From Candidatus Omnitrophota bacterium (GTDB taxonomy: Bacteria > Omnitrophota > Gorgyraeia > Duberdicusellales > 4484-171), in NCBI GenBank assembly GCA_021735655.1, contig JAIPGM010000004.1, positions 64,001 through 128,000 of the forward strand: 64,000 bases of DNA. Direction: 5' to 3'. This document shows positions 1-64,000 of the stretch, piece by piece (within the stretch, counting starts at the first letter, position 1; the number at the start of each line of letters is the position of its first letter). The position numbers and the translations under genes were made by a program. The notes under the pieces are model-generated. The model was given only the letters and a program-made list of their open reading frames with translations, was not told the DNA's origin and ran no database searches.

Positions 1-160
1 AAACCTACCGTGGGCCTAGCTTCAGTTTTAAGAAAATCATTCGGCCGGAGAATTTTTCTAACCTGTTCTTTAAATTGGCTAATCGGTAAGGATTTTTTGA
101 ATCGCTTCAAAACAGACTGCGATTGAATTGCTTTTAGAAAAACATTAGCCTTGATCATCA
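1..160 (-). CDS. partial ORF running off the left edge (N-terminal 53 aa, MMIKANVFLKAIQ...); function unknown
   Basis: ATG at 158-160 on the minus strand with no stop before position 1. Lies immediately downstream of a TTGACA-N17-TAGTAT promoter (166-194); possibly leaderless. Missed by the ORF track because it is shorter than 60 aa inside the window. Confidence 0.3.
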
Positions 161-165
161 TATAT

Positions 166-194
166 ATACTATTATAGTCATTACGGCTTGTCAA
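166..194 (-). promoter_or_regulatory. sigma70-like promoter (TTGACA-N17-TAGTAT) sharing the GCGTTGACAAGC box with the pilin promoter at 3931-3960
   Basis: Minus-strand read gcgTTGACAagccgtaatgactataaTAGTATat; -35 at 189-194, -10 at 166-171. Confidence 0.4.
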
Positions 195-210
195 CGCAAT
201 AGGAAGAATT

Positions 211-669
211 TTACTCTACTTCGGAAAAGCCAACAGGACAACTTGTTCCGATATGAATATTTGGGGCAGGAGTGTTTACAGAATTAGATCTACAAAGAAG
301 ACCGTCCTCGTCAATATAATAAGTTTTAGCTTGAGCTAAATTCTGCGGTGTGGCCGTAGCGTAGAAATCAATGTAAGTATTAGGAACCGCTTTAATAATA
401 TATTCCTGCTTTATGCCGCTAGCTAAAGAAACGTCAATATAGGGAGGCTGGGCAGAAGCTAACTCCTGTAAAGTTGCATATTCCGGGTTAGTTGCCCGCC
501 ACTGCACTTCAGCAGAACAAACAATGCGAAGAAGATTCGCCGAAATAGCTGCTCGGGCAGACATCCGCGAACGCAATAAATTAGGTATAGCCAAAGCTGC
601 CAAGACAGATATTATGGTTACAACTATCATAAGCTCCATGAGAGTTATGGCCTTTTTTAATTTTTCCAT
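211..669 (-). CDS. type IV pilin-like protein (prepilin-type N-terminal methylation domain), paralog of the pilin at 3328-3777
   Basis: N-terminus KAITLMELMIVVTIISVLAALAIPN is a class III signal / N-methylation motif. C-terminal YIDEDGLLCRSN...C region and Cys pair are shared with the second pilin. Confidence 0.8.
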   Translation of the reverse strand: MEKLKKAITLMELMIVVTIISVLAALAIPNLLRSRMSARAAISANLLRIVCSAEVQWRATNPEYATLQELASAQPPYIDVSLASGIKQEYIIKAVPNTYIDFYATATPQNLAQAKTYYIDEDGLLCRSNSVNTPAPNIHIGTSCPVGFSEVE

Positions 670-3203
670 TTTATCTTAAAAGCATAAAGGTTAGCTTTAT
701 CTAACGCTATAAACGGTTCAAAGTAATCAAGAGTCTTTGCTTTTGTAAAATAAAGCTTAGCAAGCAAGCTCTCGCCTAAAGCTTTATTCGAAACTCCGAT
801 ACATTTCCACTGACCGTTATCCTTAAAAAAGAAACCACCAGAATTAAATCGCATTGGCTGGCTCATTTTAGATTCATTATAGGTCAAGTTGTCGCCATCA
901 AAAATAAAAGTAAAACTAAGCTCTTTGAATTTTTTTTCCGGCTGTTGAAACATCGTAGCCCGAGAACTATTCAGAGCTAAAACTATGCCATTGTCAAAAT
1001 AAACAGTTCCTGAATCCTCCCTACCTGCCGCCAAATAAAGCGGAAATGTCCACTTCTCAGAAACTACCTCGTTTACCTCTCGGCCAATTCTAGAAAACAT
1101 TACCTCTTCGTAAAGAAGTTCTGCTTCTGACTGCTTTAAACCAAACACCCGAAAAAGATTATTAATCACTTCCAACTTCGGCAGATCTTGATGCTTGATT
1201 ATATAAACTTTGGCAAAATTCCAATTACCTAAAAAAGAAATGGCTGAAATTTTATAGATCATGGTCTCATCAATAAACAAATAGGCTGGTGCCGGAATTT
1301 TAACAAAAATTACATCTTTTATTTTCTTAGCTAATCCTTTAGGTATTTTGTACTCTTTAAAAATAGCCTCGATATTTTTTTCTTCAGATCTCAATATCTT
1401 ATTAAGAAAAACAATTGAGGAAAAGTCGTCACCAAGGAAAGAATTAATTTGATCAAAAAGTGCGTCTGAAGAATTATTGATCATACGTAAAATTCGTACA
1501 GCTTCCTCTTCGTTACCAGCCAAGAAAACCCTCGCCATCCAATAAGTAATCGGTGCATCTTGAATTTGTGGGTCGACTAAGGTACGTCGATTAGCTATCT
1601 CTTTAAACCAGTTGCCATAATCCCACCAACTATTAATTACGCTATTCTCAGGTGTTTTTTCCTTTATTTGGATCATAAGATCATACCAACCATCATTAAG
1701 TATTGGAAACTGTATACTGGCTTGAGAAAAGCTTCTTCGCACCGGAATTGAAACTACAAGGCAAATTAAACAAACCGCACTCAAAATAAGGCCACTTCTA
1801 ACCTTATGGCTACTAACGCCTCTTACCCAATTCGGAAGTAACCGCCAGACATCGCCCAAGCTAACACTTAAAAAAATACCTAAAGGCACAAAAAGGAATT
1901 GAGTAAAACGCAACCCTTTTAGGCTGGCAAAAAACATAACAAAGGTCCAACAGCTAAGAATCAATACTATATCTGCCCGCTTGCCTCTTTTCTCTCGCAA
2001 ATATGTCCAAAGCAAACCAAACAAAGACAACATAAATATAGCCCAACCGCCAGTATATACCGGAATACTTGTAAAGCTTCCTTGCTTTAGCTCTGACACC
2101 GTATATAAAACTGAGGGCCAAATCGAGAAAGAAAGAGAGTTGCCCAATCTTAAATTGCTAGCTAAAGAACCATAAAGAAAAGAAAAAGGTTCAACCTTTG
2201 CAATAAGTAAACAAAAAATTACACTCCCCGATAAGAAAACAGCCAGAGAAACTAGATAGGGTGCATTTTTTTTCTTCAGGGTATCTCTATCTTTAAAATG
2301 TAAACAAAAATTATTAGCCAAGGTCGCAAGAAAAAATATAACGATTACCGCGAAAATAAACCACCAACCAACCCAGCTAAAAGCATATAATCCTAAAAGC
2401 AATGAAGCTAATAAAGAGTACTTAACGATTTGTATAAAAGTTTTGCTTTTTAGCCCTATACCAAGAAACCAAACTATCAACAAAGGAAATAAAACATTAA
2501 ATACATCCTGGTCAAACCAACCAGCAGAACTACGATGAATAAACACCGGAGAAAGACCAATAAAGATAATCGCAAATATTCCGGAAATGTTCGAAAAGAA
2601 ATAACGACAGAATAGGTAAAGAACAATACAAAACACAAAGGTAAGGAAAACCGGCAAATAAAAAACAAATTTCTCCAAAGACAGGTTGGGGAAAATAAAT
2701 GAAACTGCCCTATATAAATAGGCTGAAAAATAATAAAGAAACCTCTCAGGTGGAACTAACCCTCCCTGGGGGGCAAGCATAAACTTATCATAGATCTTGC
2801 CGTCTACTATCTTATTTCCCGGATAACCATTTTCTAAGGTAAGCCTAGTAAAACGTTTTCGACAATAAGGATCAACTTCAAGTAAGTAAGTCTGACCACT
2901 ATCATCTTGATATTGTGACTTTAGCCGCTCGTATTCCTTATTAACTCGCAGTTTAAAGCCTTTAGAATTCTTTCTGCCCTCTTTGACTACCTGCTTAGCA
3001 ATTTTTTCCTTTATCAAAGAGTTATAGCCAGGATACTGCTTTTGGGTAAATTCTCGAGCCTGAGAAAGCATCCGATCCTCTATATTAAGATGGGCTCTTT
3101 TCTTAAGTTGGGGAAAGTTGGCCGGAAATAAACGTAGGTAGACATTTAGCCCCAATACAGTTGCGAGGATTAAAAAAATGGTTACTTTTTTTAGCTTATC
3201 CAT
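657..3203 (-). CDS. oligosaccharyltransferase of the STT3/AglB/PglB family (N-glycosylation OST-like), 848 aa polytopic membrane protein
   Basis: More than 10 predicted TM helices followed by a soluble C-terminal domain containing NSWWDYGNWF (WWDYG hallmark motif). First-loop LEVDPYCRKR resembles the E-x-DPY..YR loop-1 motif of STT3/AglB. The domain order (TM core then WWDYG domain) matches OSTs. Confidence 0.7.
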   Translation of the reverse strand: MDKLKKVTIFLILATVLGLNVYLRLFPANFPQLKKRAHLNIEDRMLSQAREFTQKQYPGYNSLIKEKIAKQVVKEGRKNSKGFKLRVNKEYERLKSQYQDDSGQTYLLEVDPYCRKRFTRLTLENGYPGNKIVDGKIYDKFMLAPQGGLVPPERFLYYFSAYLYRAVSFIFPNLSLEKFVFYLPVFLTFVFCIVLYLFCRYFFSNISGIFAIIFIGLSPVFIHRSSAGWFDQDVFNVLFPLLIVWFLGIGLKSKTFIQIVKYSLLASLLLGLYAFSWVGWWFIFAVIVIFFLATLANNFCLHFKDRDTLKKKNAPYLVSLAVFLSGSVIFCLLIAKVEPFSFLYGSLASNLRLGNSLSFSIWPSVLYTVSELKQGSFTSIPVYTGGWAIFMLSLFGLLWTYLREKRGKRADIVLILSCWTFVMFFASLKGLRFTQFLFVPLGIFLSVSLGDVWRLLPNWVRGVSSHKVRSGLILSAVCLICLVVSIPVRRSFSQASIQFPILNDGWYDLMIQIKEKTPENSVINSWWDYGNWFKEIANRRTLVDPQIQDAPITYWMARVFLAGNEEEAVRILRMINNSSDALFDQINSFLGDDFSSIVFLNKILRSEEKNIEAIFKEYKIPKGLAKKIKDVIFVKIPAPAYLFIDETMIYKISAISFLGNWNFAKVYIIKHQDLPKLEVINNLFRVFGLKQSEAELLYEEVMFSRIGREVNEVVSEKWTFPLYLAAGREDSGTVYFDNGIVLALNSSRATMFQQPEKKFKELSFTFIFDGDNLTYNESKMSQPMRFNSGGFFFKDNGQWKCIGVSNKALGESLLAKLYFTKAKTLDYFEPFIALDKANLYAFKIKWKN

Positions 3204-3269
3204 ATCTTTATCGATATTTTACCATACTAAGTTTAAATCGCAATAACCGGATTGACTTTAAAGGCGGGT

Positions 3270-3306
3270 CGTAAAAATAATAAGGCGGTGGGAATCCCAC
3301 CGCCTT
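3270..3306 (-). terminator. intrinsic terminator downstream of the major pilin gene
   Basis: Stem GGCGGTGGG-aatc-CCCACCGCC at 3284-3304, followed on the minus strand by ATTATTTTTAC. Confidence 0.6.
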
Positions 3307-3327
3307 ATTATTTAATCACTTTTTTGC

Positions 3328-3777
3328 TTACTGCATTTCAGCATAACCAGATGGACAAGCATTCGTACCTTCATGAGCTGCGGCAGCAGTGCCAACAGCA
3401 GTAGATCTACATAGAATTCCATCTTCATCTATATAGAAAGAATGACCTTGTGCAGCAGTATTAACTGCTCTAGCTGCAAAAGTCCCATTAGTGTTGTCGG
3501 TAACAACTGAAAAAGTATATCCCTGTTTAGTTCCACCAGCCAAAGTTGTATCAATATAGGGTGGATTCTCACTGCCTAAAGTTGCCAAGGCAGCATAACC
3601 AGGATTAGTTGCTCGATATTGAATCTCAGCGGCAGCAACTGTATGAGCGGCTGCAGCTGCAGCAGCTTCTTGGGCTGACAAACGAGCCCTCAAAAGATTG
3701 GGTATAGCTATCGCCGCTAAAAGAGCAATGATAGCTACAACGATCATAATTTCAACAAGAGTAAAACCTTTCTTCAT
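3328..3777 (-). CDS. type IV pilin (likely major pilin)
   Basis: MKKGFTLVEIMIVVAIIALLAAIAIPN is a canonical prepilin leader plus N-methyl-Phe motif. C-terminal Cys pair present. Strong SD GGAGGTG 6 nt upstream of ATG. Own near-consensus promoter and terminator make it monocistronic. Confidence 0.9.
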   Translation of the reverse strand: MKKGFTLVEIMIVVAIIALLAAIAIPNLLRARLSAQEAAAAAAAHTVAAAEIQYRATNPGYAALATLGSENPPYIDTTLAGGTKQGYTFSVVTDNTNGTFAARAVNTAAQGHSFYIDEDGILCRSTAVGTAAAAHEGTNACPSGYAEMQ

Positions 3778-3930
3778 CTTAACACCTCCAAATTTTCAAA
3801 TGGCGAGATCCTCTTTTTTAAACTTTTTCACCTCCTTTTCAAAAAAGAACCTCATTAATAAAATAATATAAAGAACACTGTTTCAAGGGCTTAACTTAAG
3901 GCTTCTTGCCTATTTTACCCGACCACTTCA

Positions 3931-3960
3931 AATATAGCATATCGACCTCAGCTTGTCAAC
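3931..3960 (-). promoter_or_regulatory. near-consensus sigma70 promoter for the major pilin (TTGACA-N17-TATATT)
   Basis: Minus-strand read ggcgTTGACAagctgaggtcgatatgcTATATTtg; -35 at 3955-3960, -10 at 3931-3936. Confidence 0.55.
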
Positions 3961-3976
3961 GCCAAGACTTAGCTTA

Positions 3977-5191
3977 TCAATGAACTCCGCCAATATATTG
4001 GGTAATTTTGATTATTGGCAAAAATAAAGAAACTACAATGCCACCAACGACTATTCCCAAAAAGCCAATAACTATAGGCTCGATTAAACTTGATAACCCA
4101 GCAACCATAGCATCAGTCTGCTCTTCATAAAATTGAGCTATCTTAGACAACATCTCCTCCAGCCTTCCGCTTTTTTCACCTACCGAAATCATCCTGGTAA
4201 CCATTGGAGGGAAAACTCCGGTTTTTTCTAAAGGAAAAGAAATCGGCTGTCCTTCTTGAATCGCTGTCCGGGACTCCATAACTGCCTCTTCAATAACAAC
4301 ATTTCCTGAGGTCTTGGCTACAATCTCCAAACACTTTAATATCGGAACTCCGCTACGAACCAAAGTAGAAAATGTCCGGGAAAATTTAGCAATCGCTAAC
4401 TTTCTAGCTAAATTTCCAAATACCGGAAGCCGTAAAATAAATTTATGGAAGTTGCGCTTGCCTTTTGGTGTTTTGATATAACGAGTAAAAAGCATGCCGC
4501 CGCCGCCTAAAATAATCAGTAAGCCAAGGATTGATGTTGGCTTTCGGGCCAAATCCGAAAAACTTATCAAAATTCTAGTAGGCAAAGGTAAAACCCCGCC
4601 AAGAGCAGAAAAAATCTCTTTAAAGGTAGGGATTACCTTAAAGATTAAAAACGAAGTTATGGCTATCGCCATAAGAACAATGATTACCGGATAATAAAGA
4701 GCCGAAATCACTTTCTTCCTTAAAGCACTGCTTTTTTCTAAGTAAAATGAAACCCGATCTAAAATCTCCGGCAAATTCCCAGAAGCTTCCGCTGCTTCAA
4801 CCATGCTTAAATAAATATCAGGAAAAACATCCTTATGCCCAGAAAGGCTGGCTGAAAGAGATGTTCCTTCTTTAACCTCGCGCAAAATAGCCCAGATAAC
4901 TTCCTTAAAATAAGCCTGCTCGGTTTGTTCGCCTAGAATGCCCAAACACTCAACTACCGGAATTCCGCTTTCAATTAAAGTAGTGAATTGACGCGAAAAA
5001 ATTACTAAATCATCGGTTTTTATCTTGCCTTTTCTTTTTTTCCTAGCCTTTTCCTTAGTCTCTTCAATTGAAAAAATAATACTCTCTTGGCCATGAAAAT
5101 GCTCAATAAGCTTTTGTTTAGACTCAGCCTCAATAACCCCCTTGGTTGTTTTTCCTTCCTTGTCCTTAACGATATATGAAAATAACTTCAT
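3977..5191 (-). CDS. pilC: type IV pilus / T2SS inner-membrane platform protein (GspF/PilC family)
   Basis: 404 aa, two T2SS-F repeats, 3 TM segments; sits immediately downstream of the PilB ATPases. Confidence 0.85.
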   Translation of the reverse strand: MKLFSYIVKDKEGKTTKGVIEAESKQKLIEHFHGQESIIFSIEETKEKARKKRKGKIKTDDLVIFSRQFTTLIESGIPVVECLGILGEQTEQAYFKEVIWAILREVKEGTSLSASLSGHKDVFPDIYLSMVEAAEASGNLPEILDRVSFYLEKSSALRKKVISALYYPVIIVLMAIAITSFLIFKVIPTFKEIFSALGGVLPLPTRILISFSDLARKPTSILGLLIILGGGGMLFTRYIKTPKGKRNFHKFILRLPVFGNLARKLAIAKFSRTFSTLVRSGVPILKCLEIVAKTSGNVVIEEAVMESRTAIQEGQPISFPLEKTGVFPPMVTRMISVGEKSGRLEEMLSKIAQFYEEQTDAMVAGLSSLIEPIVIGFLGIVVGGIVVSLFLPIIKITQYIGGVH

Positions 5192-5192
5192 C

Positions 5193-6914
5193 TCACTCCG
5201 AGATTACCCGAATAACTTCCTCTGCCGAAGTTACCCCTTCGCTACATTTTAAAAAACCATCTTCGGCCAAAGATTGGTAACCCTTAAATTCTCGAGCGTA
5301 CTGGATAATCGTTTCCTCAGTTGCTAATTCAATAATCATCTCTCTTATTTTATCATCTAAAAGAATAATTTCCAGTATTGCTACTCTACCTCTATAACCG
5401 CTGTGAGCGCAGTGAGGACAGCCCTTGGCTCGATAAATCTTTTTTGGCTCGTTGTTCCCCATTATTTTACTACTTAATCCAAACCCCAAACGCTTCAATA
5501 AATCCTTATCCGGGATATATCCTTCCTTACATTTAGGACAAAGCTTACGCACTAAACGCTGAGCAGTAAGGGCAACTAACGATGAAGCTAACAGGAATGG
5601 CTCTGTACCCATATCGCGCAGACGAGCTATTGCTCCCACTGCGCTATTGGTATGAAGAGTAGAAAGTATGGTCTCGCCGGTTAAAGAAGCTTTAATCGCT
5701 GTGTCGGCAGTCTCAGCATCTCTGATTTCACCAACCATAATTACATCCGGTGATTGACGCAAAACCGACCGTAAACCAGCAGAAAAAGTTAAGCCGATTT
5801 CAGCATTAACTTGAATTTGAGTTATACCTTCTAAATGATACTCAACCGGCTCTTCAATAGTTATAATATTTTTATCAGTCGAGTTAATCTGATTAATGAT
5901 TGAATAAAGAGTTGTTGATTTACCGCTTCCAGTTGGCCCAGTAACTAACATTATTCCAAAGGGAGCTTTGATTGCCTCTTCAAACAAAGCCAGCGGCCCG
6001 GGCGAAAACCCTAGTTTTTTTAACCCTATCGATAAGCTCTCTCTATCGAGCACCCGGAGAACAAACTTCTCGCCAAAGTGGGTAGGTAAACTAGAAACTC
6101 TAAAATCTATTTCCCGAGACTCAAATTTAACCCGAAATCTACCGTCTTGAGGAAGCCGCGACTCAGTAATGTCTAGAGATGAAATGATCTTCAAGCGAGC
6201 AATTACGGCTTGCTGGCTGGTTTTAGGAAAACTAAACTCATCGGCCAAGGATCCATCTACTCGATAACGAATTAATAATTTATCTTCACAAGGCTCAATA
6301 TGGATATCTGATGCCCGCTTCTTTAAGGCATTATAAATAATAACATCAATTGCTCTCACGACCGGAGGATGCTTGCTTTCTGAAATTGAACTCTCTAGAT
6401 CTTGTTTAGACTCTTGATGCAACAATCCTTCGCCAACCGAATCAAGAGATACATCGCTACTAAGGGTTTCGGAAATATGTTCAGCCGACTTGTATAAAAA
6501 ATTTATGGCTCTACTTATATCCTTCTCACGAGAAAGAACCAAATCAACCTTTTCGGCATTGGTAATAATCTTTATGTCGTCATGAGTAATAACATCTAAA
6601 GGATTGGCTGTGGCCAAAGTCAGAACATTGCCGATCTTGCATAAAGGAAGAACCTTATGCTTAATTGCTATATCTTTAGGTAATAGCTCTTGATTCTTGT
6701 AAGGTAGTTTATATTTTTTTAAATCAAGAAAAGGGATCTTAAGTTCTTTGGAAAACATCAATAAGAGCTCTTCTTCGCTGATAAGCCCGCTCTCAATCAA
6801 AAGGCTCCTTAAATCAGCATAGGTACGAGCTCGTTTGGCAATATCGATAAGGACCTTCTTGTCACATTTTTTGTCCTCTTGAATGTACTTTATTATCTTC
6901 TCTTTTATGGTCAT
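5193..6914 (-). CDS. pilB: type IV pilus assembly ATPase (GspE/PilB family) with N-terminal GSPII_E_N/MshEN-like domain
   Basis: Walker A GPTGSGKST, Walker B DVIMVGEIRD, His box STLHTNSA, tetracysteine CPKC...CPHC; 573 aa. Confidence 0.9.
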   Translation of the reverse strand: MTIKEKIIKYIQEDKKCDKKVLIDIAKRARTYADLRSLLIESGLISEEELLLMFSKELKIPFLDLKKYKLPYKNQELLPKDIAIKHKVLPLCKIGNVLTLATANPLDVITHDDIKIITNAEKVDLVLSREKDISRAINFLYKSAEHISETLSSDVSLDSVGEGLLHQESKQDLESSISESKHPPVVRAIDVIIYNALKKRASDIHIEPCEDKLLIRYRVDGSLADEFSFPKTSQQAVIARLKIISSLDITESRLPQDGRFRVKFESREIDFRVSSLPTHFGEKFVLRVLDRESLSIGLKKLGFSPGPLALFEEAIKAPFGIMLVTGPTGSGKSTTLYSIINQINSTDKNIITIEEPVEYHLEGITQIQVNAEIGLTFSAGLRSVLRQSPDVIMVGEIRDAETADTAIKASLTGETILSTLHTNSAVGAIARLRDMGTEPFLLASSLVALTAQRLVRKLCPKCKEGYIPDKDLLKRLGFGLSSKIMGNNEPKKIYRAKGCPHCAHSGYRGRVAILEIILLDDKIREMIIELATEETIIQYAREFKGYQSLAEDGFLKCSEGVTSAEEVIRVISE

Positions 6915-6915
6915 C

Positions 6916-8619
6916 TTATTTTAATGGTTCATCTGGCGCAGTAACTTTAAGTACTTCTTCTAAAGTAGTAATTCCTTTTTCGACTTTCAAAATTCCATCC
7001 TGGCGCAAAGTACGCATACCTAGGTTACGGGCTTTTTTCTTAATGATACTTTCTGAAGCCGAAGAGTTTACTAAATTTTTTATTTGTTGATCAACGTGCA
7101 GATACTCACAAAGGGCAACTCTTCCCTTATAGCCAGTATTCTGGCAATTTCTACAGCCTTTTGATTTATAAATTAAAACTTCTTTATTAATAAGATATCG
7201 CTCGCGAACCGAATCAGATAATTCAAATTCCTCTTTACACTTAGGACACAACATTCGCACTAAACGCTGAGTGAGCACCCCAACCAATGTCGAAGAAAGC
7301 AAAAATGGCTCAACTCCCATATTAATAAGACGAGTGATTGAACCTGCGCTGGTCGTAGTATGAAGTGTGGAAAGAACTAAGTGCCCGGTTAAAGCTGACT
7401 TTATGGCCATGTCAGCAGTGTCAGCATCTCTGACCTCACCGATCATTATTATGTCCGGATCCTGACGCAATATTGAACGTAAACAGGCAGAAAAAGTCAA
7501 ATGAATCGAAGGATTAATACTGGTTTGGTTGATCCCTTTTAATTGGTATTCTATCGGATCTTCTACGGTAACTATGTTCTTCTCCGGTGCGTAAACATGT
7601 TTAATCACCGAATAAAGGCTGGTGGTCTTACCGGCCCCAGTAGGACCACAAACCAAAAGAAGACCGTGAGACTTAAGACTATCTTCCCGTAACTGTTTTA
7701 AAACATCTTCTTCAAACCCCAAAAGATCCAAATTAAGTAAAGCAGTTGCCTTATCTAAAACTCTAATCGCGACTTTTTCTCCAACACTAGTAGGAAGAAC
7801 TGAAACTCGAAAATCAACATTTTTATTTGAAATTCTGCTCCGAAATCTTCCTTCTTGAGGCAAACGGTGTTCGGCAATGTTTAAATTACACATTACCTTT
7901 ATCCGTGATATAGCAAAAGGATGAATTTTTTTTGAAAAGGTATCGATTTCTTGCAAAATTCCGTCAATCCGAAATCGAATCCGACTTACGTTTTCTAAGG
8001 GTTCTATCAGAATATCTGAAGCGGCCTCTTCAACTGCCTTAGTTAAAAAAGAATTGGTAAACTTTATTACCGGAGCCTCTTCAATTGAACGGACGATTTC
8101 TTCTTGAGTTACTTCCTTTTTGACCTTTTTTACAAACTCTAAGCTTTCGGCATGCTGCCCCTTAATAATATCCTCAATCGAAACCATATGGACCTGAGAA
8201 TAATGCATTGAGATGGCTTCTTTTATTTCTGAAAGCGGGGCAATTATCGGATTTACTTCACACTTAGTAATTTTTTTAATATCGTCAATAACTAAAATAT
8301 CTAAAGGATCACCCATGGCCAAGGTTAAGGTGTTGCCAATCTTGCCGATTGGTAAAACCTTATGGTCTCGGGCGACTCTTTCCGGAACTAAAGATATGAT
8401 CTCCTTGGGAATATTAAGATTAAGGATTCGAACCGGTGGGATTGAAAGATAGCTAGATAGTAAATCGAGAAGATCTGGTTCTTTTATGTAGCCTAACTGC
8501 ATAAGCTGCTCAACTAAAGAACCGCCCTTCTCCTTGTGGACGACTAAGACTTTATCTAAATCCTGTTTAGTTAAAAGTCCTTTTTCTAATATGTAATCGG
8601 TAAATTTTTTACTCTTCAT
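6916..8619 (-). CDS. second GspE/PilB-family secretion ATPase paralog with N-terminal GSPII_E_N domain
   Basis: Walker A GPTGAGKTT, DIIMIGEVRD, TLHTTTS, CPKC...CRNC; 567 aa. Tandem to pilB with a 1-nt spacer. Confidence 0.85.
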   Translation of the reverse strand: MKSKKFTDYILEKGLLTKQDLDKVLVVHKEKGGSLVEQLMQLGYIKEPDLLDLLSSYLSIPPVRILNLNIPKEIISLVPERVARDHKVLPIGKIGNTLTLAMGDPLDILVIDDIKKITKCEVNPIIAPLSEIKEAISMHYSQVHMVSIEDIIKGQHAESLEFVKKVKKEVTQEEIVRSIEEAPVIKFTNSFLTKAVEEAASDILIEPLENVSRIRFRIDGILQEIDTFSKKIHPFAISRIKVMCNLNIAEHRLPQEGRFRSRISNKNVDFRVSVLPTSVGEKVAIRVLDKATALLNLDLLGFEEDVLKQLREDSLKSHGLLLVCGPTGAGKTTSLYSVIKHVYAPEKNIVTVEDPIEYQLKGINQTSINPSIHLTFSACLRSILRQDPDIIMIGEVRDADTADMAIKSALTGHLVLSTLHTTTSAGSITRLINMGVEPFLLSSTLVGVLTQRLVRMLCPKCKEEFELSDSVRERYLINKEVLIYKSKGCRNCQNTGYKGRVALCEYLHVDQQIKNLVNSSASESIIKKKARNLGMRTLRQDGILKVEKGITTLEEVLKVTAPDEPLK

Positions 8620-9060
8620 TTAAGGGTAGAATCTACCTATACCACTACGTATGTCTGAAGGGGTACTAACAAATATTTGGATATCGCAATGGGTCAGGTC
8701 TTCTAAATCTTCAATGGCATGAATATTAAGAGGATTGGCCATAGCTAAAGTCAAAGTGTTCCCTATTTTATCTATTGGAAGTAAACAATAATGACCGCAA
8801 ACGTTTTTGGGGACTAAAGAAACTACCTCTTCGGAAACTTGATAGTTCTCTAAAGGAAGATAGGGATAACCAAACTGTAAAGACAAGCAATAGGCAATAT
8901 CTTCCTCTTTGGCAAAGCCTAAACTTACAATGACTTCACCGATTAAACCTCCTTGACGTTTCTGGCTTGTTATAGCTTCCTTCAGTTGATCGGGAGTAAT
9001 TACCCCTCTTTCTGCTAAAATCTGCCCCAAAGGCTTATCTATTTTTTTGTGAGATTTCAT
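8620..9060 (-). CDS. standalone MshEN-type (T2SS-E N-terminal) domain protein, putative c-di-GMP receptor
   Basis: 146 aa with no ATPase domain. Carries two tandem 24-aa motifs PLGQILAERGVITPDQLKEAITSQ and LIGEVIVSLGFAKEEDIAYCLSLQ separated by the 5-aa spacer KRQGG. This matches the MshEN c-di-GMP-binding motif RLGxxLLxxGLLxxxxLxxxLxxQ x2. Confidence 0.65.
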   Translation of the reverse strand: MKSHKKIDKPLGQILAERGVITPDQLKEAITSQKRQGGLIGEVIVSLGFAKEEDIAYCLSLQFGYPYLPLENYQVSEEVVSLVPKNVCGHYCLLPIDKIGNTLTLAMANPLNIHAIEDLEDLTHCDIQIFVSTPSDIRSGIGRFYP

Positions 9061-10380
9061 TTAATTATCTTGCTTATTTTTCTTAAGCTTGGTGAATTTA
9101 ATCAACTCTTTGGCAGTTGTCCCGTCCAATGGGCTTGCTGCCACCGAAAAAGAAAGCTTAACTTTTCCCTGAGTTATTACCTTAAGAGCGGCTTCTGCCT
9201 TCTTCGCTGCCTCTTGAGAATGACGCTTATTGCTTTCTATAATAATGGCACCTAAGGTTTGGGGGCCTATTCTTCCGGCGATATCAATCGGACGCAAACT
9301 TCTCTTAAAGCCATGGGCGATTTTTTTAAGTATCTTCTCAGATTCAATCAAACCAAATTCTTTCTGATATTTATCAGGATCTAACAAACTAACCGAGATA
9401 AAGCCACAGGGACGCTGATAAATGCTTGAGCGCCTTATTTCTTCATCAAGCCTTCTAATAATTACCTTTTCATTATATAGATCAGTCAAATCGTCAAGCA
9501 CCTCTAAATCTTCAATCTTTGAAGAAAGACGTCGATGCTCCCAAATAAGAGTTACATTTTGAGAAAATAGGTTCAAAACATCTATTTCGTCTTTGCTAAA
9601 ATTATACTCATCCTGATTATTGCCGACTCCGACGATACCAACAACTATGCCTTTAGCAACAACCGGGACTAAAGCCATATTCACAAGCCCCAATTCTTTA
9701 GCCCACCCCAGATAAGGCTTAGGTTTATTGCTAGAATCAACAACTGACAGCTTCATCCTCTGAGGTAAATCACTATTACGATTTTCAATAAAAGAATCGA
9801 TAATCGGTATTTCTACTCCTAAAAAGGAAATTGGTTTTAGCTTACTTTGAGCATCATCTTTTAAGCTACAAAAACAAACATTAGTTTCCAAAATCTTCTT
9901 TAAATGCTCACTTAAAAACTTAATAATCTCTTCAGCCGGAGCATCCTTAGAAAATAAATCATTGGCCTGTAGAATAGCTGAGAGGACAAGAACTTTCTTA
10001 GTGACCTCTCGGTTGAGTTCTTCGGTTTTTTGAGTAAAGTCTTTTAATTCTTCAAACCCGCTTTTAACTTTATCCGAAAGTACGTTAATAACTGTCTCTA
10101 GGCTCTGGACTTCATCTGAAATTTCTGGAGCCTGTTCGCCAATATCTTCTAAAGCAGTCTTTGATTGTGTATATAGTCTAATAATTGATGAAAAAACCTC
10201 AAAAACAACTCGCCATCCCAAAATTACAACTAATAATAATGTCGTAGCTGCAAAAAAAGATATCTGGTATCCGAATAAATAGTAAAGAAGCACAATCAAC
10301 GGAATGAGAGAAACCAAAGCAATCGAAATCCAAATCCTTCTGGCTAGACTTAAATTAGTTATTCTATTTTTTGTTTTCAC
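9061..10380 (-). CDS. membrane protein with GAF-like domain and degenerate GGDEF domain retaining an RxxD I-site (PelD-like c-di-GMP receptor candidate)
   Basis: Two N-terminal TM helices and a coiled-coil. C-terminal domain reads DDLTDLYNEK...VSLLDPDKYQKEFG...SLRPIDIAGRIGPQTLGAII, i.e. the GGDEF fold with GGDEF replaced by GPQTL but RPID kept 5 residues upstream. Confidence 0.5.
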   Translation of the reverse strand: MKTKNRITNLSLARRIWISIALVSLIPLIVLLYYLFGYQISFFAATTLLLVVILGWRVVFEVFSSIIRLYTQSKTALEDIGEQAPEISDEVQSLETVINVLSDKVKSGFEELKDFTQKTEELNREVTKKVLVLSAILQANDLFSKDAPAEEIIKFLSEHLKKILETNVCFCSLKDDAQSKLKPISFLGVEIPIIDSFIENRNSDLPQRMKLSVVDSSNKPKPYLGWAKELGLVNMALVPVVAKGIVVGIVGVGNNQDEYNFSKDEIDVLNLFSQNVTLIWEHRRLSSKIEDLEVLDDLTDLYNEKVIIRRLDEEIRRSSIYQRPCGFISVSLLDPDKYQKEFGLIESEKILKKIAHGFKRSLRPIDIAGRIGPQTLGAIIIESNKRHSQEAAKKAEAALKVITQGKVKLSFSVAASPLDGTTAKELIKFTKLKKNKQDN

Positions 10381-10662
10381 TCTGCCCCCTCTTATAATAA
10401 TATAGTATTTATACGCTTACTACAAAATACTAACACCTTTCATTGCTAGTGTCAACTCGACTGAACCGAAAACATATTATATTTACTGTAATTTTAGACA
10501 AAACCGCTAGTTTAATTCAACTAAAGTAAGCCCCCTTTGGCTTCATGATCTTACCTCAGTTAAGAGGATAAATATTCTGAGCATCCCTCCAAGAAATAAA
10601 CTGAGCATCGGCATCTAAGCCCAAGGGCTCTATTGCCAATATGTCATCTTTACTGTATTTAT

Positions 10663-11532
10663 CTATTCAATATCTTGCCAAGACACTGTCTCCGAAGATG
10701 AGAACCCCAAATTAGCTAAAGCTGCACTTATCAGGTCAGGGTCATAAGCTAAATCGACACTGCCCTTAATGGTAGTATCTATACCGGCGCCGCTTTCAGC
10801 AAGAACTGACCCGCTGATAGCAACATTACCGGTAATTGAAAGTTCCCCGATAACATAAATTATACCTTCAAAATTTTCAGTTCCCGACATGTGAACGTCC
10901 CCTTCTATGACTAAAATCCCGCTGCCCTGTAAATTTCCTGCCGTTGTCAAAGTTACCCCCGGAGAAACCTCAACCCAGGTTATGCCGTCAACCGGCTCAC
11001 CAAAAGTGCTTTCATCGTAAAGGTGCGTGGCCATATTCTTTACTGATTCTTTACTATTTGCAAACAAATCCGAAAAATTTAAAACCGCTTGTTCATTGAA
11101 CGAATCCTCAGGAGTAATGGTATATGCCTGGCCTTTAATTACTAAATCACCTGTTGTCTCAATCGCGTATTGGAACTTGGAGGAATCAGGAGGATCTACT
11201 CTTACAATTGCGCGTAAAGACTTTTCGATTGTTGCCCCGGAAGATAAAGTAACTGTGCCGGTTGAGTCGATCTGATAATACCAATTACCTAACGCTTCTG
11301 TGGTTGCCGCATAACAATAGTTACTTTTCATACATCCAGATGTATTGTCGGGTAGATTACCCTTGCTCATTGCAATACCAGCCTCGGCCAGCCAAAAAGC
11401 TTCGACAGCCCCTACATATCTTGTGGTAAGCTTGTTCTCATTTATAGTTTTTAAAAAAAGTGCTGTCGATAGCATAATCATAATCAACATCATTAAAAGA
11501 CTAAGGATTAAAACACCGCCTCTTTTATTCAT
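10663..11532 (-). CDS. PilX-N-terminal-domain pilus assembly / minor pilin-like protein
   Basis: N-terminus MNKRGGVLILSLLMMLIMIMLSTALFL is the PilX_N pattern; repetitive beta-rich C-terminal region. Confidence 0.5.
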   Translation of the reverse strand: MNKRGGVLILSLLMMLIMIMLSTALFLKTINENKLTTRYVGAVEAFWLAEAGIAMSKGNLPDNTSGCMKSNYCYAATTEALGNWYYQIDSTGTVTLSSGATIEKSLRAIVRVDPPDSSKFQYAIETTGDLVIKGQAYTITPEDSFNEQAVLNFSDLFANSKESVKNMATHLYDESTFGEPVDGITWVEVSPGVTLTTAGNLQGSGILVIEGDVHMSGTENFEGIIYVIGELSITGNVAISGSVLAESGAGIDTTIKGSVDLAYDPDLISAALANLGFSSSETVSWQDIE

Positions 11533-12154
11533 TTCTTATTTTCACATCCAGTTCTAAGGTAATTGGAAGAAGGTCCCTCTCCCGAACCTGACTTTGGCCG
11601 GTGATCGCGACAACCATCCTCTTACTATTATTAAGATTATCTTTAAAATTATCCGTCGTTCTCGCGCCGCCAGTATCGATAGTATAAAAAGGCGGCTCTG
11701 TTATGCCTATAAACTCCCTGCTTTCTGTTGTATTGTTGCCGCTATCAATAACACTGCGCGTAATCTTACTTAAAGTATTATCGTAATCATACTCAATATA
11801 GTCCAGACTTAATATATAATTACCGGTAGTTGTATTTATCCCGTCAACCGTCCGAAATTTAATATACGAAGCAGAAGGGTTATTGTTGGCTATGTCCCAG
11901 CAAGGAGCCTGGCGGATATCTCTAACTATTAAATTCCCTATCGACCTTATCTTAGCCTGAAAATCTATTTTGGCAGTCATTACCGGAAAAACTGATTCTC
12001 CTGCTTGAAGAACTCTAACCACTGCAGTAGCAATAAGTGACAGCACCAGAGAAGCAATCAATATCTCCGTAAGGGTAAATGCTTTCTGCTTAGCGATGAA
12101 TGCATGTTGAGAGCTCAAAATATCTTGTTTTCTGCCTTTCAGACCAGCTAACAT
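11525..12154 (-). CDS. prepilin-type N-terminal cleavage/methylation domain protein (pseudopilin/minor pilin)
   Basis: KAFTLTEILIASLVLSLIATAVV motif. The listed start overlaps the upstream gene by 65 nt, so the true start is probably internal or an alternative codon. Confidence 0.6.
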   Translation of the reverse strand: MLAGLKGRKQDILSSQHAFIAKQKAFTLTEILIASLVLSLIATAVVRVLQAGESVFPVMTAKIDFQAKIRSIGNLIVRDIRQAPCWDIANNNPSASYIKFRTVDGINTTTGNYILSLDYIEYDYDNTLSKITRSVIDSGNNTTESREFIGITEPPFYTIDTGGARTTDNFKDNLNNSKRMVVAITGQSQVRERDLLPITLELDVKIRNE

Positions 12155-12497
12155 TTGCTATTACCTCCGTAAGCGACGTTTCTGTACCTGCCGCCTGAAC
12201 AGTAACATTCTCATCTATCAAATTATCAAACACCGGCGGAGAATAAACATCTATATCCCCATAAGATAAGGTCTTGATCTCCTCTAATACACATTGAGCA
12301 TCGTTAGCCGCAGCTACTAAGTTATTGCTTGATTCATTGAGAAAAGCGCAAGAAACAAAAGCCATAATCAACCCACTAGCAACTATCATTATAATAGCCG
12401 CAGCTATCATCACTTCCAATAGAGTAAACCCAGCCCGCTTAGAAAAACTCTTACGCATAGCTTTATTTATTTGGCCTTTTTCCTTAAAATTCCTCAT
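12090..12497 (-). CDS. prepilin-type N-terminal cleavage/methylation domain protein (GspG/PilV-like pseudopilin)
   Basis: KRAGFTLLEVMIAAAIIMIVASGL motif; 135 aa. Confidence 0.65.
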   Translation of the reverse strand: MRNFKEKGQINKAMRKSFSKRAGFTLLEVMIAAAIIMIVASGLIMAFVSCAFLNESSNNLVAAANDAQCVLEEIKTLSYGDIDVYSPPVFDNLIDENVTVQAAGTETSLTEVIANVSWSERQKTRYFELSTCIHR

Positions 12498-12597
12498 AAC
12501 CCAATATTTAACCTACCCTCTCAATTCAATTTTACCATTTAAGGGGAGACCTTTCAACTAGACTAAAAAAGTAAACTCAGTTAAGGATTTTTAGTCC

Positions 12598-13113
12598 TTA
12601 GTAATCCTTAACAATGCCGATAATTTCATCAACAAAGGTTTCCTCGGCACTTAAGAGATTAAGGTGATGTTTAAGAAGGAGGCGTTGGTGAACTGGAAAT
12701 TCTTCTTCAATCGCAATGTTCTCAGACAACCATTGCTTTACTTTCTCTAAGAATCGTTTCCTCAAACGCAAGCGGGCCATTACTTCTTTTGTATCTAAAA
12801 AAGGAAGGAAATATAAAGGAATGTCGATATCGATAAACGGCCGCTTCTCGCTCAATAAAGCTTCTAGGGCCAGCCTTAAAAATTCTTTATTACCATGAGG
12901 AGTAATAGAGTATACGTATCTAGGCAGTCTTCCTTTATCTTTAGCAGTAGTCTTTTTGATGAGCCCTTCTCGGGCCATAATCTTTAAAGGATAGTAGATT
13001 GATTTATTTTCAAGAGAGGTAAAAACAGCGAGGTCTTTCTTTATAATCTTTTTTATCTCGTAACCGTGTCGTGGGCTATTTTTTAAAATACCTAATATTA
13101 TTAGGCGTTGCAT
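12598..13113 (-). CDS. PadR family transcriptional regulator
   Basis: N-terminal wHTH MQRLIILGILKNSPRHGYEIKKIIKK...IYYPLKIMAREGLI is typical of PadR. Confidence 0.8.
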   Translation of the reverse strand: MQRLIILGILKNSPRHGYEIKKIIKKDLAVFTSLENKSIYYPLKIMAREGLIKKTTAKDKGRLPRYVYSITPHGNKEFLRLALEALLSEKRPFIDIDIPLYFLPFLDTKEVMARLRLRKRFLEKVKQWLSENIAIEEEFPVHQRLLLKHHLNLLSAEETFVDEIIGIVKDY

Positions 13114-13116
13114 CCG

Positions 13117-14070
13117 TTACTCGTTAAAAACTCCCATCTTTCTGTAACGCTGTTGTCTAGAGCTTAGCAATTGCGGTACAGAGAGCTGAGTAAGTTCGTC
13201 TAAATTTTTATTAACTGCTTTTTTTAAATTACCGGCTGATGCTTCATACTCCCAATGAGCGCCACCCTCAACTTCAGGAATCACCCCATCAATGAGCCCC
13301 AAAGAAAGAAGCTCCGGAGCAGTAAGCTTTAAAACATCAGCTGCTTTTTCACGTTTAGATGCATCTTTCCAAAGAATTGCTGCGCAACCTTCAGGTGAAA
13401 TAACCGAATAATAAGAATACTCCATAACCAAAACCCTGTCTCCAACACCGATACCTAAAGCCCCGCCGCTTCCACCTTCGCCGATGACTACGACTAAAAT
13501 CGGCACTTTGAGCAAAAACATATCTCTAATATTTTCAGCAATTGCCTGAGCCTGGCCCCTCTCTTCGGCCCCTACTCCCGGGTAAGCTCCCGGAGTATCA
13601 ACTAAACAAAGAATTGGCATTGAAAAACGCTCAGCCAATTTCATCACCCGCATAGCTTTGCGATATCCTTCCGGATGAGCACAGCCAAAATTACGCTCAA
13701 TGTTTTCCTTGGTATCTTTACCCTTTTGATGCCCGATGATAGCAATTTTTCTATCATCCAGCTTAGCAAGACCTGAGATTAAAGCTAGATCATCACCATA
13801 AAGACGATCGCCACAAAGAGAAACAAAATCTTTAAAAATTAAATTTATATAATCAAGGGTGGTTGGCCGATTAGGATGACGGGCGATTTGAACTTTTTGC
13901 CAAGCCGATAGGCCAGAATAAACTTCTTTCTTCAAAGTTTGCAGCTTCTCTTCCAAATCGGAAATCTCAGAGTTAAGATCAACCGCCTTATCCTTGGAGA
14001 ACTTTCGTAACTCCTCAATTTTATTCTCTAGCTCAATAATTGGTTTTTCAAAATCCCAAGTCTGCATCAT
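13117..14070 (-). CDS. accA: acetyl-CoA carboxylase carboxyltransferase subunit alpha
   Basis: MMQTWDFEKPIIELENKIEELRK... and the conserved CT-alpha core (GGSGGALGIGVGD, oxyanion region); 317 aa. Confidence 0.9.
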   Translation of the reverse strand: MMQTWDFEKPIIELENKIEELRKFSKDKAVDLNSEISDLEEKLQTLKKEVYSGLSAWQKVQIARHPNRPTTLDYINLIFKDFVSLCGDRLYGDDLALISGLAKLDDRKIAIIGHQKGKDTKENIERNFGCAHPEGYRKAMRVMKLAERFSMPILCLVDTPGAYPGVGAEERGQAQAIAENIRDMFLLKVPILVVVIGEGGSGGALGIGVGDRVLVMEYSYYSVISPEGCAAILWKDASKREKAADVLKLTAPELLSLGLIDGVIPEVEGGAHWEYEASAGNLKKAVNKNLDELTQLSVPQLLSSRQQRYRKMGVFNE

Positions 14071-14075
14071 AATAT

Positions 14076-14906
14076 CTAATCAATGATTAACACTTCGGTT
14101 CCTATCGGAACAATATCAAAAAGTTCCTCAACCTCTTGATTCCTCATCCGTATGCAGCCCAAGGTAATCTGTTTACCTAATTCTTGAGGTTTGGTTGTTC
14201 CATGAATGCCGTACCCTTTTATATCTTCTCCGTTTGCATCTTTACCCTCTAAACCCATCCAACGAGAACCCAAAATATTTTCTGGATCTGCAGGATCAAC
14301 GATAGCCCCGGTCCTAAACCAAGTAGGATTTCTAAGCTTATTCCGATCGATAGTAAACTTACCTACCGGAGTTGAGTTATCCTTCCCCGTAGAAACAATA
14401 TAGGTTTTTACTACTTCACCTTTTCGTTTTAAAAAAAGTAAATTTTGCGACTTATCAACTACTATCGAAAATTCACAAGAAGCTACCTTTAACTTTTGCT
14501 TAGGACGAATCGTATCCGACGACAAATTATTAGAACGTTTAATTAGACTTACCGTGGTTTTAAATTTCTTGGAAATTTTTGTTAGAGTATCCTTGGGTTG
14601 AACAACATAGGTAGTGCTGCACTGATCAAGATCTTTTGAAAAAATAATTCTTATATTGATATCTTCAATCTTCTGGCGAATACTATTGATTAGGTTAGGA
14701 TCATCGACATTTTCTAAACTTTCCTGATACAACCTCTTGGCCTCTTTGAACGATCCAACCGAAAAAGCTGATTCAGCTTCCTTTAAAACTGCCGATTTAA
14801 AAATAGTTTTTTTAGGTATGGTTGATTTTTTTGAAGATAGGGCTATAAGCGTAAAAATTATCACCATACTGATACTGACAATAATAACTATGTGAATTTT
14901 CTTCAT
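14076..14906 (-). CDS. L,D-transpeptidase with LysM domain
   Basis: LysM (YVVQPKDTLTKISKKF) plus YkuD catalytic motif GYGIHGTTKPQELGKQITLGCIRM; N-terminal TM/signal anchor. Confidence 0.8.
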   Translation of the reverse strand: MKKIHIVIIVSISMVIIFTLIALSSKKSTIPKKTIFKSAVLKEAESAFSVGSFKEAKRLYQESLENVDDPNLINSIRQKIEDINIRIIFSKDLDQCSTTYVVQPKDTLTKISKKFKTTVSLIKRSNNLSSDTIRPKQKLKVASCEFSIVVDKSQNLLFLKRKGEVVKTYIVSTGKDNSTPVGKFTIDRNKLRNPTWFRTGAIVDPADPENILGSRWMGLEGKDANGEDIKGYGIHGTTKPQELGKQITLGCIRMRNQEVEELFDIVPIGTEVLIID

Positions 14907-14928
14907 TAAGCCTTTCCTTTTATTTTAA

Positions 14929-15378
14929 TTATCGGTAAAAGAAAAGAGTTACTACTATGCCGACTATGGCCCCGATAAAAACTTCTATCGGAGTATGACC
15001 AACAAGTTCTCGCAAACGAGATTCTCCAATCTTCTTTCCTTCCTGAAAATCCTCAACCATTCGATTAAGCACTTTTGCCTGGAAGCCTATCGAACGCCGC
15101 CAAGTTTGGGCATCAAACATATTAATCACCGCGAACAAAACACTCATCGCAAAAAGAATAGATCCGGTTCCAGCCTCTTTGGCCACGCAAACAACCAAAG
15201 AAACCACTGCGGCACTATGAGCTGATGGCATGCCGCCAGTACCCATAACCCAAAAAAAGTTAAACTTCTTATCTTTTATGAGCCCGGTAAAAATCTTTAA
15301 AACTTGGGCTACGAAAATTGTGGTTACAATAGCCCAAAAAGCCCTATTTCTATATATTCCTTCCCAAAACCCCTGCAT
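14929..15378 (-). CDS. divergent PAP2 / DUF212 (YuiD-like) membrane protein
   Basis: GGMPSAHSAAVVSL motif and 4 TM segments, typical of pfam02681. Confidence 0.6.
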   Translation of the reverse strand: MQGFWEGIYRNRAFWAIVTTIFVAQVLKIFTGLIKDKKFNFFWVMGTGGMPSAHSAAVVSLVVCVAKEAGTGSILFAMSVLFAVINMFDAQTWRRSIGFQAKVLNRMVEDFQEGKKIGESRLRELVGHTPIEVFIGAIVGIVVTLFFYR

Positions 15379-15588
15379 ATAGGCCTTATTATAAAAAGAA
15401 AAGGTGATTTAAGCAACAACTATTTAGTCCATCTTCAAATTGCAATATCTACCCATGGAAATCTCTTAAAAAATCTAATCTGCTCTGCTTCTAAAGCGCT
15501 CTCTGGGTTAGCCCGAGCTTTAGGGTTTCCTTTTGCTCCATTTATCAAAACATAAAAATCTGTATCAGCGGCTATCGCGGCTCTGGTT

Positions 15589-16491
15589 TTAAATTCCAAA
15601 ATAAATTACTAAAATGCAAACTATACACCAGAGGGCCAAATTAAGCTGCAACTTTAAGTCAGCAAAAAGTATTCGCGTAGGATCTCCGTGTTTAAAGCGT
15701 TGATGAATTATGTAAAGATAACGAAATATACCATAATATACAAACGGCAGGCTGTACATAAGATGATTACTTCCAAATGCATTAATAGTCCTTGTGTCTA
15801 CTGTATAAAGCATATAGATAACTACCATCGAAGACGTCAGCACCGCTATCATTTGATCTATAAAGTATACGCTATATTTAGACAAAACCTTCCGGTGTAA
15901 AACAGCCTTTTTTTGCAAAATTATCAGCTCCTGACGCCTTTTAATAAATCCCAAAAATAATGCCAGCAAAACCGTCATTAATATAATCCAATGTGACATT
16001 TCAATTCCGGTAGCCACGCTGCCGGCTATTATTCGCAAAAGGAAAAACCCACCAACACAAAAAACATCGACAATAACAAAGTTTTTAAGCACCTTTGTAT
16101 AAATTAAATTAAACAACAGATAAATAAGCATAACCAAACCCAAATATCTGTTCAAAACAAAAGCTAGGCCAATAGACAAAAAAGATAAAATAATTGCCGC
16201 TATCAACGCGTTGGCGATGCTTAGCTTACCGGAAGCAATTGGCCGAAATTTCTTTAAGGGATGAACCCGATCATTCCTTACGTCAATTAAATCATTAAAC
16301 AGATAAACCGCACCCGATGTCATTGAAAACAAAACCATAGCGATTACGGCATCAAGATTAGCAGGATAAGAAAAAAGCTTCTTTCCGAAAATTAAAGGCA
16401 AAAGTATAAAAGAATTCTTAATCCATTGCCTTGGTCTTATAGAATATAAAAAGTTTTTCATTAAACTAAAGTTTCCATTACAATTAACCAC
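15589..16491 (-). CDS. UbiA-family prenyltransferase, decaprenyl-phosphate phosphoribosyltransferase (DPPRS)-like
   Basis: NDLIDVRNDRVH (NDxxDxxxD) and RPIASGKLS motifs; 8-9 TM helices. Confidence 0.65.
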   Translation of the reverse strand: MVNCNGNFSLMKNFLYSIRPRQWIKNSFILLPLIFGKKLFSYPANLDAVIAMVLFSMTSGAVYLFNDLIDVRNDRVHPLKKFRPIASGKLSIANALIAAIILSFLSIGLAFVLNRYLGLVMLIYLLFNLIYTKVLKNFVIVDVFCVGGFFLLRIIAGSVATGIEMSHWIILMTVLLALFLGFIKRRQELIILQKKAVLHRKVLSKYSVYFIDQMIAVLTSSMVVIYMLYTVDTRTINAFGSNHLMYSLPFVYYGIFRYLYIIHQRFKHGDPTRILFADLKLQLNLALWCIVCILVIYFGI

Positions 16492-16544
16492 CTATCAGGT
16501 TGACGGAAAAGTACCTGTCCAAGCTATTAACTGTTTCTAAATTA

Positions 16545-17183
16545 TTATTCGGCTTCTTCGATGGAAAATAACTGAAAATGTTGTGGGCAAATAAAAGTAG
16601 TGTCAAAATCAGAAGTTCCTTTATAAAAAACGGCCTTATCTACAAAATTACTTAAATCCCCAACCTGTGAAATATCTAGCCTGGCACACCCTCTTAGCTT
16701 TCGACCATTAAATACTATCGTATTTCCTTTGCTCGCCTTCAGACAATAACAAGCTCCACAAGCCCTGCTGCCAGCCCGGTAGTTACATCTAGTTATAACG
16801 CCTTCACCCTTCTGAATAACTACTTCTGGCTGATCAGACTCTTCTTCTGAATCATCAATGTCTAGTTTGTTTTGAAAAGAACCCTTTTTTAACTCTCGGA
16901 GCTTACCAAAAAGCTCCTGAGTTGCCTTTTTATCTCTAAAGCAATCTTTCGGGCAACTTTCTGCCGTTTCGCAACAAGTAAATCCGCGAGAACCACAGCC
17001 TTTATCTTGACAAAATCCATCACCGCAACGATCAGTACATCTATCTAAAGGCTCATCATTAGCCTTCCCCTCTATGCCCGGCAGACCAGTTTCGATATCT
17101 ACAACTCTACCTTCAGAAAAAACATTCTGAAAGACAAAAAATGAAAATACCATAATTGAAATACTTATAGTTACTGGTTTCAT
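16545..17183 (-). CDS. secreted cysteine-rich hypothetical protein
   Basis: Signal peptide. Dense Cys cluster CTDRCGDGFCQDKGCGSRGFTCCETAESCPKDC. No family recognised. Confidence 0.4.
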   Translation of the reverse strand: MKPVTISISIMVFSFFVFQNVFSEGRVVDIETGLPGIEGKANDEPLDRCTDRCGDGFCQDKGCGSRGFTCCETAESCPKDCFRDKKATQELFGKLRELKKGSFQNKLDIDDSEEESDQPEVVIQKGEGVITRCNYRAGSRACGACYCLKASKGNTIVFNGRKLRGCARLDISQVGDLSNFVDKAVFYKGTSDFDTTFICPQHFQLFSIEEAE

Positions 17184-17193
17184 TTATTTGCCT

Positions 17194-17697
17194 CTACATC
17201 TTGGTAAAATTAACATCTTTGTCTTTCTTTTGTCTGTCAGTAATTTCTTTTTCCTCTTCCTCCTTGTCTACCACTCTCCTAAAAGACCCTTCTGAGGAAG
17301 ACCCTCCTCCAATTAGGATATTTTTTTCGGCATAGCCTTCAACAAGTTCAGCAAGCCGATCTCCTAATAATTTTCTTACACTCTTTAACTTCCGTTCATA
17401 GTAAACAATTAGCTTCTCCCCTTCCCCGGAAGCTTTCTCGTTAGCTTTCTTTATTTCTTCCTGGCTAGGTAAATCTTTATCTTCAGAAATAAAATTACTG
17501 ATTTCTTGCCAACGCTTAAGCAAGGAGCTGTCTTCTGAATTCTTTGCTTTCTCCACCTCTTCTTTTAGGTCTTTCTCTAGCTCTTTTGAAATCTCTAATG
17601 AAGTCTGGTTCTTTGTCTGATCTCCTCTTATCTCATCCAGTCGCAACTGGACTAAGCGGTACTCATCGACTAAACATTTTAAACGGTCTTTTCTCAT
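17194..17697 (-). CDS. hypothetical charged coiled-coil protein
   Basis: ORF with E/K-rich low-complexity regions; coding context only. Confidence 0.35.
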   Translation of the reverse strand: MRKDRLKCLVDEYRLVQLRLDEIRGDQTKNQTSLEISKELEKDLKEEVEKAKNSEDSSLLKRWQEISNFISEDKDLPSQEEIKKANEKASGEGEKLIVYYERKLKSVRKLLGDRLAELVEGYAEKNILIGGGSSSEGSFRRVVDKEEEEKEITDRQKKDKDVNFTKM

Positions 17698-17705
17698 AAT
17701 CCCTC

Positions 17706-18521
17706 CTAATTATTAATAAAATACTTATCGTACATATCTCGATAAAAATTAAAATAACTCTCTCTGCCAAACATCATATATCCATATTCTAAATCAGTTG
17801 GTGCTGTGGCATAACCGGCAAAAAGTGATTTTGAACTGGTCTTAAACCGATGCTTAATAGCCCAGGGCTGCCAAACCCGATAATAAAATTCCTTTGTCTT
17901 CTTAACTGCTTCAAATTCTACCTTGGCAATTTGCATAACAAACTCTTCTTTAGTAATTTTTCTATCTGCGGCTTTTTCAAAAATATCATTAAACTCATCT
18001 TTGTTGTTAATATTAATTAATTCAAATATAGCACAAGCCCACAGATCTTCAAAGGAAAGATCTCTGCCAATACTTTTCCGATTATGAGCCGTCTCTTTTG
18101 TATAAATTATATTTATACTAATAGATCCTCTGCGACCGGTTTGATTACGATTTACAGCTAACCAACCCTGAGGAGGATATTTGGGGTTCCAATCGACTAA
18201 CTCTCTAGAATCTTGACCAGCATATTTTCTAACTACCCACTGCCAAATAGAGTCTTCCTCGCTGACCGATCTTAGAAAATGGAACCTATTAACATACTTG
18301 GACATCCCCGGCCTGTCTTTAAGCATTTTTCGAATTTGTTGCTTCCCGTGGCGGATAGCCCGCTCCGATAAGTTTGTCCCTGAATATCGTGGGTCACTTC
18401 CGTATATTAGCCGATCCTCGAAAAGCACAAGATCAATCTTCAAATAAAGAAAAATTGCCCCTAAAACAAGAAAGCTGGCTATTATAAAAATTTTCCTCTG
18501 AGAAAAACCTTTAAAAACCAT
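17706..18521 (-). CDS. hypothetical membrane-anchored protein
   Basis: N-terminal TM helix; 271 aa; no recognisable motif. Confidence 0.4.
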   Translation of the reverse strand: MVFKGFSQRKIFIIASFLVLGAIFLYLKIDLVLFEDRLIYGSDPRYSGTNLSERAIRHGKQQIRKMLKDRPGMSKYVNRFHFLRSVSEEDSIWQWVVRKYAGQDSRELVDWNPKYPPQGWLAVNRNQTGRRGSISINIIYTKETAHNRKSIGRDLSFEDLWACAIFELININNKDEFNDIFEKAADRKITKEEFVMQIAKVEFEAVKKTKEFYYRVWQPWAIKHRFKTSSKSLFAGYATAPTDLEYGYMMFGRESYFNFYRDMYDKYFINN

Positions 18522-18605
18522 ATGCTCATTCTATCAAAACCTAACCAGTTTTCAATAAAGAAAACCTTGACAAAACCCGAGTTTTAGCCATAATCGAAGA
18601 TATTA

Positions 18606-18773
18606 TGGGAAGGCCAAAAAAAGAATTAAAAAAGCTCCACCGGAAAAAAATCAGAAAGGCTAAAGAAAAGGTACGGCTACACGCAAAAAAAGAGCTGCCC
18701 TTTGAAAAGCTAACTGAACGCGGTAAACATTTTCTAGAGAAGAAAAGAAAACAGGAAAGAAAAACTTCTTAGT
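18606..18773 (+). CDS. possible small Lys/Arg-rich protein (55 aa), not in ORF track
   Basis: ATG at 18606, MGRPKKELKKLHRKKIRKAKEK...; the only plus-strand coding candidate in a 250-bp gap. Weak RBS. Speculative. Confidence 0.2.
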
Positions 18774-19043
18774 TTATTCGAACTTGTAATGTTTTCGAAC
18801 GTCTCTCTGAATATGCCACTTGCAGCTTAAGCCTTTGGGGAAAGTTGCAAAATCGCCTTTCTTAATTTTAATCTTTTCACCACTCTCAACCTCTACTTCA
18901 ACTTCTCCTTCTAAAAAATAACAAGACTCTTTTTGGTCATAATACCAATCAAAGCTACTCGCTTCCTTTTCCCAAATCGGCCAACTCTTAACTCCTAAAA
19001 CTTCTAACTCTTGCTCTGTAGGTTTCTTAACTTCAATATTCAT
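18774..19043 (-). CDS. cupin-domain protein
   Basis: 89 aa with a small cupin barrel signature (GEVEVEVESGEKIKIKKGDFATFPKGLSCKWH). Confidence 0.55.
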   Translation of the reverse strand: MNIEVKKPTEQELEVLGVKSWPIWEKEASSFDWYYDQKESCYFLEGEVEVEVESGEKIKIKKGDFATFPKGLSCKWHIQRDVRKHYKFE

Positions 19044-19108
19044 CCGATCTTTTACCTCCTCTTCTTTTTCATTTATTTAAACTATTCTTTTGCTTTAGAG
19101 TAAGTGAA

Positions 19109-19378
19109 CTACCCAACAAAAAGAGATATTAAGCTGCCAATAAACACAATTACTCCCATGAACATCGTGAATTTACCTACTTTTACAGACTTAAATACTT
19201 TAATTGTCTTATTAGGTGACTCTTTATTAAGTTTCATGCCTTGGATAACAAAGTAAATTGCAGCTATTAACATACCGATATTTGCTATCTTATTTGTAAT
19301 CTTACCATACACACATGCCATAATTACACCAATAATGACAAAAACAATCATTACGACAACTAAACTTTTCTTTTCCAT
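19109..19378 (-). CDS. small membrane protein (3 TM), hypothetical
   Basis: 89 aa, hydrophobic. Confidence 0.4.
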   Translation of the reverse strand: MEKKSLVVVMIVFVIIGVIMACVYGKITNKIANIGMLIAAIYFVIQGMKLNKESPNKTIKVFKSVKVGKFTMFMGVIVFIGSLISLFVG

Positions 19379-19421
19379 TATTTATCCTTTTTAGCCACCA
19401 GCATTTAAGGAAGGAAGACAA

Positions 19422-19495
19422 TGGCGGCGAGTGGACTTGAACCACCGACAAAACGGGTATGAGCCGTTTGCTCTACCAGCCTGAGCTACGCCGCC
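19422..19495 (-). tRNA. tRNA-Met (anticodon CAU; elongator-type G1-C72), 74 nt, no encoded CCA
   Basis: Reverse complement folds as a cloverleaf: GGCGGCGTAGCTCAGGCTGGTAGAGCAAACGGCTCATACCCGTTTTGTCGGTGGTTCAAGTCCACTCGCCGCCA. CAU could also be the tRNA-Ile2 lysidine species. Confidence 0.85.
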
Positions 19496-19530
19496 AACGG
19501 GGAAAAATTATACCACATCTTTGAAAAAAA

Positions 19531-20559
19531 TTAGAATCTTTTAATAAATTCTATTTTTTCAATCACTGTTCCATCATTAGTACTAATTTTAAAATCATCA
19601 AGCGAACCATTGTTAGTAACATTATTTATCCGAAGGCGATAATATATTGGCTCGTCTCTTCTTTTTATCATTCGAAATTTTTCTTGCGGTACTACCCCCC
19701 TATAAAGAGTAACTCCAGTTATCGGACCATTAGCATAAACATGAATTTCCAAATTAATTTCCAACTGAGGGAATCCTTCTTCTTTGAGAAAAAATTCAGG
19801 AGCTTGCGGATAAACGATTAGCTTCGTTTTTCTTCCCTCAAGGTCTATCTCCGCTCTTTTTACATTTTTTATCTTTTTGCTAATCTTCTGCGCGGCTTGA
19901 TACCTAGATACTTTATCTTTTTGATAGTGGAAAAATGAAATTAAATTTATAAATGCTGTCTTCTCTTGATTCTCCGAAAAATAATACTTAGCCAAACATA
20001 AATAAATAATCGGATTTTCTGGTTGAGTCTGGGCTGCTTTAATTAACTCTGATTCCAAGCCCTTAATTAAATAATATTCAAAAAGATAAGAATAAGTATT
20101 CGGATCTTTGGAATATAGTTGGGTTGCCTTAATTAATTCAGATTTAGCCCTTTCATCGCCTTCGATTGTATAAAACCGACCCAACCTTAAGTGATAATCA
20201 AAATTGGTCGGGTTCAACCTTATTGCTTTCTTGTAAAGACTCTCTATTTGGACCTTATCGATAGAAAGCTCATCAGCCAACCCCTCTTCCTTGGCCTCTA
20301 ATAGATAGTCCCCTTTTTTTGCATAATAGTCAGCTTTATCAGGACTTATTTTTATGGCTTTAAATACTGATTTTAAAACCTTGCGGTAATAACTTAAACT
20401 AGCCGCATTTAAATCTGGTTTCTGAAAAGTAGAAAGATTTTCGTAAATGCAATTTGCTCTATAATTAGAACTGATATAAAAAGTGAGGTAGATTAATAAA
20501 AAAATGCTTCCTATAAAAAAAATATATTTTTCTTTCCGATCAAAAACCTTTTCTTTCAT
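19531..20559 (-). CDS. TPR-repeat protein with N-terminal membrane anchor
   Basis: TPR-like repeats (AKKGDYLLEAKEEG..., YKKAIRLNP...). Confidence 0.55.
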   Translation of the reverse strand: MKEKVFDRKEKYIFFIGSIFLLIYLTFYISSNYRANCIYENLSTFQKPDLNAASLSYYRKVLKSVFKAIKISPDKADYYAKKGDYLLEAKEEGLADELSIDKVQIESLYKKAIRLNPTNFDYHLRLGRFYTIEGDERAKSELIKATQLYSKDPNTYSYLFEYYLIKGLESELIKAAQTQPENPIIYLCLAKYYFSENQEKTAFINLISFFHYQKDKVSRYQAAQKISKKIKNVKRAEIDLEGRKTKLIVYPQAPEFFLKEEGFPQLEINLEIHVYANGPITGVTLYRGVVPQEKFRMIKRRDEPIYYRLRINNVTNNGSLDDFKISTNDGTVIEKIEFIKRF

Positions 20560-21882
20560 TTAAGTTCTATTCTTATTAGTCACATGGTGATTAAACTGAG
20601 TATTAACGCACTTATAAATTAAAGCCAAAATTAGCCAAAATAGGAATGTCGTCGCTGGAATATGAAAATTAAACTCAAAAAAGCTATGCAACAAAACCCC
20701 AATGAGACCGCAGGCGCCGCTTAAGGTAATTATCTTTACAAAACTGTCCTGCCTTTGACTAATCTTTTTTAAAATGCTTTTAAAAATCGTAACTATAAAC
20801 CCCAGATAAAAAAAAGCTCCGATAAGTCCGGTTTCAACAACCATCTGGAGATGGTCGTTATGAAGATGGTAAAAAAATTTACTCCATGCGAATTCTTGAT
20901 AGTAGGGAAAAATATATGAAAAATTTCCTAGACCTATACCGAATAAAGGAAAATCTTTTATAATAGCCAAAGAATTAGCCGCTATCTTAAGACGACCCAA
21001 AAATCCCTCTTCAATCATAATAAATCGCGCTTTTATTGGGGCTAAGCCTGGAATTAGAACTAATCCCAAACCGAAAATTAATACCAAGGGAATAATCCAG
21101 CCGCTACTCTTTATTAAAAATTTTCGTTTAGAAAATATCCCCATCAATAACAAGGAAAAAATTAAACTCAGCGATCCGGCTCGCGAAAGAGAAATAAATA
21201 CACTGGCTGAAATCAAAACTGCTAGGAATCCAAAAATAATTTTTTTAGCCTTGTCTCGGTAATACAAAGCATGGCCGACAGCCAAAGGCGCAACCATAAC
21301 CATATAGCCGGCAAAATGGTTACGATTACCGAAAGTGCTAAAAGCACCAGTTATCTCAGCATTAATTATAAAATACTTTTTTATGACCCCATAAAATGAA
21401 AGAATCGCTCCCCAAATGATTATCGTTAAAAACAGACGCTCGAATTGAGAGCGTTTCTTTATAGTATTAAGTGTAACCAAAAATAAAATCAAAAATGATA
21501 ACAGATTTATGCTTTCTGCTTTAGTTGCTGCTCTATAAAAAGATAACGATAAAAATCCCGACTGACTATCAAGCGGCATATAGTTATGCTTAAAAAAATA
21601 GGTTTTTGATGAAATAAATTTTATTGCAGCTTGTGGAAGCGGTAAAATCTGGAAAATAACAATAGCGATAAAAACAACTAAAAGATAGGTCTGCCGCGGA
21701 TAAACAATTTGCAACTGACCAGGAAAACTCCTCGCCAGATATAAAGCTAAAATAACTAGTATAGTTATCTGAACGACAAAAAGAAATGTTCCTTTAACTG
21801 AACCGTAACCGAGGGGAACAAAAACTATAAGAAAAACCAAGATAGCTTCAAATAGCCAATCCGGAATTACTTTTTTTATCAT
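20560..21882 (-). CDS. O-antigen ligase / Wzy_C-domain polysaccharide polymerase-like membrane protein
   Basis: About 12 TM helices; motif FFYHLHNDHLQMVVETGLIGAFFY matches the Wzy_C periplasmic-loop signature. Confidence 0.7.
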   Translation of the reverse strand: MIKKVIPDWLFEAILVFLIVFVPLGYGSVKGTFLFVVQITILVILALYLARSFPGQLQIVYPRQTYLLVVFIAIVIFQILPLPQAAIKFISSKTYFFKHNYMPLDSQSGFLSLSFYRAATKAESINLLSFLILFLVTLNTIKKRSQFERLFLTIIIWGAILSFYGVIKKYFIINAEITGAFSTFGNRNHFAGYMVMVAPLAVGHALYYRDKAKKIIFGFLAVLISASVFISLSRAGSLSLIFSLLLMGIFSKRKFLIKSSGWIIPLVLIFGLGLVLIPGLAPIKARFIMIEEGFLGRLKIAANSLAIIKDFPLFGIGLGNFSYIFPYYQEFAWSKFFYHLHNDHLQMVVETGLIGAFFYLGFIVTIFKSILKKISQRQDSFVKIITLSGACGLIGVLLHSFFEFNFHIPATTFLFWLILALIYKCVNTQFNHHVTNKNRT

Positions 21883-23720
21883 TTTTTAGTTTCCGGGGAG
21901 TAAGAATAATGATAAAAATAGTAACCACCCTTACTTTGCTCAATACCATTCAAAACAGCGCCGATAATTTTTGTTTTATTGCCTAATATTTTCCTAGCTT
22001 CAGCTATATGCTTAAGTGGAGTAACTCCGGCTCGAATCACAAAAACTAACCCATCGCATTTATCCGCTAAAAGAATAGCCTCAGATACACTCAAAACCGG
22101 GGTGGAATCAATAATAACTCTTTTATACTTTTTCTCTACCTCGCGCAATATATCTTTTAAAGTGGCTGAGCCCAAAAGCTCTGTGGGGTTAGGCGTGTAA
22201 TGACCACAACCAATAAAATCAAGATTCGGGACATCAGTTGACACTATTACTTCCTCTAAAGAAGCTACGCCAGCCAGCAGGCTACTTAAGCCAATTTCGG
22301 AAGAAGGACTAAAAGATTTCGCTAAGTGCCCCTTGCGCATATCAGCATCGATAAGTAAAGTTGAGTCGCCGGTTTGTGCAAAAGCTATTGCTAAATTAGC
22401 AGAAGTAAAACTTTTTCCCTCCTGCGGAATAGTACTACCAATGACTATAGTTCGTAGAGGCTTATCCTCCGGAAAAGAAAAAATTAAGGCTGTTCTTAAA
22501 TTCTTAAAGTTTTCAGCAACTATAGAAAAAGGCTGGGTGTGAGACAATAAATTTAGTTTTTCTCGGGTTTGCTCTTCCTTTGCCAAGTTGATTGCTCCAA
22601 GAAAGGGGAGCTTAGCGTAAAATTCTACATCGTCCGATGTCTTCAAGGTAGAATCGGTATATTCTAGAAAAAAACAAAAAGATAAGCTTAGAAAAATGCT
22701 CATCGCTAAAGCTAGAATGATATCCCGCTTCGGCCGAGGCCAAACCGGAGACAAAGGAACATCAGCTTCATCAACTATGCGTATATTAGAAATAGAAAGT
22801 TCTTTAGAAACATCTAATTCCTTAGCCCGCTGCAGAAGGTTTTCATATATCGATTTATTCGAATCTACTCTTCGTTTAAGAATTCTGTACTCAGCCGAAA
22901 TATCTTGAATGGCCATGAATTTTTCAGTCTCACTTTTAATCGTTAAAATAACCGTATTTAGCTCCTCATTCAAAGCAAGTATTTCAGGATGTTTTCCTTT
23001 GTATTTCTTAGATAAGGAAGCCACTTCATTTTCCAAGTCAGATTTTTGTTTTTCGAGGTCACGCAAAATACTTTTATCATACTCTTTCTCCATGTCTGGA
23101 ATATTAACGATCTTATTTTTACGAACAAAATTATTTAACTCTTTGTCCGATTGTTGTATTTTCTTTAATGCTTCTTCAAGCTGTCCTTCCAACCAAGAAA
23201 CACCATATTTGGCAATCCCAGTCCTTCTTTCTATATCCTGATAAATAAATTCCCTAGCCCAAGTGTTAGCGATACTGGTTATTTTTAAACGGTCCCTACC
23301 GGTAACCGTAATGATAACTAAATTGCTCATCCGCTCAGGCTTAACATCAACCCAAGACAAAAGAACTCTAGCCGGATTTCTCTTCCCGCCAATTTCAGGA
23401 TCATTAGCAAGATCCAACTTATCAATAACCCGTTCAGCCAAAGAAAGTGATTTCAACAAACCATACTGGCTATAATAATACTCTCTATCTCTGACTTCGC
23501 CCTGATAAGCATACCCACCCTTTTCAGACATAATCTGCGGGTTTTGCTTTTCAATATGCATTGTCATCTCTGCCCGATATTTTTTAGGTTGAGTGAAATC
23601 ATAAAAAGCAACTAGGCTTACGGTTATCAAGATAAAAGACACAACTAACCATTTACGCTTCAAAAAAATTTCCCAATAATCCTTAATGCCTAACACTTTT
23701 ACTTCTGCGGGTGGTATCAT
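21879..23720 (-). CDS. polysaccharide biosynthesis tyrosine autokinase (Wzc/EpsG type: Wzz domain + CpsD/BY-kinase ATPase)
   Basis: Two TM helices flank a periplasmic coiled-coil domain. Walker A IPQEGKSFTSANLA. Tyr-rich C-terminus GGYYFYHYSYSP. 4-nt overlap with the downstream gene. Confidence 0.85.
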   Translation of the reverse strand: MIPPAEVKVLGIKDYWEIFLKRKWLVVSFILITVSLVAFYDFTQPKKYRAEMTMHIEKQNPQIMSEKGGYAYQGEVRDREYYYSQYGLLKSLSLAERVIDKLDLANDPEIGGKRNPARVLLSWVDVKPERMSNLVIITVTGRDRLKITSIANTWAREFIYQDIERRTGIAKYGVSWLEGQLEEALKKIQQSDKELNNFVRKNKIVNIPDMEKEYDKSILRDLEKQKSDLENEVASLSKKYKGKHPEILALNEELNTVILTIKSETEKFMAIQDISAEYRILKRRVDSNKSIYENLLQRAKELDVSKELSISNIRIVDEADVPLSPVWPRPKRDIILALAMSIFLSLSFCFFLEYTDSTLKTSDDVEFYAKLPFLGAINLAKEEQTREKLNLLSHTQPFSIVAENFKNLRTALIFSFPEDKPLRTIVIGSTIPQEGKSFTSANLAIAFAQTGDSTLLIDADMRKGHLAKSFSPSSEIGLSSLLAGVASLEEVIVSTDVPNLDFIGCGHYTPNPTELLGSATLKDILREVEKKYKRVIIDSTPVLSVSEAILLADKCDGLVFVIRAGVTPLKHIAEARKILGNKTKIIGAVLNGIEQSKGGYYFYHYSYSPETKK

Positions 23721-23721
23721 T

Positions 23722-24954
23722 TTAAAAATCCATTGATAGCTTTAAAGACACTATATTATTATCATGCTCAGCCAAGGTTGAGTCTGAACCTATTTTTTCA
23801 AATTCATAATTACCGATTATTTTTAGCTGTTTTGTTAAAGTGTACTCTGAGCTTAACAAAATATTGTATTGTTTATCTTGTCTCCCAGATTCATATTCAT
23901 CAAAATTAAAAGAGACGTTAGATATTAATTTTAGCTTTCGGTTAAACGGCGGAAAGTATCGAAACCCGAAACCGAAGTTAGAATAAGAATCTAGCTCATC
24001 AGTGCTAATAGAAGACGCTCCCACTCCCTGTTCAGCGTTAACATTAAGAATGAATCTTCGAGAAAGTAAATAATCTAAATTTATATTCACAGCATTGGAA
24101 GATACGTGCTCTTCTGGATAGTGCCCTTCCTCATAACCAAATTTTATTAGCCCCTTAATCTTTGAAAATATATCCCCTCTTACTCCGATCCAATATTCAT
24201 CGCGATCCCGGTCTACACTCCCACCTTTATAGAAATCTTTCCATTCATGATCGTACTCCAAAAAAGCATAGGTTTTAGAAGCAATCCTTAAAGACCCAGT
24301 AAAACTAACTGTATCGGCTTTATAGCTATGAGTTGTTCGAAAATCGCCTTCTTCGTAGGCCTTATCGCGATGTAGATAGGCCATCTCCCAACGAAACCGA
24401 TTCCAATTTACATCCAGGCTTAGTTTTGGATAATGCTCTAAATAATCCACAAACCCTTCGTCAGTAGTAAGGCTCAAGTCGGTCAAAGTAGCCTGTTCCT
24501 TTATGAATCGATAGTCTAGAGTTAAAGCAAACATACCCAGGCCATGGCTAACCAAAAAACTAAAATAGGGATTTTCAACGTTATGCTCGTCATGTTCAGC
24601 ATATTGTTTAACCAAAATCCCGGTATCAACAAAAATATTAGTTTTTTTCTGACTGCTTAGATCTCCATATCTTACCCCCGGGCTAATCTCAGTAACAAAA
24701 TCTCCCTCAATATCTTCAGTGGTAAGAAAAATATTATCGTTAATAGTCGTTTTAAGCTCAACGTAAGGAGTAAGATTGTCTAAAAATTTTCTTATTGCGC
24801 TAAGTCTTCCCCCCTGAGCTTCCTGAACCAAGACATCAAAGCTATTCTGATCCGGCTCGGTCTCGGCGTAGGCTCCAACTGACCCCACCCCAATCAAACA
24901 GACAGCAGCTATAATTATCACTCTTAATAACAAAGTTCTCTGCTGATATTGCAT
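23722..24954 (-). CDS. outer-membrane beta-barrel protein (polysaccharide-export associated?)
   Basis: Signal peptide, alternating amphipathic beta strands, C-terminal Phe (LSMDF). Confidence 0.5.
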   Translation of the reverse strand: MQYQQRTLLLRVIIIAAVCLIGVGSVGAYAETEPDQNSFDVLVQEAQGGRLSAIRKFLDNLTPYVELKTTINDNIFLTTEDIEGDFVTEISPGVRYGDLSSQKKTNIFVDTGILVKQYAEHDEHNVENPYFSFLVSHGLGMFALTLDYRFIKEQATLTDLSLTTDEGFVDYLEHYPKLSLDVNWNRFRWEMAYLHRDKAYEEGDFRTTHSYKADTVSFTGSLRIASKTYAFLEYDHEWKDFYKGGSVDRDRDEYWIGVRGDIFSKIKGLIKFGYEEGHYPEEHVSSNAVNINLDYLLSRRFILNVNAEQGVGASSISTDELDSYSNFGFGFRYFPPFNRKLKLISNVSFNFDEYESGRQDKQYNILLSSEYTLTKQLKIIGNYEFEKIGSDSTLAEHDNNIVSLKLSMDF

Positions 24955-24961
24955 AACCTTA

Positions 24962-25372
24962 TTAATGCCTTTCTCCCTCTCTAATATTCTTGCCTCGAGC
25001 CTTATAACTATTTACAATGCTATTATTAATAAACTCTTTCGCCTTCTCATCAATATTGACAAATTCGGTTGCAAGATCATATCCACCCATTTTCTTCAAA
25101 GCCCTGCTTCTTAAAACTTTAGCCACGACTTTAATTGAATCAACCCGTGGCGGAAAATTTATCTCTATTTCTACTATGTTGTTAACCGGAATATTTTCCT
25201 TGGCATGGAAGAGAACCCCGCCAGCACTTATATCTCTGGCAAAAGACAACTTTGACTGGCCATCAATGCTTTTATATTTCAATAAACAGTGCACTCGAAT
25301 CCTAGCAAAATTTCTATTTCTCTTCTTAAAAAATTTACTGGCCAATCTTGAAAAAAACAGCGACTTCATCAC
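24962..25372 (-). CDS. PilZ-domain c-di-GMP binding protein
   Basis: RNRNFARIRV (RxxxR) and DISAGGV (DxSxGG) motifs with the right spacing. Confidence 0.7.
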   Translation of the reverse strand: MMKSLFFSRLASKFFKKRNRNFARIRVHCLLKYKSIDGQSKLSFARDISAGGVLFHAKENIPVNNIVEIEINFPPRVDSIKVVAKVLRSRALKKMGGYDLATEFVNIDEKAKEFINNSIVNSYKARGKNIREGERH

Positions 25373-27133
25373 TTAGTAGCCCATCCTTTCTTTAATCCTG
25401 GTTAAATATTGTTCGGTTTTTCTGTAACCTGATTGCAGACCAACTACCTGATTAAACATTTCCCGCGACCTAGCATAGTCTCCCAAAGAAAATAAAACTA
25501 CGGCTAAGTTATACTTTGGCTCGATATAATCGAGCTTTAAAGCTATGGCCTTTCTGAAATATTTTTGAGCTGTGCGGTGATCACGCTCAAGCCAAAAAAT
25601 ATAACCTAAATTATTATAGGCTTCAGCAAAATCAGGATTAACTTTTATAGCTCGGATAAGTAAAGTCTTAGCTTTTGCATAATCCTTGTCTAACAGATAA
25701 AGAGTTCCTAAATTGTAATTCGATACATCCAAACTGGGGTTAATTTTTGAGGCCCTCTTGTACTCAGCTATTGCCTCATCACCCATGCCCAAATTGTAAT
25801 AAATTGAACCTAAAACAATTGTACTTTCAGCCCCTTTCTCAGAAAGTTGCTGCGTTTTTTCGACTTCTTCTAGAGCCTCTTCGGTTTTATTAAGCAAATT
25901 ATAAGCCAAGCTTTTTCCGCTATAGGCTAAGTCTAAATCAGAAGAAACTCCTAAAGCTAAATCAAATTGTTTCAAAGCTTGGTAATATTTTTCGGGATTG
26001 GAAGTTCGATACCCTTCCCTCAACAAATTAAAACCTTCATAGCCATAATGATCGGCTAAATCGTATTTAATCTTTTCCTCATAATAATCGCTGTACTCAG
26101 TTTCTCCGGACTTAGTTTTTAGCTTATCAAACGCAGCCTTAGCTGCTTTCATATCTTCCATATCACGCATATAAATATAACCTACCCGAAGTTGCGATAA
26201 CTGTCCCGTTTTTTGAGATAAACCTGCCTCAAAATTTTCCTTAAACATAGCTAAAGCTTTCTCAGTTTCCCCTAAAGCGTAAAGAGAGCTAGCCTCCTGA
26301 TAGCTAGAAAACCCCTGCCATTCTTTGGGCAAGTTTTGTTTTATTTCATTAAAAACTAACTGTGCTTTTTTAAAATCTTTTTTGGCTTTATAAGCAATAC
26401 CTGAATAGAACTTAGCCGCCAAGGCTTCTATGTTGTTGGGATCAGCTTCTACCACCTTATTCAAATAAACTAAAGAATTATCAAAATCTTTCATCTGCAA
26501 ATATAGCTGGCCCAATTTTAAATATTCTCGCTGGAGATCTTCTTTGCTATAAGACCCTTGCTTACTATAAGCGACTAGCTTACTTCTTACATCTTCGATA
26601 TCTTTATTTAAATTTCTCTTCACGCCTTTTTTGCCAACAGTCGTGAGAGCAATCACAAAATCATCGAGCTTGGAACGTAAAAACGATTTATCTTTCTGTT
26701 TCTTTACGATAGTTGCTCGAATGAAATGTTTTGCATCTTCGATGTGGTCGCCGCTAGAAGCTTGAGAAAGAAGATCGCTGGCAACATCAATTTCAGTTGC
26801 AGCAATCATGCCTTCTATATACTTTTTATTAGTTTCCCGTTGTTGGAAAGAAATTTTTTCGCTTGCTAAATCACCAATTTCTATTTTTAAAGCCGCTGCT
26901 AGATCAAATCCTTCTTTGGTTGACTCTGCCACAAAGGCATTATCTAAAATATCTTTAACTGCCCTTATTTGGCTTACTGTTTCCGCTCCATCTAGCTCCC
27001 TTAAAGAAAGCTTTAAGTTGACTAATGAATTATCTAATAAATAATGGTTATAGCCAGCGAAAAAGACAAAAGCTCCCCCAAGAGCAACAATCAAAGGAAG
27101 AAAATTTTTGAAAAATATCCTTTTACTCATCAC
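25373..27133 (-). CDS. TPR-repeat protein, N-terminal TM anchor
   Basis: More than 8 TPR units (e.g. AEAYNNLGYIFWLERDHRTAQKYFRKAIALKLDY). Confidence 0.7.
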   Translation of the reverse strand: MMSKRIFFKNFLPLIVALGGAFVFFAGYNHYLLDNSLVNLKLSLRELDGAETVSQIRAVKDILDNAFVAESTKEGFDLAAALKIEIGDLASEKISFQQRETNKKYIEGMIAATEIDVASDLLSQASSGDHIEDAKHFIRATIVKKQKDKSFLRSKLDDFVIALTTVGKKGVKRNLNKDIEDVRSKLVAYSKQGSYSKEDLQREYLKLGQLYLQMKDFDNSLVYLNKVVEADPNNIEALAAKFYSGIAYKAKKDFKKAQLVFNEIKQNLPKEWQGFSSYQEASSLYALGETEKALAMFKENFEAGLSQKTGQLSQLRVGYIYMRDMEDMKAAKAAFDKLKTKSGETEYSDYYEEKIKYDLADHYGYEGFNLLREGYRTSNPEKYYQALKQFDLALGVSSDLDLAYSGKSLAYNLLNKTEEALEEVEKTQQLSEKGAESTIVLGSIYYNLGMGDEAIAEYKRASKINPSLDVSNYNLGTLYLLDKDYAKAKTLLIRAIKVNPDFAEAYNNLGYIFWLERDHRTAQKYFRKAIALKLDYIEPKYNLAVVLFSLGDYARSREMFNQVVGLQSGYRKTEQYLTRIKERMGY

Positions 27134-27155
27134 TAAGTCTTAGTGTAGCAAAATA

Positions 27156-27572
27156 TTAGACATTGTCAACGAAATAGGCCTTTCGTTTCATTAAATAAAT
27201 TATTATTAATATATTAATTACTATACCTAAAACAACAATTAAATTTTCACCATTATGTCTAGTTGCCCTTAGGCCTTCTATTTTTAAAAACGCCGTCTTC
27301 TGATTGGCAATAAGAATGCCATTAATTAGAAAAATAATATGCAAAAACAAAGCAGCCACAAAGCCGCTTTTTTTAGCTTCCCTCATTGCTAAATAAAGAA
27401 ACCAAAATAAAATAAGAAAGTTAAAATGAATGATTTTGGCCAAAAAAGGGCTAACCGCTACTCCAAAAATCACCAGTTGGGTAGAAAAGACGAAAAGAGG
27501 TAGCCCGTAAAGGATACTTAAGCAGAGATAAAAATAACCGATGGTTCTTATTCCTAACTTCCTGTCTACCAA
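27156..27572 (-). CDS. hypothetical 4-TM membrane protein
   Basis: Hydrophobic 138-aa ORF. Confidence 0.4.
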   Translation of the reverse strand: MVDRKLGIRTIGYFYLCLSILYGLPLFVFSTQLVIFGVAVSPFLAKIIHFNFLILFWFLYLAMREAKKSGFVAALFLHIIFLINGILIANQKTAFLKIEGLRATRHNGENLIVVLGIVINILIIIYLMKRKAYFVDNV

Positions 27573-27637
27573 TAAGTTACCTCCTTGACAATGGTCCTAA
27601 CTAATGTTATACTTAAATTGAAGGAGAAAAGGACAAT

Positions 27638-27862
27638 ATGAGTAAAAAAATACTGTTTATTCTAATAGTGTTGTTTGTAAATGGGCTAATTTTCAATGGG
27701 GTTGTATTCTCCGATAAAGACAAAAAGGATGCTGCTTCACCGAAAATCCACTATGATGAGAAAACCTCTCGCGAACGCGACAGCGATAAAATTAGCACTA
27801 AGGCAGTTGCCGAAGACCTCGTAGTAAGCGAACCTTTGATTTACTTTCCTAAGGAATCTTAA
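27638..27862 (+). CDS. small secreted hypothetical protein (only convincing plus-strand gene in the window)
   Basis: Signal peptide MSKKILFILIVLFVNGLIFNG; SD-like GGAGAAAAGGA upstream. Confidence 0.4.
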   Translation: MSKKILFILIVLFVNGLIFNGVVFSDKDKKDAASPKIHYDEKTSRERDSDKISTKAVAEDLVVSEPLIYFPKES

Positions 27863-27892
27863 AGATACTACTCATTAAATTATTTTTATAGC

Positions 27893-29359
27893 TTAGGCCT
27901 CTGCTGGCCTATCACCCTTCCTTTTGTCTAAAACAAAACAGCTTCTTGGCTCATTCTTGGCTTTTTTCTTTACTTCAGCGGCAATATTAGTTACTTCGGC
28001 ATAAGATTCAATCGACCGGTGAGCATTAGTTATGCCGGCCAAAGATATGGTCATAATCGGAAACTGCTTTACTGAACCGTCCCGAGCATGAGCAACAATA
28101 TGCCCTCTTTCTAAATCTTCCTGATTGTACAAAGCTCTGACCTTCTCATCAAAGGTAGAAGTTATGTGATCGGCTAGATCTTGTGCTCTTTCCGGTTCAG
28201 TCACCAAAAGAAAGTCATCGCCGCCTTCATGCCCGATAAAATCCGTAGCGGCTCCCTTGGTTTTAACTGCCTCCTTAAATATACCCCCGGTTAACATGAT
28301 CGCTTCATCACCTTTATGAATTCCATACTTATCATTAAAAGCCTTAAAATTATCTAAATCGCAATAAATAACTGTAAATTTCTTACCCTCTTCAATTCTT
28401 CTAGTCACATCTTCCATAATTACGATGTTGCCAGGGAGCTTGGTAAGAGGATTCGCATCCTCTGCCTTTTCCTTCATTAAGGCTAATTCTTTAGTCATGG
28501 TATTAAAAGTATCAGCCAGCTCTTCGAGTTCATCATTAGTAGAGATTCTTACGCGCGAATCGAGTTGGCCAGAAGCAATGGTTTTAGCTGCCCGGTTAAA
28601 AACCCTTATTGGCCTGACTACTAAGCGGGATAAAAAAATGCCTAAAAAGATATTGGTTATTACCAACAACACTCCTACTATGATCGCCGGTTGATAAACT
28701 TTTTTTATGGCTAACCAGACGTCACCCAAAGGGAAAAAGGCTCGGACCACTAAGGGAATGCGTTTCTGGCTATCGGTGAGTGGAATATATACAGAAAATT
28801 GTTTTAAGCTCTTATTCACTACCGACTGGCCGCTAACCGTCTCGTTTCGTCTTAATTTCTTAATTATATCCAGATCATCATAATCGCCTTGAGCCCCGGA
28901 AAACCATTTCTCGGTTGAGAATACTATTTGGCCTTTTCTGTCCAAGATATAAGCTGCCTGCAAAGACTCTGCATTCTTTAGAAACTCCAAACCTTTGCCA
29001 AGATAGCCAATTCTTTCTTCAATTGGCAAATCAATACTTAGTTGTCGATTTAACAACCGTAGCCCTTTATTTACAGCTTTAATCTTTTCGCTGTCCGCTA
29101 TTGAAGATGCTAGAGTTTCACTTAACAATTGTAAACCCTTACCTAAGGCCTCTAGCTTGGTCTCTGCTCCTGATGAATTTAATACCTCAGTTAGTTTTTC
29201 TTCAATATGTAAAGAAGTTGTTTTTGCCTTATACTTTATCGACCCGTCAACCGTCCCCACTTCGTGAGCGAGCTGGATTACAAGAAACATACTAATAGTA
29301 ACTATGGTAAAAATCGTTACTATAAGAATGATTCTGGTTTTTAAACTAATAGCTTTCAT
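27893..29359 (-). CDS. membrane sensor with HAMP and GGDEF domain (GGDDF variant), putative diguanylate cyclase
   Basis: N-terminal TM, periplasmic domain, second TM, HAMP. GGDEF core reads YCDLDNFKAFNDKYGIHKGDEAI...IGHEGGDDFLLV. Confidence 0.7.
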   Translation of the reverse strand: MKAISLKTRIILIVTIFTIVTISMFLVIQLAHEVGTVDGSIKYKAKTTSLHIEEKLTEVLNSSGAETKLEALGKGLQLLSETLASSIADSEKIKAVNKGLRLLNRQLSIDLPIEERIGYLGKGLEFLKNAESLQAAYILDRKGQIVFSTEKWFSGAQGDYDDLDIIKKLRRNETVSGQSVVNKSLKQFSVYIPLTDSQKRIPLVVRAFFPLGDVWLAIKKVYQPAIIVGVLLVITNIFLGIFLSRLVVRPIRVFNRAAKTIASGQLDSRVRISTNDELEELADTFNTMTKELALMKEKAEDANPLTKLPGNIVIMEDVTRRIEEGKKFTVIYCDLDNFKAFNDKYGIHKGDEAIMLTGGIFKEAVKTKGAATDFIGHEGGDDFLLVTEPERAQDLADHITSTFDEKVRALYNQEDLERGHIVAHARDGSVKQFPIMTISLAGITNAHRSIESYAEVTNIAAEVKKKAKNEPRSCFVLDKRKGDRPAEA

Positions 29360-29640
29360 TTAATTTTAATCGGTTCATTTAAAAACTTTTAGTGATCAAC
29401 TGTATTTTCATAATTCTTGCTAGCCTATATTATACATCGGCCATCACCAATACAAACAAATATTTTATCTACGCCTTATTGTTTTACCCTCTCAACGCCT
29501 CCAAAATAATCTAGCTGATCAAGTGAATCCTCCCCGGCCTAAAGGCCAGGGCTTCCTCCCGAGCAGAAATCCTAAAAGAGCATTCATCCCTCGGGCTAAA
29601 GCCCGGGGATTTCTGCGAGGGATTAAAATTACCCTTTAGC

Positions 29641-30321
29641 TTAGTAACCTTTAGCCTCAATATTTTGTTTTATGCCTCGGGCCATGATTTTAAAGTCAGT
29701 CAATAAAAGACGCCAAGCCGAAAACTCCATATATTTTTTGATATAGTCGTACTCCAAAACTAAATTATGTAAATCTGGTGTACCCTTACGAACATCCGTT
29801 TCGCTCCACAAAGCAGCCTTTAAAACTTTTTTATGCACATAGCCTTCTTGCAAAACATCCTGATAAACCTCCCAAGCAATAGCTCGTGTTCCAACAAAGG
29901 ACATATCGCCTTTAACGATATTGAAAAGTTGGGGAAGCTCATCTAAGTAAGCTTTTTTTAAAATTTTTCCCACCCGAGTTAATTTTTCGGGAAACTCTTC
30001 CGGATAAGCCGCAACATCATATTGCTCTCTTAAGCGTTTGTTGATAAAACGCATTTTAGTAATTCTAAATTTATACTTTATGAATTTTTTTCCTCGGTCT
30101 GAAGCAATATAGGAAGCTAAAATCCCGCCTCGATCGTCGGGATAAAAAAGATTATCAATTAGGTAGGCAAAAAATATCAGTAGAAAAACCGGCGAAGCAA
30201 ATAAAATCGCAATGACTGAAGCACAACGGTCAAATATCGCTTTACAAGGCCTAACCGGCAATGGCCCCTTTAAAGCAAAAATTTCTTTATAATTTTCTCG
30301 TAACTGCTCAACTTTTTCCAT
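29641..30321 (-). CDS. bacterial sugar transferase (PglC/WbaP-C-like phosphoglycosyltransferase), divergent paralog
   Basis: Re-entrant helix, KYKFRIT, LDELPQLFNIVKGDMSFVGTRA. The DE dyad is kept but the canonical PRP motif reads TRA. Confidence 0.65.
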   Translation of the reverse strand: MEKVEQLRENYKEIFALKGPLPVRPCKAIFDRCASVIAILFASPVFLLIFFAYLIDNLFYPDDRGGILASYIASDRGKKFIKYKFRITKMRFINKRLREQYDVAAYPEEFPEKLTRVGKILKKAYLDELPQLFNIVKGDMSFVGTRAIAWEVYQDVLQEGYVHKKVLKAALWSETDVRKGTPDLHNLVLEYDYIKKYMEFSAWRLLLTDFKIMARGIKQNIEAKGY

Positions 30322-30336
30322 ATAAATAACTTAAAA

Positions 30337-30978
30337 TTAATTAGGGTCGTTTAGTTGGCTTTCTATTTTGTTTTTAAGAGCTCCTCCTAAAAAACGAAAT
30401 TTATCGCCTTCTACTTCCCACTTGCTGTTAAACGTTACTAAAAATGATAGAAAAATAAGATAAAAATCTAAAAAAAAGGTCCGATTTTTTACATACCAGA
30501 TATCGTATTTAAACTTTTCGCGAAAATTAAGATAGTGAGAACCAAACACTTGAGCCACCCCGGTCAGTCCCGGCCTTATAGCATTTCGCTTAGTAAAATC
30601 GGGAAACTCCAGACAAAACTTTTTAACAAATTCCGGTCTTTCAGTCCGCGGGCCAACGAAACTCATATCTCCTTTTAAAATATTAATTAATTGCGGAAGC
30701 TCGTCTAAAGCCGACTTCCTTAGCCTTTTCCCGATCTTTGTACTTCTGGCATCATTTCCTAAGGATAGAGTTGGGCCAATATCCTTTTCAGCGTTAGGGA
30801 CCATTGAACGAAACTTAAGTATTTTGAATACTTTATTATCTTTGCCAATTCTGGCTTGAGAATAAAAAATAGGCCCGCCGTCTTCCACTTTAATCAATAA
30901 AGCAATGACAACCCCCAAGGGAAAAGCTAAGATTAAGCCAGTTAAGGAAAAAATAATATCGAATGATCGTTTAAGCAT
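30337..30978 (-). CDS. small monotopic phosphoglycosyltransferase (PglC-like, undecaprenyl/polyprenyl-phosphate sugar-1-phosphate transferase)
   Basis: KRSFDIIFSLTGLILAFPL...KFRSM...LDELPQLINILKGDMSFVGPRTERPEF are canonical motifs. Confidence 0.85.
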   Translation of the reverse strand: MLKRSFDIIFSLTGLILAFPLGVVIALLIKVEDGGPIFYSQARIGKDNKVFKILKFRSMVPNAEKDIGPTLSLGNDARSTKIGKRLRKSALDELPQLINILKGDMSFVGPRTERPEFVKKFCLEFPDFTKRNAIRPGLTGVAQVFGSHYLNFREKFKYDIWYVKNRTFFLDFYLIFLSFLVTFNSKWEVEGDKFRFLGGALKNKIESQLNDPN

Positions 30979-31028
30979 TTAAGTTAAGCCATAAATCTAA
31001 AAATTATTTCCGAAGGCATTTTACTATA

Positions 31029-32147
31029 TTACAATCTACATTTCAATATCTCTTCATACACCTGTTGGCTCTCGACCAGCATCCGATCTAAACTAAACTT
31101 TCTTAGGGCCCGTTGATAACCTGCTTCCCCCATATCTTTGCGCAATTTCTTATCTTCGATTAGCTTCTCTAAGGCTCCGGCTAAAGCCGCGGGGTCGCGC
31201 GGCGGGACTAAAAACCCGGTAACTGAATTTTTAACCAACTCACTCACTCCCCCGACATCTGTGGCTACTACTGGCAGCTTAGCTAACATTGCTTCAATGA
31301 TTGAGCGCGGAAGGCCTTCCCAATTCGAAGATAGCACAAAAATATCTGAAGCAACTAAAAACTCTTCCACCCGCTTTTGTTCGCCGACGAGCACCACCCG
31401 ATCAGCTAAATTACTCTTACCGATCATCCCTTGCACTTGCTGACGCAAAGGGCCATCACCAACAATAATTATTTTTGCTTTTGCGATAAGCTTTGCCGCT
31501 TTGATAAGAGTAGATAAATCTTTCTGAGGGTTTAGGCGGCCAACAAAAGTTATCACCGTGGCCTTCTCTAGTTTTAGCTCCTTTCGAATTTTCATTCTAT
31601 CAGCTTCGCCAATTGGGGCTGGATCTATGCCATTATGAATGATTGCCAGCTTGTTCGGCGGTGCGATTCTGAACTTAAGCGCTAGCCTATAGTCATACTC
31701 GGAAACGCAGATAATCTTAACTGTAGATTTAGCAGCTAAACGTTCAAGCCATGACAAAAACCAACGTTTCCCAAAAGAGCGTCCTTCGCCAAAACTCCAT
31801 CCATGAGCTGTAAAGATTACTGGCTTACGCTCCCAGGCTGCGCTAAGCCGCGCCGCCAACCCAGCTTTAGTGCTATGGCTGCTTATTATATCCGGCTTAA
31901 AAAACTTTATTGCCCGCCATACTGAAATTAAAGCCCTCAAATCGTGGTAAGGAGAAATAGGATAAATAAAATGGGGCTCGGGGAAAACTTTGGCTCCAAT
32001 AACTTTGGCCGCCTGCATTAAGCGCGGTTCGGGACCGGCAACTAAACCGACCCTACAACCCTTTGCGGCGAAATAACGCATTAAATGAACCACATGCTTA
32101 GTAGCCCCGCCAAAAGCAGCTGCTGTAGTAATATATAAAATCCTCAT
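31029..32147 (-). CDS. glycosyltransferase family 4
   Basis: EGLPRSIIEAMLAKLPVVATDVGG GT-B motif. Confidence 0.8.
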   Translation of the reverse strand: MRILYITTAAAFGGATKHVVHLMRYFAAKGCRVGLVAGPEPRLMQAAKVIGAKVFPEPHFIYPISPYHDLRALISVWRAIKFFKPDIISSHSTKAGLAARLSAAWERKPVIFTAHGWSFGEGRSFGKRWFLSWLERLAAKSTVKIICVSEYDYRLALKFRIAPPNKLAIIHNGIDPAPIGEADRMKIRKELKLEKATVITFVGRLNPQKDLSTLIKAAKLIAKAKIIIVGDGPLRQQVQGMIGKSNLADRVVLVGEQKRVEEFLVASDIFVLSSNWEGLPRSIIEAMLAKLPVVATDVGGVSELVKNSVTGFLVPPRDPAALAGALEKLIEDKKLRKDMGEAGYQRALRKFSLDRMLVESQQVYEEILKCRL

Positions 32148-32209
32148 CTGAAATCACCTTGCCGGCATTTTACTTGTTTTCGATTAATCTCTCTACGAAA
32201 AAATTACCC

Positions 32210-33343
32210 CTATGATGGCCCTAATCGTTCATACAATCTTTCATATTGCTCTAAGTTCCGACTCAAGGGAAAATTGTCCTTAATCCGCTGCCGGGCTGCT
32301 GTTCCCAGTTTTCGGCGGCCTTCCGAACCCAATTCTATAAGTTGCTGCCAAGCCTCGGTAAGCGCTTTTGGGTTTTTTGGCGGAACAACCAGTCCGGTCT
32401 CGCCAACCACAAAGGCTGAATCTCCCACATCGGTTGTGACACAAGGAGTGCCACAAGCCATGGCTTCCCCTAATACATTAGGAAATCCTTCTCCGCAGGA
32501 AGACGATAAAGTTACAATATCTAAACCTGACAATATTTGTGGTAAATCATTTCTTTCCCCTAATAGGTAAACCCGTTGCTGAAGACCCTTTTCAACAACC
32601 CATTGGAAAAGTTGTTTATTGCTTTCAGTGACCCTTGGCCCAATTAAAATGAAATAGACTGCCGGAACTTTTTTACTTAAACCTTCGGCAGCCTCAATAA
32701 AACCTCGCTGGTCCTTTTGGGGATGAAACCGGGCAACTAAACCTATTAACAGCGCCTCCTTGGAAAGTTTAAGTTCCTGAAGAAGCTTGGCTCGAGCCGA
32801 TAGATCGGGTTTAAACTCAACTAAATCGTAACCGTTAAAAATTACAACCATTTTGTCGCTACGGTAGCGATATTTAAGGTGTATTCGCCGGGTTTCTCGT
32901 GAGCAGCATACTATAACCTCAGGGACCCAACCTGACAGCAAAGCCCCGGCCTTTACTACCGATAAAGTGGTTTTTTTCACAAACCCTACACTGGTATCAC
33001 TATGATGCAGCCCCCAAATAACCGGGATTCCGCCGGCAAGCTTAGCGGCGATGCCTCCGATTAAATTCGCATGATACATCCAGGTTTGAACCAAGTCAAA
33101 CCGGCTGCGCTTCAAATAAACTATTAACTGGATTAGAGCTTTAAGGTCAGAAACTCTATAGCGCATGTTTAGGGCTTTTACATTTATACCTAAATTTTGG
33201 ATTTTTTCTCCGACCGGACCGAGCTCAGTTAAAGAAACAACTGAAACTTTATACTTTTCTTTATCCAAACCCAAAAGGAGCCGATACAATACCATCTCGG
33301 CACCACCAATATTTAGACCAGTTATAATATGACAGATTCTCAT
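32210..33343 (-). CDS. glycosyltransferase family 4
   Basis: EGFPNVLGEAMACGTPCVTTDVGD motif. Confidence 0.8.
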   Translation of the reverse strand: MRICHIITGLNIGGAEMVLYRLLLGLDKEKYKVSVVSLTELGPVGEKIQNLGINVKALNMRYRVSDLKALIQLIVYLKRSRFDLVQTWMYHANLIGGIAAKLAGGIPVIWGLHHSDTSVGFVKKTTLSVVKAGALLSGWVPEVIVCCSRETRRIHLKYRYRSDKMVVIFNGYDLVEFKPDLSARAKLLQELKLSKEALLIGLVARFHPQKDQRGFIEAAEGLSKKVPAVYFILIGPRVTESNKQLFQWVVEKGLQQRVYLLGERNDLPQILSGLDIVTLSSSCGEGFPNVLGEAMACGTPCVTTDVGDSAFVVGETGLVVPPKNPKALTEAWQQLIELGSEGRRKLGTAARQRIKDNFPLSRNLEQYERLYERLGPS

Positions 33344-33366
33344 TAAATTAACTGTCCCGTTTATTT

Positions 33367-34464
33367 TTAGCTCTTAAGCAGTTTAAAATATTCCCCAACA
33401 ACTGCCTCTCTAGTAAATATTTTTAACTCTTCGGCCTCAATACCTTTACCGGGTCGATCGAGTGTAGCAATAATCGCTGCGGCTAACCTCTCCCAATCAC
33501 CTACCGGAACTAGCTTTCCCAGCCGTCCGCCTTGTAATATTTCCCTAGAACCCCCCGGACTATCAGTAGCCACTACTGCTACCCCCAAAGCTAAGGCCTC
33601 AATCAAAACTGTGGGAAGCCCTTCCCAGGCTGAAGACAAAACAAATATTTTAGCTTTAGCCATCCAAGCATAAGGATTTTCAACAAACCCAGGCATCGCT
33701 ACGTCTGCCTCCAAGTTTAATTCCTTAATTAACTTTTCAAGGCTGCCGCGTTCCTCCCCCTCGCCTAAAATTATTAACCGAGCTGGGCGTTGCTCCAAAA
33801 TCCGTCTAAACGCTCGAAGCAGCGTCCCAAAATCCTTTTGCGCTGTTAGCCGGCCTACCGAAAGTAAAACTGGTATATCTTTTTCAATAAACCACTTGTG
33901 TTTAGGGTTATCCCTGCCTTTAGCTATAAGCTCTGAGGTAATAACTGGGTTAGGGATAATCTTAATTTGGCTTAACTTAGCCATGCCCAATTTAGCTATT
34001 TCCGCGGCGACAGCTTGCGATACTGCTACCACCGTCTGGGCTCGAAAATAAATTAGCTTAGCTAAAAATAAACCCACCCTATCCTTTAACCTGAATTGTT
34101 TTGACCGGCTGGCCAAAACCGTATTTTGAACTATAACGATAATTTTTGTATTCACTCTAGCAAACCAACCTGCCAAAATAGCTATGACATTAGCATGTCT
34201 CATAGCTGAAAGCAAACTCGCTGGCTGTTCTTTTTTAAGATATCCAACTAACCCTTTAAGGCTGGTTAAAACTCGTTGAGCCCCTAAATTTATTACTTTG
34301 ACCTCGGGTGGGATTTGAGATAGATAAGGGCCTTGGGCTTTAGCCAACACTATTTCTACAGTCAAGCCGCGTTCCTGCAACCCAATAGCTAAGTTAAGCA
34401 TCGCTCGTTCGGCTCCCCCACCACGCATTGAAGGCACAAAAATAGCTACCTTGTCTTTATTCAT
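33367..34464 (-). CDS. glycosyltransferase family 4
   Basis: EGLPTVLIEALALGVAVVATD motif. Confidence 0.8.
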   Translation of the reverse strand: MNKDKVAIFVPSMRGGGAERAMLNLAIGLQERGLTVEIVLAKAQGPYLSQIPPEVKVINLGAQRVLTSLKGLVGYLKKEQPASLLSAMRHANVIAILAGWFARVNTKIIVIVQNTVLASRSKQFRLKDRVGLFLAKLIYFRAQTVVAVSQAVAAEIAKLGMAKLSQIKIIPNPVITSELIAKGRDNPKHKWFIEKDIPVLLSVGRLTAQKDFGTLLRAFRRILEQRPARLIILGEGEERGSLEKLIKELNLEADVAMPGFVENPYAWMAKAKIFVLSSAWEGLPTVLIEALALGVAVVATDSPGGSREILQGGRLGKLVPVGDWERLAAAIIATLDRPGKGIEAEELKIFTREAVVGEYFKLLKS

Positions 34465-35588
34465 GGTTTTTTCGAATTAGCTCCAGACTGATAAACTTCA
34501 TCGACCACCCTTCGCCACATTTCTAAAATTCTTGAAGAGCCAAATCTTTCCAACACTTCTGGAGCACGCAAAGCCAATCGTTTCCTTTCATTCTCATCAC
34601 GCATCAGCTTAGCAATGGTTGTAGCTAAAGCCGCCACATTTTCTGGCGGTACCAACACTCCGTCAATTTTATCTCTGATAATTTCACTTGGCCCGCAGGG
34701 GCAATCAAAACTTACCACCGCCACCCCTTGAGCCATTGCTTCAAGAATGACCATCGGAAAACCCTCAAACCGCGATGACATTGCAAAAATGTCAGCCTGT
34801 TTTAAAATAGCTAGCGGGTTAGGAACTAGCCCTAACAAAAATATGCGATTTTTCAAATTTAATGAGCCGATCAACCTCTCTAGTTCCCCTTGCATCTGCC
34901 CTTGCCCTAAGATGACTAAGTTCCAATCAAGATTATTGGAAGAAACCTTGGCAAAACTCTCAATCAACAAATCAAACCCTTTTTGCCGAACCAGCCTCCC
35001 GATAGCAACTATTAATTTACCCTTGGGGAGCTTAACCTGATTAGAAATATTACTCCTTTCATCCTCAAGCCTGATCGGATTAGGGATTATGACTACCTGT
35101 TCACTAGCCAACCAATTAGTGAAATATTTTTTCATGCTTTTAGTTAGCACCACAACCCGGCTAGCCCAACGATAAGCAATTCTTCGCAATAAAATCAGCA
35201 TTCGTCTTCCCTGTTTTGAATCCATATGTTCTGAAACAATTACTGGGATCTTTGAACCAAACAAAGAAAATAAAGTTAGCACATTGGTCTTATCCATAAA
35301 ACTTACAACGACATCGGGGTTGCTTCTTTTTATTTCCCTGCGCAGCCGATAACTTCGACGCAGGCTCCTTATTACGGTTTGGAAAATATTATTTGATACA
35401 GACAATAAGCCAAGTGAACGCTGAGTTATTGTTTCATCTATTTTAAAAAAAGGTTTCCTGCCCCAATCCAAGGTAAGTAAAGTAACTGAATAGCCTTGCT
35501 TTGCAAAATAATTAGCCACCGTACTCATCACTCTTTCTGCTCCGCCGGCTGAAAGAGATGGGATAACAAAAGTTATACGTATCGCCAT
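34461..35588 (-). CDS. glycosyltransferase family 4
   Basis: EGFPMVILEAMAQGVAVVSFD motif; 4-nt overlap indicates translational coupling. Confidence 0.8.
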   Translation of the reverse strand: MAIRITFVIPSLSAGGAERVMSTVANYFAKQGYSVTLLTLDWGRKPFFKIDETITQRSLGLLSVSNNIFQTVIRSLRRSYRLRREIKRSNPDVVVSFMDKTNVLTLFSLFGSKIPVIVSEHMDSKQGRRMLILLRRIAYRWASRVVVLTKSMKKYFTNWLASEQVVIIPNPIRLEDERSNISNQVKLPKGKLIVAIGRLVRQKGFDLLIESFAKVSSNNLDWNLVILGQGQMQGELERLIGSLNLKNRIFLLGLVPNPLAILKQADIFAMSSRFEGFPMVILEAMAQGVAVVSFDCPCGPSEIIRDKIDGVLVPPENVAALATTIAKLMRDENERKRLALRAPEVLERFGSSRILEMWRRVVDEVYQSGANSKKP

Positions 35589-35639
35589 TTTTTAATCTTT
35601 AATCCTTACCCGTCCCCGATATTATAACTGCGCCTCTAA

Positions 35640-36908
35640 TTAATCCCTTAAACAAGAAACAAGAAATGAAGTAATCCGTCCATAAGTATCTTGGAAAGAA
35701 AACTTTTCTTCAATCTGTTTGCGGGCAAAAAGACTTTGTTTTTTGGCTTGTTCGGCCGAAGCTAAAAATTTGTTTACTGCTTCAGCTATCCCTTGATCAT
35801 TATTCTGAATAATTAGGCCCCGCTCATTATCTAAATTCATTCCATAAATTGCCTCATCAGTAGCTATAACCGGAACCCCCAAAGCCATGGCCTCGATAAC
35901 CCGGCTCCTAAAACCATAAGTTCCTTTTAAAGGACAGATCATAACCGTAGCTGAGGCTAGCGTCTCCTGAACTCGCTCAATAAATCCCGTTATCTTCACC
36001 CGGCTATCCCCGGCTAAAGCCTGCAGTTTATTTGAAGGCCTTGCCCCCACTAGCCATAGTTCGGCATCAGGAACCTTAGGCCAAACCAAGGGCATAATTC
36101 TATTGGCGCAACGTAAGGCAGCTTGCTCATTCTGCTCACCGGAAAGCGAACCATAAAAAATAATTCGTTGCGGTTTAGCCGGTTTCCAACAATATGGCCA
36201 CTCCGCCAAATCAACTCCCATGCCGGCAATTAGCGTAGAAATATTCTGAGGTATTTTTTGGCGAAGATACTCATCTTCAACATGGTTTATCGATATGATC
36301 TGGCTAAATTGTCGCCAGATTTTCTCTTCTATTGTACGATATCGTTTAATCAAAAATTTTTGGTAAAGCCTGCCCGGCCCCTTTCTACTCTTTCCGGCAT
36401 TATTAAAACTTCCTATCGCATCTATCTGAGCGGCCCGCCATTGCCAAAGAATATCATGCATATCCAAAACACAAGGGATACCCTTATTTTTAAAATAGCT
36501 TAATGATGCTGCGCTGTACCAATATTCGAAAAGAACAATAGCGAACTCATCGTTGTCAAGAGCCTTCTTCACTCTTTTCGGCGATAGATTAAGACTGCCT
36601 AGATAATAACTTTTTGGAATACCAAAAAGATAGCAGGCTAAACCAGATAAGGTACGATGTAGCGCCCGGGTAATGAAGTTTTTTGTGTAACAACTAGGCA
36701 AAATTATTACCCGTGAACATAGCGATTGTAAAACTTTTTTATCGGTAAGAATATCTCGTTGGTTACTAGTAGAAAGAAAAGTTATTTCAAATTTTTCCCG
36801 CGCAGCCCGCAAAATGTTAAAAATCCGCACTCGGCAACCCATTTCTAAAAGAGATAGGTTGGCGATTGGCGAAATCACTAAAAGTTTTGGCCGGCCGGTT
36901 TTTTTCAT
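35640..36908 (-). CDS. glycosyltransferase family 4
   Basis: GFRSRVIEAMALGVPVIATDEAIYG. Confidence 0.75.
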   Translation of the reverse strand: MKKTGRPKLLVISPIANLSLLEMGCRVRIFNILRAAREKFEITFLSTSNQRDILTDKKVLQSLCSRVIILPSCYTKNFITRALHRTLSGLACYLFGIPKSYYLGSLNLSPKRVKKALDNDEFAIVLFEYWYSAASLSYFKNKGIPCVLDMHDILWQWRAAQIDAIGSFNNAGKSRKGPGRLYQKFLIKRYRTIEEKIWRQFSQIISINHVEDEYLRQKIPQNISTLIAGMGVDLAEWPYCWKPAKPQRIIFYGSLSGEQNEQAALRCANRIMPLVWPKVPDAELWLVGARPSNKLQALAGDSRVKITGFIERVQETLASATVMICPLKGTYGFRSRVIEAMALGVPVIATDEAIYGMNLDNERGLIIQNNDQGIAEAVNKFLASAEQAKKQSLFARKQIEEKFSFQDTYGRITSFLVSCLRD

Positions 36909-37750
36909 TTTAGCTTTTTTAATTTTCGTCTAATTAAAGAAAATATCTTAAAAGGATTCCTAAAATAATAACTGATTCGCCGCACTTTAAATTTCCGAAA
37001 AAGGATATATTTAATCATTGTTAATACTCTTAAAGGGAAAGAAAGCTTTTGCCGGTGCCTTTCTAAAAGCTGATTATAATAAATATCATGCAACCCTTTT
37101 TCTTTAAGGGTTGTGGTTTTGGCCCCTTTAATTAACCGCAAATTCCCCCAAATCTCATCAATATACTTAACCTTGGCAACCAGCACCGCCCTAATAATAA
37201 AATCTATATCCATCATGTACGGGCCATAAGGCTCATCGGTCAAATACAGCCCTATTTTTTGGTGCAGCGATTTATGATAGAAGTATGCCGAAGGGTTCCA
37301 AGGAAAAGGCTCTTTTAAAGACAATAGGTCAGTTATCCCCATTTTTTTCGGTTTATTTATCTGTAAAATTTTACCTTCATCCCCCCAAACATTGCAATTA
37401 CCCACCAATAAACTAGGCTCGGGCAAATCTTTAAAAAGTTCTAATATCTGATTTAAAACACCGGGCTCATAAAAATCATCTACATTCAAAGAGCTGATTA
37501 TTTCCCCTTTAGACATGGCCAAACCCTTATTCAAAGCCTGCGACTGCCCTTGGTCTTTTTCGGAAACCCACCTAATATGCCGATAGCGCTTGGCATATTT
37601 ACTGATAATTGCTACGGTCTTATCGGTTGATCCGCCATCAATAAGCAGATGCTCTGCTTCCGGGCATTTCTGTTCGATCACATTTTCTAAACAGCCCTGG
37701 ATAAACCGCTCACCATTATAAACTGGGGTAATGACGCTAATCATAGTCAA
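36905..37750 (-). CDS. glycosyltransferase family 2
   Basis: ISVITPVYNGERFI...LLIDGGSTD...NVDDFY (DxD). Confidence 0.8.
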   Translation of the reverse strand: MTMISVITPVYNGERFIQGCLENVIEQKCPEAEHLLIDGGSTDKTVAIISKYAKRYRHIRWVSEKDQGQSQALNKGLAMSKGEIISSLNVDDFYEPGVLNQILELFKDLPEPSLLVGNCNVWGDEGKILQINKPKKMGITDLLSLKEPFPWNPSAYFYHKSLHQKIGLYLTDEPYGPYMMDIDFIIRAVLVAKVKYIDEIWGNLRLIKGAKTTTLKEKGLHDIYYNQLLERHRQKLSFPLRVLTMIKYILFRKFKVRRISYYFRNPFKIFSLIRRKLKKLK

Positions 37751-39024
37751 AAATTCTTTTCCGGTTTTCCTATTATTTCTTGATATAGATTTATGTAGTG
37801 TGCTACCTGATTCTTAAGGGCGTATTTCTTCTCTACTCTTTCCCTAGCGTGATGTCCGAGCCTTTGACGCTCCTGAGGGTGATTTATCAGCCAAGCTATT
37901 TTTGCGGCTAGCTCTTGGCTATTTTTTACCTCAGCCCAAAGCCCAGTTTCGTTTGGTACCATTATTTCGTTAATCCCCCCAATATTAAAGGCTACCGCTG
38001 GAATGCCGCAAGCCATTGATTCTAACAACAATAGACCAAAAGCCTCCTCTAAAGAGGGGATCACTACTACATCAGCGGCACTATAAACATTGGCTAGACT
38101 TTCTTCATCATAAAAATACCCCAATTGATAAATAGCTAAATCACTTCTTCTTAATTTATCCTCTATATCTTGTTTGGCGCCAAAAATAACTAAGGCTAGT
38201 TTGGAGGTATTAATTTTCTGCCCTAATATACTTAAAGCCTCCACTAAATATTGGAAGCCTTTGTTTTTACTCTTGTAATCTGCTCCGAATAAAATAATAG
38301 TTTTATCTTGAGGCAGCCCCAATAAATTCCTCGATTTAAACCGATCCTTCTTAATAAATACATTAATAGGGACTCCGTGGGGAATAACTTTTATCGGGCA
38401 GTCTTTAAAAAGTTGGCTTTGCCTAGCTTGTTCGGCAAGCCAAAAGCTGGGAGCAACAATATTAATATTGGCCTTCTCTAAAACCTTTTTCTTTCTTTCC
38501 AATATTTTCCGGGAAAGGTCTCTGTTTTTCCTTGAACCCAGCTGAGGACAATATCCACAACCAATCTCATATTTGTTACACCCCTCAAGACAATGGCACC
38601 CGCCGGTAAAAGGATTGTGATCGTGCAGCGTCCAAACTATCGGTTTAGGCCCTAAATTTAGAAAAAAATCTTTATAGTCGACCATTTTTACTACCCAATG
38701 CAAGTTAATAACCTCTGCCTCACGCACCACTGGCTGCCTTTTTAGCCGATAGATTGACCGCTCATTACTAAAGATTAATTCCTCTTTTTGCTTTCGCTGT
38801 TGGCCCTTAATCTCTCTAAAAATCAGTTTTTTCTTGATTTTGTTTTTAAACCGAGTAACTAAACTATCGCTTTCAGTTAGTTCAACAACATCACAATCCT
38901 GCGATGAGCGGCGCAAAACTAACATTTTAGAATCTACCTTTGCCTGTTTTAAACCACAATGAATTCTATAGGCTGCTTTGCCGGCCCCGCCAGAATCATA
39001 AGTACTTAAATGAAGAGTTTTCAT
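37747..39024 (-). CDS. glycosyltransferase family 4 with N-terminal extension
   Basis: EEAFGLLLLESMACGIPAVAFNIGG. Confidence 0.75.
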   Translation of the reverse strand: MKTLHLSTYDSGGAGKAAYRIHCGLKQAKVDSKMLVLRRSSQDCDVVELTESDSLVTRFKNKIKKKLIFREIKGQQRKQKEELIFSNERSIYRLKRQPVVREAEVINLHWVVKMVDYKDFFLNLGPKPIVWTLHDHNPFTGGCHCLEGCNKYEIGCGYCPQLGSRKNRDLSRKILERKKKVLEKANINIVAPSFWLAEQARQSQLFKDCPIKVIPHGVPINVFIKKDRFKSRNLLGLPQDKTIILFGADYKSKNKGFQYLVEALSILGQKINTSKLALVIFGAKQDIEDKLRRSDLAIYQLGYFYDEESLANVYSAADVVVIPSLEEAFGLLLLESMACGIPAVAFNIGGINEIMVPNETGLWAEVKNSQELAAKIAWLINHPQERQRLGHHARERVEKKYALKNQVAHYINLYQEIIGKPEKNF

Positions 39025-40112
39025 ATCAGTTGTTTTTTGATTGTTCGCCTTATTGCCCTTTTTAGTCTATTAATAAACCCCCATAATTTAAAAAACTTTT
39101 TTCCTAGCCAATACCTTGGCGAACCCAAAAGGTGCTCAATATCATCAACCTTTCGCCTCTCTACTTGGATTATTCCTTCATTTACATCTTTTATCATTTT
39201 TTTAATTTCTGGCGGATGTTGGCCGGAAAATCGTTCCAGCCAAGCCGGATAGTTATAAACATTATGCACTCGATAGCCGCTTTCTAAACCCAAAAATATT
39301 TTTTGGTACCACTCTTGGAATCCTTTAAGTTGCGCCCATTTAGCTTGGTCGTAATACCGGCTTTTATCCAAGACTTGTTTGGGGAAAACTAGCGAATAAT
39401 GGTACAAAAAAATACCTTTCTTAATTAAGCTGTCTCCGTTGACCCATTTCAAGTTACGTAAATCCACACCTTCTGGATTGCAAACCGTTGGCGGCCGATG
39501 GTCAATATATCTATAGCCCGGCCCCCATTTAAATAAGCGATGATACCTTTGGGCCCAATATTTAGCAGGCTTTTCACGAAACAACCATCCATCAACCACA
39601 TAATCAAATCCACCAAAAAAAGTTATCTGTTTAAAAGAAACAGCGGTGATCTTCGAATCGCTGCGCAGCATTTCTAATATCGCCTGCATGTCTTGGGGTT
39701 TATAAAACTCATCTACATCAACCTGCCAAAGATAATTTCCCGTTGCCCGTTGCGCATAGGCTTGCGACATTTCCTCTTTTTCGCTCCAAAATCCTTTAGC
39801 TGTAATGATCTCGATTTTGTTATCGGGGTCTTCCTCCTGTTTAAACCGCTGGAGTACATCAAGTGTCCCATCAACTGAATGTCCGTTAGCTGTGGCTAGA
39901 TCTGCTGCCGCGCGAACCGCGCCCTCTACCACAATGATTTGATGAGCGAAAGGATATAAAGACCGTAAACAGTAGCGTGTAAACGGCTCTCCGTTAAACA
40001 CGATCAGGCCAAAAGTGATTTTCGGATAATTACTCATTTTTCGCCAAGGTAACCGCAGCAAAAGTAATACCGAAAGGTGTCCAAAGCATGAATAACTGCC
40101 AGGGAGTAACAA
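39021..40112 (-). CDS. putative GT2-like glycosyltransferase
   Basis: ITFGLIVFNGEPF N-terminal Rossmann-like start and VDVDEF DxD-like motif. Divergent. Confidence 0.4.
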   Translation of the reverse strand: MLLPGSYSCFGHLSVLLLLRLPWRKMSNYPKITFGLIVFNGEPFTRYCLRSLYPFAHQIIVVEGAVRAAADLATANGHSVDGTLDVLQRFKQEEDPDNKIEIITAKGFWSEKEEMSQAYAQRATGNYLWQVDVDEFYKPQDMQAILEMLRSDSKITAVSFKQITFFGGFDYVVDGWLFREKPAKYWAQRYHRLFKWGPGYRYIDHRPPTVCNPEGVDLRNLKWVNGDSLIKKGIFLYHYSLVFPKQVLDKSRYYDQAKWAQLKGFQEWYQKIFLGLESGYRVHNVYNYPAWLERFSGQHPPEIKKMIKDVNEGIIQVERRKVDDIEHLLGSPRYWLGKKFFKLWGFINRLKRAIRRTIKKQLI

Positions 40113-41469
40113 AAAATGTAGAAGAGGTAATACTTACCAAAGACAAAGCAACCACACAAGCTATTCCGCTGAAAGCTAAGGTTTGACAACCAGCATCGCT
40201 AGAATGCAAAGCCCGAAGATAGGCCTTTGTGAACCGGACAAAAATCCAAATAAAACCAATAAATCCGATGATCCCAAAAGAAAGCCATAAATATAAATAG
40301 GTGTTATGGGCAAACCAAGTATAGACATAGCCATATTTTTGGAATCCCTCCAGGCCCACACCAAAAAAAGGATGCTCCAAAGCTACCAAAGCCGACTCTT
40401 GCCACCGCCAAATGCGGTCAGCTAATCCGGGTGCTTGGCTGGGGTCGTTCAAAACTTCTAAGACGCGCTGTTGAGCCCGCGCCCCCAAAGAAAACTTAGC
40501 GTAATACCAAAAACCAAAAAATAAGGCAAATGCCGGTAAGCCTATCTTCCATAAAGTTCCGGCAAAGCTTGCCGGAGAGTGTTTCTTTACTTTCAAAGCC
40601 AATACAGCCAACACCACTGTAGAAATTCCGGTTGCAATTAACGCCATTCTTCCCTGGGACTTGATAATTATTAAAGCCGCTACCAACATAATTCCGGCAG
40701 CCGCTAGGCGCTTCCCAAAAGACCGGTCGTTTAACCAGAGATTGAATGCTAATATCGCTACAAAAGCATAGCTAATCGGGGTGACTTCAGCCCCCATAAA
40801 TAAAGAGTCACACAAAGGTAGATTAATTATCTTCATCAAGCGCTCGCTGCCGATAACTGAGGCGCTCATAAGTTCCTGCTCATAACTAGCTAGCTGCGGC
40901 GCATAAAGAAAAACTAAACCCAGCAATCCAGCTGAAATTAAAAAACACCAAAGCAGGCGCTCGGCTTGTTTAATATTTCTAATTAACCAAAAACATAAAA
41001 AACAAAACAACGGCGGCAGAAAGCACACCGTTCGAATCACGATAAGCGAATATTCGCCTTTGTACTCAGCTGATATGTAAGCGAGTAAAGCACCGATAAC
41101 AAATAGCGTAAAAGGTAAAAAAGGAAAACCGCCTCGGGTAGGGATAGATGGGACCTTCTTAGAAACACTGCCAAGAAGCAGTCCGAGAATAATTAGCCCC
41201 CAGATAACTAGTTCAGTTGGATAGACCCGGGTCAATGCCGGAGAGAAACTCTGTAACCTTGAGTCCAAAGGCAGCCAATAGACAAAGACCGCCACGCACA
41301 AAAAGGGAAACAAGCCGATCCTTTTAATCAAATAAAGACTACCGGCCAAGCCGCCAAGCCCCAAAATCAAATATAAAAACCTTAGATTTTGAGAAACAAT
41401 TGCCTGGCTGATTATGACTGCGGCACCTACCAAAGCAAAAAAGAATATTAGTTTTTTTATTCTCGCCAT
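40030..41469 (-). CDS. Wzy/O-antigen-ligase-family membrane protein (second copy in window)
   Basis: At least 11 TM helices. WFAHNTYLYLWLSFGIIG Wzy_C-type motif. The listed start overlaps the upstream gene by 83 nt, so the real start is probably later. Confidence 0.65.
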   Translation of the reverse strand: MARIKKLIFFFALVGAAVIISQAIVSQNLRFLYLILGLGGLAGSLYLIKRIGLFPFLCVAVFVYWLPLDSRLQSFSPALTRVYPTELVIWGLIILGLLLGSVSKKVPSIPTRGGFPFLPFTLFVIGALLAYISAEYKGEYSLIVIRTVCFLPPLFCFLCFWLIRNIKQAERLLWCFLISAGLLGLVFLYAPQLASYEQELMSASVIGSERLMKIINLPLCDSLFMGAEVTPISYAFVAILAFNLWLNDRSFGKRLAAAGIMLVAALIIIKSQGRMALIATGISTVVLAVLALKVKKHSPASFAGTLWKIGLPAFALFFGFWYYAKFSLGARAQQRVLEVLNDPSQAPGLADRIWRWQESALVALEHPFFGVGLEGFQKYGYVYTWFAHNTYLYLWLSFGIIGFIGFIWIFVRFTKAYLRALHSSDAGCQTLAFSGIACVVALSLVSITSSTFFVTPWQLFMLWTPFGITFAAVTLAKNE

Positions 41470-41485
41470 CTCTTAAGCCGCCCTT

Positions 41486-43300
41486 TCAATAAAACTTTTG
41501 CTCTTCCCAATATTGGTAAAACTTACCTTTCTTCTTAAGGAGCTCGGTTAAATCCCCCTCCTCTATGAATCGACCATCCTCGATTACCACGATCTTATCG
41601 GCATTCTTTATCGTAGAAAGCCTATGAGCAATAGTTATCGCAGTTTTCCCTTTAACCATCTGCTCAACCGCCTCCTGTATAAGCCGTTCGGTATGTGTGT
41701 CAAGAGAGCTGGTAGCTTCGTCTAAAATTAAAATCTCAGACCTTCTAAGCACTGCTCGCGCGATAGAAACTCTCTGCTTTTCCCCGCCTGAAAGCTGGAC
41801 CCCCCTATCTCCTACCAAGCTATCCAAGCCCTTCGATGCTTTCAAAATAACTTCGTGCAATCTTGCCTTTTTGGCAACAACCATTATTTCTTCTTCCGAG
41901 CATTCTCTATCTAAGCCATAGGTAATGTTATTTCTAAGGGTATCATTAAAAAGTGCTGAGTCTTGACTTACCAGGGCTATTTGCCCTCTCAACGATTCCA
42001 CTGTAAACTCTCTTATATCGGTGCCGTCGATAAAAATTGTTGAAGGTGGGCAATCGTAAAAACGTAAAATCAAACTGATAAGCGTGGTTTTCCCGGCTCC
42101 GGTCGAACCAACTATCGCAGTCATTTTTCCCTTTTCGACCGAAAAACTAACATCTTTTAATGTTTGTATTCCTTTTTTATAAAAAAAGTTTAGATGCCTA
42201 AAATCTATGCTTTCGTTTAATTGTTTAAACTCTTTTCGGCCGCCGTTTACAAAAAATTTATTTTTATCGTCAAAAACCTTTAATATGCTCCTCATCGGGC
42301 CTTCTATATTAGCTAAAGAAACTCTAAACAAACCTAGCCCTTTTGAGTAGGTAAAAATCCTCTTGATAATAACGATGTACACCGCAAAGATTGCTACATC
42401 CCCTGACTGTTTTTTTACGATCAAAAAGGCGGTGGCAGCGATAAATAATAAGAGCATTACTAAGGCAATAATTTCATGAACCAAAGGCACTAAATAACGC
42501 TTTCTATCAACATTAAATTCCAGCTCTTCTATGGCATCGCTGGCCTTACTGAAACGATGTTCCTCCTTCTTCTCTGCAACACAGGCTTTAACTAAAAGCA
42601 TATTAGATAATATATTGAAAATACTTTGGCCCAAAACCGTATGGGCACCGGCCCAAACAACTGAACTTTTTTTGATCTTATCAATAAGCCATTGCGAAGA
42701 ATAAAATACCAGGGGAAAAACAAGCATTGCGAAAATTGTCAACTTCCAAGAAATCATCACCATTATAATAATGTATACAACAAGCATAAGTATCAAAATG
42801 CATGAATTTTCTAAAATCATGAGCTGACTCGAAATTTTGTTGGTAAAACCGATGAGCACCTGGTTAAGACTCCCTGTGCTGTTAAGGTCGAAATGCTTTT
42901 TCCCAAAACCAAGGTAGCGCTTGAAGATATTTTTTCTTAATTGATTGGAAAACTTCCTTACCTGACGAGCTATGCCAACGGCGGATAGATATTGAAAAAT
43001 GTTTTTTGCGACTGCTGTCGTCGCAATCATGACCAAAAGCAAGATAAATAATGAAGTATTTGTTGCGCTAAGCGAATCTGGAATTTGTTCAATAATATTT
43101 TTTAGAATGGGGACTTCTCTGACAAAGATAAAATCTGCTTTAATGATTCCCCTTACCGTGGGGATTAAAAGCGTTATACTAAGACCCTCAAACAGCGCTG
43201 CCCCTAAAGCTAAAACTACCGGAAAAATAAAATGCGACAACTTTACATCTATTCTGTGAAAGAATTTTATTAACCGTACAAGATTCAAATACAGTTTCAT
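41486..43300 (-). CDS. ABC exporter, fused permease-ATPase (MsbA/PglK-like lipid or lipid-linked-oligosaccharide flippase family)
   Basis: 6 TM helices plus NBD; Walker A GSTGAGKTT, signature LSGGEKQRVSIARA, Walker B ILILDEATS. Confidence 0.85.
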   Translation of the reverse strand: MKLYLNLVRLIKFFHRIDVKLSHFIFPVVLALGAALFEGLSITLLIPTVRGIIKADFIFVREVPILKNIIEQIPDSLSATNTSLFILLLVMIATTAVAKNIFQYLSAVGIARQVRKFSNQLRKNIFKRYLGFGKKHFDLNSTGSLNQVLIGFTNKISSQLMILENSCILILMLVVYIIIMVMISWKLTIFAMLVFPLVFYSSQWLIDKIKKSSVVWAGAHTVLGQSIFNILSNMLLVKACVAEKKEEHRFSKASDAIEELEFNVDRKRYLVPLVHEIIALVMLLLFIAATAFLIVKKQSGDVAIFAVYIVIIKRIFTYSKGLGLFRVSLANIEGPMRSILKVFDDKNKFFVNGGRKEFKQLNESIDFRHLNFFYKKGIQTLKDVSFSVEKGKMTAIVGSTGAGKTTLISLILRFYDCPPSTIFIDGTDIREFTVESLRGQIALVSQDSALFNDTLRNNITYGLDRECSEEEIMVVAKKARLHEVILKASKGLDSLVGDRGVQLSGGEKQRVSIARAVLRRSEILILDEATSSLDTHTERLIQEAVEQMVKGKTAITIAHRLSTIKNADKIVVIEDGRFIEEGDLTELLKKKGKFYQYWEEQKFY

Positions 43301-43327
43301 TTCCTTAGCTCCTTAAATTTCTACATC

Positions 43328-43567
43328 CTAAATGCGTGTGATTTTACCTTCCTGCTCGCTAGTTTTATTTATTTTGTTTGCTATCCAGGAATCAAGTAAA
43401 TCTTTTTTAAAGCGCCATTGCCCACCAAGCTTGAAACCCGGTAGCTGACCTTTCTTTGTAAGACGATAAACCGTGATTGGATGTAACCCTAAATATTTAG
43501 CCGCCTCTTTAGGGTTCATAATTCCCGAATACTCGAACTGCTTTTGTTTTGGGTTTTTAGGTTTCAT
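43328..43567 (-). CDS. excisionase-family (HTH_17/MerR-like) DNA-binding protein
   Basis: AAKYLGLHPITVYRLTKKGQLPGFKLGGQWRFKKDLLDSWI. It is the first gene of the minus-strand operon and has a GGAGG SD. Confidence 0.6.
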   Translation of the reverse strand: MKPKNPKQKQFEYSGIMNPKEAAKYLGLHPITVYRLTKKGQLPGFKLGGQWRFKKDLLDSWIANKINKTSEQEGKITRI

Positions 43568-43752
43568 TTTCCTCCAACATTATACAAATAGCACATTTTT
43601 GCAAAGAAGTCAACGAATGATGACTTTTTTTATTAAAGATTAATAATAATCATCATTTGCTAGCTATTGCTAATAATTGCTAAAAGAACTAAAAAAATAC
43701 CCAAGGAGCATAGCTATTTGGCTAAAACTACTAGAAATTAAATTTCGGGGGG

Positions 43753-44880
43753 TTATTGGCTATTGCCTAGACTCGCCTTAAGTATCTTGAAAAGAATCGC
43801 GGTCAACTCTCCTGAACTTTTAGGATTTCGTAACAGCTCCCAAACTAGGGTTGCGTGGCGCTCAAAATCGCCTTCGCGCTCAATGGTGGTAATATTTTTT
43901 TTAGCGAAGGAAAATATTCGCTTAACATCTTGATCGCTTAGCTTTTGAAATATCTTTCGAGCTCTCAAGGGTATTTTTAATTCTCGGCCAAATCTCTGCA
44001 TCCAAAGCGAAGGATAGCTAGAATACCTCTTCTCAATAATACACTCGGCTAATGTTTCAGCACCACGCATACCCATATAAATTCCGCCATAAGTTAGTGG
44101 CTTAGTTTGAGAAGCGCTATCACCGACCAAAAATACTTTCTCCCGAGATATATCCTTATGCTGAGTTAATGGCACAGCTCCAGCAAATTTTTCAATAACC
44201 TCCCCGTTCATTTTTTGCCTTTTAATGAAAGTCAATAAATCTTGATAAGGGTTTTTAGAGATAACCCCGACTCGGGCCACCCGCTCTGACTCTGGAATTA
44301 CCCAATAAAAATAAGGCCGCTCTATATATACTTCTACTAAATCCTTTCTCTGGGATTTATGTGCCATGCGAAACTGGACCCCCTTCAAGGTGCTCCCCTT
44401 ATAATTATTAGTAACAAACCCTTTGGTTGCAGAGTTAGCTCCGTCAGCACCAACAACAATATCTGCCAAAATCTCTCCCTTGTCGGTTTCGATAATATAG
44501 CTGCCGTTTTCTTTTTCCAGACCAAGGAATTTAGTTTCAAAAAGTATATTAAGACCTTTGCTTAAGTTTTTATCGAAAGTTTCTCGGTCAACCACATAAG
44601 CGACTTTCTTCTTTTTAAGCACAAACTTGTCTTTCCCCAAACGAATAACTGCTCCATTTATCGTATTTGAAACGCAGCCCCGAGCAATCGACACCTTGGC
44701 TTCGCTAAAAACCTTTCCACCGACCAGCCCGGCGCAATGCACTGGTCGGCCTATTTCCTTATGATCTTCTATAAGTAAAGGGTTTAGCCCCGATCCCTTA
44801 AGAAGCTGTGCCAAATAACAACCTACTGGGCCCGCTCCTATAATAACTATTTTTTTTTGTTTCTTGGTTTCTCTCTTCAT
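43753..44880 (-). CDS. FAD-dependent oxidoreductase, geranylgeranyl reductase family
   Basis: KKIVIIGAGPVGCYLA dinucleotide-binding motif, RPVHCAGLVGG, overall GGR-like length and profile. Confidence 0.6.
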   Translation of the reverse strand: MKRETKKQKKIVIIGAGPVGCYLAQLLKGSGLNPLLIEDHKEIGRPVHCAGLVGGKVFSEAKVSIARGCVSNTINGAVIRLGKDKFVLKKKKVAYVVDRETFDKNLSKGLNILFETKFLGLEKENGSYIIETDKGEILADIVVGADGANSATKGFVTNNYKGSTLKGVQFRMAHKSQRKDLVEVYIERPYFYWVIPESERVARVGVISKNPYQDLLTFIKRQKMNGEVIEKFAGAVPLTQHKDISREKVFLVGDSASQTKPLTYGGIYMGMRGAETLAECIIEKRYSSYPSLWMQRFGRELKIPLRARKIFQKLSDQDVKRIFSFAKKNITTIEREGDFERHATLVWELLRNPKSSGELTAILFKILKASLGNSQ

Positions 44881-44918
44881 AACCTCTACTCTTATTGATT
44901 GTTGTTTTTTTCCGATAT

Positions 44919-45359
44919 TTAAAGATTCAAATCAAATATTAATTTATCGCCAGCTCTTAGCCCCACATCTTCAACTATACCAGCGCTTACTTCCAAAACA
45001 TAAAGAGCTTTCTTATCCGGACTCAATACCGAACAATTATCTAAAGTGCATGGCTTAGCGTTTTCTTTAATAAAAACTGCTTCCTTATTTTTATTCAACC
45101 AAACTATGTCTAAAGGTATCTCAGTGTTTTTCATCCAAAAATTATGGATTTGTTCTTCGGTAAAAATAAACAGCATCCCTCTATCCCGATCAAGCCTCTT
45201 GCGAAACATTAATCCTTGCTCGCGCTGTTCCTGAGTTGCAGCAATCTCCACAACAAAGCAGTGCTGTTTAAAACAAACTTTGCTCGGCTGGTCATAATGG
45301 CAACCAACCACAGCAAGGATTAAAACTGTTACGCCAATTAAAATAGACCGAAAATACAC
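44919..45359 (-). CDS. DUF192 domain protein (secreted / lipoprotein-like)
   Basis: GMLFIF...FWMKNTEIPLDIVWLN matches the DUF192 core. Confidence 0.6.
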   Translation of the reverse strand: MYFRSILIGVTVLILAVVGCHYDQPSKVCFKQHCFVVEIAATQEQREQGLMFRKRLDRDRGMLFIFTEEQIHNFWMKNTEIPLDIVWLNKNKEAVFIKENAKPCTLDNCSVLSPDKKALYVLEVSAGIVEDVGLRAGDKLIFDLNL

Positions 45360-45371
45360 CTTAACTCTGCC

Positions 45372-46250
45372 TTACTTGAGCCAATTTGAAAGATCTCTTT
45401 GGATAAGTTTTTCTAGTTCTAAAATATCTTGTCTATACAAATTAACTATCCGCCTTCGTGCCTCGGGTGATAGAGATGGTTTAACCAGGCAGGCTTTCCA
45501 AAATCGATCACGAAGAGCCGAAAAAAAACGCAAAACTATTTTTGGCAAAAAACTTCTAAGGCGTTTAACCACCGCTGTAGCCTTGCGCCCAAGCACTAGC
45601 CACCCACGCATGACGATATTTTTTGGCAGGCCAGAAGGGTTATGTCTAATAGAGATATCTGGTAAAAAATTCTCATCTACATTCAAAAACCTAAAAATAT
45701 CTCTTAATAAGTCAAAAGGGTTAGTTTGTAAATCTTCGTAAAGAAAAATTTTTATCTGCGAACGGTCAAAAAGTTTAAAATAATGCTTAAGGTGCCGATA
45801 ATAAGAGTTGTTTTCTAGATGCTGTCTGCGGTATCCAGGCGACCCCGTATCTATTTGTCCAAGGAAATCACTAAAGCTGTCGGGCTTCTCTTTGCCTTCT
45901 CGACACCGATGCATAAAATTCGAATATAGTTTATCAGCCGGGTCACGAAAGATAACAATGAGTTTTACTTTTGGGATATAGCGCTTTATTTGCTCAGCGG
46001 CTTTTGGCTTAGACAAATAAATAATTGATGCTTCGCCAATAGCCCTTTCTCTTGAAACATTTTTGAATAACTCTTTGTAATTTTCTAAATTAGCTATTCT
46101 CCCGTTTTTTTTCTTTTCGCCTTCAAAGCCAAAAAAATTTGGCTCCTTAACCGGACTCATATAAATTTCGGGATGCTGCCCCAGATAGTTATAAAGCGAG
46201 GTCGTACCAACCCTCCCAGTACCAATAATCAAAAAATTAGGCATTGCCAT
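45372..46250 (-). CDS. sulfotransferase-family protein
   Basis: N-terminal PAPS 5'-phosphosulfate-binding-like loop IIGTGRVGTTSLYNYL and RDP region. Confidence 0.6.
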   Translation of the reverse strand: MAMPNFLIIGTGRVGTTSLYNYLGQHPEIYMSPVKEPNFFGFEGEKKKNGRIANLENYKELFKNVSRERAIGEASIIYLSKPKAAEQIKRYIPKVKLIVIFRDPADKLYSNFMHRCREGKEKPDSFSDFLGQIDTGSPGYRRQHLENNSYYRHLKHYFKLFDRSQIKIFLYEDLQTNPFDLLRDIFRFLNVDENFLPDISIRHNPSGLPKNIVMRGWLVLGRKATAVVKRLRSFLPKIVLRFFSALRDRFWKACLVKPSLSPEARRRIVNLYRQDILELEKLIQRDLSNWLK

Positions 46251-46451
46251 AGGTTTGTGTCGGTCCCCTCTGAGGCTGGAGTTTATCCCCGCGAAATCCC
46301 TTTAATTTCTTTTATAAACGGGGTCAACGGCATTGCCGCCCATTGATTTAAAAACCCCTTAAACTCATTGCGCATTGTAGCCTTCGTTTATCTTTCTGTG
46401 TATAGTTTATAAACTTACTCAAGGCACCCTGTCGTACCTCAAATCGTTATA

Positions 46452-48842
46452 TTACTCAATCGTATAAAGATAATCGCCTATCGCACGAGCAACCGTTTCC
46501 ATGCTTTGTGCGCTGCATTTATCAACTGTATCACCTGTTGTATGGGAATACGGGTATTCAAAATCAATCAGCAAAAAGCTTGGAATTCCGGCTTGATTAA
46601 GCGGAATGTGATCGTCTCTAATATCTTGCCCAACTCTTTTTTGAAAAACATTACCGTTGATTTCCTGTGCGATACTCCAAAAAGATTCTACTTGGTTAGG
46701 AGAATTTTTAACCGATAATCCTTCTTTCAAGATTCTTAAATCTTTATCGCACACCATATCCAATACAATCCCACCGATTGGCTTGGTATTGCTGTATATT
46801 TCGCTCAAATGCTCAGCAAAGTAAGTGGAGCCGAGCGGCTTCCAATAAGTATAATCTCCACCTTGATTTTCTTCACCTTCTTCTCCATCAAAGAAAACAA
46901 CATCAATCCCTATGCTTGGCTCCGCCTGTGCGTTGGCGAATAAACGAGCTAATTCCACAAGAACTGCCACTCCCGAAGCAGAGTCATTTGCCCCCGGCAC
47001 TGGGTGGTCGGGGTTCCTTTTGTCCTTGTCGGCAAATTTTTTGCTGTCGTAATGCGCTCCAAGTATAATCCGCCGCTCTTGGGCGGGAAACAATCGACCA
47101 ATGATATTTGTCAATCTATGAACTTTCCCGTCTTGTCCAGCCTGCTCCCAGGTCTGAATTTTTACCTCCGGCGCAAGTTCTTTCATTTCGGCCAATATAA
47201 AATTTTGGGCTTTTTCGTGTCCACCTGCGCTTAGGTAACGTGGGCCATAGCGAAGTTGCTGAGCAACGAGAGCTAGCATTTCTTCACCCTTAAGGGATGA
47301 CTTCTGATTAAAGCTATTGCGCAAAATTTGTCCGGTCAAATATTCAACTGGCGAAAAATTGTCGGTCAATACAGGATAAACCGAAAACTCAAATCGGTTC
47401 ATATCGATAATCTTATTTTGTAGGGATCGAATAATTTCATTAGGATGTTCAACTACCGAAGCTGCGCCTAGATCTATCCTTTTATCGCTATTGTGGCCAA
47501 CTAAAACGATATTCTGTGATTCGATTATCCCCGGCGAATCAACCGCAAAAAAATAACTATTCGGAAAAACCGATTGGAATGTCTTTATCTCGGACATAAT
47601 AAGCGATGGTTGTTGACGAGACAAACTCCCAATCAGGCTTGCGATAAAAAGACCCTCGTCACTAAGTTTCTCTTTCGCGATTGTAAAAAATTCTTTGGTA
47701 GTAAAGTGTGCCGGAACAGAAAAAAACGAGTAGTATACATCGCTAAAAATTAAATCGTATTTTTTATTTGAGTCTCGCAACAGGCGACGTCCATCCTCTA
47801 TATAGTTTCTCAGCCGCGGTGTGTTGGTTACCCGAAAATACTTTCTTGAAAGGTTAAACAAAGAAGGTTCTATCTCAGAAACATCTACTGTCGCCTCTGG
47901 CAACTCCGCGAGCAATGCTCTGGGGAGAGAATACGCACCACCACCGATAACAAGAGCATTTTTTACGTCGGGCGTAAAAATCTTATAAAGAGCATAGTAT
48001 TTTGCATAGCCCCCTACCAGATCGATCGGATCATCGGAATCGAGAAACATAGCCCCTGAGATGCTGCGGTCTTGCTGAAAAAACCTTGTTAGTCGCCCAT
48101 CAAAAACACTATCATAGATAGTAATTCTTTCATAAACGCCATCTTTACTGTAAACAACACCTTCATTTTCTTGGTATTCAATAAACAGCGCCATGATGAA
48201 AAAAAGCATAAACACAAATAGAACACCATACAAATATTTCTTTTTCAAACCGAGCACAAAAAGAGGGACTAGCCCGAGAAGAAACAAAACTACTCCATTA
48301 GCAATAACAATTTGATTTATTCCAAAATTAGGTATGAGCACAAATCCTGCCAACAAGCTTCCGAATATACTTCCTAAAGTTGAACAAAAGAAAACTTTTC
48401 CGGCGATCGTTCCAACGCCTTGGTTTGGAGAGTGAACGCTTTGTAATTTAATTGTATAGGGAGACAATGTGCCGAGCAATAATGCTGGTAGCAGAAATAA
48501 AAATATTGAGGACACTAAAGGTCCGGCGGAAATTGAAAAGGCCAAGCTCAAAATCGGCAAAAGAATAACGCCGACAAAATGAAACAAAAGTAGCGTAAGT
48601 CCGCTCAGAAGAATGATGCTAAAGAACCAACTCGAAGATGGATAACGATCAGCCAGCTTGCCGCCGGCATAGTATCCAAAACTTAGCGCGGCAAGGATAA
48701 CACTTATTACGCTCGATACGGTAAAAATCGTATTGCCGTAATAAGGAGACAAAATACGAACCGCAACCACTTCGATAACAAGTACCGAGGCGCCAGTGAC
48801 AAAAACTACAAAAAGCAAAAAATATTTTTTAAGAAATTCCAT
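46452..48842 (-). CDS. tri-domain fusion: polytopic membrane domain + spermidine-synthase-like fold + C-terminal M28 peptidase domain
   Basis: N-terminal ~7 TM helices. VIGGGAYSLP...DLIFSDVY is the aminopropyltransferase-like part. The C-terminus carries M28 motifs GAHYDS, GANDSASGVAVLVELAR, FFDGEEGE. Start placed at ATG 48840-48842 (MEFLKKYF...); the ORF-track TTG at 48866 would read through a tRNA-like fragment. Confidence 0.65.
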   Translation of the reverse strand: MEFLKKYFLLFVVFVTGASVLVIEVVAVRILSPYYGNTIFTVSSVISVILAALSFGYYAGGKLADRYPSSSWFFSIILLSGLTLLLFHFVGVILLPILSLAFSISAGPLVSSIFLFLLPALLLGTLSPYTIKLQSVHSPNQGVGTIAGKVFFCSTLGSIFGSLLAGFVLIPNFGINQIVIANGVVLFLLGLVPLFVLGLKKKYLYGVLFVFMLFFIMALFIEYQENEGVVYSKDGVYERITIYDSVFDGRLTRFFQQDRSISGAMFLDSDDPIDLVGGYAKYYALYKIFTPDVKNALVIGGGAYSLPRALLAELPEATVDVSEIEPSLFNLSRKYFRVTNTPRLRNYIEDGRRLLRDSNKKYDLIFSDVYYSFFSVPAHFTTKEFFTIAKEKLSDEGLFIASLIGSLSRQQPSLIMSEIKTFQSVFPNSYFFAVDSPGIIESQNIVLVGHNSDKRIDLGAASVVEHPNEIIRSLQNKIIDMNRFEFSVYPVLTDNFSPVEYLTGQILRNSFNQKSSLKGEEMLALVAQQLRYGPRYLSAGGHEKAQNFILAEMKELAPEVKIQTWEQAGQDGKVHRLTNIIGRLFPAQERRIILGAHYDSKKFADKDKRNPDHPVPGANDSASGVAVLVELARLFANAQAEPSIGIDVVFFDGEEGEENQGGDYTYWKPLGSTYFAEHLSEIYSNTKPIGGIVLDMVCDKDLRILKEGLSVKNSPNQVESFWSIAQEINGNVFQKRVGQDIRDDHIPLNQAGIPSFLLIDFEYPYSHTTGDTVDKCSAQSMETVARAIGDYLYTIE

Positions 48843-48861
48843 CGAAACGAAGTATAGCGAG

Positions 48862-48890
48862 GTCAATGGGATTCGACCCCACGATCACCT
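48862..48890 (-). other. degenerate tRNA 3'-end-like fragment (T-arm + acceptor 3' strand), candidate att site of the adjacent mobile element
   Basis: Minus-strand read CGTGGGGTCGAATCCCATTGACCTCG resembles the GGTTCGAATCC T-loop region with one T missing. No 5' acceptor or D arm, so it is not a functional tRNA. Confidence 0.35.
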
Positions 48891-49449
48891 GCGTGATAGG
48901 CAATAGCCCCTAAATAAAAACTCCTCTATTTTTAATGTCAACTACGTTTTAATTATAACATGTTGGTCAAATAGTGTCTATGCCCGGTTTAGATCTATAT
49001 GGCCTAGGCTGGATTTGTGTCAATTAAGATAAAAAAATAAATTATCGATTTTTGATTGTTCATAAAATAAAATTTATTTTGCTATCGCTAATATTATACT
49101 TCTTCCCGAAACTAAAGCAAACTTTATTAATCTTCACCCTTCTAATATCGAAATTAAAATATAAATTGCTTTAGTCTCTGTGAGCATGTTTTCGGGGATT
49201 TGATAGATAATGAAGACGGGCCGAATGTGACACTACTCAAACTACACAAGCCCAATCAATACAACTACTTGTGAAACTTTATAAAAAGCGTTCTATGGGC
49301 ACTTTGATGTCCCTCGGCCAACCCATTAATAATTCAGCACCTTATCGAAAAGGTGTTTTATCACAACACCGGCAAAAAACCATGAAAATGGTCACTCAAA
49401 ACTAAAATTCTCGATCCCTATACAAGCGCTAATCTTGGCGAGTGAAAAT

Positions 49450-50307
49450 CTACCTTTTACCGATAACCCGCCTATACCTACCACGTTTTGGGTTTATCAT
49501 AAGCTGACGAAAAGCCTCAGCTCGCTGATTTTCCCTCCACTTTTGTTCTTCAGCTTGTTGTTTCTCTTTTTCTCGTTGCTCATCCATGTGAGATAGAATA
49601 TCTTGAGCTAAAAGCAAACGTGAATTATTTAAGGCACATTCTACAAAGTCTTTTCGACTAAGGCTGGCAACTACAGCCCATCCGCCCATATCTCCCGGAA
49701 AAAGACACCAAAGAAAAGATCGCCTTTCATCTGCCTGATCGACAGGGGGAATACCTTGAAAATCAAAATAAACTGGTACTGAGCTTTCAAGCCACCTTTT
49801 AGGAAAACATTCTTCTGGGAAATAGGTAAAATATATGCCTTTCCAAATTGAAGATCCAAAGTCTTTATGCCCTGACCCGGCATGGAAATCATTAGACCCT
49901 TTACAAAAACGTCGGTAGTCCATCGACAATCGTGTACCGTTAACAAGCCACACCATATTTTTATAAAAATTTTCACGACTCTTTATCTCATCAGAGTCGA
50001 TTGCCGAATGCTGAAATTCTATTACAAGCCCACTGATCGTTTTTACATCTGCAATATGTTTTTCTTCATTCATAGAATCAAAGTGCCCAAGCTCCTGCCA
50101 TTCTTTCGGAAAATGTTTCTTCCATTCTCTGTGCCACTCCGCTTCATTCTCCCACCATGGATCACACAACGATTTTCGCTTATGCTTCCAATGCCAAACT
50201 TTTTCTGCCCCACAATAAGCGATCATATCGCTTTGGCAATGCACACACGAACCTCGTAACCCCGGCTGAGCTTCCGTCTTATCTCCGCCAACCAGAGCAA
50301 ATCTCAT
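49450..50307 (-). CDS. competence protein CoiA-like family nuclease-related protein
   Basis: N-terminus MRFALVGGDK...CVHCQSDMIAYCGAEKVWHWKH matches the CoiA N-terminal zinc-ribbon-like region. Confidence 0.55.
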   Translation of the reverse strand: MRFALVGGDKTEAQPGLRGSCVHCQSDMIAYCGAEKVWHWKHKRKSLCDPWWENEAEWHREWKKHFPKEWQELGHFDSMNEEKHIADVKTISGLVIEFQHSAIDSDEIKSRENFYKNMVWLVNGTRLSMDYRRFCKGSNDFHAGSGHKDFGSSIWKGIYFTYFPEECFPKRWLESSVPVYFDFQGIPPVDQADERRSFLWCLFPGDMGGWAVVASLSRKDFVECALNNSRLLLAQDILSHMDEQREKEKQQAEEQKWRENQRAEAFRQLMINPKRGRYRRVIGKR

Positions 50308-50552
50308 ATTTTATTCCTTTTTTTTTCGGTGTTATTAGTGCAAGCCCATACTAAAGCGACAATCCACGCAATTCCCCCAGTAAAAACCATAAACAGGTTT
50401 AAGATAAATATGGCTAAAGCATTATTATGCTTCCTCTTTCTAGCAACAACAGTCGGCAAGAAATAAAAACCGATGGCAACGATACCGCCAATAATTCCCA
50501 AAACAATCCATGCTACAGGGGCTTGATCCCACCAAGCAATAAAATCGCCCAT
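50304..50552 (-). CDS. superinfection immunity (Imm-like) small membrane protein
   Basis: YFLPTVVARKRKHNNALAIFILNLFMVFTGGIAWIVALVWA matches the pfam14373 pattern. Confidence 0.6.
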   Translation of the reverse strand: MGDFIAWWDQAPVAWIVLGIIGGIVAIGFYFLPTVVARKRKHNNALAIFILNLFMVFTGGIAWIVALVWACTNNTEKKRNKI

Positions 50553-50583
50553 TCATTACTCCTAGAGAAAATCTCTTAAACTT

Positions 50584-50829
50584 TTACTTTTGTTCCTCAT
50601 TTTCAAGAACATAACCTTGACCATAATCTATTATCTCTACCCATTGTTTACCTTTGTTTATGTTTAAATCCCAGACTCTGCCGGTTATGGTGTCACATTT
50701 CATCCACATCATTCCACCCAACTGACCACTTCCTTGATAAGTTGTGACTTGATATCTACCATTCAGTGCAAACAAAAAGGCTGATACTGCCAAAGAAATA
50801 CACAGAATCATTATTCCAAAATTCTTCAT
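50584..50829 (-). CDS. small secreted hypothetical protein
   Basis: Signal peptide, 81 aa. Confidence 0.4.
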   Translation of the reverse strand: MKNFGIMILCISLAVSAFLFALNGRYQVTTYQGSGQLGGMMWMKCDTITGRVWDLNINKGKQWVEIIDYGQGYVLENEEQK

Positions 50830-50870
50830 ATATCCTCCTGAGTCATTTAAACACTACCGTTTTGTAATCT

Positions 50871-51266
50871 CTATTCTTCCTCATTTACAAAAATCGCCGT
50901 TCCTTTAACAACCTTGGCATTTACAGGCGCAACCCATATTGCACCACTCCCATAACCACCGGCCATAGTAGATGTCTGAGTTCCCGTATTTGTTAATAAC
51001 ACACCGTTTGCGCCGATTTTTGCCGCTTGTTTTTTAAGCTCCGCAACTGCATAATCTTGTGAGTCTTGATCCGTCCATCCCGAATCACTTGATGCTTCAA
51101 CAACCCCAAGCACATCATATTTCTTTGGTTCCTCTAAATAAAGCTTTACTGATTGTGGATCCGTAGATGGCCGGGCAGTTCCAGTAAGGATAACACTACC
51201 CGTTGCACAGCCTATGAGAAACGAAGCTACTAGGCAACAAACAATAATTTTGGAATATTGTTTCAT
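50871..51266 (-). CDS. lipoprotein, hypothetical
   Basis: Lipobox LIGC after signal peptide. Confidence 0.45.
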   Translation of the reverse strand: MKQYSKIIVCCLVASFLIGCATGSVILTGTARPSTDPQSVKLYLEEPKKYDVLGVVEASSDSGWTDQDSQDYAVAELKKQAAKIGANGVLLTNTGTQTSTMAGGYGSGAIWVAPVNAKVVKGTAIFVNEEE

Positions 51267-52027
51267 CTTTTTGCCCCCTCTATTTTTTCTTTATCAGAAA
51301 ATATGGAAATAACAGAAGCTTTGTTGTTGTCACCGCCAAACCATATCCAAAACACATTGTCATCTGAAGTCATCATCGCACCGGTATATTTAGAGAACAT
51401 ATTTTTAGGGTTTGCTTCCTTAAAAGCATCCAAAAATTCGGGATAAAAAATCTCATCAAATTTTACCAAAAATTCATCTCTATTTTTAATTTCGCCGAGA
51501 TCTGTGTTTAATGGGTAATAAACCATGTTGGAGACTTTTTCTTTGTCTCGATTTAGGACTGATCTTTTGAAATCTTGGGCAAAATTATCCACCATTTCAT
51601 CATCGTCCATTCCGCCAATAGCATACATGGAATTCAAATCGCCTGCACTGCCATAATCCATTTTAAGCCTTATATGCCCAGTTGCTTCCGCAGAACTTAT
51701 GTCTCCCGCAATAACTTCACGATTCAGCTTGGAATCTCCATAAGCGTCATCTTGATCTTGAAAAGACGCATTGATCACTATGCCATCCTCATTTTTTAAA
51801 GTAATTTTTCTGCCATCAAGAGTTCCGGAAAGCGGAATGCTCATATAATCCGAATCAAAATATAACTCACCAATTACATTCTCCTGATCATATACAAGAG
51901 TTAATCCACCAGTTTGACCTGCAATGTCGCCCCTGTATGTCCAGTGCCAATCTTTGGTGAATGAATCACAATGCCCCTCTGCGCCAGTGAACAACAGACA
52001 AAAAACAAATATAAGCAATGCCCGCAT
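51263..52027 (-). CDS. secreted hypothetical protein
   Basis: Signal peptide; 254 aa; 4-nt overlap with downstream gene. Confidence 0.4.
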   Translation of the reverse strand: MRALLIFVFCLLFTGAEGHCDSFTKDWHWTYRGDIAGQTGGLTLVYDQENVIGELYFDSDYMSIPLSGTLDGRKITLKNEDGIVINASFQDQDDAYGDSKLNREVIAGDISSAEATGHIRLKMDYGSAGDLNSMYAIGGMDDDEMVDNFAQDFKRSVLNRDKEKVSNMVYYPLNTDLGEIKNRDEFLVKFDEIFYPEFLDAFKEANPKNMFSKYTGAMMTSDDNVFWIWFGGDNNKASVISIFSDKEKIEGAKR

Positions 52028-52029
52028 TC

Positions 52030-53340
52030 CTAGACCTCTTTTTCCTTTAAGAAATCAAGTACGGGCTTGAATTTCTTTATTGTACTGATGATTTCGCCCT
52101 CTAACTCTACTGATTCTGTAAGCACCTTAGTTCCTCTGTCAATAGAATACCTAAAGTGTATACCGGGAGCCCCCGGCTCTTTATCCGCTTTTTTCAAAAC
52201 ATCACAAATATATTGAACGTCTTTTTGCGTATTAATATCACTCAACTTCATTTCAAAGAATTTAACCCATTTTTCATTGCCGGGCATTATGCGTTTCCCT
52301 GTTCTCGGCAAACGTTTTGAAACTACCAGCCTCGATTCCTTTCTGGCACCGCTTATAACCTGAAGGAATTTATTTGTATTTGTAGATATCCGATTAAAAA
52401 ATATGCCGATAGGGGTCTTACTCTGAGATGTCCGACCGTTGCGGACAACAGTGTTGATATCCAAACAACTCTTTGAAACCTCAATAGTAAAATTACATTG
52501 GTTAAAAACGTCCTTGCCATCCTTTGGTCTTTTAATTGCGACCCAAGCAAACCTCTCATCCTTGCCACTTCTCGATATGTTCCCGGGCTTAATAAATGAA
52601 TATTCAGAACCGATTTCTTTCGGCAGTTTTTCTTTTATGATATTTGCCAGAGCTTTAAGTTTTTTCCTGAGAATAGGGACGTAATACGGATTGGGGTCAA
52701 TCCAAAAATCAAAATCCGAGTCTTTGAATCCATTAAATTCGGTCATTACGACTACCTCCATGTAATCAATAAACTGCTCAATTAATTGTGCAACCGCAGA
52801 TAGCGATTTATTTCCTTTTATTTTCTCAACTGTGCGACGGCATATTTTATGAACCTTCGACCAGCTAAGGTATCTAACACGGTTATCGCTAATGCTATTT
52901 AAACTGCTTTTGTCATCTAAATTGTTCGTTATAACAACAAGGACATCTTTAGCACCTATATCGCTCAAATGCCGTCTAATTTGATCAAGATCCAATCTTG
53001 CCCGAACTTTCGATTCAATATGGATATTGTAATCTGCCAAATCGATCAAAGCATCAGGTCTGCTACCGCTTAATCCTTTCTGCAGTTTAAAAGAAACCAC
53101 CGGGCGATTTGGTGCCTCGATTGCTTTTAAGAATCCAGACAAAAGGTCGACAAAACCTGCCTGACAGCAAAATTCGAATATATTGACCAGCCCTTTGGTA
53201 GTGTTATCCTCAACTTGGAAATCATACAAGGATTCTTTATCTCGCTTAGAAGGCCCCCGGTAATAAAAAAATATGTTCTGATGAGGATCTCTCACGCTTT
53301 TCTCCCATATTCGGTCTTTAAAAATTTGCCATAAGCCCAC
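52030..53340 (-). CDS. PD-(D/E)XK nuclease-fold protein with unknown C-terminal domain (candidate defence effector)
   Basis: RPDALIDLADYNIHIESK is a PD...D...ExK arrangement near the N-terminal third; 436 aa. Confidence 0.45.
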   Translation of the reverse strand: MGLWQIFKDRIWEKSVRDPHQNIFFYYRGPSKRDKESLYDFQVEDNTTKGLVNIFEFCCQAGFVDLLSGFLKAIEAPNRPVVSFKLQKGLSGSRPDALIDLADYNIHIESKVRARLDLDQIRRHLSDIGAKDVLVVITNNLDDKSSLNSISDNRVRYLSWSKVHKICRRTVEKIKGNKSLSAVAQLIEQFIDYMEVVVMTEFNGFKDSDFDFWIDPNPYYVPILRKKLKALANIIKEKLPKEIGSEYSFIKPGNISRSGKDERFAWVAIKRPKDGKDVFNQCNFTIEVSKSCLDINTVVRNGRTSQSKTPIGIFFNRISTNTNKFLQVISGARKESRLVVSKRLPRTGKRIMPGNEKWVKFFEMKLSDINTQKDVQYICDVLKKADKEPGAPGIHFRYSIDRGTKVLTESVELEGEIISTIKKFKPVLDFLKEKEV

Positions 53341-53885
53341 AGGGCTTCATCAAGCCGCTTCCATGCAACCCCTTTTTTGCATAGCTCATTAAAAAATGGG
53401 GCATACTCCGCAAAATATATTTGTTCTTTTTGCTTGTTGCTATTTGGAATTTCATTGCGTCGGTTTTGACTCAAAAAGATAAAAGCCCTATAAACATGCT
53501 GATCAAATATCGGGAAATCATTCGGCGTGATTATGTGTAAAAGATATATTTTCCAGATAGCTCCGTTTACAAAACTGAAATCTTTTAAGAAAGAATCGAG
53601 GGAAAAAAAGTCCTTAAGGTTATTGATGACATTCAGCTTGGCTTTAATATTCGATAGCACTACTTCTTTTTTCTGGGATAGTTTACTCCCATTTTTCCAA
53701 ATAAATAATTTATCAATATCATCGATGCTGAATTTTTTCTTTCCGATAATAGGGACGTAATAATCTTCCATAGGATAGTTATAAAAACTGCTCCAGAATT
53801 TAACAAACTCATCTATTGTGACATTTTTTGTGTTTAAAACCGGGAAATTCATTATTGCTCCGTTAAATTTTCCCCACTTGGACAA
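53292..53885 (-). CDS. hypothetical protein, probably co-transcribed with the PD-(D/E)XK gene
   Basis: 197-aa ORF overlapping the downstream gene by 49 nt; no recognised motif. Confidence 0.35.
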   Translation of the reverse strand: MSKWGKFNGAIMNFPVLNTKNVTIDEFVKFWSSFYNYPMEDYYVPIIGKKKFSIDDIDKLFIWKNGSKLSQKKEVVLSNIKAKLNVINNLKDFFSLDSFLKDFSFVNGAIWKIYLLHIITPNDFPIFDQHVYRAFIFLSQNRRNEIPNSNKQKEQIYFAEYAPFFNELCKKGVAWKRLDEALWAYGKFLKTEYGRKA

Positions 53886-53932
53886 TAGGCTTCATCAGAA
53901 AAAACATTGTGCAAAATGTTATGATTTTACTT

Positions 53933-54430
53933 TTACTCATTCTTCTCCTTTTTTCCGTTCTTTATTACCTTTTCTAATGCGTGGATAACTTTATCGACTT
54001 GAATGTTTATATCACGCTTTATTAGATGCTCCCATAAACGGACCACAATCCACCCTTTTCTTTTTAAAAATAGAGTGGTTTTTTTGTCTCGCAATCGATT
54101 CTTTTCTATTTTTGTTTTCCAAAAATCATTCTTTAATAAATGCTTCCAGCGAGAATACTGCCAACCATGCCAAAAATCGCTATCTAAGAAAACACACAGT
54201 TTAGCTCTTTTAAAAACGATATCTGGCTTCCCTTTTATAAGTTGCACATTTCTCTCAAATGTTTTCCTTGTTCGTTTTTTTAATGCGCGAATGAAATCTT
54301 CCTCAAATTTTGTGTCTCGAGACCGTATTTTTGACATTACAACAGAACGGTGTTCTTTTGTGATTTTGTCTGATTCTCGTTTTTTCTTAAAATTGCGACC
54401 TAAATAGTTTTTGATTCTTCTCTTTGTCAT
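53933..54430 (-). CDS. vsr: very-short-patch-repair endonuclease (Vsr)
   Basis: TKEHRSVVMSKIRSRDTKFE...GKPDIVF...VFLDSDFWHGW...NDFWKTKIEKNRLRD...GWIVVRLWEH matches the Vsr signature throughout. Confidence 0.85.
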   Translation of the reverse strand: MTKRRIKNYLGRNFKKKRESDKITKEHRSVVMSKIRSRDTKFEEDFIRALKKRTRKTFERNVQLIKGKPDIVFKRAKLCVFLDSDFWHGWQYSRWKHLLKNDFWKTKIEKNRLRDKKTTLFLKRKGWIVVRLWEHLIKRDINIQVDKVIHALEKVIKNGKKEKNE

Positions 54431-54433
54431 AGC

Positions 54434-55609
54434 CTAATAAGACAATCCATATTTCTTCATTGCTTCTTTTAGTAATGGCGGTGATTTCCGTTCACCAAAA
54501 GCGTCCCCTAAAAGATGTACTATAAATTTCTCAGTTTTAGGTAAAATAACACTTGAATGCTGAACGACTAAACTCACCCATTTATCAACCAGTTCTTTTG
54601 TTCTTATATATTCCTTTAATTCCCAATAGTGCCTGACCTCGTCAACCGTGAGTTTTGAAACAATTTCAATAATTTCTTTAGCGTTTCTTTGGAGGTAATA
54701 AAATATCTTTGGAATCTTATGGTACGCCACGTCATTAATAACAATTGTCTGTTGTCCTCCAGCGGTAAATCTATCTCTAAGCGAAGAATCCACCACACCA
54801 TGACGAGCCGCTAACCAAGTCGCGAAATTTTGATATTTTGTTTGACTCCTACCAAATATCTCAGGGAATCTTGCCATAGCTTCATTTCTAAAGCGATTCT
54901 GTTTATCTTCATGAAGATTGCCCCACAAAGTAACTGTGGGACTTAGCATGGCGTCAACTTCATCCCCGGGATCCATCCACCAAGGTTCTTCTCCTTTTTT
55001 AGAAATTTTGCGAAAATAACGAACAACTTCCTTAATCGGATTATCTTGTTTCCGCAAAATGTTATATTCCGTTCCCATCTTATCAAATATGGTTTTCCCA
55101 GAATCAAGCTCCATATCTATCAAATATCTCGGGGAATGGGTTACAGCGATGTCGTAAAGACATTCTTCATATCTTCGAAACTTAAACTTTGGTGGAGCGA
55201 CCAGTCTTCCAAAAAATAGATATATTCTTTCAACGCCTTCAACTCTTGTTGTTTCAAGGACACTATTGCCAGTACTACGCCAATGATCTTGTTTGGTAAT
55301 TTTTACTTCCACTCCGTAATATCGTTTCGCCACTATATCTGGAAATTTATGCCCTGATATAAGTTGTATCGTTCCTTCAAATTCAGTTTTTTTCGATGAA
55401 ATCAACATAGAACCGTAGACTTCTTTTTCAAAATCTGATGAAGATAATCCGCAATAGCGCTTTGGAGCTTTTGACGCTTCATCTTGAATGGTTTTAATCC
55501 CACCGTTCAATAAAGTCTCAAAAGAATTCTCACTCGCTTCTGTCCTTTTAGATATAATCATTTTAATCCTTTCTTGAAAATCTTTGGCCATAGCTCCTGT
55601 AGACGCCAC
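54434..55609 (-). CDS. putative type II restriction endonuclease (inferred from position between C5-MTase and Vsr)
   Basis: No motif recognised. The M-R-Vsr gene order is known from HpaII-type systems. 52-nt overlap with the MTase suggests a later start. Confidence 0.35.
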   Translation of the reverse strand: MASTGAMAKDFQERIKMIISKRTEASENSFETLLNGGIKTIQDEASKAPKRYCGLSSSDFEKEVYGSMLISSKKTEFEGTIQLISGHKFPDIVAKRYYGVEVKITKQDHWRSTGNSVLETTRVEGVERIYLFFGRLVAPPKFKFRRYEECLYDIAVTHSPRYLIDMELDSGKTIFDKMGTEYNILRKQDNPIKEVVRYFRKISKKGEEPWWMDPGDEVDAMLSPTVTLWGNLHEDKQNRFRNEAMARFPEIFGRSQTKYQNFATWLAARHGVVDSSLRDRFTAGGQQTIVINDVAYHKIPKIFYYLQRNAKEIIEIVSKLTVDEVRHYWELKEYIRTKELVDKWVSLVVQHSSVILPKTEKFIVHLLGDAFGERKSPPLLKEAMKKYGLSY

Positions 55610-56847
55610 GCCACATTAAAAGCTAATAATGGTGGCACAGCGTTGCCAATCACTCTGTAACCATCTGATGGGCTCAAAGCAAACTCCGATCCTAAAACCG
55701 AAGCGCTTCTCGTAAAAGCGAAATCATCGGGAAAGGTTTGAATTCTGGCGCATTCTCGAACTGTCAACCGTCGCTCTTTTAGCCCCATATCAATTTCTTT
55801 AAGATTTTTTCCGCCATGCTCTTTCGACAAACGTCTAAATTCTATATTCCCATGATGTTCAGCTCGAATCGTTGGCCCTAATCCCATCACATTAACTTCA
55901 CTTTGTCCTTGGCAATGTTTTCCATACCACTTAGCTCTTGAATAAGCTTTTTGAGAGGGGTCATTCGAGAATTCCGGTTCTTTCAGTCCAACAAAAGCGT
56001 CTTTAACTTTTACAAAGGGCAATAAGTGTGAATCTTCACTAATTTCACCATGCGTTCTTGGGGGATATGGGTTAAAGCACGAATCATCACTCAATAAGGT
56101 TAATTGTTCAATAGCTTTTCTAGTCAGAGCATCCCTTCTAAAACCGATAAAAACTACCCTCTCTCTAGTCTGGGGGGCACCATAATCCTGCGCTCTTAAT
56201 ACTTTAGCGTTAACAACCAAATAACCATTATCTCCAATAGATCCAAAATCATTTTCGATAATCTTCTTAGCGTCGGATAAAGATACTAGCCCCTTGACAT
56301 TTTCGGCAAGAAATACTTTTGGCCGGACAATTTCAATAACAGCTCTCATCCACATGTAAAGCTTCCCCCGATTTTCTTCTGATGGTTCCTTGCCGTTTAA
56401 CAATCCTCCATGATGTGCCTTGTGAGAATTAAAACCTTTGCGTTTTCCCGCCACGCTAAAATCTTGACACGGGAAACCACCAGTAACCAAATCAACTCTC
56501 GGAAAGACTCTCGCCGCTCCTGAAGAATGCTTCCTAACTAAATCAACAATACTTTCAGAATGAAAAAGCGATCCATTTTTTCCTTCTTTATCAAAATAAG
56601 GAACCCAACCAGCTTTAGCCGATTGTAAAATATCATTGGCAAAAACTGTTTTAAACACTGTTTTTGGCAATCGAACCCAATGCTTATTTATAGGATTTTT
56701 TAACCAATCTGGATGAATTATTGGATTAATGGATTTTTTAAGAACGATGAAATCACCTTCAAAACCTAAATCCATACCACCGCAACCAGAGAACAATGAA
56801 AGTACTTTCAACGTTTGTGTCTTTTTTTTCATTTTTAGTCCTATCAA
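55558..56847 (-). CDS. DNA (cytosine-5)-methyltransferase
   Basis: Motif I LSLFSGCGGMDLGF, motif IV GGFPCQDFSVAG, motif VI FLAENVKGL, plus variable region and C-terminal motifs. Confidence 0.9.
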   Translation of the reverse strand: MIGLKMKKKTQTLKVLSLFSGCGGMDLGFEGDFIVLKKSINPIIHPDWLKNPINKHWVRLPKTVFKTVFANDILQSAKAGWVPYFDKEGKNGSLFHSESIVDLVRKHSSGAARVFPRVDLVTGGFPCQDFSVAGKRKGFNSHKAHHGGLLNGKEPSEENRGKLYMWMRAVIEIVRPKVFLAENVKGLVSLSDAKKIIENDFGSIGDNGYLVVNAKVLRAQDYGAPQTRERVVFIGFRRDALTRKAIEQLTLLSDDSCFNPYPPRTHGEISEDSHLLPFVKVKDAFVGLKEPEFSNDPSQKAYSRAKWYGKHCQGQSEVNVMGLGPTIRAEHHGNIEFRRLSKEHGGKNLKEIDMGLKERRLTVRECARIQTFPDDFAFTRSASVLGSEFALSPSDGYRVIGNAVPPLLAFNVAWRLQELWPKIFKKGLK

Positions 56848-57566
56848 TTTTCCATAAACCCTTCATCAGCAAAGCTGAAGAAAGAATTATCACCAATTAT
56901 TACATGATCCAAAAAGTCAATTTTTATAGACTTGCTCACATTTAGAATATCCTTTGTTAAATTTCGATCGTCAATACTTGGATCACAATTCCCAGAAGGA
57001 TGATTGTGAGCGCAAATAAATGAACTAGAGCAACACTCTAGAGCCTTATGAAATATTTCCCTAACAATAGGATTAACTTCATCGACTGTTCCTTTTCCAA
57101 GCTCAACGATATTTATCAATCGACTCTTGGTGTCAAGATAAAGAACCTTAAATTCTTCTTTCTTTAAATCACGCATGCGAGGCGATAATAAGGTAAACAC
57201 ATCTTTGGCATTTTCAATCCTAATTTTTTTGGGAATGATTTTCCCTTCATGGAATCTTTTGCCAATTTCTATCGATGCTCGTATTTGAGCTATCTTAGCG
57301 ACACCAAGACCTTTAAACTCTTTCCAATCCAAATCCCCAGCCTGACTTAATTCCCGGAAAGAACCAAACTTTTTAATTACAGAACGAGCTAAATCCAAAG
57401 CGCTCTGTCCTCGTATCCCAATACGAAGAATAATTGCTAATAATTCGGCATCGCTTAAAGATTCTTCTCCTTTTTTTAAAAGCTTCTCTCTCGGTCGGTC
57501 ATCCACCGGCCAAGCGCTTATTCCTGATGGTTTTCTAGTCTTTGTTTTTCCCAATTTTATACCCAA
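56844..57566 (-). CDS. RadC-like JAB/MPN domain protein
   Basis: RPREKLLKKGEESLSDAELLAIILRIG, HNHPSG, DPSIDDRNLTKDI...IDFLDHVII. Start codon uncertain (TTG/GTG; no early ATG). Confidence 0.85.
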   Translation of the reverse strand: MGIKLGKTKTRKPSGISAWPVDDRPREKLLKKGEESLSDAELLAIILRIGIRGQSALDLARSVIKKFGSFRELSQAGDLDWKEFKGLGVAKIAQIRASIEIGKRFHEGKIIPKKIRIENAKDVFTLLSPRMRDLKKEEFKVLYLDTKSRLINIVELGKGTVDEVNPIVREIFHKALECCSSSFICAHNHPSGNCDPSIDDRNLTKDILNVSKSIKIDFLDHVIIGDNSFFSFADEGFMEN

Positions 57567-57602
57567 TTTAATCCCTCGTTTAATCCCTCATTTAATCCCT
57601 CA
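57567..57602. repeat. 3 tandem 12-bp direct repeats TTTAATCCCTCN immediately upstream of radC
   Basis: tttaatccctcg / tttaatccctca / tttaatccctca. Confidence 0.7.
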
Positions 57603-57619
57603 CGCACGCCAAATCATAC

Positions 57620-57820
57620 CTATTCCAGTACATCCCAATGTCCGCTTTTTCTCGAGCCAATACGCTTCAAAAAACCTTCTTCCTTTAGCTTGGCAATGGC
57701 ATTTTCCACTGTTCGCTGTGATAGCTGTATCTGATCCGCAATTTCATACGTTTTTATAAAAGAATCTGCCTCAATGGCGTTTAAAACTTTCTCCGCGTTT
57801 ATTCCGCACTTCTTCCGCAT
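57620..57820 (-). CDS. small winged-helix DNA-binding regulator
   Basis: 66 aa; IADQIQLSQRTVENAIAKLKEEGFLKR is an HTH plus wing. Confidence 0.6.
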   Translation of the reverse strand: MRKKCGINAEKVLNAIEADSFIKTYEIADQIQLSQRTVENAIAKLKEEGFLKRIGSRKSGHWDVLE

Positions 57821-57845
57821 TTCTTCCGCATTTTCTACCGCAATT
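57791..57845. repeat. 5 tandem about 11-bp repeats (minus-strand TGCGGAAGAAa) straddling the start codon of the wHTH gene
   Basis: Minus-strand read tgcggtagaaaa tgcggaagaaa tgcggaagaag tgcggaataaa cgcggagaaa. The ATG at 57818-57820 lies in the 3rd unit. Confidence 0.7.
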
Positions 57846-57856
57846 ACACTCTCATT

Positions 57857-58957
57857 TTAAACTATCCTTTTCTTGCTTCTTTTTTTTGAAGGTTTTTTAC
57901 TGATTTGCGATTCCACCAAAAAACGCTCACGTTTTAACTCTTTGACAAGCTCGTCTTCCGTTGGCAAATATAACTTATACCTCGAGGCAAATATCTGTTT
58001 GTTATCTTTAGGCAACGTGTACCTGACAACAGCGTCTTTTTTATCTTCGCACAAAATAAGTCCAACTGTTGGATTGTCATCTTTCTGTTTCATGGATCGG
58101 TCGTAATAGTTTACATACATCTGCATTTGTCCGATATCCTGATGAACTAGTTTCCCAATTTTTAAATCGATAAGGACAAAGCATTTCAAGATAGTATTGT
58201 AAAAAACCAGATCAACATAAAAATGATCGCCATCCAATGTAATGCGTTTCTGTCTGCCTACAAATGTAAATCCTTTTCCAAGCTCAAGCAAAAACCTGGA
58301 AAGGTTATCAATAAGCGCCTGTTCCAGCTTGCTCTCGTATAATTTTGAGTGAGGAGATAATCCGGTAAATTCTAAAACATAAGGATCTTTTATCATATCT
58401 TCATATGTTGCCAGCTCTTGTCCTTTGCGAGCCAGCCTCATAAGACCTTTTTTGTCTTTGCTTAAAGCAAGCCGCTCATAAAGAAGTGTTCCTTTTTGTC
58501 GTTCAAGTTCGCGAGCTGACCAATTATTAGCGACGCACTCCGCCTCATAAAAGGATCTTGCATCAGGCTTGTCGACTCGCATCAATATTCGATAATGCGT
58601 CCAGCTCAATTCTTGACGCACTGCGTCAAGAATTGGATATGCTAAATAAAACTTTCGCATATTCGTCAAATTCGTAAAATCAAAGCCCTTGCCAAATTCA
58701 TCTGAAAGTCGATGGGACAAATCTTCTATTGTTTTCTTTCCATATCCTGCGCGCTTCTTGCCTTTCTGTTCTTCTTCGACAATTTCTTTTCCGATATGCC
58801 AATAGGCTAAAACCATCTCCGTATTAACAGCGCGGGCGATATTGTTTCTTGCGTTCTCAATAATTGCGCAGATTCGTTCGTACGCATTTGTTTTATTATT
58901 AACTCTCTTTTTGGCGATACTTCGAGAGCTTTTTTGAATGGCTTTTTTTCGTGGCAT
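57857..58957 (-). CDS. YhcG/DUF1016-family PD-(D/E)XK nuclease
   Basis: C-terminal FVGRQKRITLDGDHFYVDLVFYNTILKCFVLIDLKIGKLVHQDIGQMQMYVNYY is the DUF1016 core. Confidence 0.75.
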   Translation of the reverse strand: MPRKKAIQKSSRSIAKKRVNNKTNAYERICAIIENARNNIARAVNTEMVLAYWHIGKEIVEEEQKGKKRAGYGKKTIEDLSHRLSDEFGKGFDFTNLTNMRKFYLAYPILDAVRQELSWTHYRILMRVDKPDARSFYEAECVANNWSARELERQKGTLLYERLALSKDKKGLMRLARKGQELATYEDMIKDPYVLEFTGLSPHSKLYESKLEQALIDNLSRFLLELGKGFTFVGRQKRITLDGDHFYVDLVFYNTILKCFVLIDLKIGKLVHQDIGQMQMYVNYYDRSMKQKDDNPTVGLILCEDKKDAVVRYTLPKDNKQIFASRYKLYLPTEDELVKELKRERFLVESQISKKPSKKRSKKRIV

Positions 58958-58958
58958 C

Positions 58959-59135
58959 TTAGCAATTCCTCCTGCTCTTAATAAATTCTTCTAAATCTTC
59001 CGGCTTGATCTTCCACTGACCGATCTTCACGGCTTTAATTTCTTTTTTGCGTATTAAGTCTCGAATCCATTCATCGGTAAGTCCGAGTTTTTCGGCTACT
59101 TCAGGTACAGTGAGATACTCTTTTATGTTTTCCAT
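58959..59135 (-). CDS. small Xis/AlpA-like excisionase-family HTH protein (58 aa), absent from the ORF track
   Basis: ATG at 59133-59135, TAA at 58959-58961. MENIKEYLTVPEVAEKLGLTDEWIRDLIRKKEIKAVKIGQWKIKPEDLEEFIKSRRNC is similar to the HTH_17 protein at 43328-43567. Confidence 0.6.
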   Translation of the reverse strand: MENIKEYLTVPEVAEKLGLTDEWIRDLIRKKEIKAVKIGQWKIKPEDLEEFIKSRRNC

Positions 59136-59516
59136 AATTTTACACCTCGTGGAGTTATTGACTATGTATTACCATATTCAAAACAGCATTAGTCCCTATT
59201 TTAGTACTATTAAACCCAATGGTCAAGCAAAATGCTCATAAACACTGCAATTACGATAATGCCGGATTATGCCCCGGATTTATAATCCCGCACCTCTGAT
59301 ATATCATTTCCCACGGCTAAAGACTCAAAATAATCGACTTTTGCGGAAATCTAATCAATTTCGGCGTATCTTGAAGCTGAAATGACCCAAAATAACTCCT
59401 TATTATCATTTAAGCCAGTAAATGATAATATGGCATTTTCTTATTATCACTTCCTTATAAGATTTGTGATGAAAATGGGCTCCGGATCAATTATCCTCAC
59501 ATCCGTTGTAACAGCC

Positions 59517-59564
59517 AAAACACGACAACACGACATTTTTCATGTCGTATAATGTCGTGTTTTT
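59517..59564. promoter_or_regulatory. palindromic operator-like element with four ACACGACA/TGTCGT half-sites and an embedded TATAAT
   Basis: aaacacgacaacacgacatttttcatgtcgTATAATgtcgtgtttt, inside a 490-bp non-coding stretch. Confidence 0.5.
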
Positions 59565-59625
59565 CAGGCTATTTTCGCCTTAAAAATTAGCTCTAAATAT
59601 CCATAACACACATAAATACAAGCAT

Positions 59626-59880
59626 TTACGCAATATTAGGCTTTTTGCCATCACCAGACAATAGGACATGACATCGATTTTTTATTTTAAGGTCACTGAC
59701 AGACTGCCCCTCGCCCGACCCTCGGCAAACCCCCATGGTAAGGACCCATCTTTTTATGGCTTCCGGAGTTATATTCAGCTTAAGCTTCACCTCATACCCA
59801 TCAGGTGATTTTATCGTCACATAGGTCCAGAAGCCCGGCTTCCATTTCTTCTTTTTACGCTTATATCTGTACCATCCCAT
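59626..59880 (-). CDS. hypothetical protein
   Basis: 84-aa ORF; Lys-rich N-terminus. Confidence 0.35.
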   Translation of the reverse strand: MGWYRYKRKKKKWKPGFWTYVTIKSPDGYEVKLKLNITPEAIKRWVLTMGVCRGSGEGQSVSDLKIKNRCHVLLSGDGKKPNIA

Positions 59881-60024
59881 AGATCACGTCCTTTTAAAAT
59901 GCGTGCGGAGAAGGGCGTCAAGGAGGTTTACCAAAACAACGCCCCTTATCAGTCGCATTTAACTGATAAAACCTCTGCGATGGAACAGTTAAGCATCGCA
60001 TACAGTTTCCCCGCATTATTTGTT

Positions 60025-60699
60025 TTAATCAATAACCGCTTCCTTTTTTTCCACAGGTTGAGGTCGATATCTTTTCATGATCTGGCGAATTTCTTTCTCA
60101 AGATCAAAGTTTGAAACCCAGTTGCTTTTACTTCTGATTTCTTCCTCAACATCAGCCACAGTAGGACGGTTTAACCCAGCGATAACCCTGTCTTTTTCAG
60201 CATGAAATACATCATACGCCTCAGTGCCTAAGCTCGGGCTAAATGCCGGATATGATTCCAGATCACGCTTTGTCACCGCAGGGTGTCCATGTAAAGCAAA
60301 AGCCAATCCAAAAAGTTTTCCTTTTGCTTTCCAGAGATCAAGTTTTGCCTTATCACGGTCACGATTAAGGCGTTTTCTGATCTCTATAACTTTCTGAGAT
60401 TCATCATCTTTCAAAGTGGTGAAAGCATCCTCAAGTTTTTCTTTTAGCTTCTCAAGGCTTTCGGACACCACGTCGAGATTGATATTGCATTCCTCCAAAG
60501 CTGAATCCGCTTCTTTTACAGCATTTGGATTAGCTTTTTCACCGCACATAATCCTGCTTCTGATTTCTTTTGCTTTTTCTTTAGCGTCTTGTTTTTCTTT
60601 TTCACATTGCTTCTGCTTCTCCTCAAGAGCTACGATCTGCTCGGCGATCTCATCTGGCGTGCTTTTGTCTTTTAACACATTTAAAAAATTAAGCTTCAT
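60025..60699 (-). CDS. hypothetical coiled-coil protein
   Basis: 224-aa ORF; charged heptad-like N-terminal half. Confidence 0.4.
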   Translation of the reverse strand: MKLNFLNVLKDKSTPDEIAEQIVALEEKQKQCEKEKQDAKEKAKEIRSRIMCGEKANPNAVKEADSALEECNINLDVVSESLEKLKEKLEDAFTTLKDDESQKVIEIRKRLNRDRDKAKLDLWKAKGKLFGLAFALHGHPAVTKRDLESYPAFSPSLGTEAYDVFHAEKDRVIAGLNRPTVADVEEEIRSKSNWVSNFDLEKEIRQIMKRYRPQPVEKKEAVID

Positions 60700-60703
60700 T
60701 GTC

Positions 60704-61117
60704 TTATCTCCTTTTTTTAGGTGCGGTTATTGATAATGCTTCTTCAAACGGACAATCCGTTTCGTTCTGATACTTTCGAGCACGCCAAACATGATCAAGC
60801 TGTTCTGCGATTACCACACTGCCTGAATCTGCTTCTTTTTCCGGTGCGGTCTTACTTAAAGCGTCAGTTAACGTGCATTCAAATTTCTCACGGTACTCAT
60901 ACGCTTTCTTTAAGTGGTCAAGACGGACATCGCCTTCACTCGCCATGCTATCGTTCTTCTTAGCAGTCGCCTGCAAGGCTTCTGTGAGTGAACAGTTGTG
61001 CCTCATCATATAAAGATTAGCGTCAATTAAATGAACGAGTTGTTTTTCTTCAGTTGACCCCGGAACATACCGGCTGTTCATCCCGCTTATTGTGTTTAAT
61101 AAATGAGCTTGTTTCAT
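60704..61117 (-). CDS. hypothetical protein
   Basis: 137 aa; GGAGG SD 8 nt upstream; 4-nt spacer to the downstream gene. Confidence 0.4.
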   Translation of the reverse strand: MKQAHLLNTISGMNSRYVPGSTEEKQLVHLIDANLYMMRHNCSLTEALQATAKKNDSMASEGDVRLDHLKKAYEYREKFECTLTDALSKTAPEKEADSGSVVIAEQLDHVWRARKYQNETDCPFEEALSITAPKKRR

Positions 61118-61210
61118 TTTTTATTCCTCCTGTTTTTTTGTTTATCCACACTAAAAATATCCTTAATTTTCAATCCATAATTACATCATTTTCACCCCCT
61201 TTTCTGATGA

Positions 61211-61510
61211 TCGTGAGCGTTGTGAACGTCGATTCCACTACTTTCTAAATCCCTCTTTACGCCTCTTTTACACCCCTTTTTTGTGACTTTCCTGACCCTT
61301 TCCCTTATATTTTTCTTTTTTTAGAACAGAGGGGTTTTTACGTTCACAATGTTCACAAACCACACAAATCCTTGTAGATTAAGAAGTTAACCACTGAGCG
61401 TAGGTGTGACCGTAGACTCTGGACGTTCACAACGTTCACACTTTTCAGTACGGTCTCGGGTCCTCACGGTCACAACGCTCACCGACGTTCACACCGACGC
61501 TCACACCATT
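61211..61510. repeat. iteron field: about 11 copies of CG(T/C)TCACA(A) in direct and inverted orientation (P4 type-I-iteron-like), putative replication origin
   Basis: Copies: gtgagcgttgtgaacgtc (61215-61232); cgttcacaatgttcacaa (61341-61358); gacgttcacaacgttcacac (61423-61442); cggtcacaacgctcaccgacgttcacaccgacgctcacac (61467-61506). Confidence 0.65.
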
Positions 61511-63808
61511 TTCAAAGAGCGAATTGCCCTTAGTTTTCCGTAAAATAAACAGCTTCCTGCCGGTACCGGCTTCACGTTTATTACTACGTAAAATATCAAT
61601 CCCCACACTCCTCATAACAGGTGCGATACGCATAAGTTCAGAAGCTAAAGCCCTAGCATTAGCGGGAATTGTTTTATCAAATCCTGTCTCAGGCTGAACA
61701 CTTGAAAGAAGCGTAGTCGCAGAACCTGCCCATTCACCACCGTTAAATTCCACAAGATAAGTAAGCCTCTGTGCAAGCGTGCTTTCTTCGGCAGTATCTT
61801 CCCATTTATGATCAACCGACTCCTGATACTTCTGTAAAAACTCATCCTGTGAAAAGCCTAAATATCCCGACAAGCCTGAACCCCATTTAGCGAAATCCGA
61901 CATCCTGAAACGTTCATGCCCTGATACTCCGTCAACAATAGCCATAGCTTTTGAAAGGGCGGTAAAGAATCCGCCGAGAATGCCCGGCAAAGAAGCCCTC
62001 CACTCATCAGCGATTTGTTTTTCAGGTCTTGTTTCTTTGAGAATAGGAATATCGAATATTATTGATCTATCTAAAAGGTCGGGTCGGCAGATGGAACTGC
62101 CTATGCCGTTTAAAACAAAACATCTGCGGTACGTCCTTATAAATTCTTCGTCATTAGTGTAGAGTGACCGTTTCATGTCGCCTTCACCGGTTACCGCACG
62201 ACATAAAAAATCACTGAACCATTCAGATACACGAGAGAGATTGTCGAAGTTATTCACCCAATGCTTATCAGCGATCATCTGAGCCTGTTCTAAGTCTTTG
62301 GGAGCCGAAATTGACATTACTTTTGACGGATCACATAAACTTTTTATTAATCGGGAATTATTTGACTTACCAGTGCCTTGCTCGCCGAGTTGGACAGGTA
62401 TAACATGGGGAATATCAGGAATGAAAAACGTAGCTATAACCGTCATAAAAAGGCAGGCGTCATCTTTATTAATATTACAGAAGTCTAAAAGTTTTATCGG
62501 ATCAAATCCTTTAACAGGCATGACCTGCTCAGACTGGTGAGGGTAACGCTTAAATATCGGCGGGAGAAAAACAATTTCCCAGCCGTCTTTTGTAATCACA
62601 ACTCCACGCCAGTCTTTAGTCGTAAGGTCGTAATAAATCGCTCCGTTATACCAGCCTACACGGTTATACAGCTCAATCTGCCGACCGCCTTCGCATTGTG
62701 CCTCAACCTGAATACGTGCCTGTTTTAACGCCTCATTGCCCGGAGGATGACCGAAATCCCTGCGGTACCGCATTGCAAAACAGTTCCTGAAACGTGAACT
62801 GCTCGTCTGGCATACTTCAAAGTGTTTATCATAAGGAAGGACAACATAAGGATTGCCCTGCTGATCGGAAAAATATTCCGTGATCATTTCTTCACAGTCC
62901 CGGGTTATTATCTCGCCTTGAGTAAGCTTCTTTTGCTTAGGAGTGTTTGAAGCAGTAAATTCGTCCTTAGTATCCTGAATCGCTTTATCAATTGCCGATT
63001 CTCCGTATGTCTTGCCATCGCTAAAATGCTTCTCATCCCACTTTGATCGCATAAGACCAGAGTGACGGAACAAAGAATCCATCCCCACAGAATCTTTGCC
63101 AGTCCAAAAGGCGAGTTTATTGCATAAAGCAAGATCCGCTTCTGATTGGGAAGGATAATCATCCTGCCATCTGCCTTCATATAATTTAAAGAAACTATCT
63201 GCGTCTTTGCTTTTCCTGATCCTGTTAAGGAGAGATTTTACTTTCTTATTCTCCGCGTCCAGATTTTCAAGATGTTCATACAAGGCTTTGAGCTTGTCGG
63301 AACATTCGACAATCTTGTCATTACAGCCCTTAACAATGTCTCCGGTCGTAATAAGAAATCTATTCCCTGAATACATCTCCACATTAAACGAGCTGAACTT
63401 GCGGTCTCTGGGAAGCGTGCCTTTGCAGATAGTGTGAAGTCCTGTTCCGCTGACTGAATATTCTGTGTAACTGTTAAGCTCGGATATTATTTTTTGGACG
63501 AAAGGCGTAATAATTCCGTCTTTAATACAGTTATCAAAATCTATTCCCGCATGTGGCGATCTAAGGGCAAAACCGATAGCATCAAATTTCAAGATTTCAG
63601 CTTTGGATAAAACCACATCCAACGCACACCATGTCTTTGGATTATTTGATTGGGCATGTCCGCCGGTAAGCGCATTGATAGGTTCTTTCCGTGGCTTTTT
63701 ACCTTTTTGAGGAACAAACCGGAAGCCCACCCATATAGGCAAGTCTTTCATTTCCTGCGGTATATTTTCCACATACCATTTCTTCTCTTTTCTTCTCTCT
63801 TTCTTCAT
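61445..63808 (-). CDS. replicative primase: N-terminal bifunctional prim-pol domain + P4-family primase C-terminal P-loop (D5/SF3-like) domain
   Basis: Prim-pol region IWVGFRFVPQKGKKPRKEP...DAIGFAL. Walker A GEQGTGKSN. The last ~20 codons (GVSVGVNVGERCDRE...) are translated from the iteron repeats. Confidence 0.75.
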   Translation of the reverse strand: MKKERRKEKKWYVENIPQEMKDLPIWVGFRFVPQKGKKPRKEPINALTGGHAQSNNPKTWCALDVVLSKAEILKFDAIGFALRSPHAGIDFDNCIKDGIITPFVQKIISELNSYTEYSVSGTGLHTICKGTLPRDRKFSSFNVEMYSGNRFLITTGDIVKGCNDKIVECSDKLKALYEHLENLDAENKKVKSLLNRIRKSKDADSFFKLYEGRWQDDYPSQSEADLALCNKLAFWTGKDSVGMDSLFRHSGLMRSKWDEKHFSDGKTYGESAIDKAIQDTKDEFTASNTPKQKKLTQGEIITRDCEEMITEYFSDQQGNPYVVLPYDKHFEVCQTSSSRFRNCFAMRYRRDFGHPPGNEALKQARIQVEAQCEGGRQIELYNRVGWYNGAIYYDLTTKDWRGVVITKDGWEIVFLPPIFKRYPHQSEQVMPVKGFDPIKLLDFCNINKDDACLFMTVIATFFIPDIPHVIPVQLGEQGTGKSNNSRLIKSLCDPSKVMSISAPKDLEQAQMIADKHWVNNFDNLSRVSEWFSDFLCRAVTGEGDMKRSLYTNDEEFIRTYRRCFVLNGIGSSICRPDLLDRSIIFDIPILKETRPEKQIADEWRASLPGILGGFFTALSKAMAIVDGVSGHERFRMSDFAKWGSGLSGYLGFSQDEFLQKYQESVDHKWEDTAEESTLAQRLTYLVEFNGGEWAGSATTLLSSVQPETGFDKTIPANARALASELMRIAPVMRSVGIDILRSNKREAGTGRKLFILRKTKGNSLFENGVSVGVNVGERCDREDPRPY

Positions 63809-63810
63809 TG

Positions 63811-63972
63811 TTATGCTCCGTTCTGAAATATGAAGTCTTTAACCTTCCTGTAACATTGAAATAACTGCTCCTCTTTGGAGTTATTGAAAAACTTATCCGC
63901 CAGCTTGCGTGTTTTCTCGGCATCATCGAAAAGGATTCGTTTCTGCCTGCCAACTCCCGATAAACCCTTCAT
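63811..63972 (-). CDS. possible small ORF (53 aa) translationally coupled to the primase
   Basis: ATG at 63970-63972. MKGLSGVGRQKRILFDDAEKTRKLADKFFNNSKEEQLFQCYRKVKDFIFQNGA. TAA ends 2 nt before the primase ATG. Confidence 0.3.
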   Translation of the reverse strand: MKGLSGVGRQKRILFDDAEKTRKLADKFFNNSKEEQLFQCYRKVKDFIFQNGA

Positions 63973-64000
63973 GTCGCACCCCTTTGATACGAGGTACGTG

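Follow-up and report, generated by a model that had tools for sequence, protein, structure and literature searches.

Across Omnitrophota, the polysaccharide-assembly cluster has a flavoenzyme of the geranylgeranyl reductase (GGR) family as a conserved member, and this conserved membership suggests that these bacteria may hydrogenate their polyprenyl-phosphate sugar carrier, as archaea and the E. coli protein CbrA do. We analyzed a window of 64,000 nt from a Candidatus Omnitrophota bacterium (GCA_021735655.1, contig JAIPGM010000004.1, positions 64,001-128,000, forward strand), in which an initial annotation had proposed a polyprenyl-carrier toolkit comprising the reductase, a DPPRS-type UbiA and a DUF212 protein. 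All three genes are present on the minus strand, and profile searches confirm their family assignments (Table 1). The toolkit itself is retained for the ties of the reductase and UbiA to glycan loci, but not for the proposed pairing with an STT3 enzyme or for the membership of DUF212. From the observed family, fold, motifs and conserved synteny of the reductase, we infer what it acts on, at which position or positions it reduces this substrate and what donates the electrons. The chance that it hydrogenates the polyprenyl-phosphate carrier, or a short-chain primer, of an EPS glycan is in our judgment about even. The most likely mechanism would be GGR-type transfer of a hydride and a proton from reduced FAD via the conserved Cys49 motif. 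At least one isoprene C=C bond of the carrier or primer would thereby be hydrogenated, and the carrier used by the EPS/surface-glycan pathway would be saturated in part.

Table 1. Positions of the features considered in the window.
Feature	Position	Strand	Remarks
STT3-family oligosaccharyltransferase	657..3203	-	PF02516 E 2e-37; WWDYG at residue 526
DUF212 (divergent PAP2) membrane protein	14929..15378	-	PF02681 E 5e-42; first gene of DUF212-YkuD-AccA-PadR block
DPPRS-type UbiA (polyprenyl-phosphate phosphoribosyltransferase-like)	15589..16491	-	NF008977; 3 kb past EPS locus end
Regulatory and export module	19531..29359	-	same module after GGR in other Omnitrophota
TPR (module)	19531-20559	-	
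Wzy_C (module)	20560-21882	-	
Wzc-like PCP/tyrosine kinase (module)	21879-23720	-	
BBP2_2 outer-membrane barrel (module)	23722-24954	-	
PilZ (module)	24962-25372	-	
TPR (module)	25373-27133	-	
4-TM orf138 (module)	27156-27572	-	
HAMP-GGDEF (module)	27893-29359	-	
Second, divergent Bac_transf protein	29641..30321	-	PF02397 E 4e-24
Small polyprenyl-phosphate glycosylphosphotransferase (Bac_transf)	30337..30978	-	PglC-like catalytic domain; PF02397 E 6e-62; TIGR03025 259 bits
Glycan assembly block	31029..41469	-	Wzy_C membrane protein, two GT2, six GT4
GT2 glycosyltransferases, two (block)	36905-37750, 39021-40112	-	
Wzy_C membrane protein (block)	40030-41469	-	
ABC exporter (HepA/MsbA/PglK-like)	41486..43300	-	NF045513 HepA_fam 462 bits, under cut-off 725; candidate flippase/exporter for lipid-linked glycan
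Small HTH_17 (excisionase/MerR-like) DNA-binding protein	43328..43567	-	PF12728 E 1e-16; between GGR and ABC exporter
GGR-family FAD reductase	43753..44880	-	375 aa, soluble; called from family, structure, motifs, synteny
DUF192 protein, N-terminal hydrophobic segment	44919..45359	-	PF02643 E 3e-34; 39 bp upstream of reductase
Sulfotransferase	45372..46250	-	PF13469 and PF00685; first gene of tightly packed sulfotransferase-DUF192-GGR unit

The reductase matches the Pfam families FAD_binding_3 and Lycopene_cycl, and among NCBIfam models it fits TIGR02032 'geranylgeranyl reductase family' best, at 158.3 bits against a curated cut-off of 158.8 bits. This shortfall of 0.5 bit counts against action on the carrier. 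Among solved structures, the closest in sequence is 3OZ2 (E 1.4e-21), the digeranylgeranylglycerophospholipid reductase of T. acidophilum (TaGGR). In a Foldseek search of the PDB with an AF2 model (pLDDT 89), the best seven matches were all archaeal GGRs, and 3OZ2 was set apart by a clear gap in E-value. Invariant in the subfamily of the reductase are GxGxxG, H48-C49-x-G51, R99/F102/D103, F191-x-W193-x-x-P196-E197, G253-D254 and K260-P261-L262. Those residues of the catalytic core that also occur in TaGGR do not vary among the members compared, of which 36 are from Omnitrophota, 15 from Atribacterota, 21 from archaea and 5 of the Aerophobetes type. The reductase belongs to a short GGR subfamily of its own, which occurs in Omnitrophota, Atribacterota and Aerophobetes as well as in Methanofastidiosa-type archaea/some Euryarchaeota. 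ChlP/BchP-type models score far under their cut-offs (TIGR02023 70 bits versus 343; another 36 versus 505), as do the equivalog models for archaeal lipid reductases (68 versus 780; 47 versus 580); the reductase is neither ChlP/BchP nor a canonical archaeal lipid reductase. No BchP match was found in the plasmid collection at E 1e-3. The low ChlP/BchP score, together with the presence of Methanofastidiosa and Theionarchaea among the closest non-Omnitrophota relatives, marks the reductase as an archaeal-like, not chlorophyll-type, GGR.

A GGR fold could also serve a non-isoprenoid substrate, with the protein acting as an FAD oxidoreductase, hydroxylase or halogenase on a sugar, an acyl substituent or a GGDEF/PilZ-linked signaling molecule. 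The marginal TIGR02032 score is consistent with such a role, as are the many PHBH-fold monooxygenases close behind the GGRs in the Foldseek list, the invariant subfamily residues without a TaGGR counterpart (E197, R203, K260 and H342) and the HAMP-GGDEF gene that the reductase directly adjoins in many loci. However, the GGR-specific motifs are invariant (the Cys of PxxCxG, the aromatic F/Y-x-W-x-x-P and R..FD), the GGRs fill the top seven structural matches with the gap described above, and sequence matches to monooxygenases are limited to the Rossmann segment, which together make this alternative rather unlikely.

The genomic setting of the reductase is conserved across Omnitrophota. EPS-locus genes lie within 5 kb of the reductase ortholog in 36 of 38 species-level loci (41-73% identity), the export core within 6 kb in 28 of 32 loci, and a phosphoglycosyl transferase within 3 kb in 14 of 26. 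Such EPS markers are rare in the background, being found in few non-Omnitrophota GGR loci and few of 58 UbiA metagenome loci. In many Omnitrophota, an ortholog of the Bac_transf glycosylphosphotransferase directly precedes the reductase gene, and in CP070807 it overlaps each of its two neighbors at the stop and start codons (Bac_transf 9388-10008, GGR 10001-11104, GGDEF 11101-12405). Because the immediate neighbor differs among Omnitrophota (Bac_transf, TPR, Wzy_C, BBP2 or DUF192) while the locus stays the same, functional coupling is favored over a frozen gene order. In Atribacterota, the genes that flank the homolog encode a polyprenyl-P sugar-phosphate transferase of the WecA/MraY type (PF00953), which is non-homologous to the Omnitrophota one, together with an NTP-sugar transferase and a phosphohexomutase. 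This setting supports the association independently from another phylum. The contexts in these two phyla support the suggested link of the reductase to polyprenyl-phosphate-dependent glycan assembly. Archaeal members of the subfamily lie in uninformative housekeeping contexts and not in glycan loci, which counts against action on the carrier.

Within the window, a 452-bp gap that houses the HTH_17 gene parts the reductase from the ABC exporter and likely contains a promoter between the reductase and the glycan operon. The reductase, initially placed at the head of that operon, does come first in the array of glycan genes, but the gap and its HTH_17 gene intervene; the regulator gene and likely promoter also count against action on the carrier. 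Adjacency to DUF192, seen only in the window and two other loci (L003 and L004), is lineage-specific.

The archaeal contexts would also fit a reductase that acts on a carotenoid, the side chain of menaquinone (as a MenJ-like enzyme), isoprenoid ether membrane lipids or some other isoprenoid, with its EPS location due to co-regulation or history only. Enzymes of the GGR family are promiscuous, and in the course of their diversification some have come to act on sterols, chlorophyll and quinones (PMC10821996, PMC12004948), and the homolog Bsr is a sterol C-24 reductase (PMC12004948). We nonetheless consider this alternative improbable: five or more distinct rearrangements of the local gene order, at 41-73% identity, have left the synteny with the glycan locus intact, the Atribacterota mirror it with a transferase that uses the carrier but is non-homologous, genes for quinones, carotenoids or ether lipids adjoin the reductase in none of the loci examined, and the UbiA of the window is of the DPPRS type, not the MenA or DGGGPS type.

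The STT3-like oligosaccharyltransferase of the initial annotation is real, as judged by its PF02516 match and WWDYG motif, and lies outside positions 14929-44880. Its gene is 40 kb from the reductase, between type-IV-pilin-like genes in a type IV pilus operon, and no STT3 homolog was found within 10 kb of the reductase in 82 loci, which leaves the proposed pairing unsupported. On that proposal, the reductase would make a dolichol-like carrier dedicated to STT3 for archaeal- or eukaryotic-style N-glycosylation. In its favor, the window encodes a true STT3 as well as PglC-like, GT4/GT2 and PglK-like ABC proteins, a set that could assemble an oligosaccharide on a lipid, the reductase subfamily includes archaeal relatives, and one carrier pool would suffice for both pathways. 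The distances just given weigh against it, and furthermore the reductase accompanies genes for Wzc, Wzy_C and export across the outer membrane, a set characteristic of secreted polysaccharide and not of protein glycosylation, so that we regard a dedicated STT3 carrier as quite improbable.

The DPPRS-type UbiA may be a second carrier-lipid enzyme in the glycan systems of relatives, where it would make a polyprenyl-P-pentose donor for GT-C transferases. The UbiA of the window scores 265.7 bits with NF008977 'decaprenyl-phosphate phosphoribosyltransferase', over the cut-off of 234, and contains the motifs first noted for it, NDLIDVRND (NDxxDxxxD) and RPIASG. NCBI annotates a 290-aa product, which would fit a start at Met11, about position 16461. 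Consistent with the suggested link to glycan genes, UbiA orthologs recur in glycan loci of relatives with PMT_2 GT-C, SDR and B12-radical-SAM genes, and UbiA and the reductase share an operon in two loci (L011 and L145). The toolkit role assigned to DUF212 is not borne out: its conserved partners are YkuD, AccA and PadR, and none of the 58 UbiA metagenome loci has DUF212 as a neighbor of UbiA. Since DUF212 sits in this conserved block, its adjacency to UbiA is lineage-specific, and DUF212 is probably unrelated housekeeping.

We compared the window locus with Wzx/Wzy- and ABC-dependent EPS/CPS loci that have a Wzc co-polymerase, including cyanobacterial heterocyst HepA/HepC and PEP-CTERM/XrtA loci. 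Like these, it encodes a PGT, GT4/GT2 enzymes, Wzy_C, a Wzc-like BY-kinase, an EpsL/BBP2_2-type barrel, TPR proteins and a HepA-like ABC exporter. Unlike PEP-CTERM EPS loci, it gives scores under the cut-offs for all PEP-CTERM-specific models, and the search of the locus found no exosortase. A GGR-family gene as a standing part of a Wzx/Wzy/ABC-type EPS locus was not found in the literature searched. The window UbiA resembles the DPPRS (UbiA, Rv3806c) of the mycobacterial decaprenyl-P-ribose/arabinose pathway in its NF008977 score and NDxxDxxxD motif, and its orthologs adjoin a gene of the SDR epimerase type and transferases of the GT-C (PMT_2) class, a setting that resembles mycobacterial DprE2 and the GT-C arabinosyltransferases. 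In contrast to that pathway, no DprE1-like oxidase was seen, and in contrast to the loci of its orthologs, the window is without the SDR and GT-C partners. DUF212 beside UbiA could mimic the Rv3807c phosphatase, but the adjacency is not conserved.

The small PglC-like glycosylphosphotransferase of the window is a lipid-carrier-using enzyme. Campylobacter PglC, PglJ and PglB have been reported to prefer alpha-unsaturated polyprenols, and alpha-saturation beside a PglC-like enzyme would therefore be unusual, which also counts against action on the carrier. The archaeal GGRs (T. acidophilum Ta0516/3OZ2, S. acidocaldarius 3ATQ and the Dol-P-saturating H. volcanii GGR) are the best sequence and fold matches of the reductase, with which they share the FAD fold, the conserved Cys and the aromatic motifs. 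Saturation of dolichyl phosphate at omega-terminal and internal positions is attributed to them (PMC5088576; PMC10821996). A dolichol-like carrier, by contrast, would be one saturated at its alpha unit. The reductase is shorter, at 375 aa versus 397 (3OZ2) and 452 (3ATQ/4OPx), is only 24-29% identical to TaGGR and, unlike the archaeal enzymes, is encoded in a bacterial EPS locus. The ChlP/BchP geranylgeranyl-diphosphate reductases and MenJ belong to the same superfamily, but photosynthesis or quinone genes are not near the reductase.

E. coli CbrA (YidS, b3690), a colicin M resistance flavoprotein, is likewise a bacterial FAD protein of the GGR family and, at 354 aa, a short one. It matches the reductase in profile-profile comparison (probability 97.4%, E 1.3e-11, 270 columns) and is sister to its subfamily in 76 of 100 NJ bootstraps under thin sampling. 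However, identity is only about 21-23%, the CbrA-type model NF008519 gives the reductase 47 bits versus a cut-off of 303, CbrA has GEAAG where the subfamily has GDSA, and cbrA lies between yidR and dgoT in E. coli, outside a glycan locus, whereas the reductase lies in an EPS locus. CbrA acts on the alpha unit, saturating this isoprene in C55-P as well as in lipids I and II (PMC8469651, review). It is a precedent in that a C55-P-saturating bacterial GGR homolog is already known.

The reductase, a 375-aa FAD protein of the geranylgeranyl reductase (GGR) family, was best matched among NCBIfam models by TIGR02032 (158.3 bits; cut-off 158.8). Scores for this model ranged from 130 to 168 bits across the short subfamily, which is the reductase's own GGR group and spans Omnitrophota, Atribacterota, Aerophobetes and Methanofastidiosa-type archaea, and part of its members exceed the 158.8 cut-off. 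The only strong sequence match to a solved structure was 3OZ2, the digeranylgeranylglycerophospholipid reductase of T. acidophilum (TaGGR; E 1.4e-21, residues 11-337), and the remaining three matches span the Rossmann segment only. An AlphaFold2 model derived from 37 orthologs (mean pLDDT 89.2) shows a predicted PHBH-type two-domain fold that is closest to solved GGRs, with archaeal GGRs (3OZ2, 4OPx and 3ATQ) occupying ranks 1-7 of a Foldseek search against the PDB. Three motifs align with 3OZ2: P46-V-H-C49-A-G51 with PVRCGEG (the PxxC(G/A)G catalytic Cys motif), F191-Y-W193-V-I-P196 with Y-I-W-V-F-P (the aromatic YxWxFP-type motif), and LVGDSAS with LVGDAAR (the GD(A/S)A flavin motif). The FAD-binding Rossmann motif GxGxxG, here G15-x-G17-x-x-G20, is invariant among orthologs, as is the motif Cys, C49, in 77 of 77 short-subfamily members, in TaGGR and in a Halobellus protein. 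Together with R99..F102-D103, F191-x-W193-x-x-P196 and G253-D254, these hallmarks are unchanged in 37 Omnitrophota orthologs and the wider subfamily, and four further invariant residues (E197, R203, K260 and H342) are proper to the short subfamily.

An identity as ChlP or BchP was ruled out, because the scores on both models were far under cut-off (TIGR02023, 70.1 against 343.3; TIGR02028, 36.3 against 505.3). The equivalog models for archaeal digeranylgeranylglycerophospholipid reductases also scored low (NF041160, 68.3 against 780; NF041080, 47.3 against 580), which rules out that curated identity as well; archaeal members of the short subfamily likewise fall under both cut-offs. Besides the reductase, the initial annotation had named two other genes as parts of a polyprenyl-carrier toolkit, a DPPRS-type UbiA and the divergent PAP2 protein DUF212. 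All three genes are real and their family calls were right, with TIGR02032 as the best model for the reductase, NF008977 for UbiA and PF02681 for DUF212. Each of the three proteins has a database counterpart, identical or nearly so, in metagenome-assembled genomes of Candidatus Omnitrophota.

Scanning one genome per species, we found 387 relatives with short-subfamily motifs. The best 80 of these 387 include Omnitrophota at 41-73% identity to the reductase, Aerophobetes at 42-44%, Atribacterota at 35-43%, and Methanofastidiosa, Theionarchaea and other Euryarchaeota at 35-39%. In small neighbour-joining trees rooted on TaGGR, built with thin outgroup sampling and without MenJ, HVO_1799 or ChlP sequences, the short subfamily was recovered as a whole in 100 of 100 bootstraps and Omnitrophota were monophyletic in 92 of 100. 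A search of a plasmid collection for BchP/MenJ-type outgroups returned a single GGR-family match, from Halobellus. The archaeal branches were basal to the bacterial ones, which, within the limits of such sparsely rooted distance trees, fits an archaeal origin of the short subfamily. The neighbours of the archaeal genes (ZnuA, ApgM, FttA, TruA, KaiC and an AAA protein) were uninformative, and archaeal genomic context was dropped as a clue to function.

All substantial ORFs of the window lie on the minus strand, in the arrangement listed below.

Features of the window, from high to low coordinates
Feature	Position	Strand
Mobile/defence-looking island	49-64 kb	-
MFS/spermidine-synthase/M28 fusion protein	46452-48866	-
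Sulfotransferase	45372-46250	-
DUF192	44919-45359	-
GGR-like reductase	43753-44880	-
Small HTH_17 gene	43328-43567	-
Glycan locus, 24 kb	19531-43300	-
Cupin_3, then three ORFs without family match	between glycan locus and UbiA	-
UbiA	15589-16491	-
DUF212	14929-15378	-
LysM-YkuD, AccA, PadR	low-coordinate side of DUF212	-
Type IV pilus operon, including STT3 gene (657-3203)	low-coordinate end of window	-

The glycan locus encodes export and polymer functions (a HepA/MsbA-like ABC exporter, two Wzy_C proteins, a BBP2_2 barrel and a Wzc-like kinase), transferases (two GT2, six GT4 and two Bac_transf, the polyprenyl-phosphate phosphoglycosyl transferases), and further HAMP-GGDEF, 4-TM, PilZ and two TPR proteins. 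The BBP2_2 barrel gene abuts the Wzc-like gene directly (21879-24954), and the Poly_export (Wza-type) gene that lies between them in the complete Omnitrophota genomes CP070807 and CP070684 (loci L001 and L002) is missing. A PEP-CTERM/XrtA identity of this exopolysaccharide (EPS) locus was ruled out, as all system-specific models scored under cut-off (TIGR03018, 144/231; TIGR03007, 91/279; TIGR03016, 29/91; TIGR03097, 36/188; TIGR02917, 69/312), and no ORF scanned carried an exosortase domain.

The HTH_17 gene (79 aa, excisionase/MerR-type) fills the space that separates the reductase from the ABC exporter. It is preceded by an AT-rich stretch with a TTGACT...TATAAT-like sequence, and the two may serve the glycan operon as regulator and promoter. 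A promoter and terminator scan around the reductase gene gave counts at or under shuffle expectation, and we draw no conclusion from it. The reductase gene is the last of a unit headed by the sulfotransferase gene, which suggests that the polysaccharide may be sulfated. Upstream of the sulfotransferase lies the fusion protein (804 aa), in which an MFS/spermidine-synthase-like module is joined to an M28 peptidase domain, and the island beyond it (49000-64000) encodes a Vsr endonuclease, a Dcm-type C5 methylase, RadC, a YhcG PDDEXK nuclease, a 787-aa protein with an NrS-1-type primase-polymerase domain and several ORFs without family match.

Orthologs of the reductase occupy the same kind of glycan locus in both complete Omnitrophota genomes. 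In CP070807, the start of the GGR gene overlaps the stop of Bac_transf, its stop overlaps the start of HAMP-GGDEF, and TPR, PilZ, BBP2_2, Poly_export, Wzc and Wzy_C genes follow. Glycan-locus markers were found within 5 kb of GGR in 36 of 38 species-level Omnitrophota loci, the two exceptions being a locus with less than 1 kb of flank on each side and one whose upstream flank is only about 0.6 kb long. The export or regulatory core lies within 6 kb in 28 of 32 loci, and a phosphoglycosyl transferase within 3 kb in 14 of 26. At least five local orders occur (Bac_transf>GGR>GGDEF, TPR>GGR, Wzy_C>GGR>GT4, BBP2>GGR and DUF192>GGR>ABC), such that in Omnitrophota the glycan locus is constant around GGR and the immediate neighbour is variable. 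Glycan markers are rare near GGR homologs from outside Omnitrophota and near unrelated UbiA loci.

In Atribacterota, the GGR homolog precedes an NTP-sugar transferase in seven loci or a phosphohexomutase in four, and five loci have a PF00953 (WecA/MraY-type) polyprenyl-phosphate sugar-phosphate transferase no further than four genes away from it. A large PD40/peptidase protein, like the PF00953 transferase, is often encoded near the GGR homolog in these loci (L044-L082). The PF00953 and Bac_transf families are non-homologous and use the same lipid. The strongest argument for a carrier-lipid substrate is that the same subfamily adjoins a carrier-using initiating enzyme in each of two phyla and that these two enzymes are unrelated. 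We propose that the GGR-subfamily enzyme would hydrogenate the polyprenyl-phosphate carrier of the polysaccharide pathway, or the primer of that carrier, and we give this assignment for the reductase a roughly even chance of being correct. The substrate is one that we infer, because GGR homologs can take others: Bsr, for example, acts on sterol C-24 (PMC12004948). Less probably, the reductase would act on another isoprenoid or on a non-isoprenoid substrate.

The initial annotation had further tied the reductase to an oligosaccharyltransferase (OST) of the STT3 type, a reading in which the reductase would serve STT3 specifically. By its sequence features, the STT3 protein is a genuine enzyme of the OST type: it scores 129.8 bits on PF02516 (N-terminal membrane domain) and carries WWDYG at residue 526, a motif preceded by nine hydrophobic segments predicted from hydropathy, some of them of two-span length. 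Its gene, however, lies 40 kb from the reductase, outside the interval that annotation had covered, and none of 82 reductase loci contained an STT3 gene within 10 kb, which leaves a dedicated coupling unsupported. The synteny in two phyla upholds the link of the reductase to a glycan carrier pathway but not the specific link to STT3, although a carrier pool common to the glycan pathway and STT3 is possible. The STT3 gene sits between two type-IV-pilin-like genes (211-669 and 3328-3777) in a pilus operon (211-12497) that also encodes PilC, two PilB ATPases, MshEN, GAF-GGDEF and three further pilin-like ORFs; PilC, both PilB ATPases, MshEN and other pilin-like genes lie upstream of the STT3 gene. 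This archaeal-like arrangement suggests that a bacterial STT3 may N-glycosylate pilins. The two flanking pilins contain 0 and 1 NxS/T sequons, a density that lends no support to their glycosylation, and the minor pilin-like ORFs contain 2-4.

UbiA exceeded the cut-off of the DPPRS equivalog NF008977 (decaprenyl-phosphate phosphoribosyltransferase; 265.7 bits against 234) and carries N66-D-L-I-D-V-R-N-D74 (NDxxDxxxD) and RPIASG. Orthologs of at least 57% identity are widespread in Omnitrophota, and we sampled their context in six Omnitrophota contigs and locus L011. A PMT_2-type GT-C glycosyltransferase adjoins UbiA in four loci (L142-L145), and several orthologs adjoin an SDR epimerase-type gene and B12-radical-SAM enzymes inside glycan loci. 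UbiA and the reductase share one co-directional operon in L011 and L145, the latter in the order UbiA>SDR>PMT_2>GFO/IDH>hexapeptide transferase>Bac_transf>GGR>GGDEF. The mycobacterial DPPRS pathway is the model for a polyprenyl-P-pentose donor that feeds periplasmic GT-C enzymes, and by analogy UbiA fits a role in which it would make such a donor. B12-binding radical-SAM enzymes flank UbiA repeatedly, with up to four per locus (L142, L143, L144, L145 and L083). In the window, 3 kb separate UbiA from the end of the glycan locus, its usual partners are missing, and DUF212 is the sole adjacent candidate for a DPPRS pathway.

The DUF212 protein matched PF02681 at 143.4 bits (gathering cut-off 26.5, E 5e-42), has three hydrophobic segments and matched no NCBIfam model; we found no function for it in the literature searched. 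Four Omnitrophota genomes share a DUF212>LysM-YkuD (L,D-transpeptidase)>AccA>PadR block (12598-15378 in the window; L148, L149 and L150), which DUF212 heads in the other three with varying upstream neighbours. Pilus or GGDEF genes follow the block. DUF212 was beside UbiA in 0 of 58 metagenome UbiA loci and in none of the six contigs. Because the pairing is absent from all of these loci and the conserved partners of DUF212 are YkuD, AccA and PadR, a DPPRS-phosphatase pair of the Rv3806c/Rv3807c kind was ruled out, and the grouping of DUF212 with UbiA in one toolkit is unsupported. The adjacency is lineage-specific, since the upstream neighbours of the block vary and none of the other UbiA loci has DUF212 beside it, and it probably arose through insertion of an orf271-orf167-orf212-UbiA segment between Cupin_3 and DUF212. 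The three ORFs of that segment (16545-18521) have no Pfam or NCBIfam match and appear to be lineage-specific insertions: one (212 aa) is Cys-rich with an N-terminal hydrophobic stretch, as read by eye from the sequence, one (167 aa) is highly charged, and one (271 aa) has one apparent hydrophobic segment. DUF212 is a possible carrier-lipid phosphatase, and the co-operonic position of this divergent-PAP2 protein with a peptidoglycan cross-linking enzyme hints at such a role in the cell wall.

Bacterial glycan carriers are generally described as fully unsaturated, with dolichol-type saturation as an archaeal and eukaryotic trait (PMC5088576). A broader and doubtful reading of our findings is that in Omnitrophota, and independently in Atribacterota, surface glycans are as a rule built on partly saturated carriers of the archaeal/eukaryotic type through an archaeal-derived GGR core gene, which, with the pilus-operon STT3, would combine archaeal-style carrier and N-glycosylation chemistry. 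If true, this would contradict the textbook picture of fully unsaturated bacterial carriers. A GGR gene fixed in glycan loci throughout a phylum would point to carrier-lipid saturation as a normal pathway feature in these lineages; in a second phylum, the short subfamily adjoins a different transferase that uses the carrier. The reductase would also be a candidate gene for two wider questions, namely which enzymes saturate polyprenols outside eukaryotes and how phosphoglycosyl transferases, flippases and oligosaccharyltransferases co-evolve with the structure of the carrier lipid. The literature searched yielded no report of GGR with Omnitrophota or with Atribacter and none of saturated mycobacterial polyprenyl phosphates, and none of the papers listed on EPS gene clusters mentions a GGR; phylum-wide integration of GGR into glycan loci appears unreported there.

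The only bacterial exception that we found in that literature is the E. coli colicin M resistance flavoprotein CbrA, an accessory stress/resistance enzyme and GGR homolog that is reported to saturate the alpha-isoprene of C55-P, lipid I and lipid II and thereby to confer colicin M resistance (PMC8469651). Homology of the reductase to CbrA is clear (hhalign probability 97.4%, E 1.3e-11; BLASTP 23% identity, E 3e-5). However, the reductase scores 47.3 bits on NF008519 / PRK11445, under the cut-off of 303, which indicates that it is a distant homolog of CbrA and not an ortholog. With CbrA and the archaeal Dol-P reductases as precedents, we consider the Omnitrophota case a variation on a known theme.

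Follow-up and report, generated by a model that had tools for sequence, protein, structure and literature searches.

The ABC flippases Wzk and PglK accept varied glycans. In Helicobacter pylori, Wzk provides the precedent for an ABC flippase replacing Wzx, in a pathway that has WecA, scattered genes, and neither a Wzy polymerase nor Wzc (PMC2841628). The EPS, BPS, and MASC loci of Myxococcus have composite OPX/beta-barrel translocons (PMC9601211, PMC9603273). In group I pilin glycosylation of Pseudomonas aeruginosa, the gene for the oligosaccharyltransferase TfpO/PilO neighbors the pilin gene and has no accompanying donor genes; the donated O-antigen units come from a surface-polysaccharide locus elsewhere (bioRxiv 10.1101/150227).

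We read the open reading frames and Pfam matches of a 64-kb stretch of Omnitrophota DNA, referred to here as the window, in which all features described below lie on the minus strand. Between 29641 and 43300, 13 genes are closely packed into an operon that codes for an ABC half-transporter, one Wzy_C protein, six GT4 and two GT2 glycosyltransferases, and two phosphoglycosyltransferases (PGTs), one small and monotopic and the other a divergent paralog of it. This is a genuine polyprenyl-phosphate-linked glycan assembly operon. It makes up the variable half of a super-locus spanning approximately 19.5-44.9 kb, which is probably a surface-polysaccharide (capsule/EPS) locus conserved in Omnitrophota, with the operon supplying its repeat-unit block and the oligosaccharyltransferase (OST) 27 kb away belonging to a separate, pilus-linked module. 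Judging from sequence, the cluster apparently makes a surface polysaccharide that varies between strains and exports it using an ABC pump in place of the usual Wzx flippase, and its output is predicted to be under c-di-GMP control.

The initiating enzyme is the small PGT (30337-30978, 213 aa), which has one hydrophobic segment and matches PF02397 (Bac_transf) at 209 bits. Its catalytic domain is closest to the EPS/WcaJ type (NCBIfam EPS_sugtrans, 259 bits; WcaJ, 220 bits), it carries a DE dyad (DELPQL) along with KFR, PRxxRP, and GLTGVAQ motifs, and orthologs with 42-50% identity occur in two other Omnitrophota loci, L097 and L098. The paralog, encoded by the operon's last gene (29641-30321, 226 aa), scores 86 bits against PF02397 and keeps the Asp-Glu dyad of DELPQL but is missing the PRxxRP and GLTGxAQ motifs. 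Its 45% identical ortholog in L097 is likewise in tandem with the PGT, and in locus L011 a similar protein adjoins the ABC ortholog. Both PGTs, a pair already recognized in the initial annotation, also match HepC with scores under the equivalog cutoff (140).

The earlier count of seven GT4 and two GT2-like enzymes has to be lowered to six GT4s, while both GT2s stand, the second of them marginally. That one (39021-40037), 338 aa long when read from the ATG at position 40037, barely exceeds the PF00535 cutoff (23.8 versus 23.3 bits), and this ATG, its true start, lies in an 8-nt overlap with the end of Wzy_C. It is followed by GT4f (37747-39024; PF00534, 111 bits), which has an ATGA overlap with the gene upstream; GT2a (36905-37750; PF00535, 92 bits), whose likely start is MISVITPVYNG at 37744; and the stp1-like GT4e (35640-36908; PF13692, 82 bits; TIGR03087, 134 bits, under cutoff). 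The neighboring genes GT4d (34461-35588; PF00534, 149 bits) and GT4c (33367-34464; PF00534, 122 bits) share an ATGA overlap; the top NCBIfam match of GT4d is PglH at 190 bits (cutoff 600), with PglJ at 131 bits, and that of GT4c is PglJ at 130 bits (cutoff 500). The last two, GT4b (32210-33343; PF13692, 101 bits) and GT4a (31029-32147; PF00534, 152 bits), are stp2-like, with TIGR03088 scores of 175 and 181 bits, respectively, that fall under cutoff. The 4-nt overlaps reported earlier between these genes are present at 34461-64, 36905-08, and 39021-24; a further one, at 37747-50, exists only with a TTG start, the alternative ATG beginning 2 nt past the stop, and the overlap of the GT2-like gene with Wzy_C is the 8-nt one.

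The operon is headed by the ABC half-transporter (41486-43300, 604 aa), a TMD-NBD fusion matching PF00664 (ABC_membrane) and PF00005 (ABC_tran), which we propose as the flippase of lipid-linked repeat units. An exporter is present as first described, but the PglK half of its MsbA/PglK-like label finds no support in the sequence: the NCBIfam scores are 462 bits for HepA_fam, 373 for MsbA in second place, and just 194 for PglK, each under its own cutoff. HepA_fam_ABC is the top match of this protein and of its four tested orthologs (462-478 bits, equivalog cutoff 725). In a PDB comparison, MsbA is the top half-transporter. Because the protein falls under all curated cutoffs and MsbA is second best, it may have lipid A or another lipid as its substrate. 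Orthologs with 43-73% identity are widespread in Omnitrophota, invariably within glycosyltransferase clusters; among six of these contexts read over 10 kb, four include a Wzy_C protein, and none contains a MOP flippase or an OST. The window's lack of a MATE or Wzx flippase was also noted correctly, as no open reading frame of at least 90 aa gives a Pfam match to MOP, Wzx, or MATE, and the only proteins in the window with at least 10 TM segments are the OST and two Wzy_C proteins. A Wzx could be encoded at another site in the genome.

Of these two Wzy_C proteins, both of which had been noted before, Wzy_C_a (40030-41469; PF04932, 45 bits; 12 hydrophobic segments) is the proposed repeat-unit polymerase; orthologs of it went undetected in L009, L012, and L097/L098. 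Wzy_C_b (20560-21882; PF04932, 64 bits; 13 hydrophobic segments) is conserved beside Wzc, with orthologs at 53% and 43% identity, and is a candidate ligase or conserved partner. Since both carry the ligase-type H-N-x9-G-x-x-G motif, we infer, rather than read directly, which of them is the polymerase.

The rest of the super-locus is a frame of export and signaling genes, including the Wzc and outer-membrane beta-barrel that the initial annotation had placed in this region. A HAMP-GGDEF diguanylate cyclase (27893-29359) has orthologs at the same position in L097 (67%) and L098 (51%). It is followed by a small polytopic membrane protein (27156-27572) with four to five hydrophobic segments, no Pfam match, and a 50% ortholog at the same place in L097; a 586-aa TPR protein (25373-27133; orthologs 56% and 38%); and a PilZ c-di-GMP receptor (24962-25372; PF07238, 42 bits; orthologs 53% and 45%). 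The BBP2_2 beta-barrel (23722-24954; PF10082, with a weak TIGR03016 match) is the proposed outer-membrane conduit, and its orthologs (58% and 27%) lie immediately upstream of Wzc. Wzc itself (21879-23720) is a PCP with Wzz, GNVR, and AAA_31 matches, a BY-kinase domain that passes the TIGR01007 cutoff (164 versus 108 bits), a C-terminal tyrosine cluster (YYFYHYSY), and orthologs at 64% and 51% identity. A second TPR protein (19531-20559; orthologs approximately 30%, same position) ends the frame. At the other end of the super-locus, an FAD-dependent reductase of the geranylgeranyl-reductase family (43753-44880; Pfam FAD_binding_3/Lycopene_cycl) is a probable accessory gene; it scores 158.3 bits against TIGR02032 GG-red-SF (cutoff 158.8) and has a 59% ortholog in L098, placed between PGT and HAMP-GGDEF. 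The window contains neither OPX/Wza nor Wzb. That the operon adjoins a Wzc, Wzy_C, and outer-membrane barrel export module makes the EPS/capsule route, which the initial annotation had also raised, the main story.

Three lineages share the frame of ABC protein, PGT (with divergent paralog), HAMP-GGDEF, TPR, PilZ, BBP2_2 barrel, Wzc, second Wzy_C, and TPR protein. L009 and L098 overlap with 100% identity across 292 nt, and joined they read ABC-GTs-Wzy_C-PGT-GGR-GGDEF-TPR-PilZ-barrel-OPX-Wzc-Wzy_C-TPR; L097 has the identical order with another glycosyltransferase block (Alg14/Alg13-like, B12-rSAM, GT2). Frame genes are 27-67% identical, whereas the glycosyltransferases show just generic similarity (23-31%) and Wzy_C_a has no ortholog. 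Such swapping of a glycosyltransferase block, along with its own Wzy_C, from genome to genome is the hallmark of a serotype-variable capsule/EPS locus of the Wzy/Wzc type. The short OPX beside the barrel in L098 matches the layout of a composite OPX/beta-barrel translocon (PMC9601211, PMC9603273).

For such a capsule/EPS locus we propose that the small PGT would prime polyprenyl phosphate and that up to eight glycosyltransferases (six GT4, two GT2) would make the oligosaccharide unit at the cytoplasmic face. The conserved ABC half-transporter, as a dimer, would then flip the unit, standing in for the missing Wzx by analogy with Wzk/PglK. Units would be polymerized by the variable Wzy_C_a with Wzc as co-polymerase, the beta-barrel, working with an OPX protein from another locus, would let the polymer out, and Wzy_C_b may be the ligase that joins the glycan to an acceptor. 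The diguanylate cyclase and PilZ protein in the locus would gate output by c-di-GMP.

The OST (657-3203; PF02516, 130 bits) is part of a type IV pilus operon and has a pilin gene on either side; the initial annotation had likewise placed it in a pilin locus. It has conserved WWDYG, ExD, and TVSEL motifs, is closer to STT3A/AglB than to PglB, and keeps its synteny in L002, L003, L004, L014, and L099. We regard it as context and as a possible secondary consumer of the lipid-linked unit. It is unlikely, though conceivable, that the EPS/capsule locus is a shared donor, with the OST, as an N-linked analogue of TfpO/PilO, also attaching single flipped units to Asn in the major pilin. No donor genes adjoin the clade-A OSTs (window, L002/L014, L003/L018, L004, L099), so their donor must be supplied from elsewhere, whereas 59 of 75 clade-B loci have an AglJ-like GT2 after the OST. 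The EPS operon is the sole PGT-initiated pathway in the window, the PilinA sequon N97-G-T is retained in the window, L099, and L002, both loci contain c-di-GMP parts, and their spacing of approximately 25 kb is kept in L097/L099; a pilin carrying O-antigen units is also on record (bioRxiv 10.1101/150227). Against this, none of 80 metagenomic OST-family loci, many of them within type IV pilus operons, contains the ABC ortholog or a Wzy_C protein, and only one contains a PGT. The usual donor genes adjoining the OST are instead the AglJ-like GT2, a PMT_2 GT-C, and a B12-radical SAM enzyme. The AglJ-like GT2 best matches enzymes that glycosylate dolichyl phosphate rather than those that transfer sugar phosphate, which suggests that the donor is initiated in another way. 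Proximity is ordinary synteny of close relatives, with the housekeeping genes AccA, YkuD, and UbiA in between; among seven genomes in which ABC/Wzc orthologs were read in polysaccharide loci, six, including the L098 lineage, have no OST within 10 kb, and the seventh (L097/L099) is a syntenic close relative of the window. On gene content, nothing ties the polysaccharide locus specifically to the OST, which might still borrow its sugar units.

A role in LPS is less probable still. Here the ABC protein would be MsbA or a Wzk-like O-antigen flippase, the glycosyltransferases would make O-antigen or outer core, one Wzy_C protein would be a WaaL ligase, and the Wzc module would be separate. The MsbA resemblance and the ligase-type motif fit this, as do the GT9 (heptosyltransferase family) in L009 and the Wzk/WaaL pathway of H. 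pylori (PMC2841628); lipid A genes (LpxC/FabZ and LpxA) beside the L011 cluster would fit an O-antigen role too. However, MsbA models stay at 373-418 bits against a cutoff of 602, with the HepA family higher in every ortholog, and the unbroken run of PGT and Wzc blocks in three lineages is an argument for a single system. A BY-kinase PCP is a usual feature of capsule/EPS systems rather than of O-antigen chain-length control.

The initial annotation saw a counterpart of the Campylobacter jejuni pgl pathway (PglC, GT4 extenders, PglK, PglB) with its OST moved to the pilin locus, a reading that the superfamily-level parts within 64 kb (a PglC-like small PGT, GT4 and GT2 extenders, an ABC half-transporter, an STT3 OST), the PglH and PglJ matches of GT4d and GT4c, and the missing Wzx would allow, but which is highly improbable: no part reaches its pgl equivalog cutoff (PglB 27/1300, PglK 194/1000, PglH 190/600, PglJ 130/500, PglI 36/500), Pfam finds no bacillosamine-type genes (DegT, dehydratase, acetyltransferase; PglD/E/F-type) in the window, the PGT is EPS/WcaJ-type, the ABC protein HepA/MsbA-type and the OST STT3A/AglB-type, a Wzy_C lies inside the operon with the Wzc module joined to it in three lineages, the glycosyltransferase block is hypervariable among relatives, and locus and OST family each occur without the other. 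Nor was the OST relocated, as family members with 31-70% identity sit in or next to type IV pilus operons, an ancient linkage that spans deep divergence.

Among described systems, XrtA/PEP-CTERM EPS loci share weak top matches, all under cutoff (stp1/stp2 GT4s, PrsT-like TPR, TIGR03016 outer-membrane protein, pepcterm tyrosine-kinase and chain-length models), but exosortase, EpsI, and PEP-CTERM proteins are absent from the window. TfpO/PilO resembles our OST in its gene's position beside a pilin gene, and a donor from elsewhere would be a hypothesis for the window; TfpO is an O-OTase of the Wzy_C family that modifies a C-terminal Ser, whereas this OST is STT3-type and presumably N-linking. The hepA/hepC genes for the Anabaena heterocyst envelope polysaccharide provide the closest models for the ABC protein and matches for the PGTs, but scores are under the equivalog cutoffs (725 and 140) and the phylum differs. 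The H. pylori Wzk/WaaL pathway likewise combines a cytoplasmic lipid-linked glycan, a fused ABC exporter for Wzx, and a downstream Wzy_C-family protein (PMC2841628); here a Bac_transf PGT initiates, the genes form one locus with Wzc, and the ABC protein is nearer HepA/MsbA than PglK models. Compared with Wzx/Wzy/Wzc loci (E. coli group 1 capsule/colanic acid; Myxococcus EPS/BPS/MASC), ours differs in the absence of Wzx from the window and sampled homologous loci, with a conserved ABC half-transporter heading the operon, in lacking OPX and Wzb within the window, in the HAMP-GGDEF, PilZ, and TPR proteins of its conserved frame, and in the second conserved Wzy_C beside Wzc. It shares with them a PGT whose catalytic domain is of the WcaJ/WbaP type, a variable glycosyltransferase block that includes its own Wzy-family protein, a conserved Wzc BY-kinase ending in a tyrosine tail, and an outer-membrane beta-barrel adjoining the PCP, accompanied by a short OPX in the relative L098.

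We scanned all window ORFs of 90 aa or more against Pfam and NCBIfam to build a gene map, in which the minus strand carries all of the genes discussed here; the organism belongs to Candidatus Omnitrophota. Type IV pilus genes occupy 211-12497 on the minus strand, with the gene for an STT3-family oligosaccharyltransferase (OST, 657-3203) between two pilin genes, followed by PilC, two MshEN-type PilB proteins, a stand-alone MshEN protein, a GGDEF/GAF protein, and minor pilins. A mainly housekeeping stretch (12598-18521) encodes PadR, AccA, YkuD/LysM, DUF212, and UbiA proteins along with three ORFs without a Pfam match. Next on the minus strand, again by Pfam and NCBIfam, are genes for TPR, Wzy_C, Wzc, BBP2_2 beta-barrel, PilZ, and TPR proteins (19531-27133), a small membrane protein and a HAMP-GGDEF protein (27156-29359), and the glycan region itself (29641-43300). 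A geranylgeranyl-reductase-family flavoprotein, a DUF192 protein, a sulfotransferase, and a spermine-synthase/M28 fusion are encoded at 43753-48866, and mobile and restriction-modification-type genes lie beyond 50 kb. The fusion protein (46452-48866) has 804 aa and approximately seven hydrophobic segments, with a spermine/spermidine-synthase-like domain joined to an M28 peptidase domain. The block at 50871-63808, which is of mobile-element or defence type, encodes a Vsr endonuclease, a Dcm-type C5 methylase, RadC, a YhcG PDDEXK nuclease, an NrS-1-type primase-polymerase, and several ORFs without a family match.

The glycan region is an operon-like array, reported as 13 genes, whose neighbors are separated by spacers of 15 to 62 nt or overlap. 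It begins with an ABC half-transporter (41486-43300), a Wzy_C protein (40030-41469, here Wzy_C_a), and a marginal GT2 (39021-40037) whose start (ATG) and the Wzy_C stop share 8 nt, then continues with a GT4, a GT2, four GT4s, one further GT4, a phosphoglycosyltransferase (PGT), and a divergent PGT paralog. We count six GT4s, not the seven of the initial annotation. The 4-nt overlaps that it described are present as three ATGA overlaps (34461-64, 36905-08, and 39021-24), whereas a fourth at 37747-50 depends on start choice: it requires a TTG start, the alternative being an ATG 2 nt past the stop. A promoter and terminator scan of 27-44 kb returned counts similar to those of shuffled sequence and does not inform the operon borders. 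No MOP/Wzx family match was detected in the window, as had been noted for MATE/Wzx flippases, and only three proteins, the OST and both Wzy_C proteins, have at least 10 TM segments.

The PGT (30337-30978) and its paralog (29641-30321) are Bac_transf proteins of 213 and 226 aa, each with one hydrophobic segment and a DELPQL dyad. The PGT has the small monotopic architecture of a PglC-type enzyme (213 aa, one TM segment, DE dyad) and is accompanied by a divergent paralog, as described. In the paralog the Asp-Glu dyad is retained and the PRxxRP and GLTGxAQ motifs are missing, which may point to a different substrate or role. A counterpart with 45% identity stands in tandem with the canonical PGT in L097, a locus of the syntenic close relative (3163-3840), and in another homologous locus, L011, a protein similar to the paralog (9001-9690) adjoins the ABC ortholog. 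Taken together, what the initial annotation observed in this region is largely right and is partly confirmed.

Family placement of the ABC half-transporter rests on curated HMM scores. Among NCBIfam models, HepA_fam ranks first (462 bits), ahead of MsbA (373 bits) and PglK (194 bits); none of these scores reaches the cutoff of its model, and four orthologs give the same ranking. The HepA_fam_ABC equivalog cutoff is 725 bits; this is still the top model, with a full-length alignment (residues 9-601). The MsbA equivalog cutoffs are likewise missed (TIGR02203, 373 versus 602 bits; PRK11176, 319 versus 867 bits), and the orthologs reach 396 to 418 bits on the MsbA model. The PglK-type flippase proposed earlier does not fit a protein that scores 194 bits against a PglK cutoff of 1000 and ranks both HepA_fam and MsbA higher. 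In a PDB search, the best half-transporter was MsbA, and PglK fell outside the top 60. The family comprises 2,259 matches at E<=1e-50; the best 120 of these are 43 to 73% identical, and every source name among these 120 that states an organism gives Omnitrophota or Omnitrophica. All six ABC ortholog contexts are glycosyltransferase clusters, each with different GT content; a Wzy_C gene lies within 10 kb in four of the six, and none of the six contains a MOP flippase or an OST. The sulfotransferase gene (45372-46250) is 2 kb upstream of the ABC gene, and two of the ortholog contexts (L011 and L095) include PAPS-reductase-family and CysN-like genes, one of them with an arylsulfotransferase-family gene as well. 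The glycans of loci bearing sulfotransferase or PAPS genes may be sulfated.

Comparison with related loci separates a conserved frame from a variable GT cassette. In L097 (Wzc 64% identical), the order is Alg14, Alg13-like, B12-rSAM, GT2, PGT paralog, PGT, HAMP-GGDEF, small protein, TPR, PilZ, BBP2_2, Wzc, Wzy_C, and TPR, then, after an interval, DUF212, YkuD, AccA, and PadR, and after another interval GGDEF/GAF; this locus is collinear with the window at 10-31 kb, with a different GT block. A second locus, L098 (Wzc 51% identical), shares a 292-nt overlap of 100% identity with the tail of L009, one of the ABC ortholog contexts. Together they read sugar-nucleotide genes, GT34, ABC, GT2, GT4, GT4, rSAM, GT4, GT9, methyltransferase, Wzy_C, rSAM, PGT, geranylgeranyl-reductase-family protein, HAMP-GGDEF, TPR, PilZ, BBP2_2, short Poly_export, Wzc, Wzy_C, and TPR, after which the genes are unrelated. 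Identities to the window are 50% for the ABC protein, 42 to 50% for the PGT, 59% for the geranylgeranyl-reductase-like protein, 51 to 67% for HAMP-GGDEF, 38 to 56% for TPR, 45 to 53% for PilZ, 27 to 58% for the barrel, 51 to 64% for Wzc, and 43 to 53% for Wzy_C_b (20560-21882, beside Wzc). The GTs show only generic identity (23 to 31%), and Wzy_C_a is without an ortholog in the related loci. The Wzc family, like the ABC family, is conserved in Omnitrophota. This pattern, in which the genes for initiation, export, and regulation are kept as a frame and a GT cassette with its own Wzy-family gene is swapped, is the hallmark of serotype-variable Wzy/Wzc capsule or EPS loci, as known from pneumococcal cps and E. 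coli group 1.

Two further genes have counterparts in these loci. The small membrane protein (27156-27572; 138 aa, four to five hydrophobic segments, no family match) has a 50% identical ortholog at the same site in L097, between HAMP-GGDEF and TPR. The flavoprotein (43753-44880) scores 158.3 bits against a threshold of 158.8 for the geranylgeranyl-reductase family, and the homologous polysaccharide locus L098 includes a 59% identical ortholog; a possible role is saturation of the polyprenyl carrier to a dolichol-like lipid.

The EPS/capsule route, which the initial annotation had raised beside N-glycosylation, is supported by the conserved frame, the swappable GT cassette, and a Wzc BY-kinase in the locus. 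An initiating PGT and a GT block for a lipid-linked repeat unit are present. Wzc combines Wzz, GNVR, and AAA_31 domains, scores 164 bits on the TIGR01007 BY-kinase domain model (cutoff 108), and has a C-terminal tyrosine cluster (YYFYHYSY), as expected of a PCP-2a Wzc. Both Wzy_C proteins carry an H-N-x9-G-x-x-G motif, and neither gave a PDB match at E<1 in a sequence search, so polymerase, ligase, and O-OTase are not distinguished. Wzy_C_a sits within the variable block and has a predicted polymerase role, which sequence alone does not separate from that of a ligase. A Wzx of the MOP type is found neither in the window nor in the ortholog contexts examined (including L097 and L098). Conservation of the ABC protein across loci with differing glycans would fit a flippase of relaxed specificity, like H. 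pylori Wzk (PMC2841628). Neither a Poly_export match nor a homolog of the OPX (Wza) of L098 turned up among the six-frame ORFs of the window. In L098, a short Poly_export gene (9098-9943) lies between barrel and Wzc, a position at which it is missing in the window (21879-24954) and in L097. This barrel and short OPX pair matches the composite OPX/beta-barrel translocon described in Myxococcus (PMC9601211, PMC9603273).

From these gene families, their order, and their pattern of conservation, we infer a pathway of seven steps. The PGT would prime polyprenyl phosphate, up to eight GTs would assemble the unit, and an ABC dimer would flip it. The variable Wzy_C_a would then polymerise the units with Wzc, and the barrel would export the polymer with an OPX encoded elsewhere. 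The conserved Wzy_C_b may act as a ligase, and the in-frame diguanylate cyclase and PilZ protein would gate output by c-di-GMP. We conclude that the locus is probably of the Wzy/Wzc polysaccharide type, with the place of Wzx taken by a conserved ABC half-transporter and with a c-di-GMP module of its own, and that it is conserved across Omnitrophota. An O-antigen product is possible, though unlikely, given the GT9 in L009, the LpxC/FabZ and LpxA genes beside the cluster in L011, and the rank of MsbA as second-best model for the ABC protein. Should the ABC protein indeed flip repeat units for a Wzy/Wzc pathway, it would clearly exemplify how one flippase of relaxed specificity can serve many serotypes, with bearing on glycoengineering and on how Wzx specificity limits capsule diversity.

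The OST is a separate question from the polysaccharide locus; its family has conserved AglJ-like partners of its own and is deeply linked to type IV pili. The ExD, GWFD, TVSEL, and WWDYG motifs are conserved, and by these the enzyme looks catalytically competent. We sampled seven genome loci and 80 metagenome loci of the OST family, a large bacterial STT3/AglB-like family (loci L005, L008, and L014-L093) from Omnitrophota and one Margulisiibacteriota. Clade A (the window, L002/L014, L003/L018, L004, and L099) shares 45 to 70% identity, and its OST always lies between pilin genes, in the order GGDEF/GAF, MshEN, PilB, PilB, PilC, pilin, OST, pilin, and PilM to PilQ; no glycan genes adjoin it. 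Clade B is 31 to 39% identical to the window OST. Here a highly conserved GT2 (approximately 384 aa) directly follows the OST in 59 of the 75 loci with a downstream gene, and its best NCBIfam model is AglJ (159 bits), an enzyme of archaeal N-glycosylation. Further downstream come a PMT_2 GT-C in 33 clade-B loci and a B12-radical SAM enzyme (HpnJ-like) in 31, and pilin genes lie upstream of the OST in at least 16, often as a full type IV pilus operon. The arrangement resembles an agl module of archaeal style that has been coupled to bacterial pili. This pilus-embedded STT3-type family with AglJ-like partners is the more unusual feature of the window; we found nothing specific in the literature on Omnitrophota OST, pilus glycosylation, or EPS loci. 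The clade-A pilus operon of the window starts with a GGDEF/GAF gene and also encodes two MshEN-domain PilB ATPases and a stand-alone MshEN protein (all within 5193-10380); c-di-GMP may control pilus assembly as well as the EPS locus.

Overlap between OST loci and the polysaccharide locus is essentially nil. None of the 80 metagenome OST loci contains an ABC ortholog (best score 278 bits, versus about 600 for orthologs) or a Wzy_C gene, and a PGT and a Wzc-like gene were found only once each. Conversely, the AglJ-like GT2, PMT_2, and B12-rSAM partners of clade-B OSTs have no window homolog at E<1, and the geranylgeranyl-reductase, sulfotransferase, UbiA, DUF212, and small membrane proteins have no homologs near OST loci. 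The window GT4s were considered as orthologs of the GT4s that follow clade-B OSTs in L030, L059, and L036 and rejected, the similarity being generic (45 to 73 bits). Because the two modules hardly ever co-occur in the loci sampled, the OST was not relocated from the polysaccharide locus to the pilin locus, as had been suggested; they have independent histories, and their spacing of 25-27 kb in the window and L097/L099 is ordinary synteny of close relatives.

No donor genes accompany the clade-A OSTs, which must therefore borrow a lipid-linked glycan. The EPS unit is a candidate, which would make it a donor shared between the two systems and supplied to the OST for pilin glycosylation. An N97-G-T sequon in pilinA (3328-3777; the second pilin is at 211-669) is kept in the window, L099, and L002, and TfpO/PilO, which uses O-antigen units (bioRxiv 10.1101/150227), offers an analogy. 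However, the AglJ-like partner of the wider OST family hints at a differently initiated donor, which lowers the odds, and we consider a shared donor unlikely. The fuller proposal, in which a variable capsule unit, ABC-flipped in place of Wzx, doubles as the N-glycan donor for N97-G-T of the major type IV pilin via the STT3/AglB-like OST, strikes us as quite unlikely; if true, it would be an N-linked counterpart of TfpO/PilO and a case of bacterial N-glycosylation outside the PglB clade. The pilinA sequon context is DNTNGT, without D/E at position -2. The L003 pilins have three to four sequons each; L004 has its OST divided over two ORFs and no N-X-S/T in either flanking pilin.

The operon had been read as mirroring Campylobacter pgl, with a PglB-type OST, and its parts are pgl-like only at the superfamily level. 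The OST lies 27 kb from the glycan genes in a pilus operon, with AccA, YkuD, UbiA, and others between; it scores 27 bits on the NCBIfam PglB model (cutoff 1300), and a PDB sequence search at E<0.01 matched STT3A, STT3B, and AglB fragments and not PglB. The best models for the PGT are EPS_sugtrans and the WcaJ catalytic domain. No window ORF matches DegT_DnrJ_EryC1, Polysacc_synt_2/Epimerase, or Hexapep, the families of the UDP-diNAcBac genes (PglF dehydratase, PglE aminotransferase, and PglD acetyltransferase), and a Wzy_C gene sits inside the operon, while pgl of the Campylobacter type has no polymerase. Two of the GT4s, encoded by adjacent, overlapping genes, have pgl enzymes as best NCBIfam models (GT4d, PglH, 190 bits versus a cutoff of 600; GT4c, PglJ, 130 versus 500), a weak hint of alpha-1,4-HexNAc chemistry and not of pgl membership. 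A dedicated pgl-like N-glycosylation model is accordingly very improbable. Of the original interpretation, the EPS/capsule part holds and the pgl analogy and OST relocation do not, which leaves it partly supported.

The pgl analogy, attractive but superficial, gives way to a phylum-wide Omnitrophota polysaccharide locus architecture, in which export and regulation genes form a conserved frame, the GT cassette can be swapped, and an ABC half-transporter occupies the place expected of Wzx. Among known systems, the XrtA/PEP-CTERM EPS loci provide PEP-CTERM-associated models that match parts of the window, all below cutoff, and the window encodes no exosortase. Campylobacter pgl is alike in PGT architecture and differs in OST placement, bacillosamine genes, and the PglK ortholog. 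The H. pylori Wzk/WaaL system, defined by ABC-driven translocation of Und-PP-glycan and WaaL ligation to lipid A-core, can be compared in gene content, namely an ABC protein and Wzy_C proteins with the H-N-x9-G-x-x-G motif.

Follow-up and report, generated by a model that had tools for sequence, protein, structure and literature searches.

The right-hand part of the window (the whole 64,000-nucleotide stretch of DNA analysed here) raises the question of where the chromosome gives way to an integrated element, and by which enzyme the two were joined. A preliminary description placed the boundary at a tRNA 3'-end-like sequence on the minus strand, directly beside the last chromosomal gene, and took it for an attR/attL direct repeat left by a tyrosine integrase. 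The sequence is indeed there, at 48855-48903, and stops 12 nt short of the ATG (48842) of the flanking chromosomal gene (46452-48842, minus strand). By Pfam, the product of this gene is a membrane protein of 796 aa that has domains of the spermidine-synthase-like and M28 peptidase kinds. We think it probable that the junction is composite, combining an insertion by a serine recombinase at the tip of a tRNA-Asp gene, a split recombinase gene, recognition of a sequence motif, and an older tRNA remnant.

From its sequence, its coordinates and comparison with tRNAs, the tRNA-like sequence was identified as the decayed, non-functional 3' half of a tRNA-Asp gene. It comprises an anticodon arm in which ATC replaces GTC, a variable loop TGATC, a T arm GTGGG-GTCGAAT-CCCAT, and a 3' end formed by the acceptor strand TGACCTC followed by G and then CTA; the string quoted in the preliminary description, CGTGGGGTCGAATCCCATTGACCTCG, is present on the minus strand. 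ARAGORN run over the window called only a tRNA-Met (19421-19496) and no tRNA at the remnant. The Rfam tRNA score of the remnant is 14.3 bits against a gathering score of 29, and the alignment shows a good 3' half, a degenerate or absent 5' half and G at T54. The remnant does not form a full cloverleaf and is not a functional tRNA gene. [quoted passage not shown] Read in antisense, the remnant gives ...RSPA*, the same tail as that of the NCBI protein P0241, which crosses the real tRNA, and it has CAGGTGATCG.GGG.TCGAATCCC in common with the tRNA-Asp of L062. No copy of a remnant 20-mer was found in a scan of the viral collection, nor of a 26-mer in a metagenome scan, and the one other attR examined (L076) is without a tRNA remnant.

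A matching tRNA and an integrase had been predicted past the right edge of the window, and both are found there. L001 overlaps the window by 2894 bp with 0 mismatches, continues beyond the right edge, and ends in the tRNA 3' end GTGGGTTCGAATCCCATCGACCCCGCCA (66547-66574), which adjoins the recombinase gene 2.55 kb past the edge. P0241, from the same 159,873-bp NCBI contig, which encodes MCF7908162.1 and MCF7908180.1, continues as ...DSNPRSPA*, which fits an Asp anticodon loop. The sequence available for this tRNA amounts to 28 nt of DNA and four inferred codons, which counts against our explanation. Searches for exact matches to two island proteins, of 285 and 82 aa, and to P0241 gave none. 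An intact tRNA-Asp(GTC) is predicted to end ...CGACCCCG|CCATAGTTGAC at the element junction.

The enzyme itself is of a different kind from the one expected. The recombinase body (equivalent to 64933-66573, plus strand, in L001) has an N-terminal Resolvase catalytic domain with a serine nucleophile and the motif ...VIYTRCSTDDQ (PF00239, 1.3e-30, residues 11-165), followed by Recombinase (PF07508, 5e-16) and Zn_ribbon_recom (PF13408, 2e-11) domains, and belongs to PHROG 95 'integrase' (1e-108). These domain matches place it among the large serine recombinases and not among the tyrosine integrases. A Pfam scan found no Phage_integrase domain among the 16 ORFs of at least 81 aa from 49.4 kb to the window end, outside the gaps at 57.6-57.9 and 59.0-60.0 kb, and two L001 genes (the recombinase and DUF5659). 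The NCBI annotation of the recombinase is a 300-aa piece only, so the gene may be damaged in that assembly, a point against our explanation; it is intact in L001.

The assignment of 49.2-64 kb to an integrated element is borne out by L001 and by collinear relatives, and the element is 17.3 kb in size. Its body within the window (49450-64000, minus strand; about 2.55 kb more lies beyond) was delimited with Pfam, PHROGs, L001 and these relatives, and encodes a CoiA-like nuclease, a superinfection-immunity-like protein, Vsr, a C5 methylase, RadC, a YhcG nuclease, and a 787-aa NrS-1-type primase-polymerase/helicase with an NrS-1 HBD domain (61445-63808, minus strand, by Pfam and PHROGs). Outside the window follow DUF5659, an iteron-like array, the recombinase body and the tRNA 3' end. 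The primase-polymerase/helicase gene adjoins the array, which consists of degenerate repeats of ~50-70 nt and was detected by a repeat search; Tandem Repeats Finder gave none. The genes to the right had been described as phage-like, a label that we do not retain, as no capsid, tail or terminase family was found among 16 island proteins (Pfam) or 10 (PHROGs), and the scanned proteins include no lysis gene that would mark a prophage. Among the 10 proteins searched against PHROGs only the integrase and the primase gave matches, several island ORFs are without any match, and nothing related to the CoiA-like protein appeared in the viral-collection scan. Judged by gene content, the cargo is plasmid-like rather than phage-like.

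Relatives of the recombinase (61-99% identical) abut genes for tRNA-Ser (GGA, CGA and GCT), Asp, Arg and Glu; no fewer than six tRNA species have such a recombinase at their 3' end. Their junction always reads ...CG|CCAT(T/A)GTTGAC, in which CCG comprises the last acceptor-stem bases and the discriminator; the family crosses over within this CCG at the 3' tip of the tRNA, and no long direct repeat is made. When each target tRNA was compared by BLASTN with its own locus, no repeat of the 3' end turned up in the relatives, whose far ends are mostly off-contig. The window element is collinear with L060 and L062, and also with L065 and L075, which are un-integrated and in which the core is followed directly by a block homologous to window positions 49245-49393. 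For L065, looking for the opposite contig end gave no sign of circularity. From L065 and L075, together with continuity of the reading frame, the end of the element (attR) is placed at 49217-49220, where the core is CGGG on the plus strand, or CCCG in tRNA sense, and the crossover falls inside it. The attL site reads as tRNA ...GAC CCCG CCA TAG..., with CCCG as the bases common to attL and attR. Since this junction is inside the gap, the remnant is not an att repeat of the present element.

The gap itself had been described as 580 bp of AT-rich non-coding DNA. There is indeed no ORF of at least 60 aa within 48867-49449, and 48913-49216 is AT-rich (28% GC), but 49217-49449 has ~40% GC, as in the rest of the window, and includes coding sequence. 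The frame at 49214-49405 (plus strand) is open and homologous to the C-terminal recombinase tail of related elements; this frame is open only here, with stops (TAA TGA) at 49208-49213, and the 61 codons plus TAA at 49220-49405 (AECDTTQTTQAQSIQLLVKLYKKRSMGTLMSLGQPINNSAPYRKGVLSQHRQKTMKMVTQN*) are the detached 3' end of the recombinase gene, recognised by homology and open frame. This tail is 62% identical over 50 aa to that of the 600-aa ORF of L065. Joining ...TGG CGG to GCC GAA at 49220 keeps the frame and gives a reconstructed free-form recombinase of ~601 aa, in place of which the integrated gene, for a form of roughly 553 aa, ends in tRNA-antisense codons (...WRGRWDSNPRSPA*); T-loop-antisense codons likewise end 56 of 120 recombinase homologues. 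A profile search with the tail returned 46 small ORFs that have it, their variable N-termini fused at (W)R, and the spacing from WR to an LL(V/I)K motif is 13 aa in four tails. Two observations count against our explanation: the codon-position differences between window and L065 (17, 11 and 18) show no third-position excess, and the peptide encoded by the element's P arm is AECDTTQTT where the family has VVVDGRRTL.

The AT-rich spacer (48913-49216) lies outside the block common to the un-integrated relatives, had no homologue in any fetched locus by BLASTN, and may represent the DNA downstream of tRNA-Asp before integration (the B' side). A match to the sigma-70 consensus on its minus strand (TAGACA-17-TG.TATAAT, extended -10, 11 of 12 matches, 48952-48980) points toward the remnant and the 796-aa gene and is a putative promoter. 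On the same strand, after the CoiA-like gene, a terminator-like hairpin with a T run was picked up by pattern match at 49352-49370, where it overlaps the tail coding segment on the opposite strand. Rfam matches in the gap were limited to sub-threshold chance ones (ES239, MIR161). Folded as RNA, the putative 5' leader gives z = -1.9 without forming the T arm, so that no structure is claimed. The 9-mer TAGTTGACA (48936-48944), which the spacer has in common with P', was set aside as chance or a -35-like box, being without extended similarity and without a tRNA to its left.

The flanks of the junction suggest how the enzyme may recognise its sites. In host arms a GGTTCG motif, that of the tRNA T loop, stands 13 nt away from the core; the element arms have it at 18 nt. 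In attR, the candidate host-side half-site B' (49196-49216) has GGATTTG 14 nt from the core, a spacing like that of the tRNA arms, and the element-side half-site P (49220-49244) has TAGTTTG at 18 nt; that distance recurs in both arms (P and P') of L065 and L075 and in the window element's own P', and holds for all P and P' arms. The degeneracy of the P arm (TAGTTTG against GGGTTCG) counts against our explanation. Serine integrases have a longer attP and a shorter attB, which the spacings of 18 against 13-14 nt fit. The att sites appear simple: the core is short, attL and attR are hybrids with no long duplication, and the half-sites of attP exceed those of attB in length. They can be read with the general model of serine integrase sites (PMC5499577). 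The reconstructed attP is ...CATTCGGCCCGCCATAGTTGAC... (circular-junction form ...GTCACATTCGGCCCGCCATAGTTGACAACC...) and the reconstructed attB ...CGACCCCGTCTTCATTATC... (empty-site form ...CCCATCGACCCCGTCTTCATTATCTATC...). Integrated and un-integrated forms of related elements suggest that the recombinase may carry out attP x attB integration as well as excision; for the exact element neither an empty site nor a circular form was found, a further point against our explanation, and the P' 22-mer had nothing in the viral-collection scan.

Taken together, the probable course of events is that a plasmid-like element of 17.3 kb entered the 3' tip of tRNA-Asp by means of the large serine recombinase that it encodes, the crossover falling within CCCG at tRNA positions ~70-73 and the far junction becoming the attR at 49217-49220. 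As the attachment site of the free element would fall inside the recombinase reading frame, integration would sever the last 61 codons and leave them at 49220-49405 (plus strand), 17 kb away, and excision would restore the ~601-aa recombinase. Reading of the GGTTCG motif in both kinds of arm would explain near-identical elements in both tRNA-Asp and tRNA-Ser. The 304-bp spacer with its promoter-like site, and the remnant beyond it, would be older than the present insertion.

For the remnant, 315 bp outside the real junction, the most likely origin is as the scar of an older event, in which an earlier element integrated into the same tRNA, displaced its native 3' half, and has since decayed. 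The lack of a tRNA remnant at the attR of L076 counts against our explanation. The remnant might instead be a tRNA pseudogene, produced by local duplication or by 5' deletion of a second tRNA-Asp, with no link to a mobile element. In the 304-bp spacer nothing could be recognised as derived from an older element, which speaks for a pseudogene, and homologues of the 796-aa gene in other genomes commonly have a tRNA gene directly upstream, which speaks for a pseudogene and for our explanation alike. A fragment from near the anticodon stem to the 3' end is, however, reportedly the usual footprint of tRNA integration, and this site has been demonstrated to be a hot spot of integration. These two points fall short of being decisive, and we regard the pseudogene as unlikely.

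A second alternative keeps the same junction but moves the crossover to the TT just after CCA (AA on the plus strand, 49209-49210). The TGA at 49211-49213 would then enter attP and stop the ORF before the tail, which would be a DNA-level site or a separate small gene and not part of the enzyme. Both attL and attR do have TT at +7/+8, which counts against our placement of the crossover, and the tail lacks third-position bias, has no Pfam match (five tail peptides searched) and is modelled by AlphaFold2 with low confidence (44 sequences, pLDDT 61, pTM 0.26), too poorly for a fold search. Against this, the ORF is continuous through the core in L065 and L075, and the reconstructed attP would miss CCGCCAT(T/A)GTTGAC, which L065, L069 and L075 have in common. 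The conserved part begins at the R codon (CGG) in every one of 31 attR-type ORFs from relatives, and in nine of them it begins exactly at R with a residue other than W before it. A crossover at TT is accordingly improbable.

The reading of the preliminary description, in which a tyrosine integrase that targets tRNA genes left the remnant as attR direct repeat of this island and the 580-bp gap is all element DNA, draws on the match between the remnant and the 3' half of the tRNA at the island's other end, and on an orientation and position that suit the classical geometry. We consider it very improbable, as the only integrase found among the scanned ORFs is the serine recombinase, which joins at CCG without duplication in every relative; the L065/L075 block equivalent to 49245 onward starts ~25 nt from the core, with nothing like 48855-49216; and the repeat is imperfect (four of 28 bases) although the recombinase gene in L001 is intact. 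In a further alternative the remnant would be a P arm belonging to the element itself, a half-site that mimics a tRNA, with the element extending to 48855. In its favour, the same protein binds host and element arms, the remnant has GGGGTCG 13 nt from TCG, and its 3' flank CTATACTT resembles CCATAGTT; we hold it scarcely credible on the evidence of the frame-preserving junction and the homology boundary at 49217-49245, the 13-nt spacing being of host and not of 18-nt element type, the central bases differing (CT against CC), and no second copy of the remnant appearing in the viral or metagenome scans.

A wider reading of the composite explanation is tentative, and we hold it to be rather doubtful: serine integrases of Omnitrophota and of other uncultured bacteria may form a family that uses the T loop GGTTCG and the acceptor CCG as host half-site, and swaps a conserved 45-60-aa C-terminal tail for tRNA-antisense codons, the resulting isoforms acting as a switch between integration and excision. 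Because the T loop is universally conserved in tRNAs, near-identical elements could then enter different tRNA species; and because the tail would be swapped on integration, free and integrated elements would make different isoforms of the enzyme, a built-in switch. The family offers dozens of independent junctions at six tRNA species, in integrated and free forms, with a geometry that fits the structural model. An enzyme reading the T loop might find landing sites in nearly any genome, which would be of interest to genome engineers, and the split recombinase could, speculatively, be a self-contained directionality device; no recombination directionality factor was identified for the element. 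For the delimitation of islands, the nearest tRNA fragment is an unsafe marker, and a small 'hypothetical' ORF found at such a junction can be the severed tail of an integrase.

Serine integrases are the textbook enzymes that avoid tRNA genes and are known for protein-gene targets. The present recombinase has the same Resolvase, Recombinase and Zn ribbon domains as the phiC31, Bxb1 and A118/LI integrases, with a putative coiled-coil region, and likewise has a short core, no long target duplication, and element half-sites ~5 bp longer than host half-sites; it differs in its target, the 3' tip of several tRNA species, and in an attP within the recombinase ORF. In a large survey, serine integrases at t(m)RNA genes (14 of 297) were called previously unreported, with proof asked for (PMC7192596). 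The islands and prophages of tRNA-targeting tyrosine integrases likewise have an intact tRNA and an integrase at one end, with tRNA function kept, and a tRNA 3' fragment further downstream, but the enzyme family differs, the crossover here is at the discriminator and not at the anticodon or T loop, no repeat is made, and the fragment is 315 bp outside the junction. In the SSV1-type archaeal integrases attP is inside int, and integration partitions the gene (reviewed in PMC8371274). The split restored by excision and the tRNA gene target are the same here, whereas those enzymes, from archaeal viruses, belong to the tyrosine recombinases and are divided into two large pieces, and the bacterial serine recombinase loses only its 61-aa tail and keeps all its catalytic and DNA-binding domains; attP lies inside the ORF and the tyrosine fold is absent. 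The likeness is one of mechanism only. With NrS-1-type primase-polymerase replicons, which are integrative plasmids with iterons, the element, a putative replicon, shares a primase-polymerase/helicase beside a repeat array; it differs in having no phage structural module.

All long ORFs of the window lie on the minus strand. The last chromosomal gene before the island encodes a 796-aa membrane protein that combines spermidine-synthase-like and M28 peptidase domains (46452-48842, minus strand, ATG start at 48842). Twelve bases upstream of it and on the same strand, from 48903 down to 48855, lies TTGCCTATCACGCAGGTGATCGTGGGGTCGAATCCCATTGACCTCGCTA, in which an anticodon arm, a 5-nt variable loop, a T arm and a 3' acceptor strand can be read; the tRNA 3'-end-like sequence noted here in the preliminary description is thus real. 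It is a tRNA fragment and no gene, as ARAGORN makes no call on it, its Rfam tRNA score of 14.3 bits is below the threshold of 29 (with a well-aligned 3' half and a degenerate 5' half), the anticodon loop CTATCAC departs from the Asp loop CTGTCAC by G34 to A, and T54 is G. In 13 of 45 loci with homologues of the 796-aa gene (L002-L046), a tRNA gene on the same strand precedes the homologue by 6-220 nt, its identity varying by locus (Leu, Phe, Ser, Ala, Pro, Gly, Ile). These homologues reach at most 68% identity and come mostly from Patescibacteria, though the window genome is labelled Omnitrophota, which points to a horizontally mobile gene with a tendency to lie beside tRNA genes. On the chromosomal side, genes for polysaccharide synthesis cluster at 19531-46250 (several GT4 glycosyltransferases, a Wzy-like ligase, a Wzz/tyrosine-kinase-like protein, an ABC exporter and a sulfotransferase), with GC increasing to 43-45% at 31-35 kb.

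Logan contig L001 likewise encodes the 787-aa primase-polymerase found at 61445-63808; the contig overlaps the window by 2894 bp with 0 mismatches and adds 2574 bp to the right. The added part carries, in order, a DUF5659 gene, a repeat array, a recombinase gene and the T arm and acceptor end of a tRNA (GTGGGTTCGAATCCCATCGACCCCGCCA) at the far end of the contig, into which the recombinase ORF reads antisense. A protein from the same genome as the window, MCF7908180.1 (P0241), has the C-terminus ...QLWRGRWDSNPRSPA followed by a stop; its RSPA-stop codons are the same as the antisense of the remnant and correspond to (G)TCACGCAGGTGATCG, the Asp anticodon loop and stem. The tRNA-Asp beyond the window is known from 28 nt of DNA and these codons, and the remnant mismatches it at four of the 28 directly comparable bases; no second site with nine or fewer mismatches to this 3' end occurs in the 64 kb, and none in shuffled sequences. 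The expectation that a matching tRNA and an integrase lie to the right was therefore borne out (24 of 28 bases), except that the integrase carries Resolvase, Recombinase and Zn_ribbon_recom domains (PHROG 95 integrase at 1e-108) and is not of the tyrosine type. P0241, which NCBI annotates as 'zinc ribbon domain-containing protein', covers just the 300 C-terminal residues of the recombinase. The ORF is unbroken over 547 codons on the Logan contig from SRR12088349, and the shorter annotation may reflect a frameshift in the MAG or an artefact of its annotation.

Un-integrated relatives locate the other end of the element. An IMG/VR contig, L065, aligns collinearly with window 60184-66552 (85% nucleotide identity) and, about 25 nt past the core, runs into a block homologous to window 49245-49382; a second contig, L075, has the same arrangement and shares RadC, a 224-aa gene, primase and recombinase with the window. 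In both, the recombinase ORF passes through the core into a tail. The L065 tail reads ...QQWR LSGNYRRKSQLQE IQLLVKLYKKRSMGALISLGKPI..., and the window holds, on the plus strand from 49214, RR AECDTTQTTQAQS IQLLVKLYKKRSMGTLMSLGQPI...QN and a stop, with in-frame stops TAA TGA just before it (49208-49213). The two tails are 62% identical over 50 aa, and four independent sequences agree in the 13-residue spacing of WR and the LL(V/I)K motif. When ...CAA CTA TGG CGG of L001 is joined to GCC GAA at 49220, the reading frame is kept and a 601-aa protein results, against 600 aa for the L065 ORF. Judged by sequence, 49220-49405 thus appears to be the severed end of the recombinase gene; this tail has no Pfam match, and its AlphaFold2 model has a pLDDT of 61. 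In tRNA sense, the left junction (attL, GAC CCCG CCA TAG) and the right one (attR, GGC CCCG TCT TCA) share only CCCG, at 49217-49220 on the plus strand, so that the element would be some 17.3 kb long, running from 49217 to a point equivalent to about 66553. For the exact window element, no empty site and no circular form was found; un-integrated forms are known from L065 and L075. Of the AT-rich non-coding gap proposed earlier, 48913-49216 (GC 28%) stands and the segment from 49220 to 49405 falls to the recombinase gene.

We found 208 recombinase homologues at E <= 1e-30, and in each of the several contigs read the 3' end of the gene overlaps that of a tRNA gene. The target is Ser(GGA) in L060, L074, and L063 and L070 (recombinase identity 98%, 99% and about 67%, respectively), Asp(GTC) in L062 (84%), Ser(CGA) in L067 (66%), Arg(TCT) in L068 (67%), Ser(GCT) in L071 (61%) and Glu(TTC) in L072 (70%). 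The C-terminal codons are T-loop antisense in 56 of 120 homologues. Acceptor stems at the relatives' junctions differ, as each tRNA requires, and common sequence begins only from ...CG|CCAT(T/A)GTTGAC onward. These targets and junctions indicate that near-identical elements occupy tRNA-Asp (window) and tRNA-Ser(GGA) and that crossover takes place at the extreme tRNA 3' end, where no 45-nt duplication is possible. The remnant, which lies 315 bp outside attR, hence does not qualify as the att direct repeat of the present element that it had been taken for. In L072, the first 13 nt of the targeted tRNA-Glu recur with their 5' flank (CGGTTGATACA.AATTCTGTCCCCATCGTCT) upstream of the tRNA at 8100-8200, and this second copy may be the footprint of another element using the 5' side.

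A profile built from six tails retrieved 46 proteins of 35-118 aa, mostly unnamed and one from Candidatus Omnitrophus magneticus, in which unrelated N-termini are joined at (W)R to a conserved tail ...VVVDGRRTLQPLEIPLLIKIYRKRSMGWLIALDEPI; they look as attR junction ORFs should. WR is kept in 22 of the 46, taken as a sign that CCA was encoded by the target; in nine, as in the window, a different residue precedes R, and 15 start inside the conserved part. The conserved part never begins later than the CGG codon, which places the crossover within CCG. An orphan tail in L076 (10001-10285), whose junction is attR-like (TGGCGG and P arm), is separated by 640 nt from an unoccupied tRNA-Ser(GGA) (10923-11010), with only an EamA gene and a 46-aa ORF between them; the tail may be what a site-specific deletion of an element left behind.

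The remnant cannot stem from a crossover at CCG. We infer instead an older event: a native tRNA-Asp would once have stood directly upstream of the 796-aa gene; an older element, with its crossover near the anticodon loop, would have contributed a 3' half of its own, displacing the native half; that element would have decayed to about 300 bp while the displaced half gathered mutations; and the serine-recombinase element would then have entered the rebuilt tRNA. The remnant could also have arisen by local duplication or by 5' deletion, and the one further attR read contains no remnant. The AT-rich spacer has no homologue in any fetched locus. It contains a strong match to a promoter consensus (TAGACA-17-TG.TATAAT, 48980-48952, minus strand), oriented toward the remnant and the 796-aa gene. 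About 35 nt upstream of the remnant, TAGTTGACA (48936-48944, minus strand) equals the first 9 nt of the element P' arm after CCA, with no extended similarity, and may be a chance match or a TTGACA -35-like box.

Contrary to the expectation of phage-like genes, no virion genes were found among the 16 proteins scanned against Pfam and the 10 scanned against PHROGs, and the element is best described as integrative and plasmid-like. Among its cargo and backbone are an NrS-1-type primase-polymerase/helicase, DUF5659 and an iteron-like array, along with a CoiA-like nuclease, a superinfection-immunity-like membrane protein, Vsr, a C5 methylase, RadC and a YhcG nuclease. The array (L001 1700-2520, equivalent to 64055-64875; about 800 bp), which Tandem Repeats Finder overlooked, has at least 12 degenerate direct repeats of 50-70 nt with the core GACACTTT-N12-15-GTATGTACG, together with three copies in inverted orientation. 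Flanked by the recombinase on one side and the DUF5659/primase-polymerase genes on the other, the array is probably a replication origin of the iteron type. The Vsr mismatch endonuclease (53933-54430), an unassigned 391-aa ORF, possibly the restriction enzyme (54434-55609), and the C5 cytosine methylase (55558-56847) form a probable restriction-modification module; L065 has a Vsr homologue (40% identity) within different cargo. The modules are mosaic: L065 matches the window element at 89-99% aa identity in replication genes and 76% in the recombinase, and in L060 the pattern is reversed.

According to PMC7192596, tRNA genes had not been among the known targets of serine integrases; that study placed 14 of 297 at t(m)RNA genes and called for experimental proof. 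In streptococci, elements carrying serine integrases use protein-coding genes as insertion sites. A non-exhaustive literature search found no description of this recombinase family. Integrase genes of archaeal tyrosine recombinases are reportedly split upon integration.

Distinct domain placement on P (element) and B (host) half-sites belongs to the general serine integrase model (PMC5499577). With each half-site written to read toward the core, the tRNA (B) arms have GGGTTCG, the T loop, 13 nt from the core, and the window B' has GGATTTG at 14 nt. The distance is 18 nt for the GGGTTCG-like motif in P and P' of L065 and L075 and in P' of the window element, and for the degenerate TAGTTTG in its P; the reconstructed attP and attB measure about 53 bp and 44 bp. 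The zinc-ribbon domain presumably reads T-loop DNA, which would explain why several tRNA species are targets. The 5-bp offset of element half-sites from host half-sites agrees with the prediction of a structural model of serine integrases, reportedly that of Rutherford et al. 2013.
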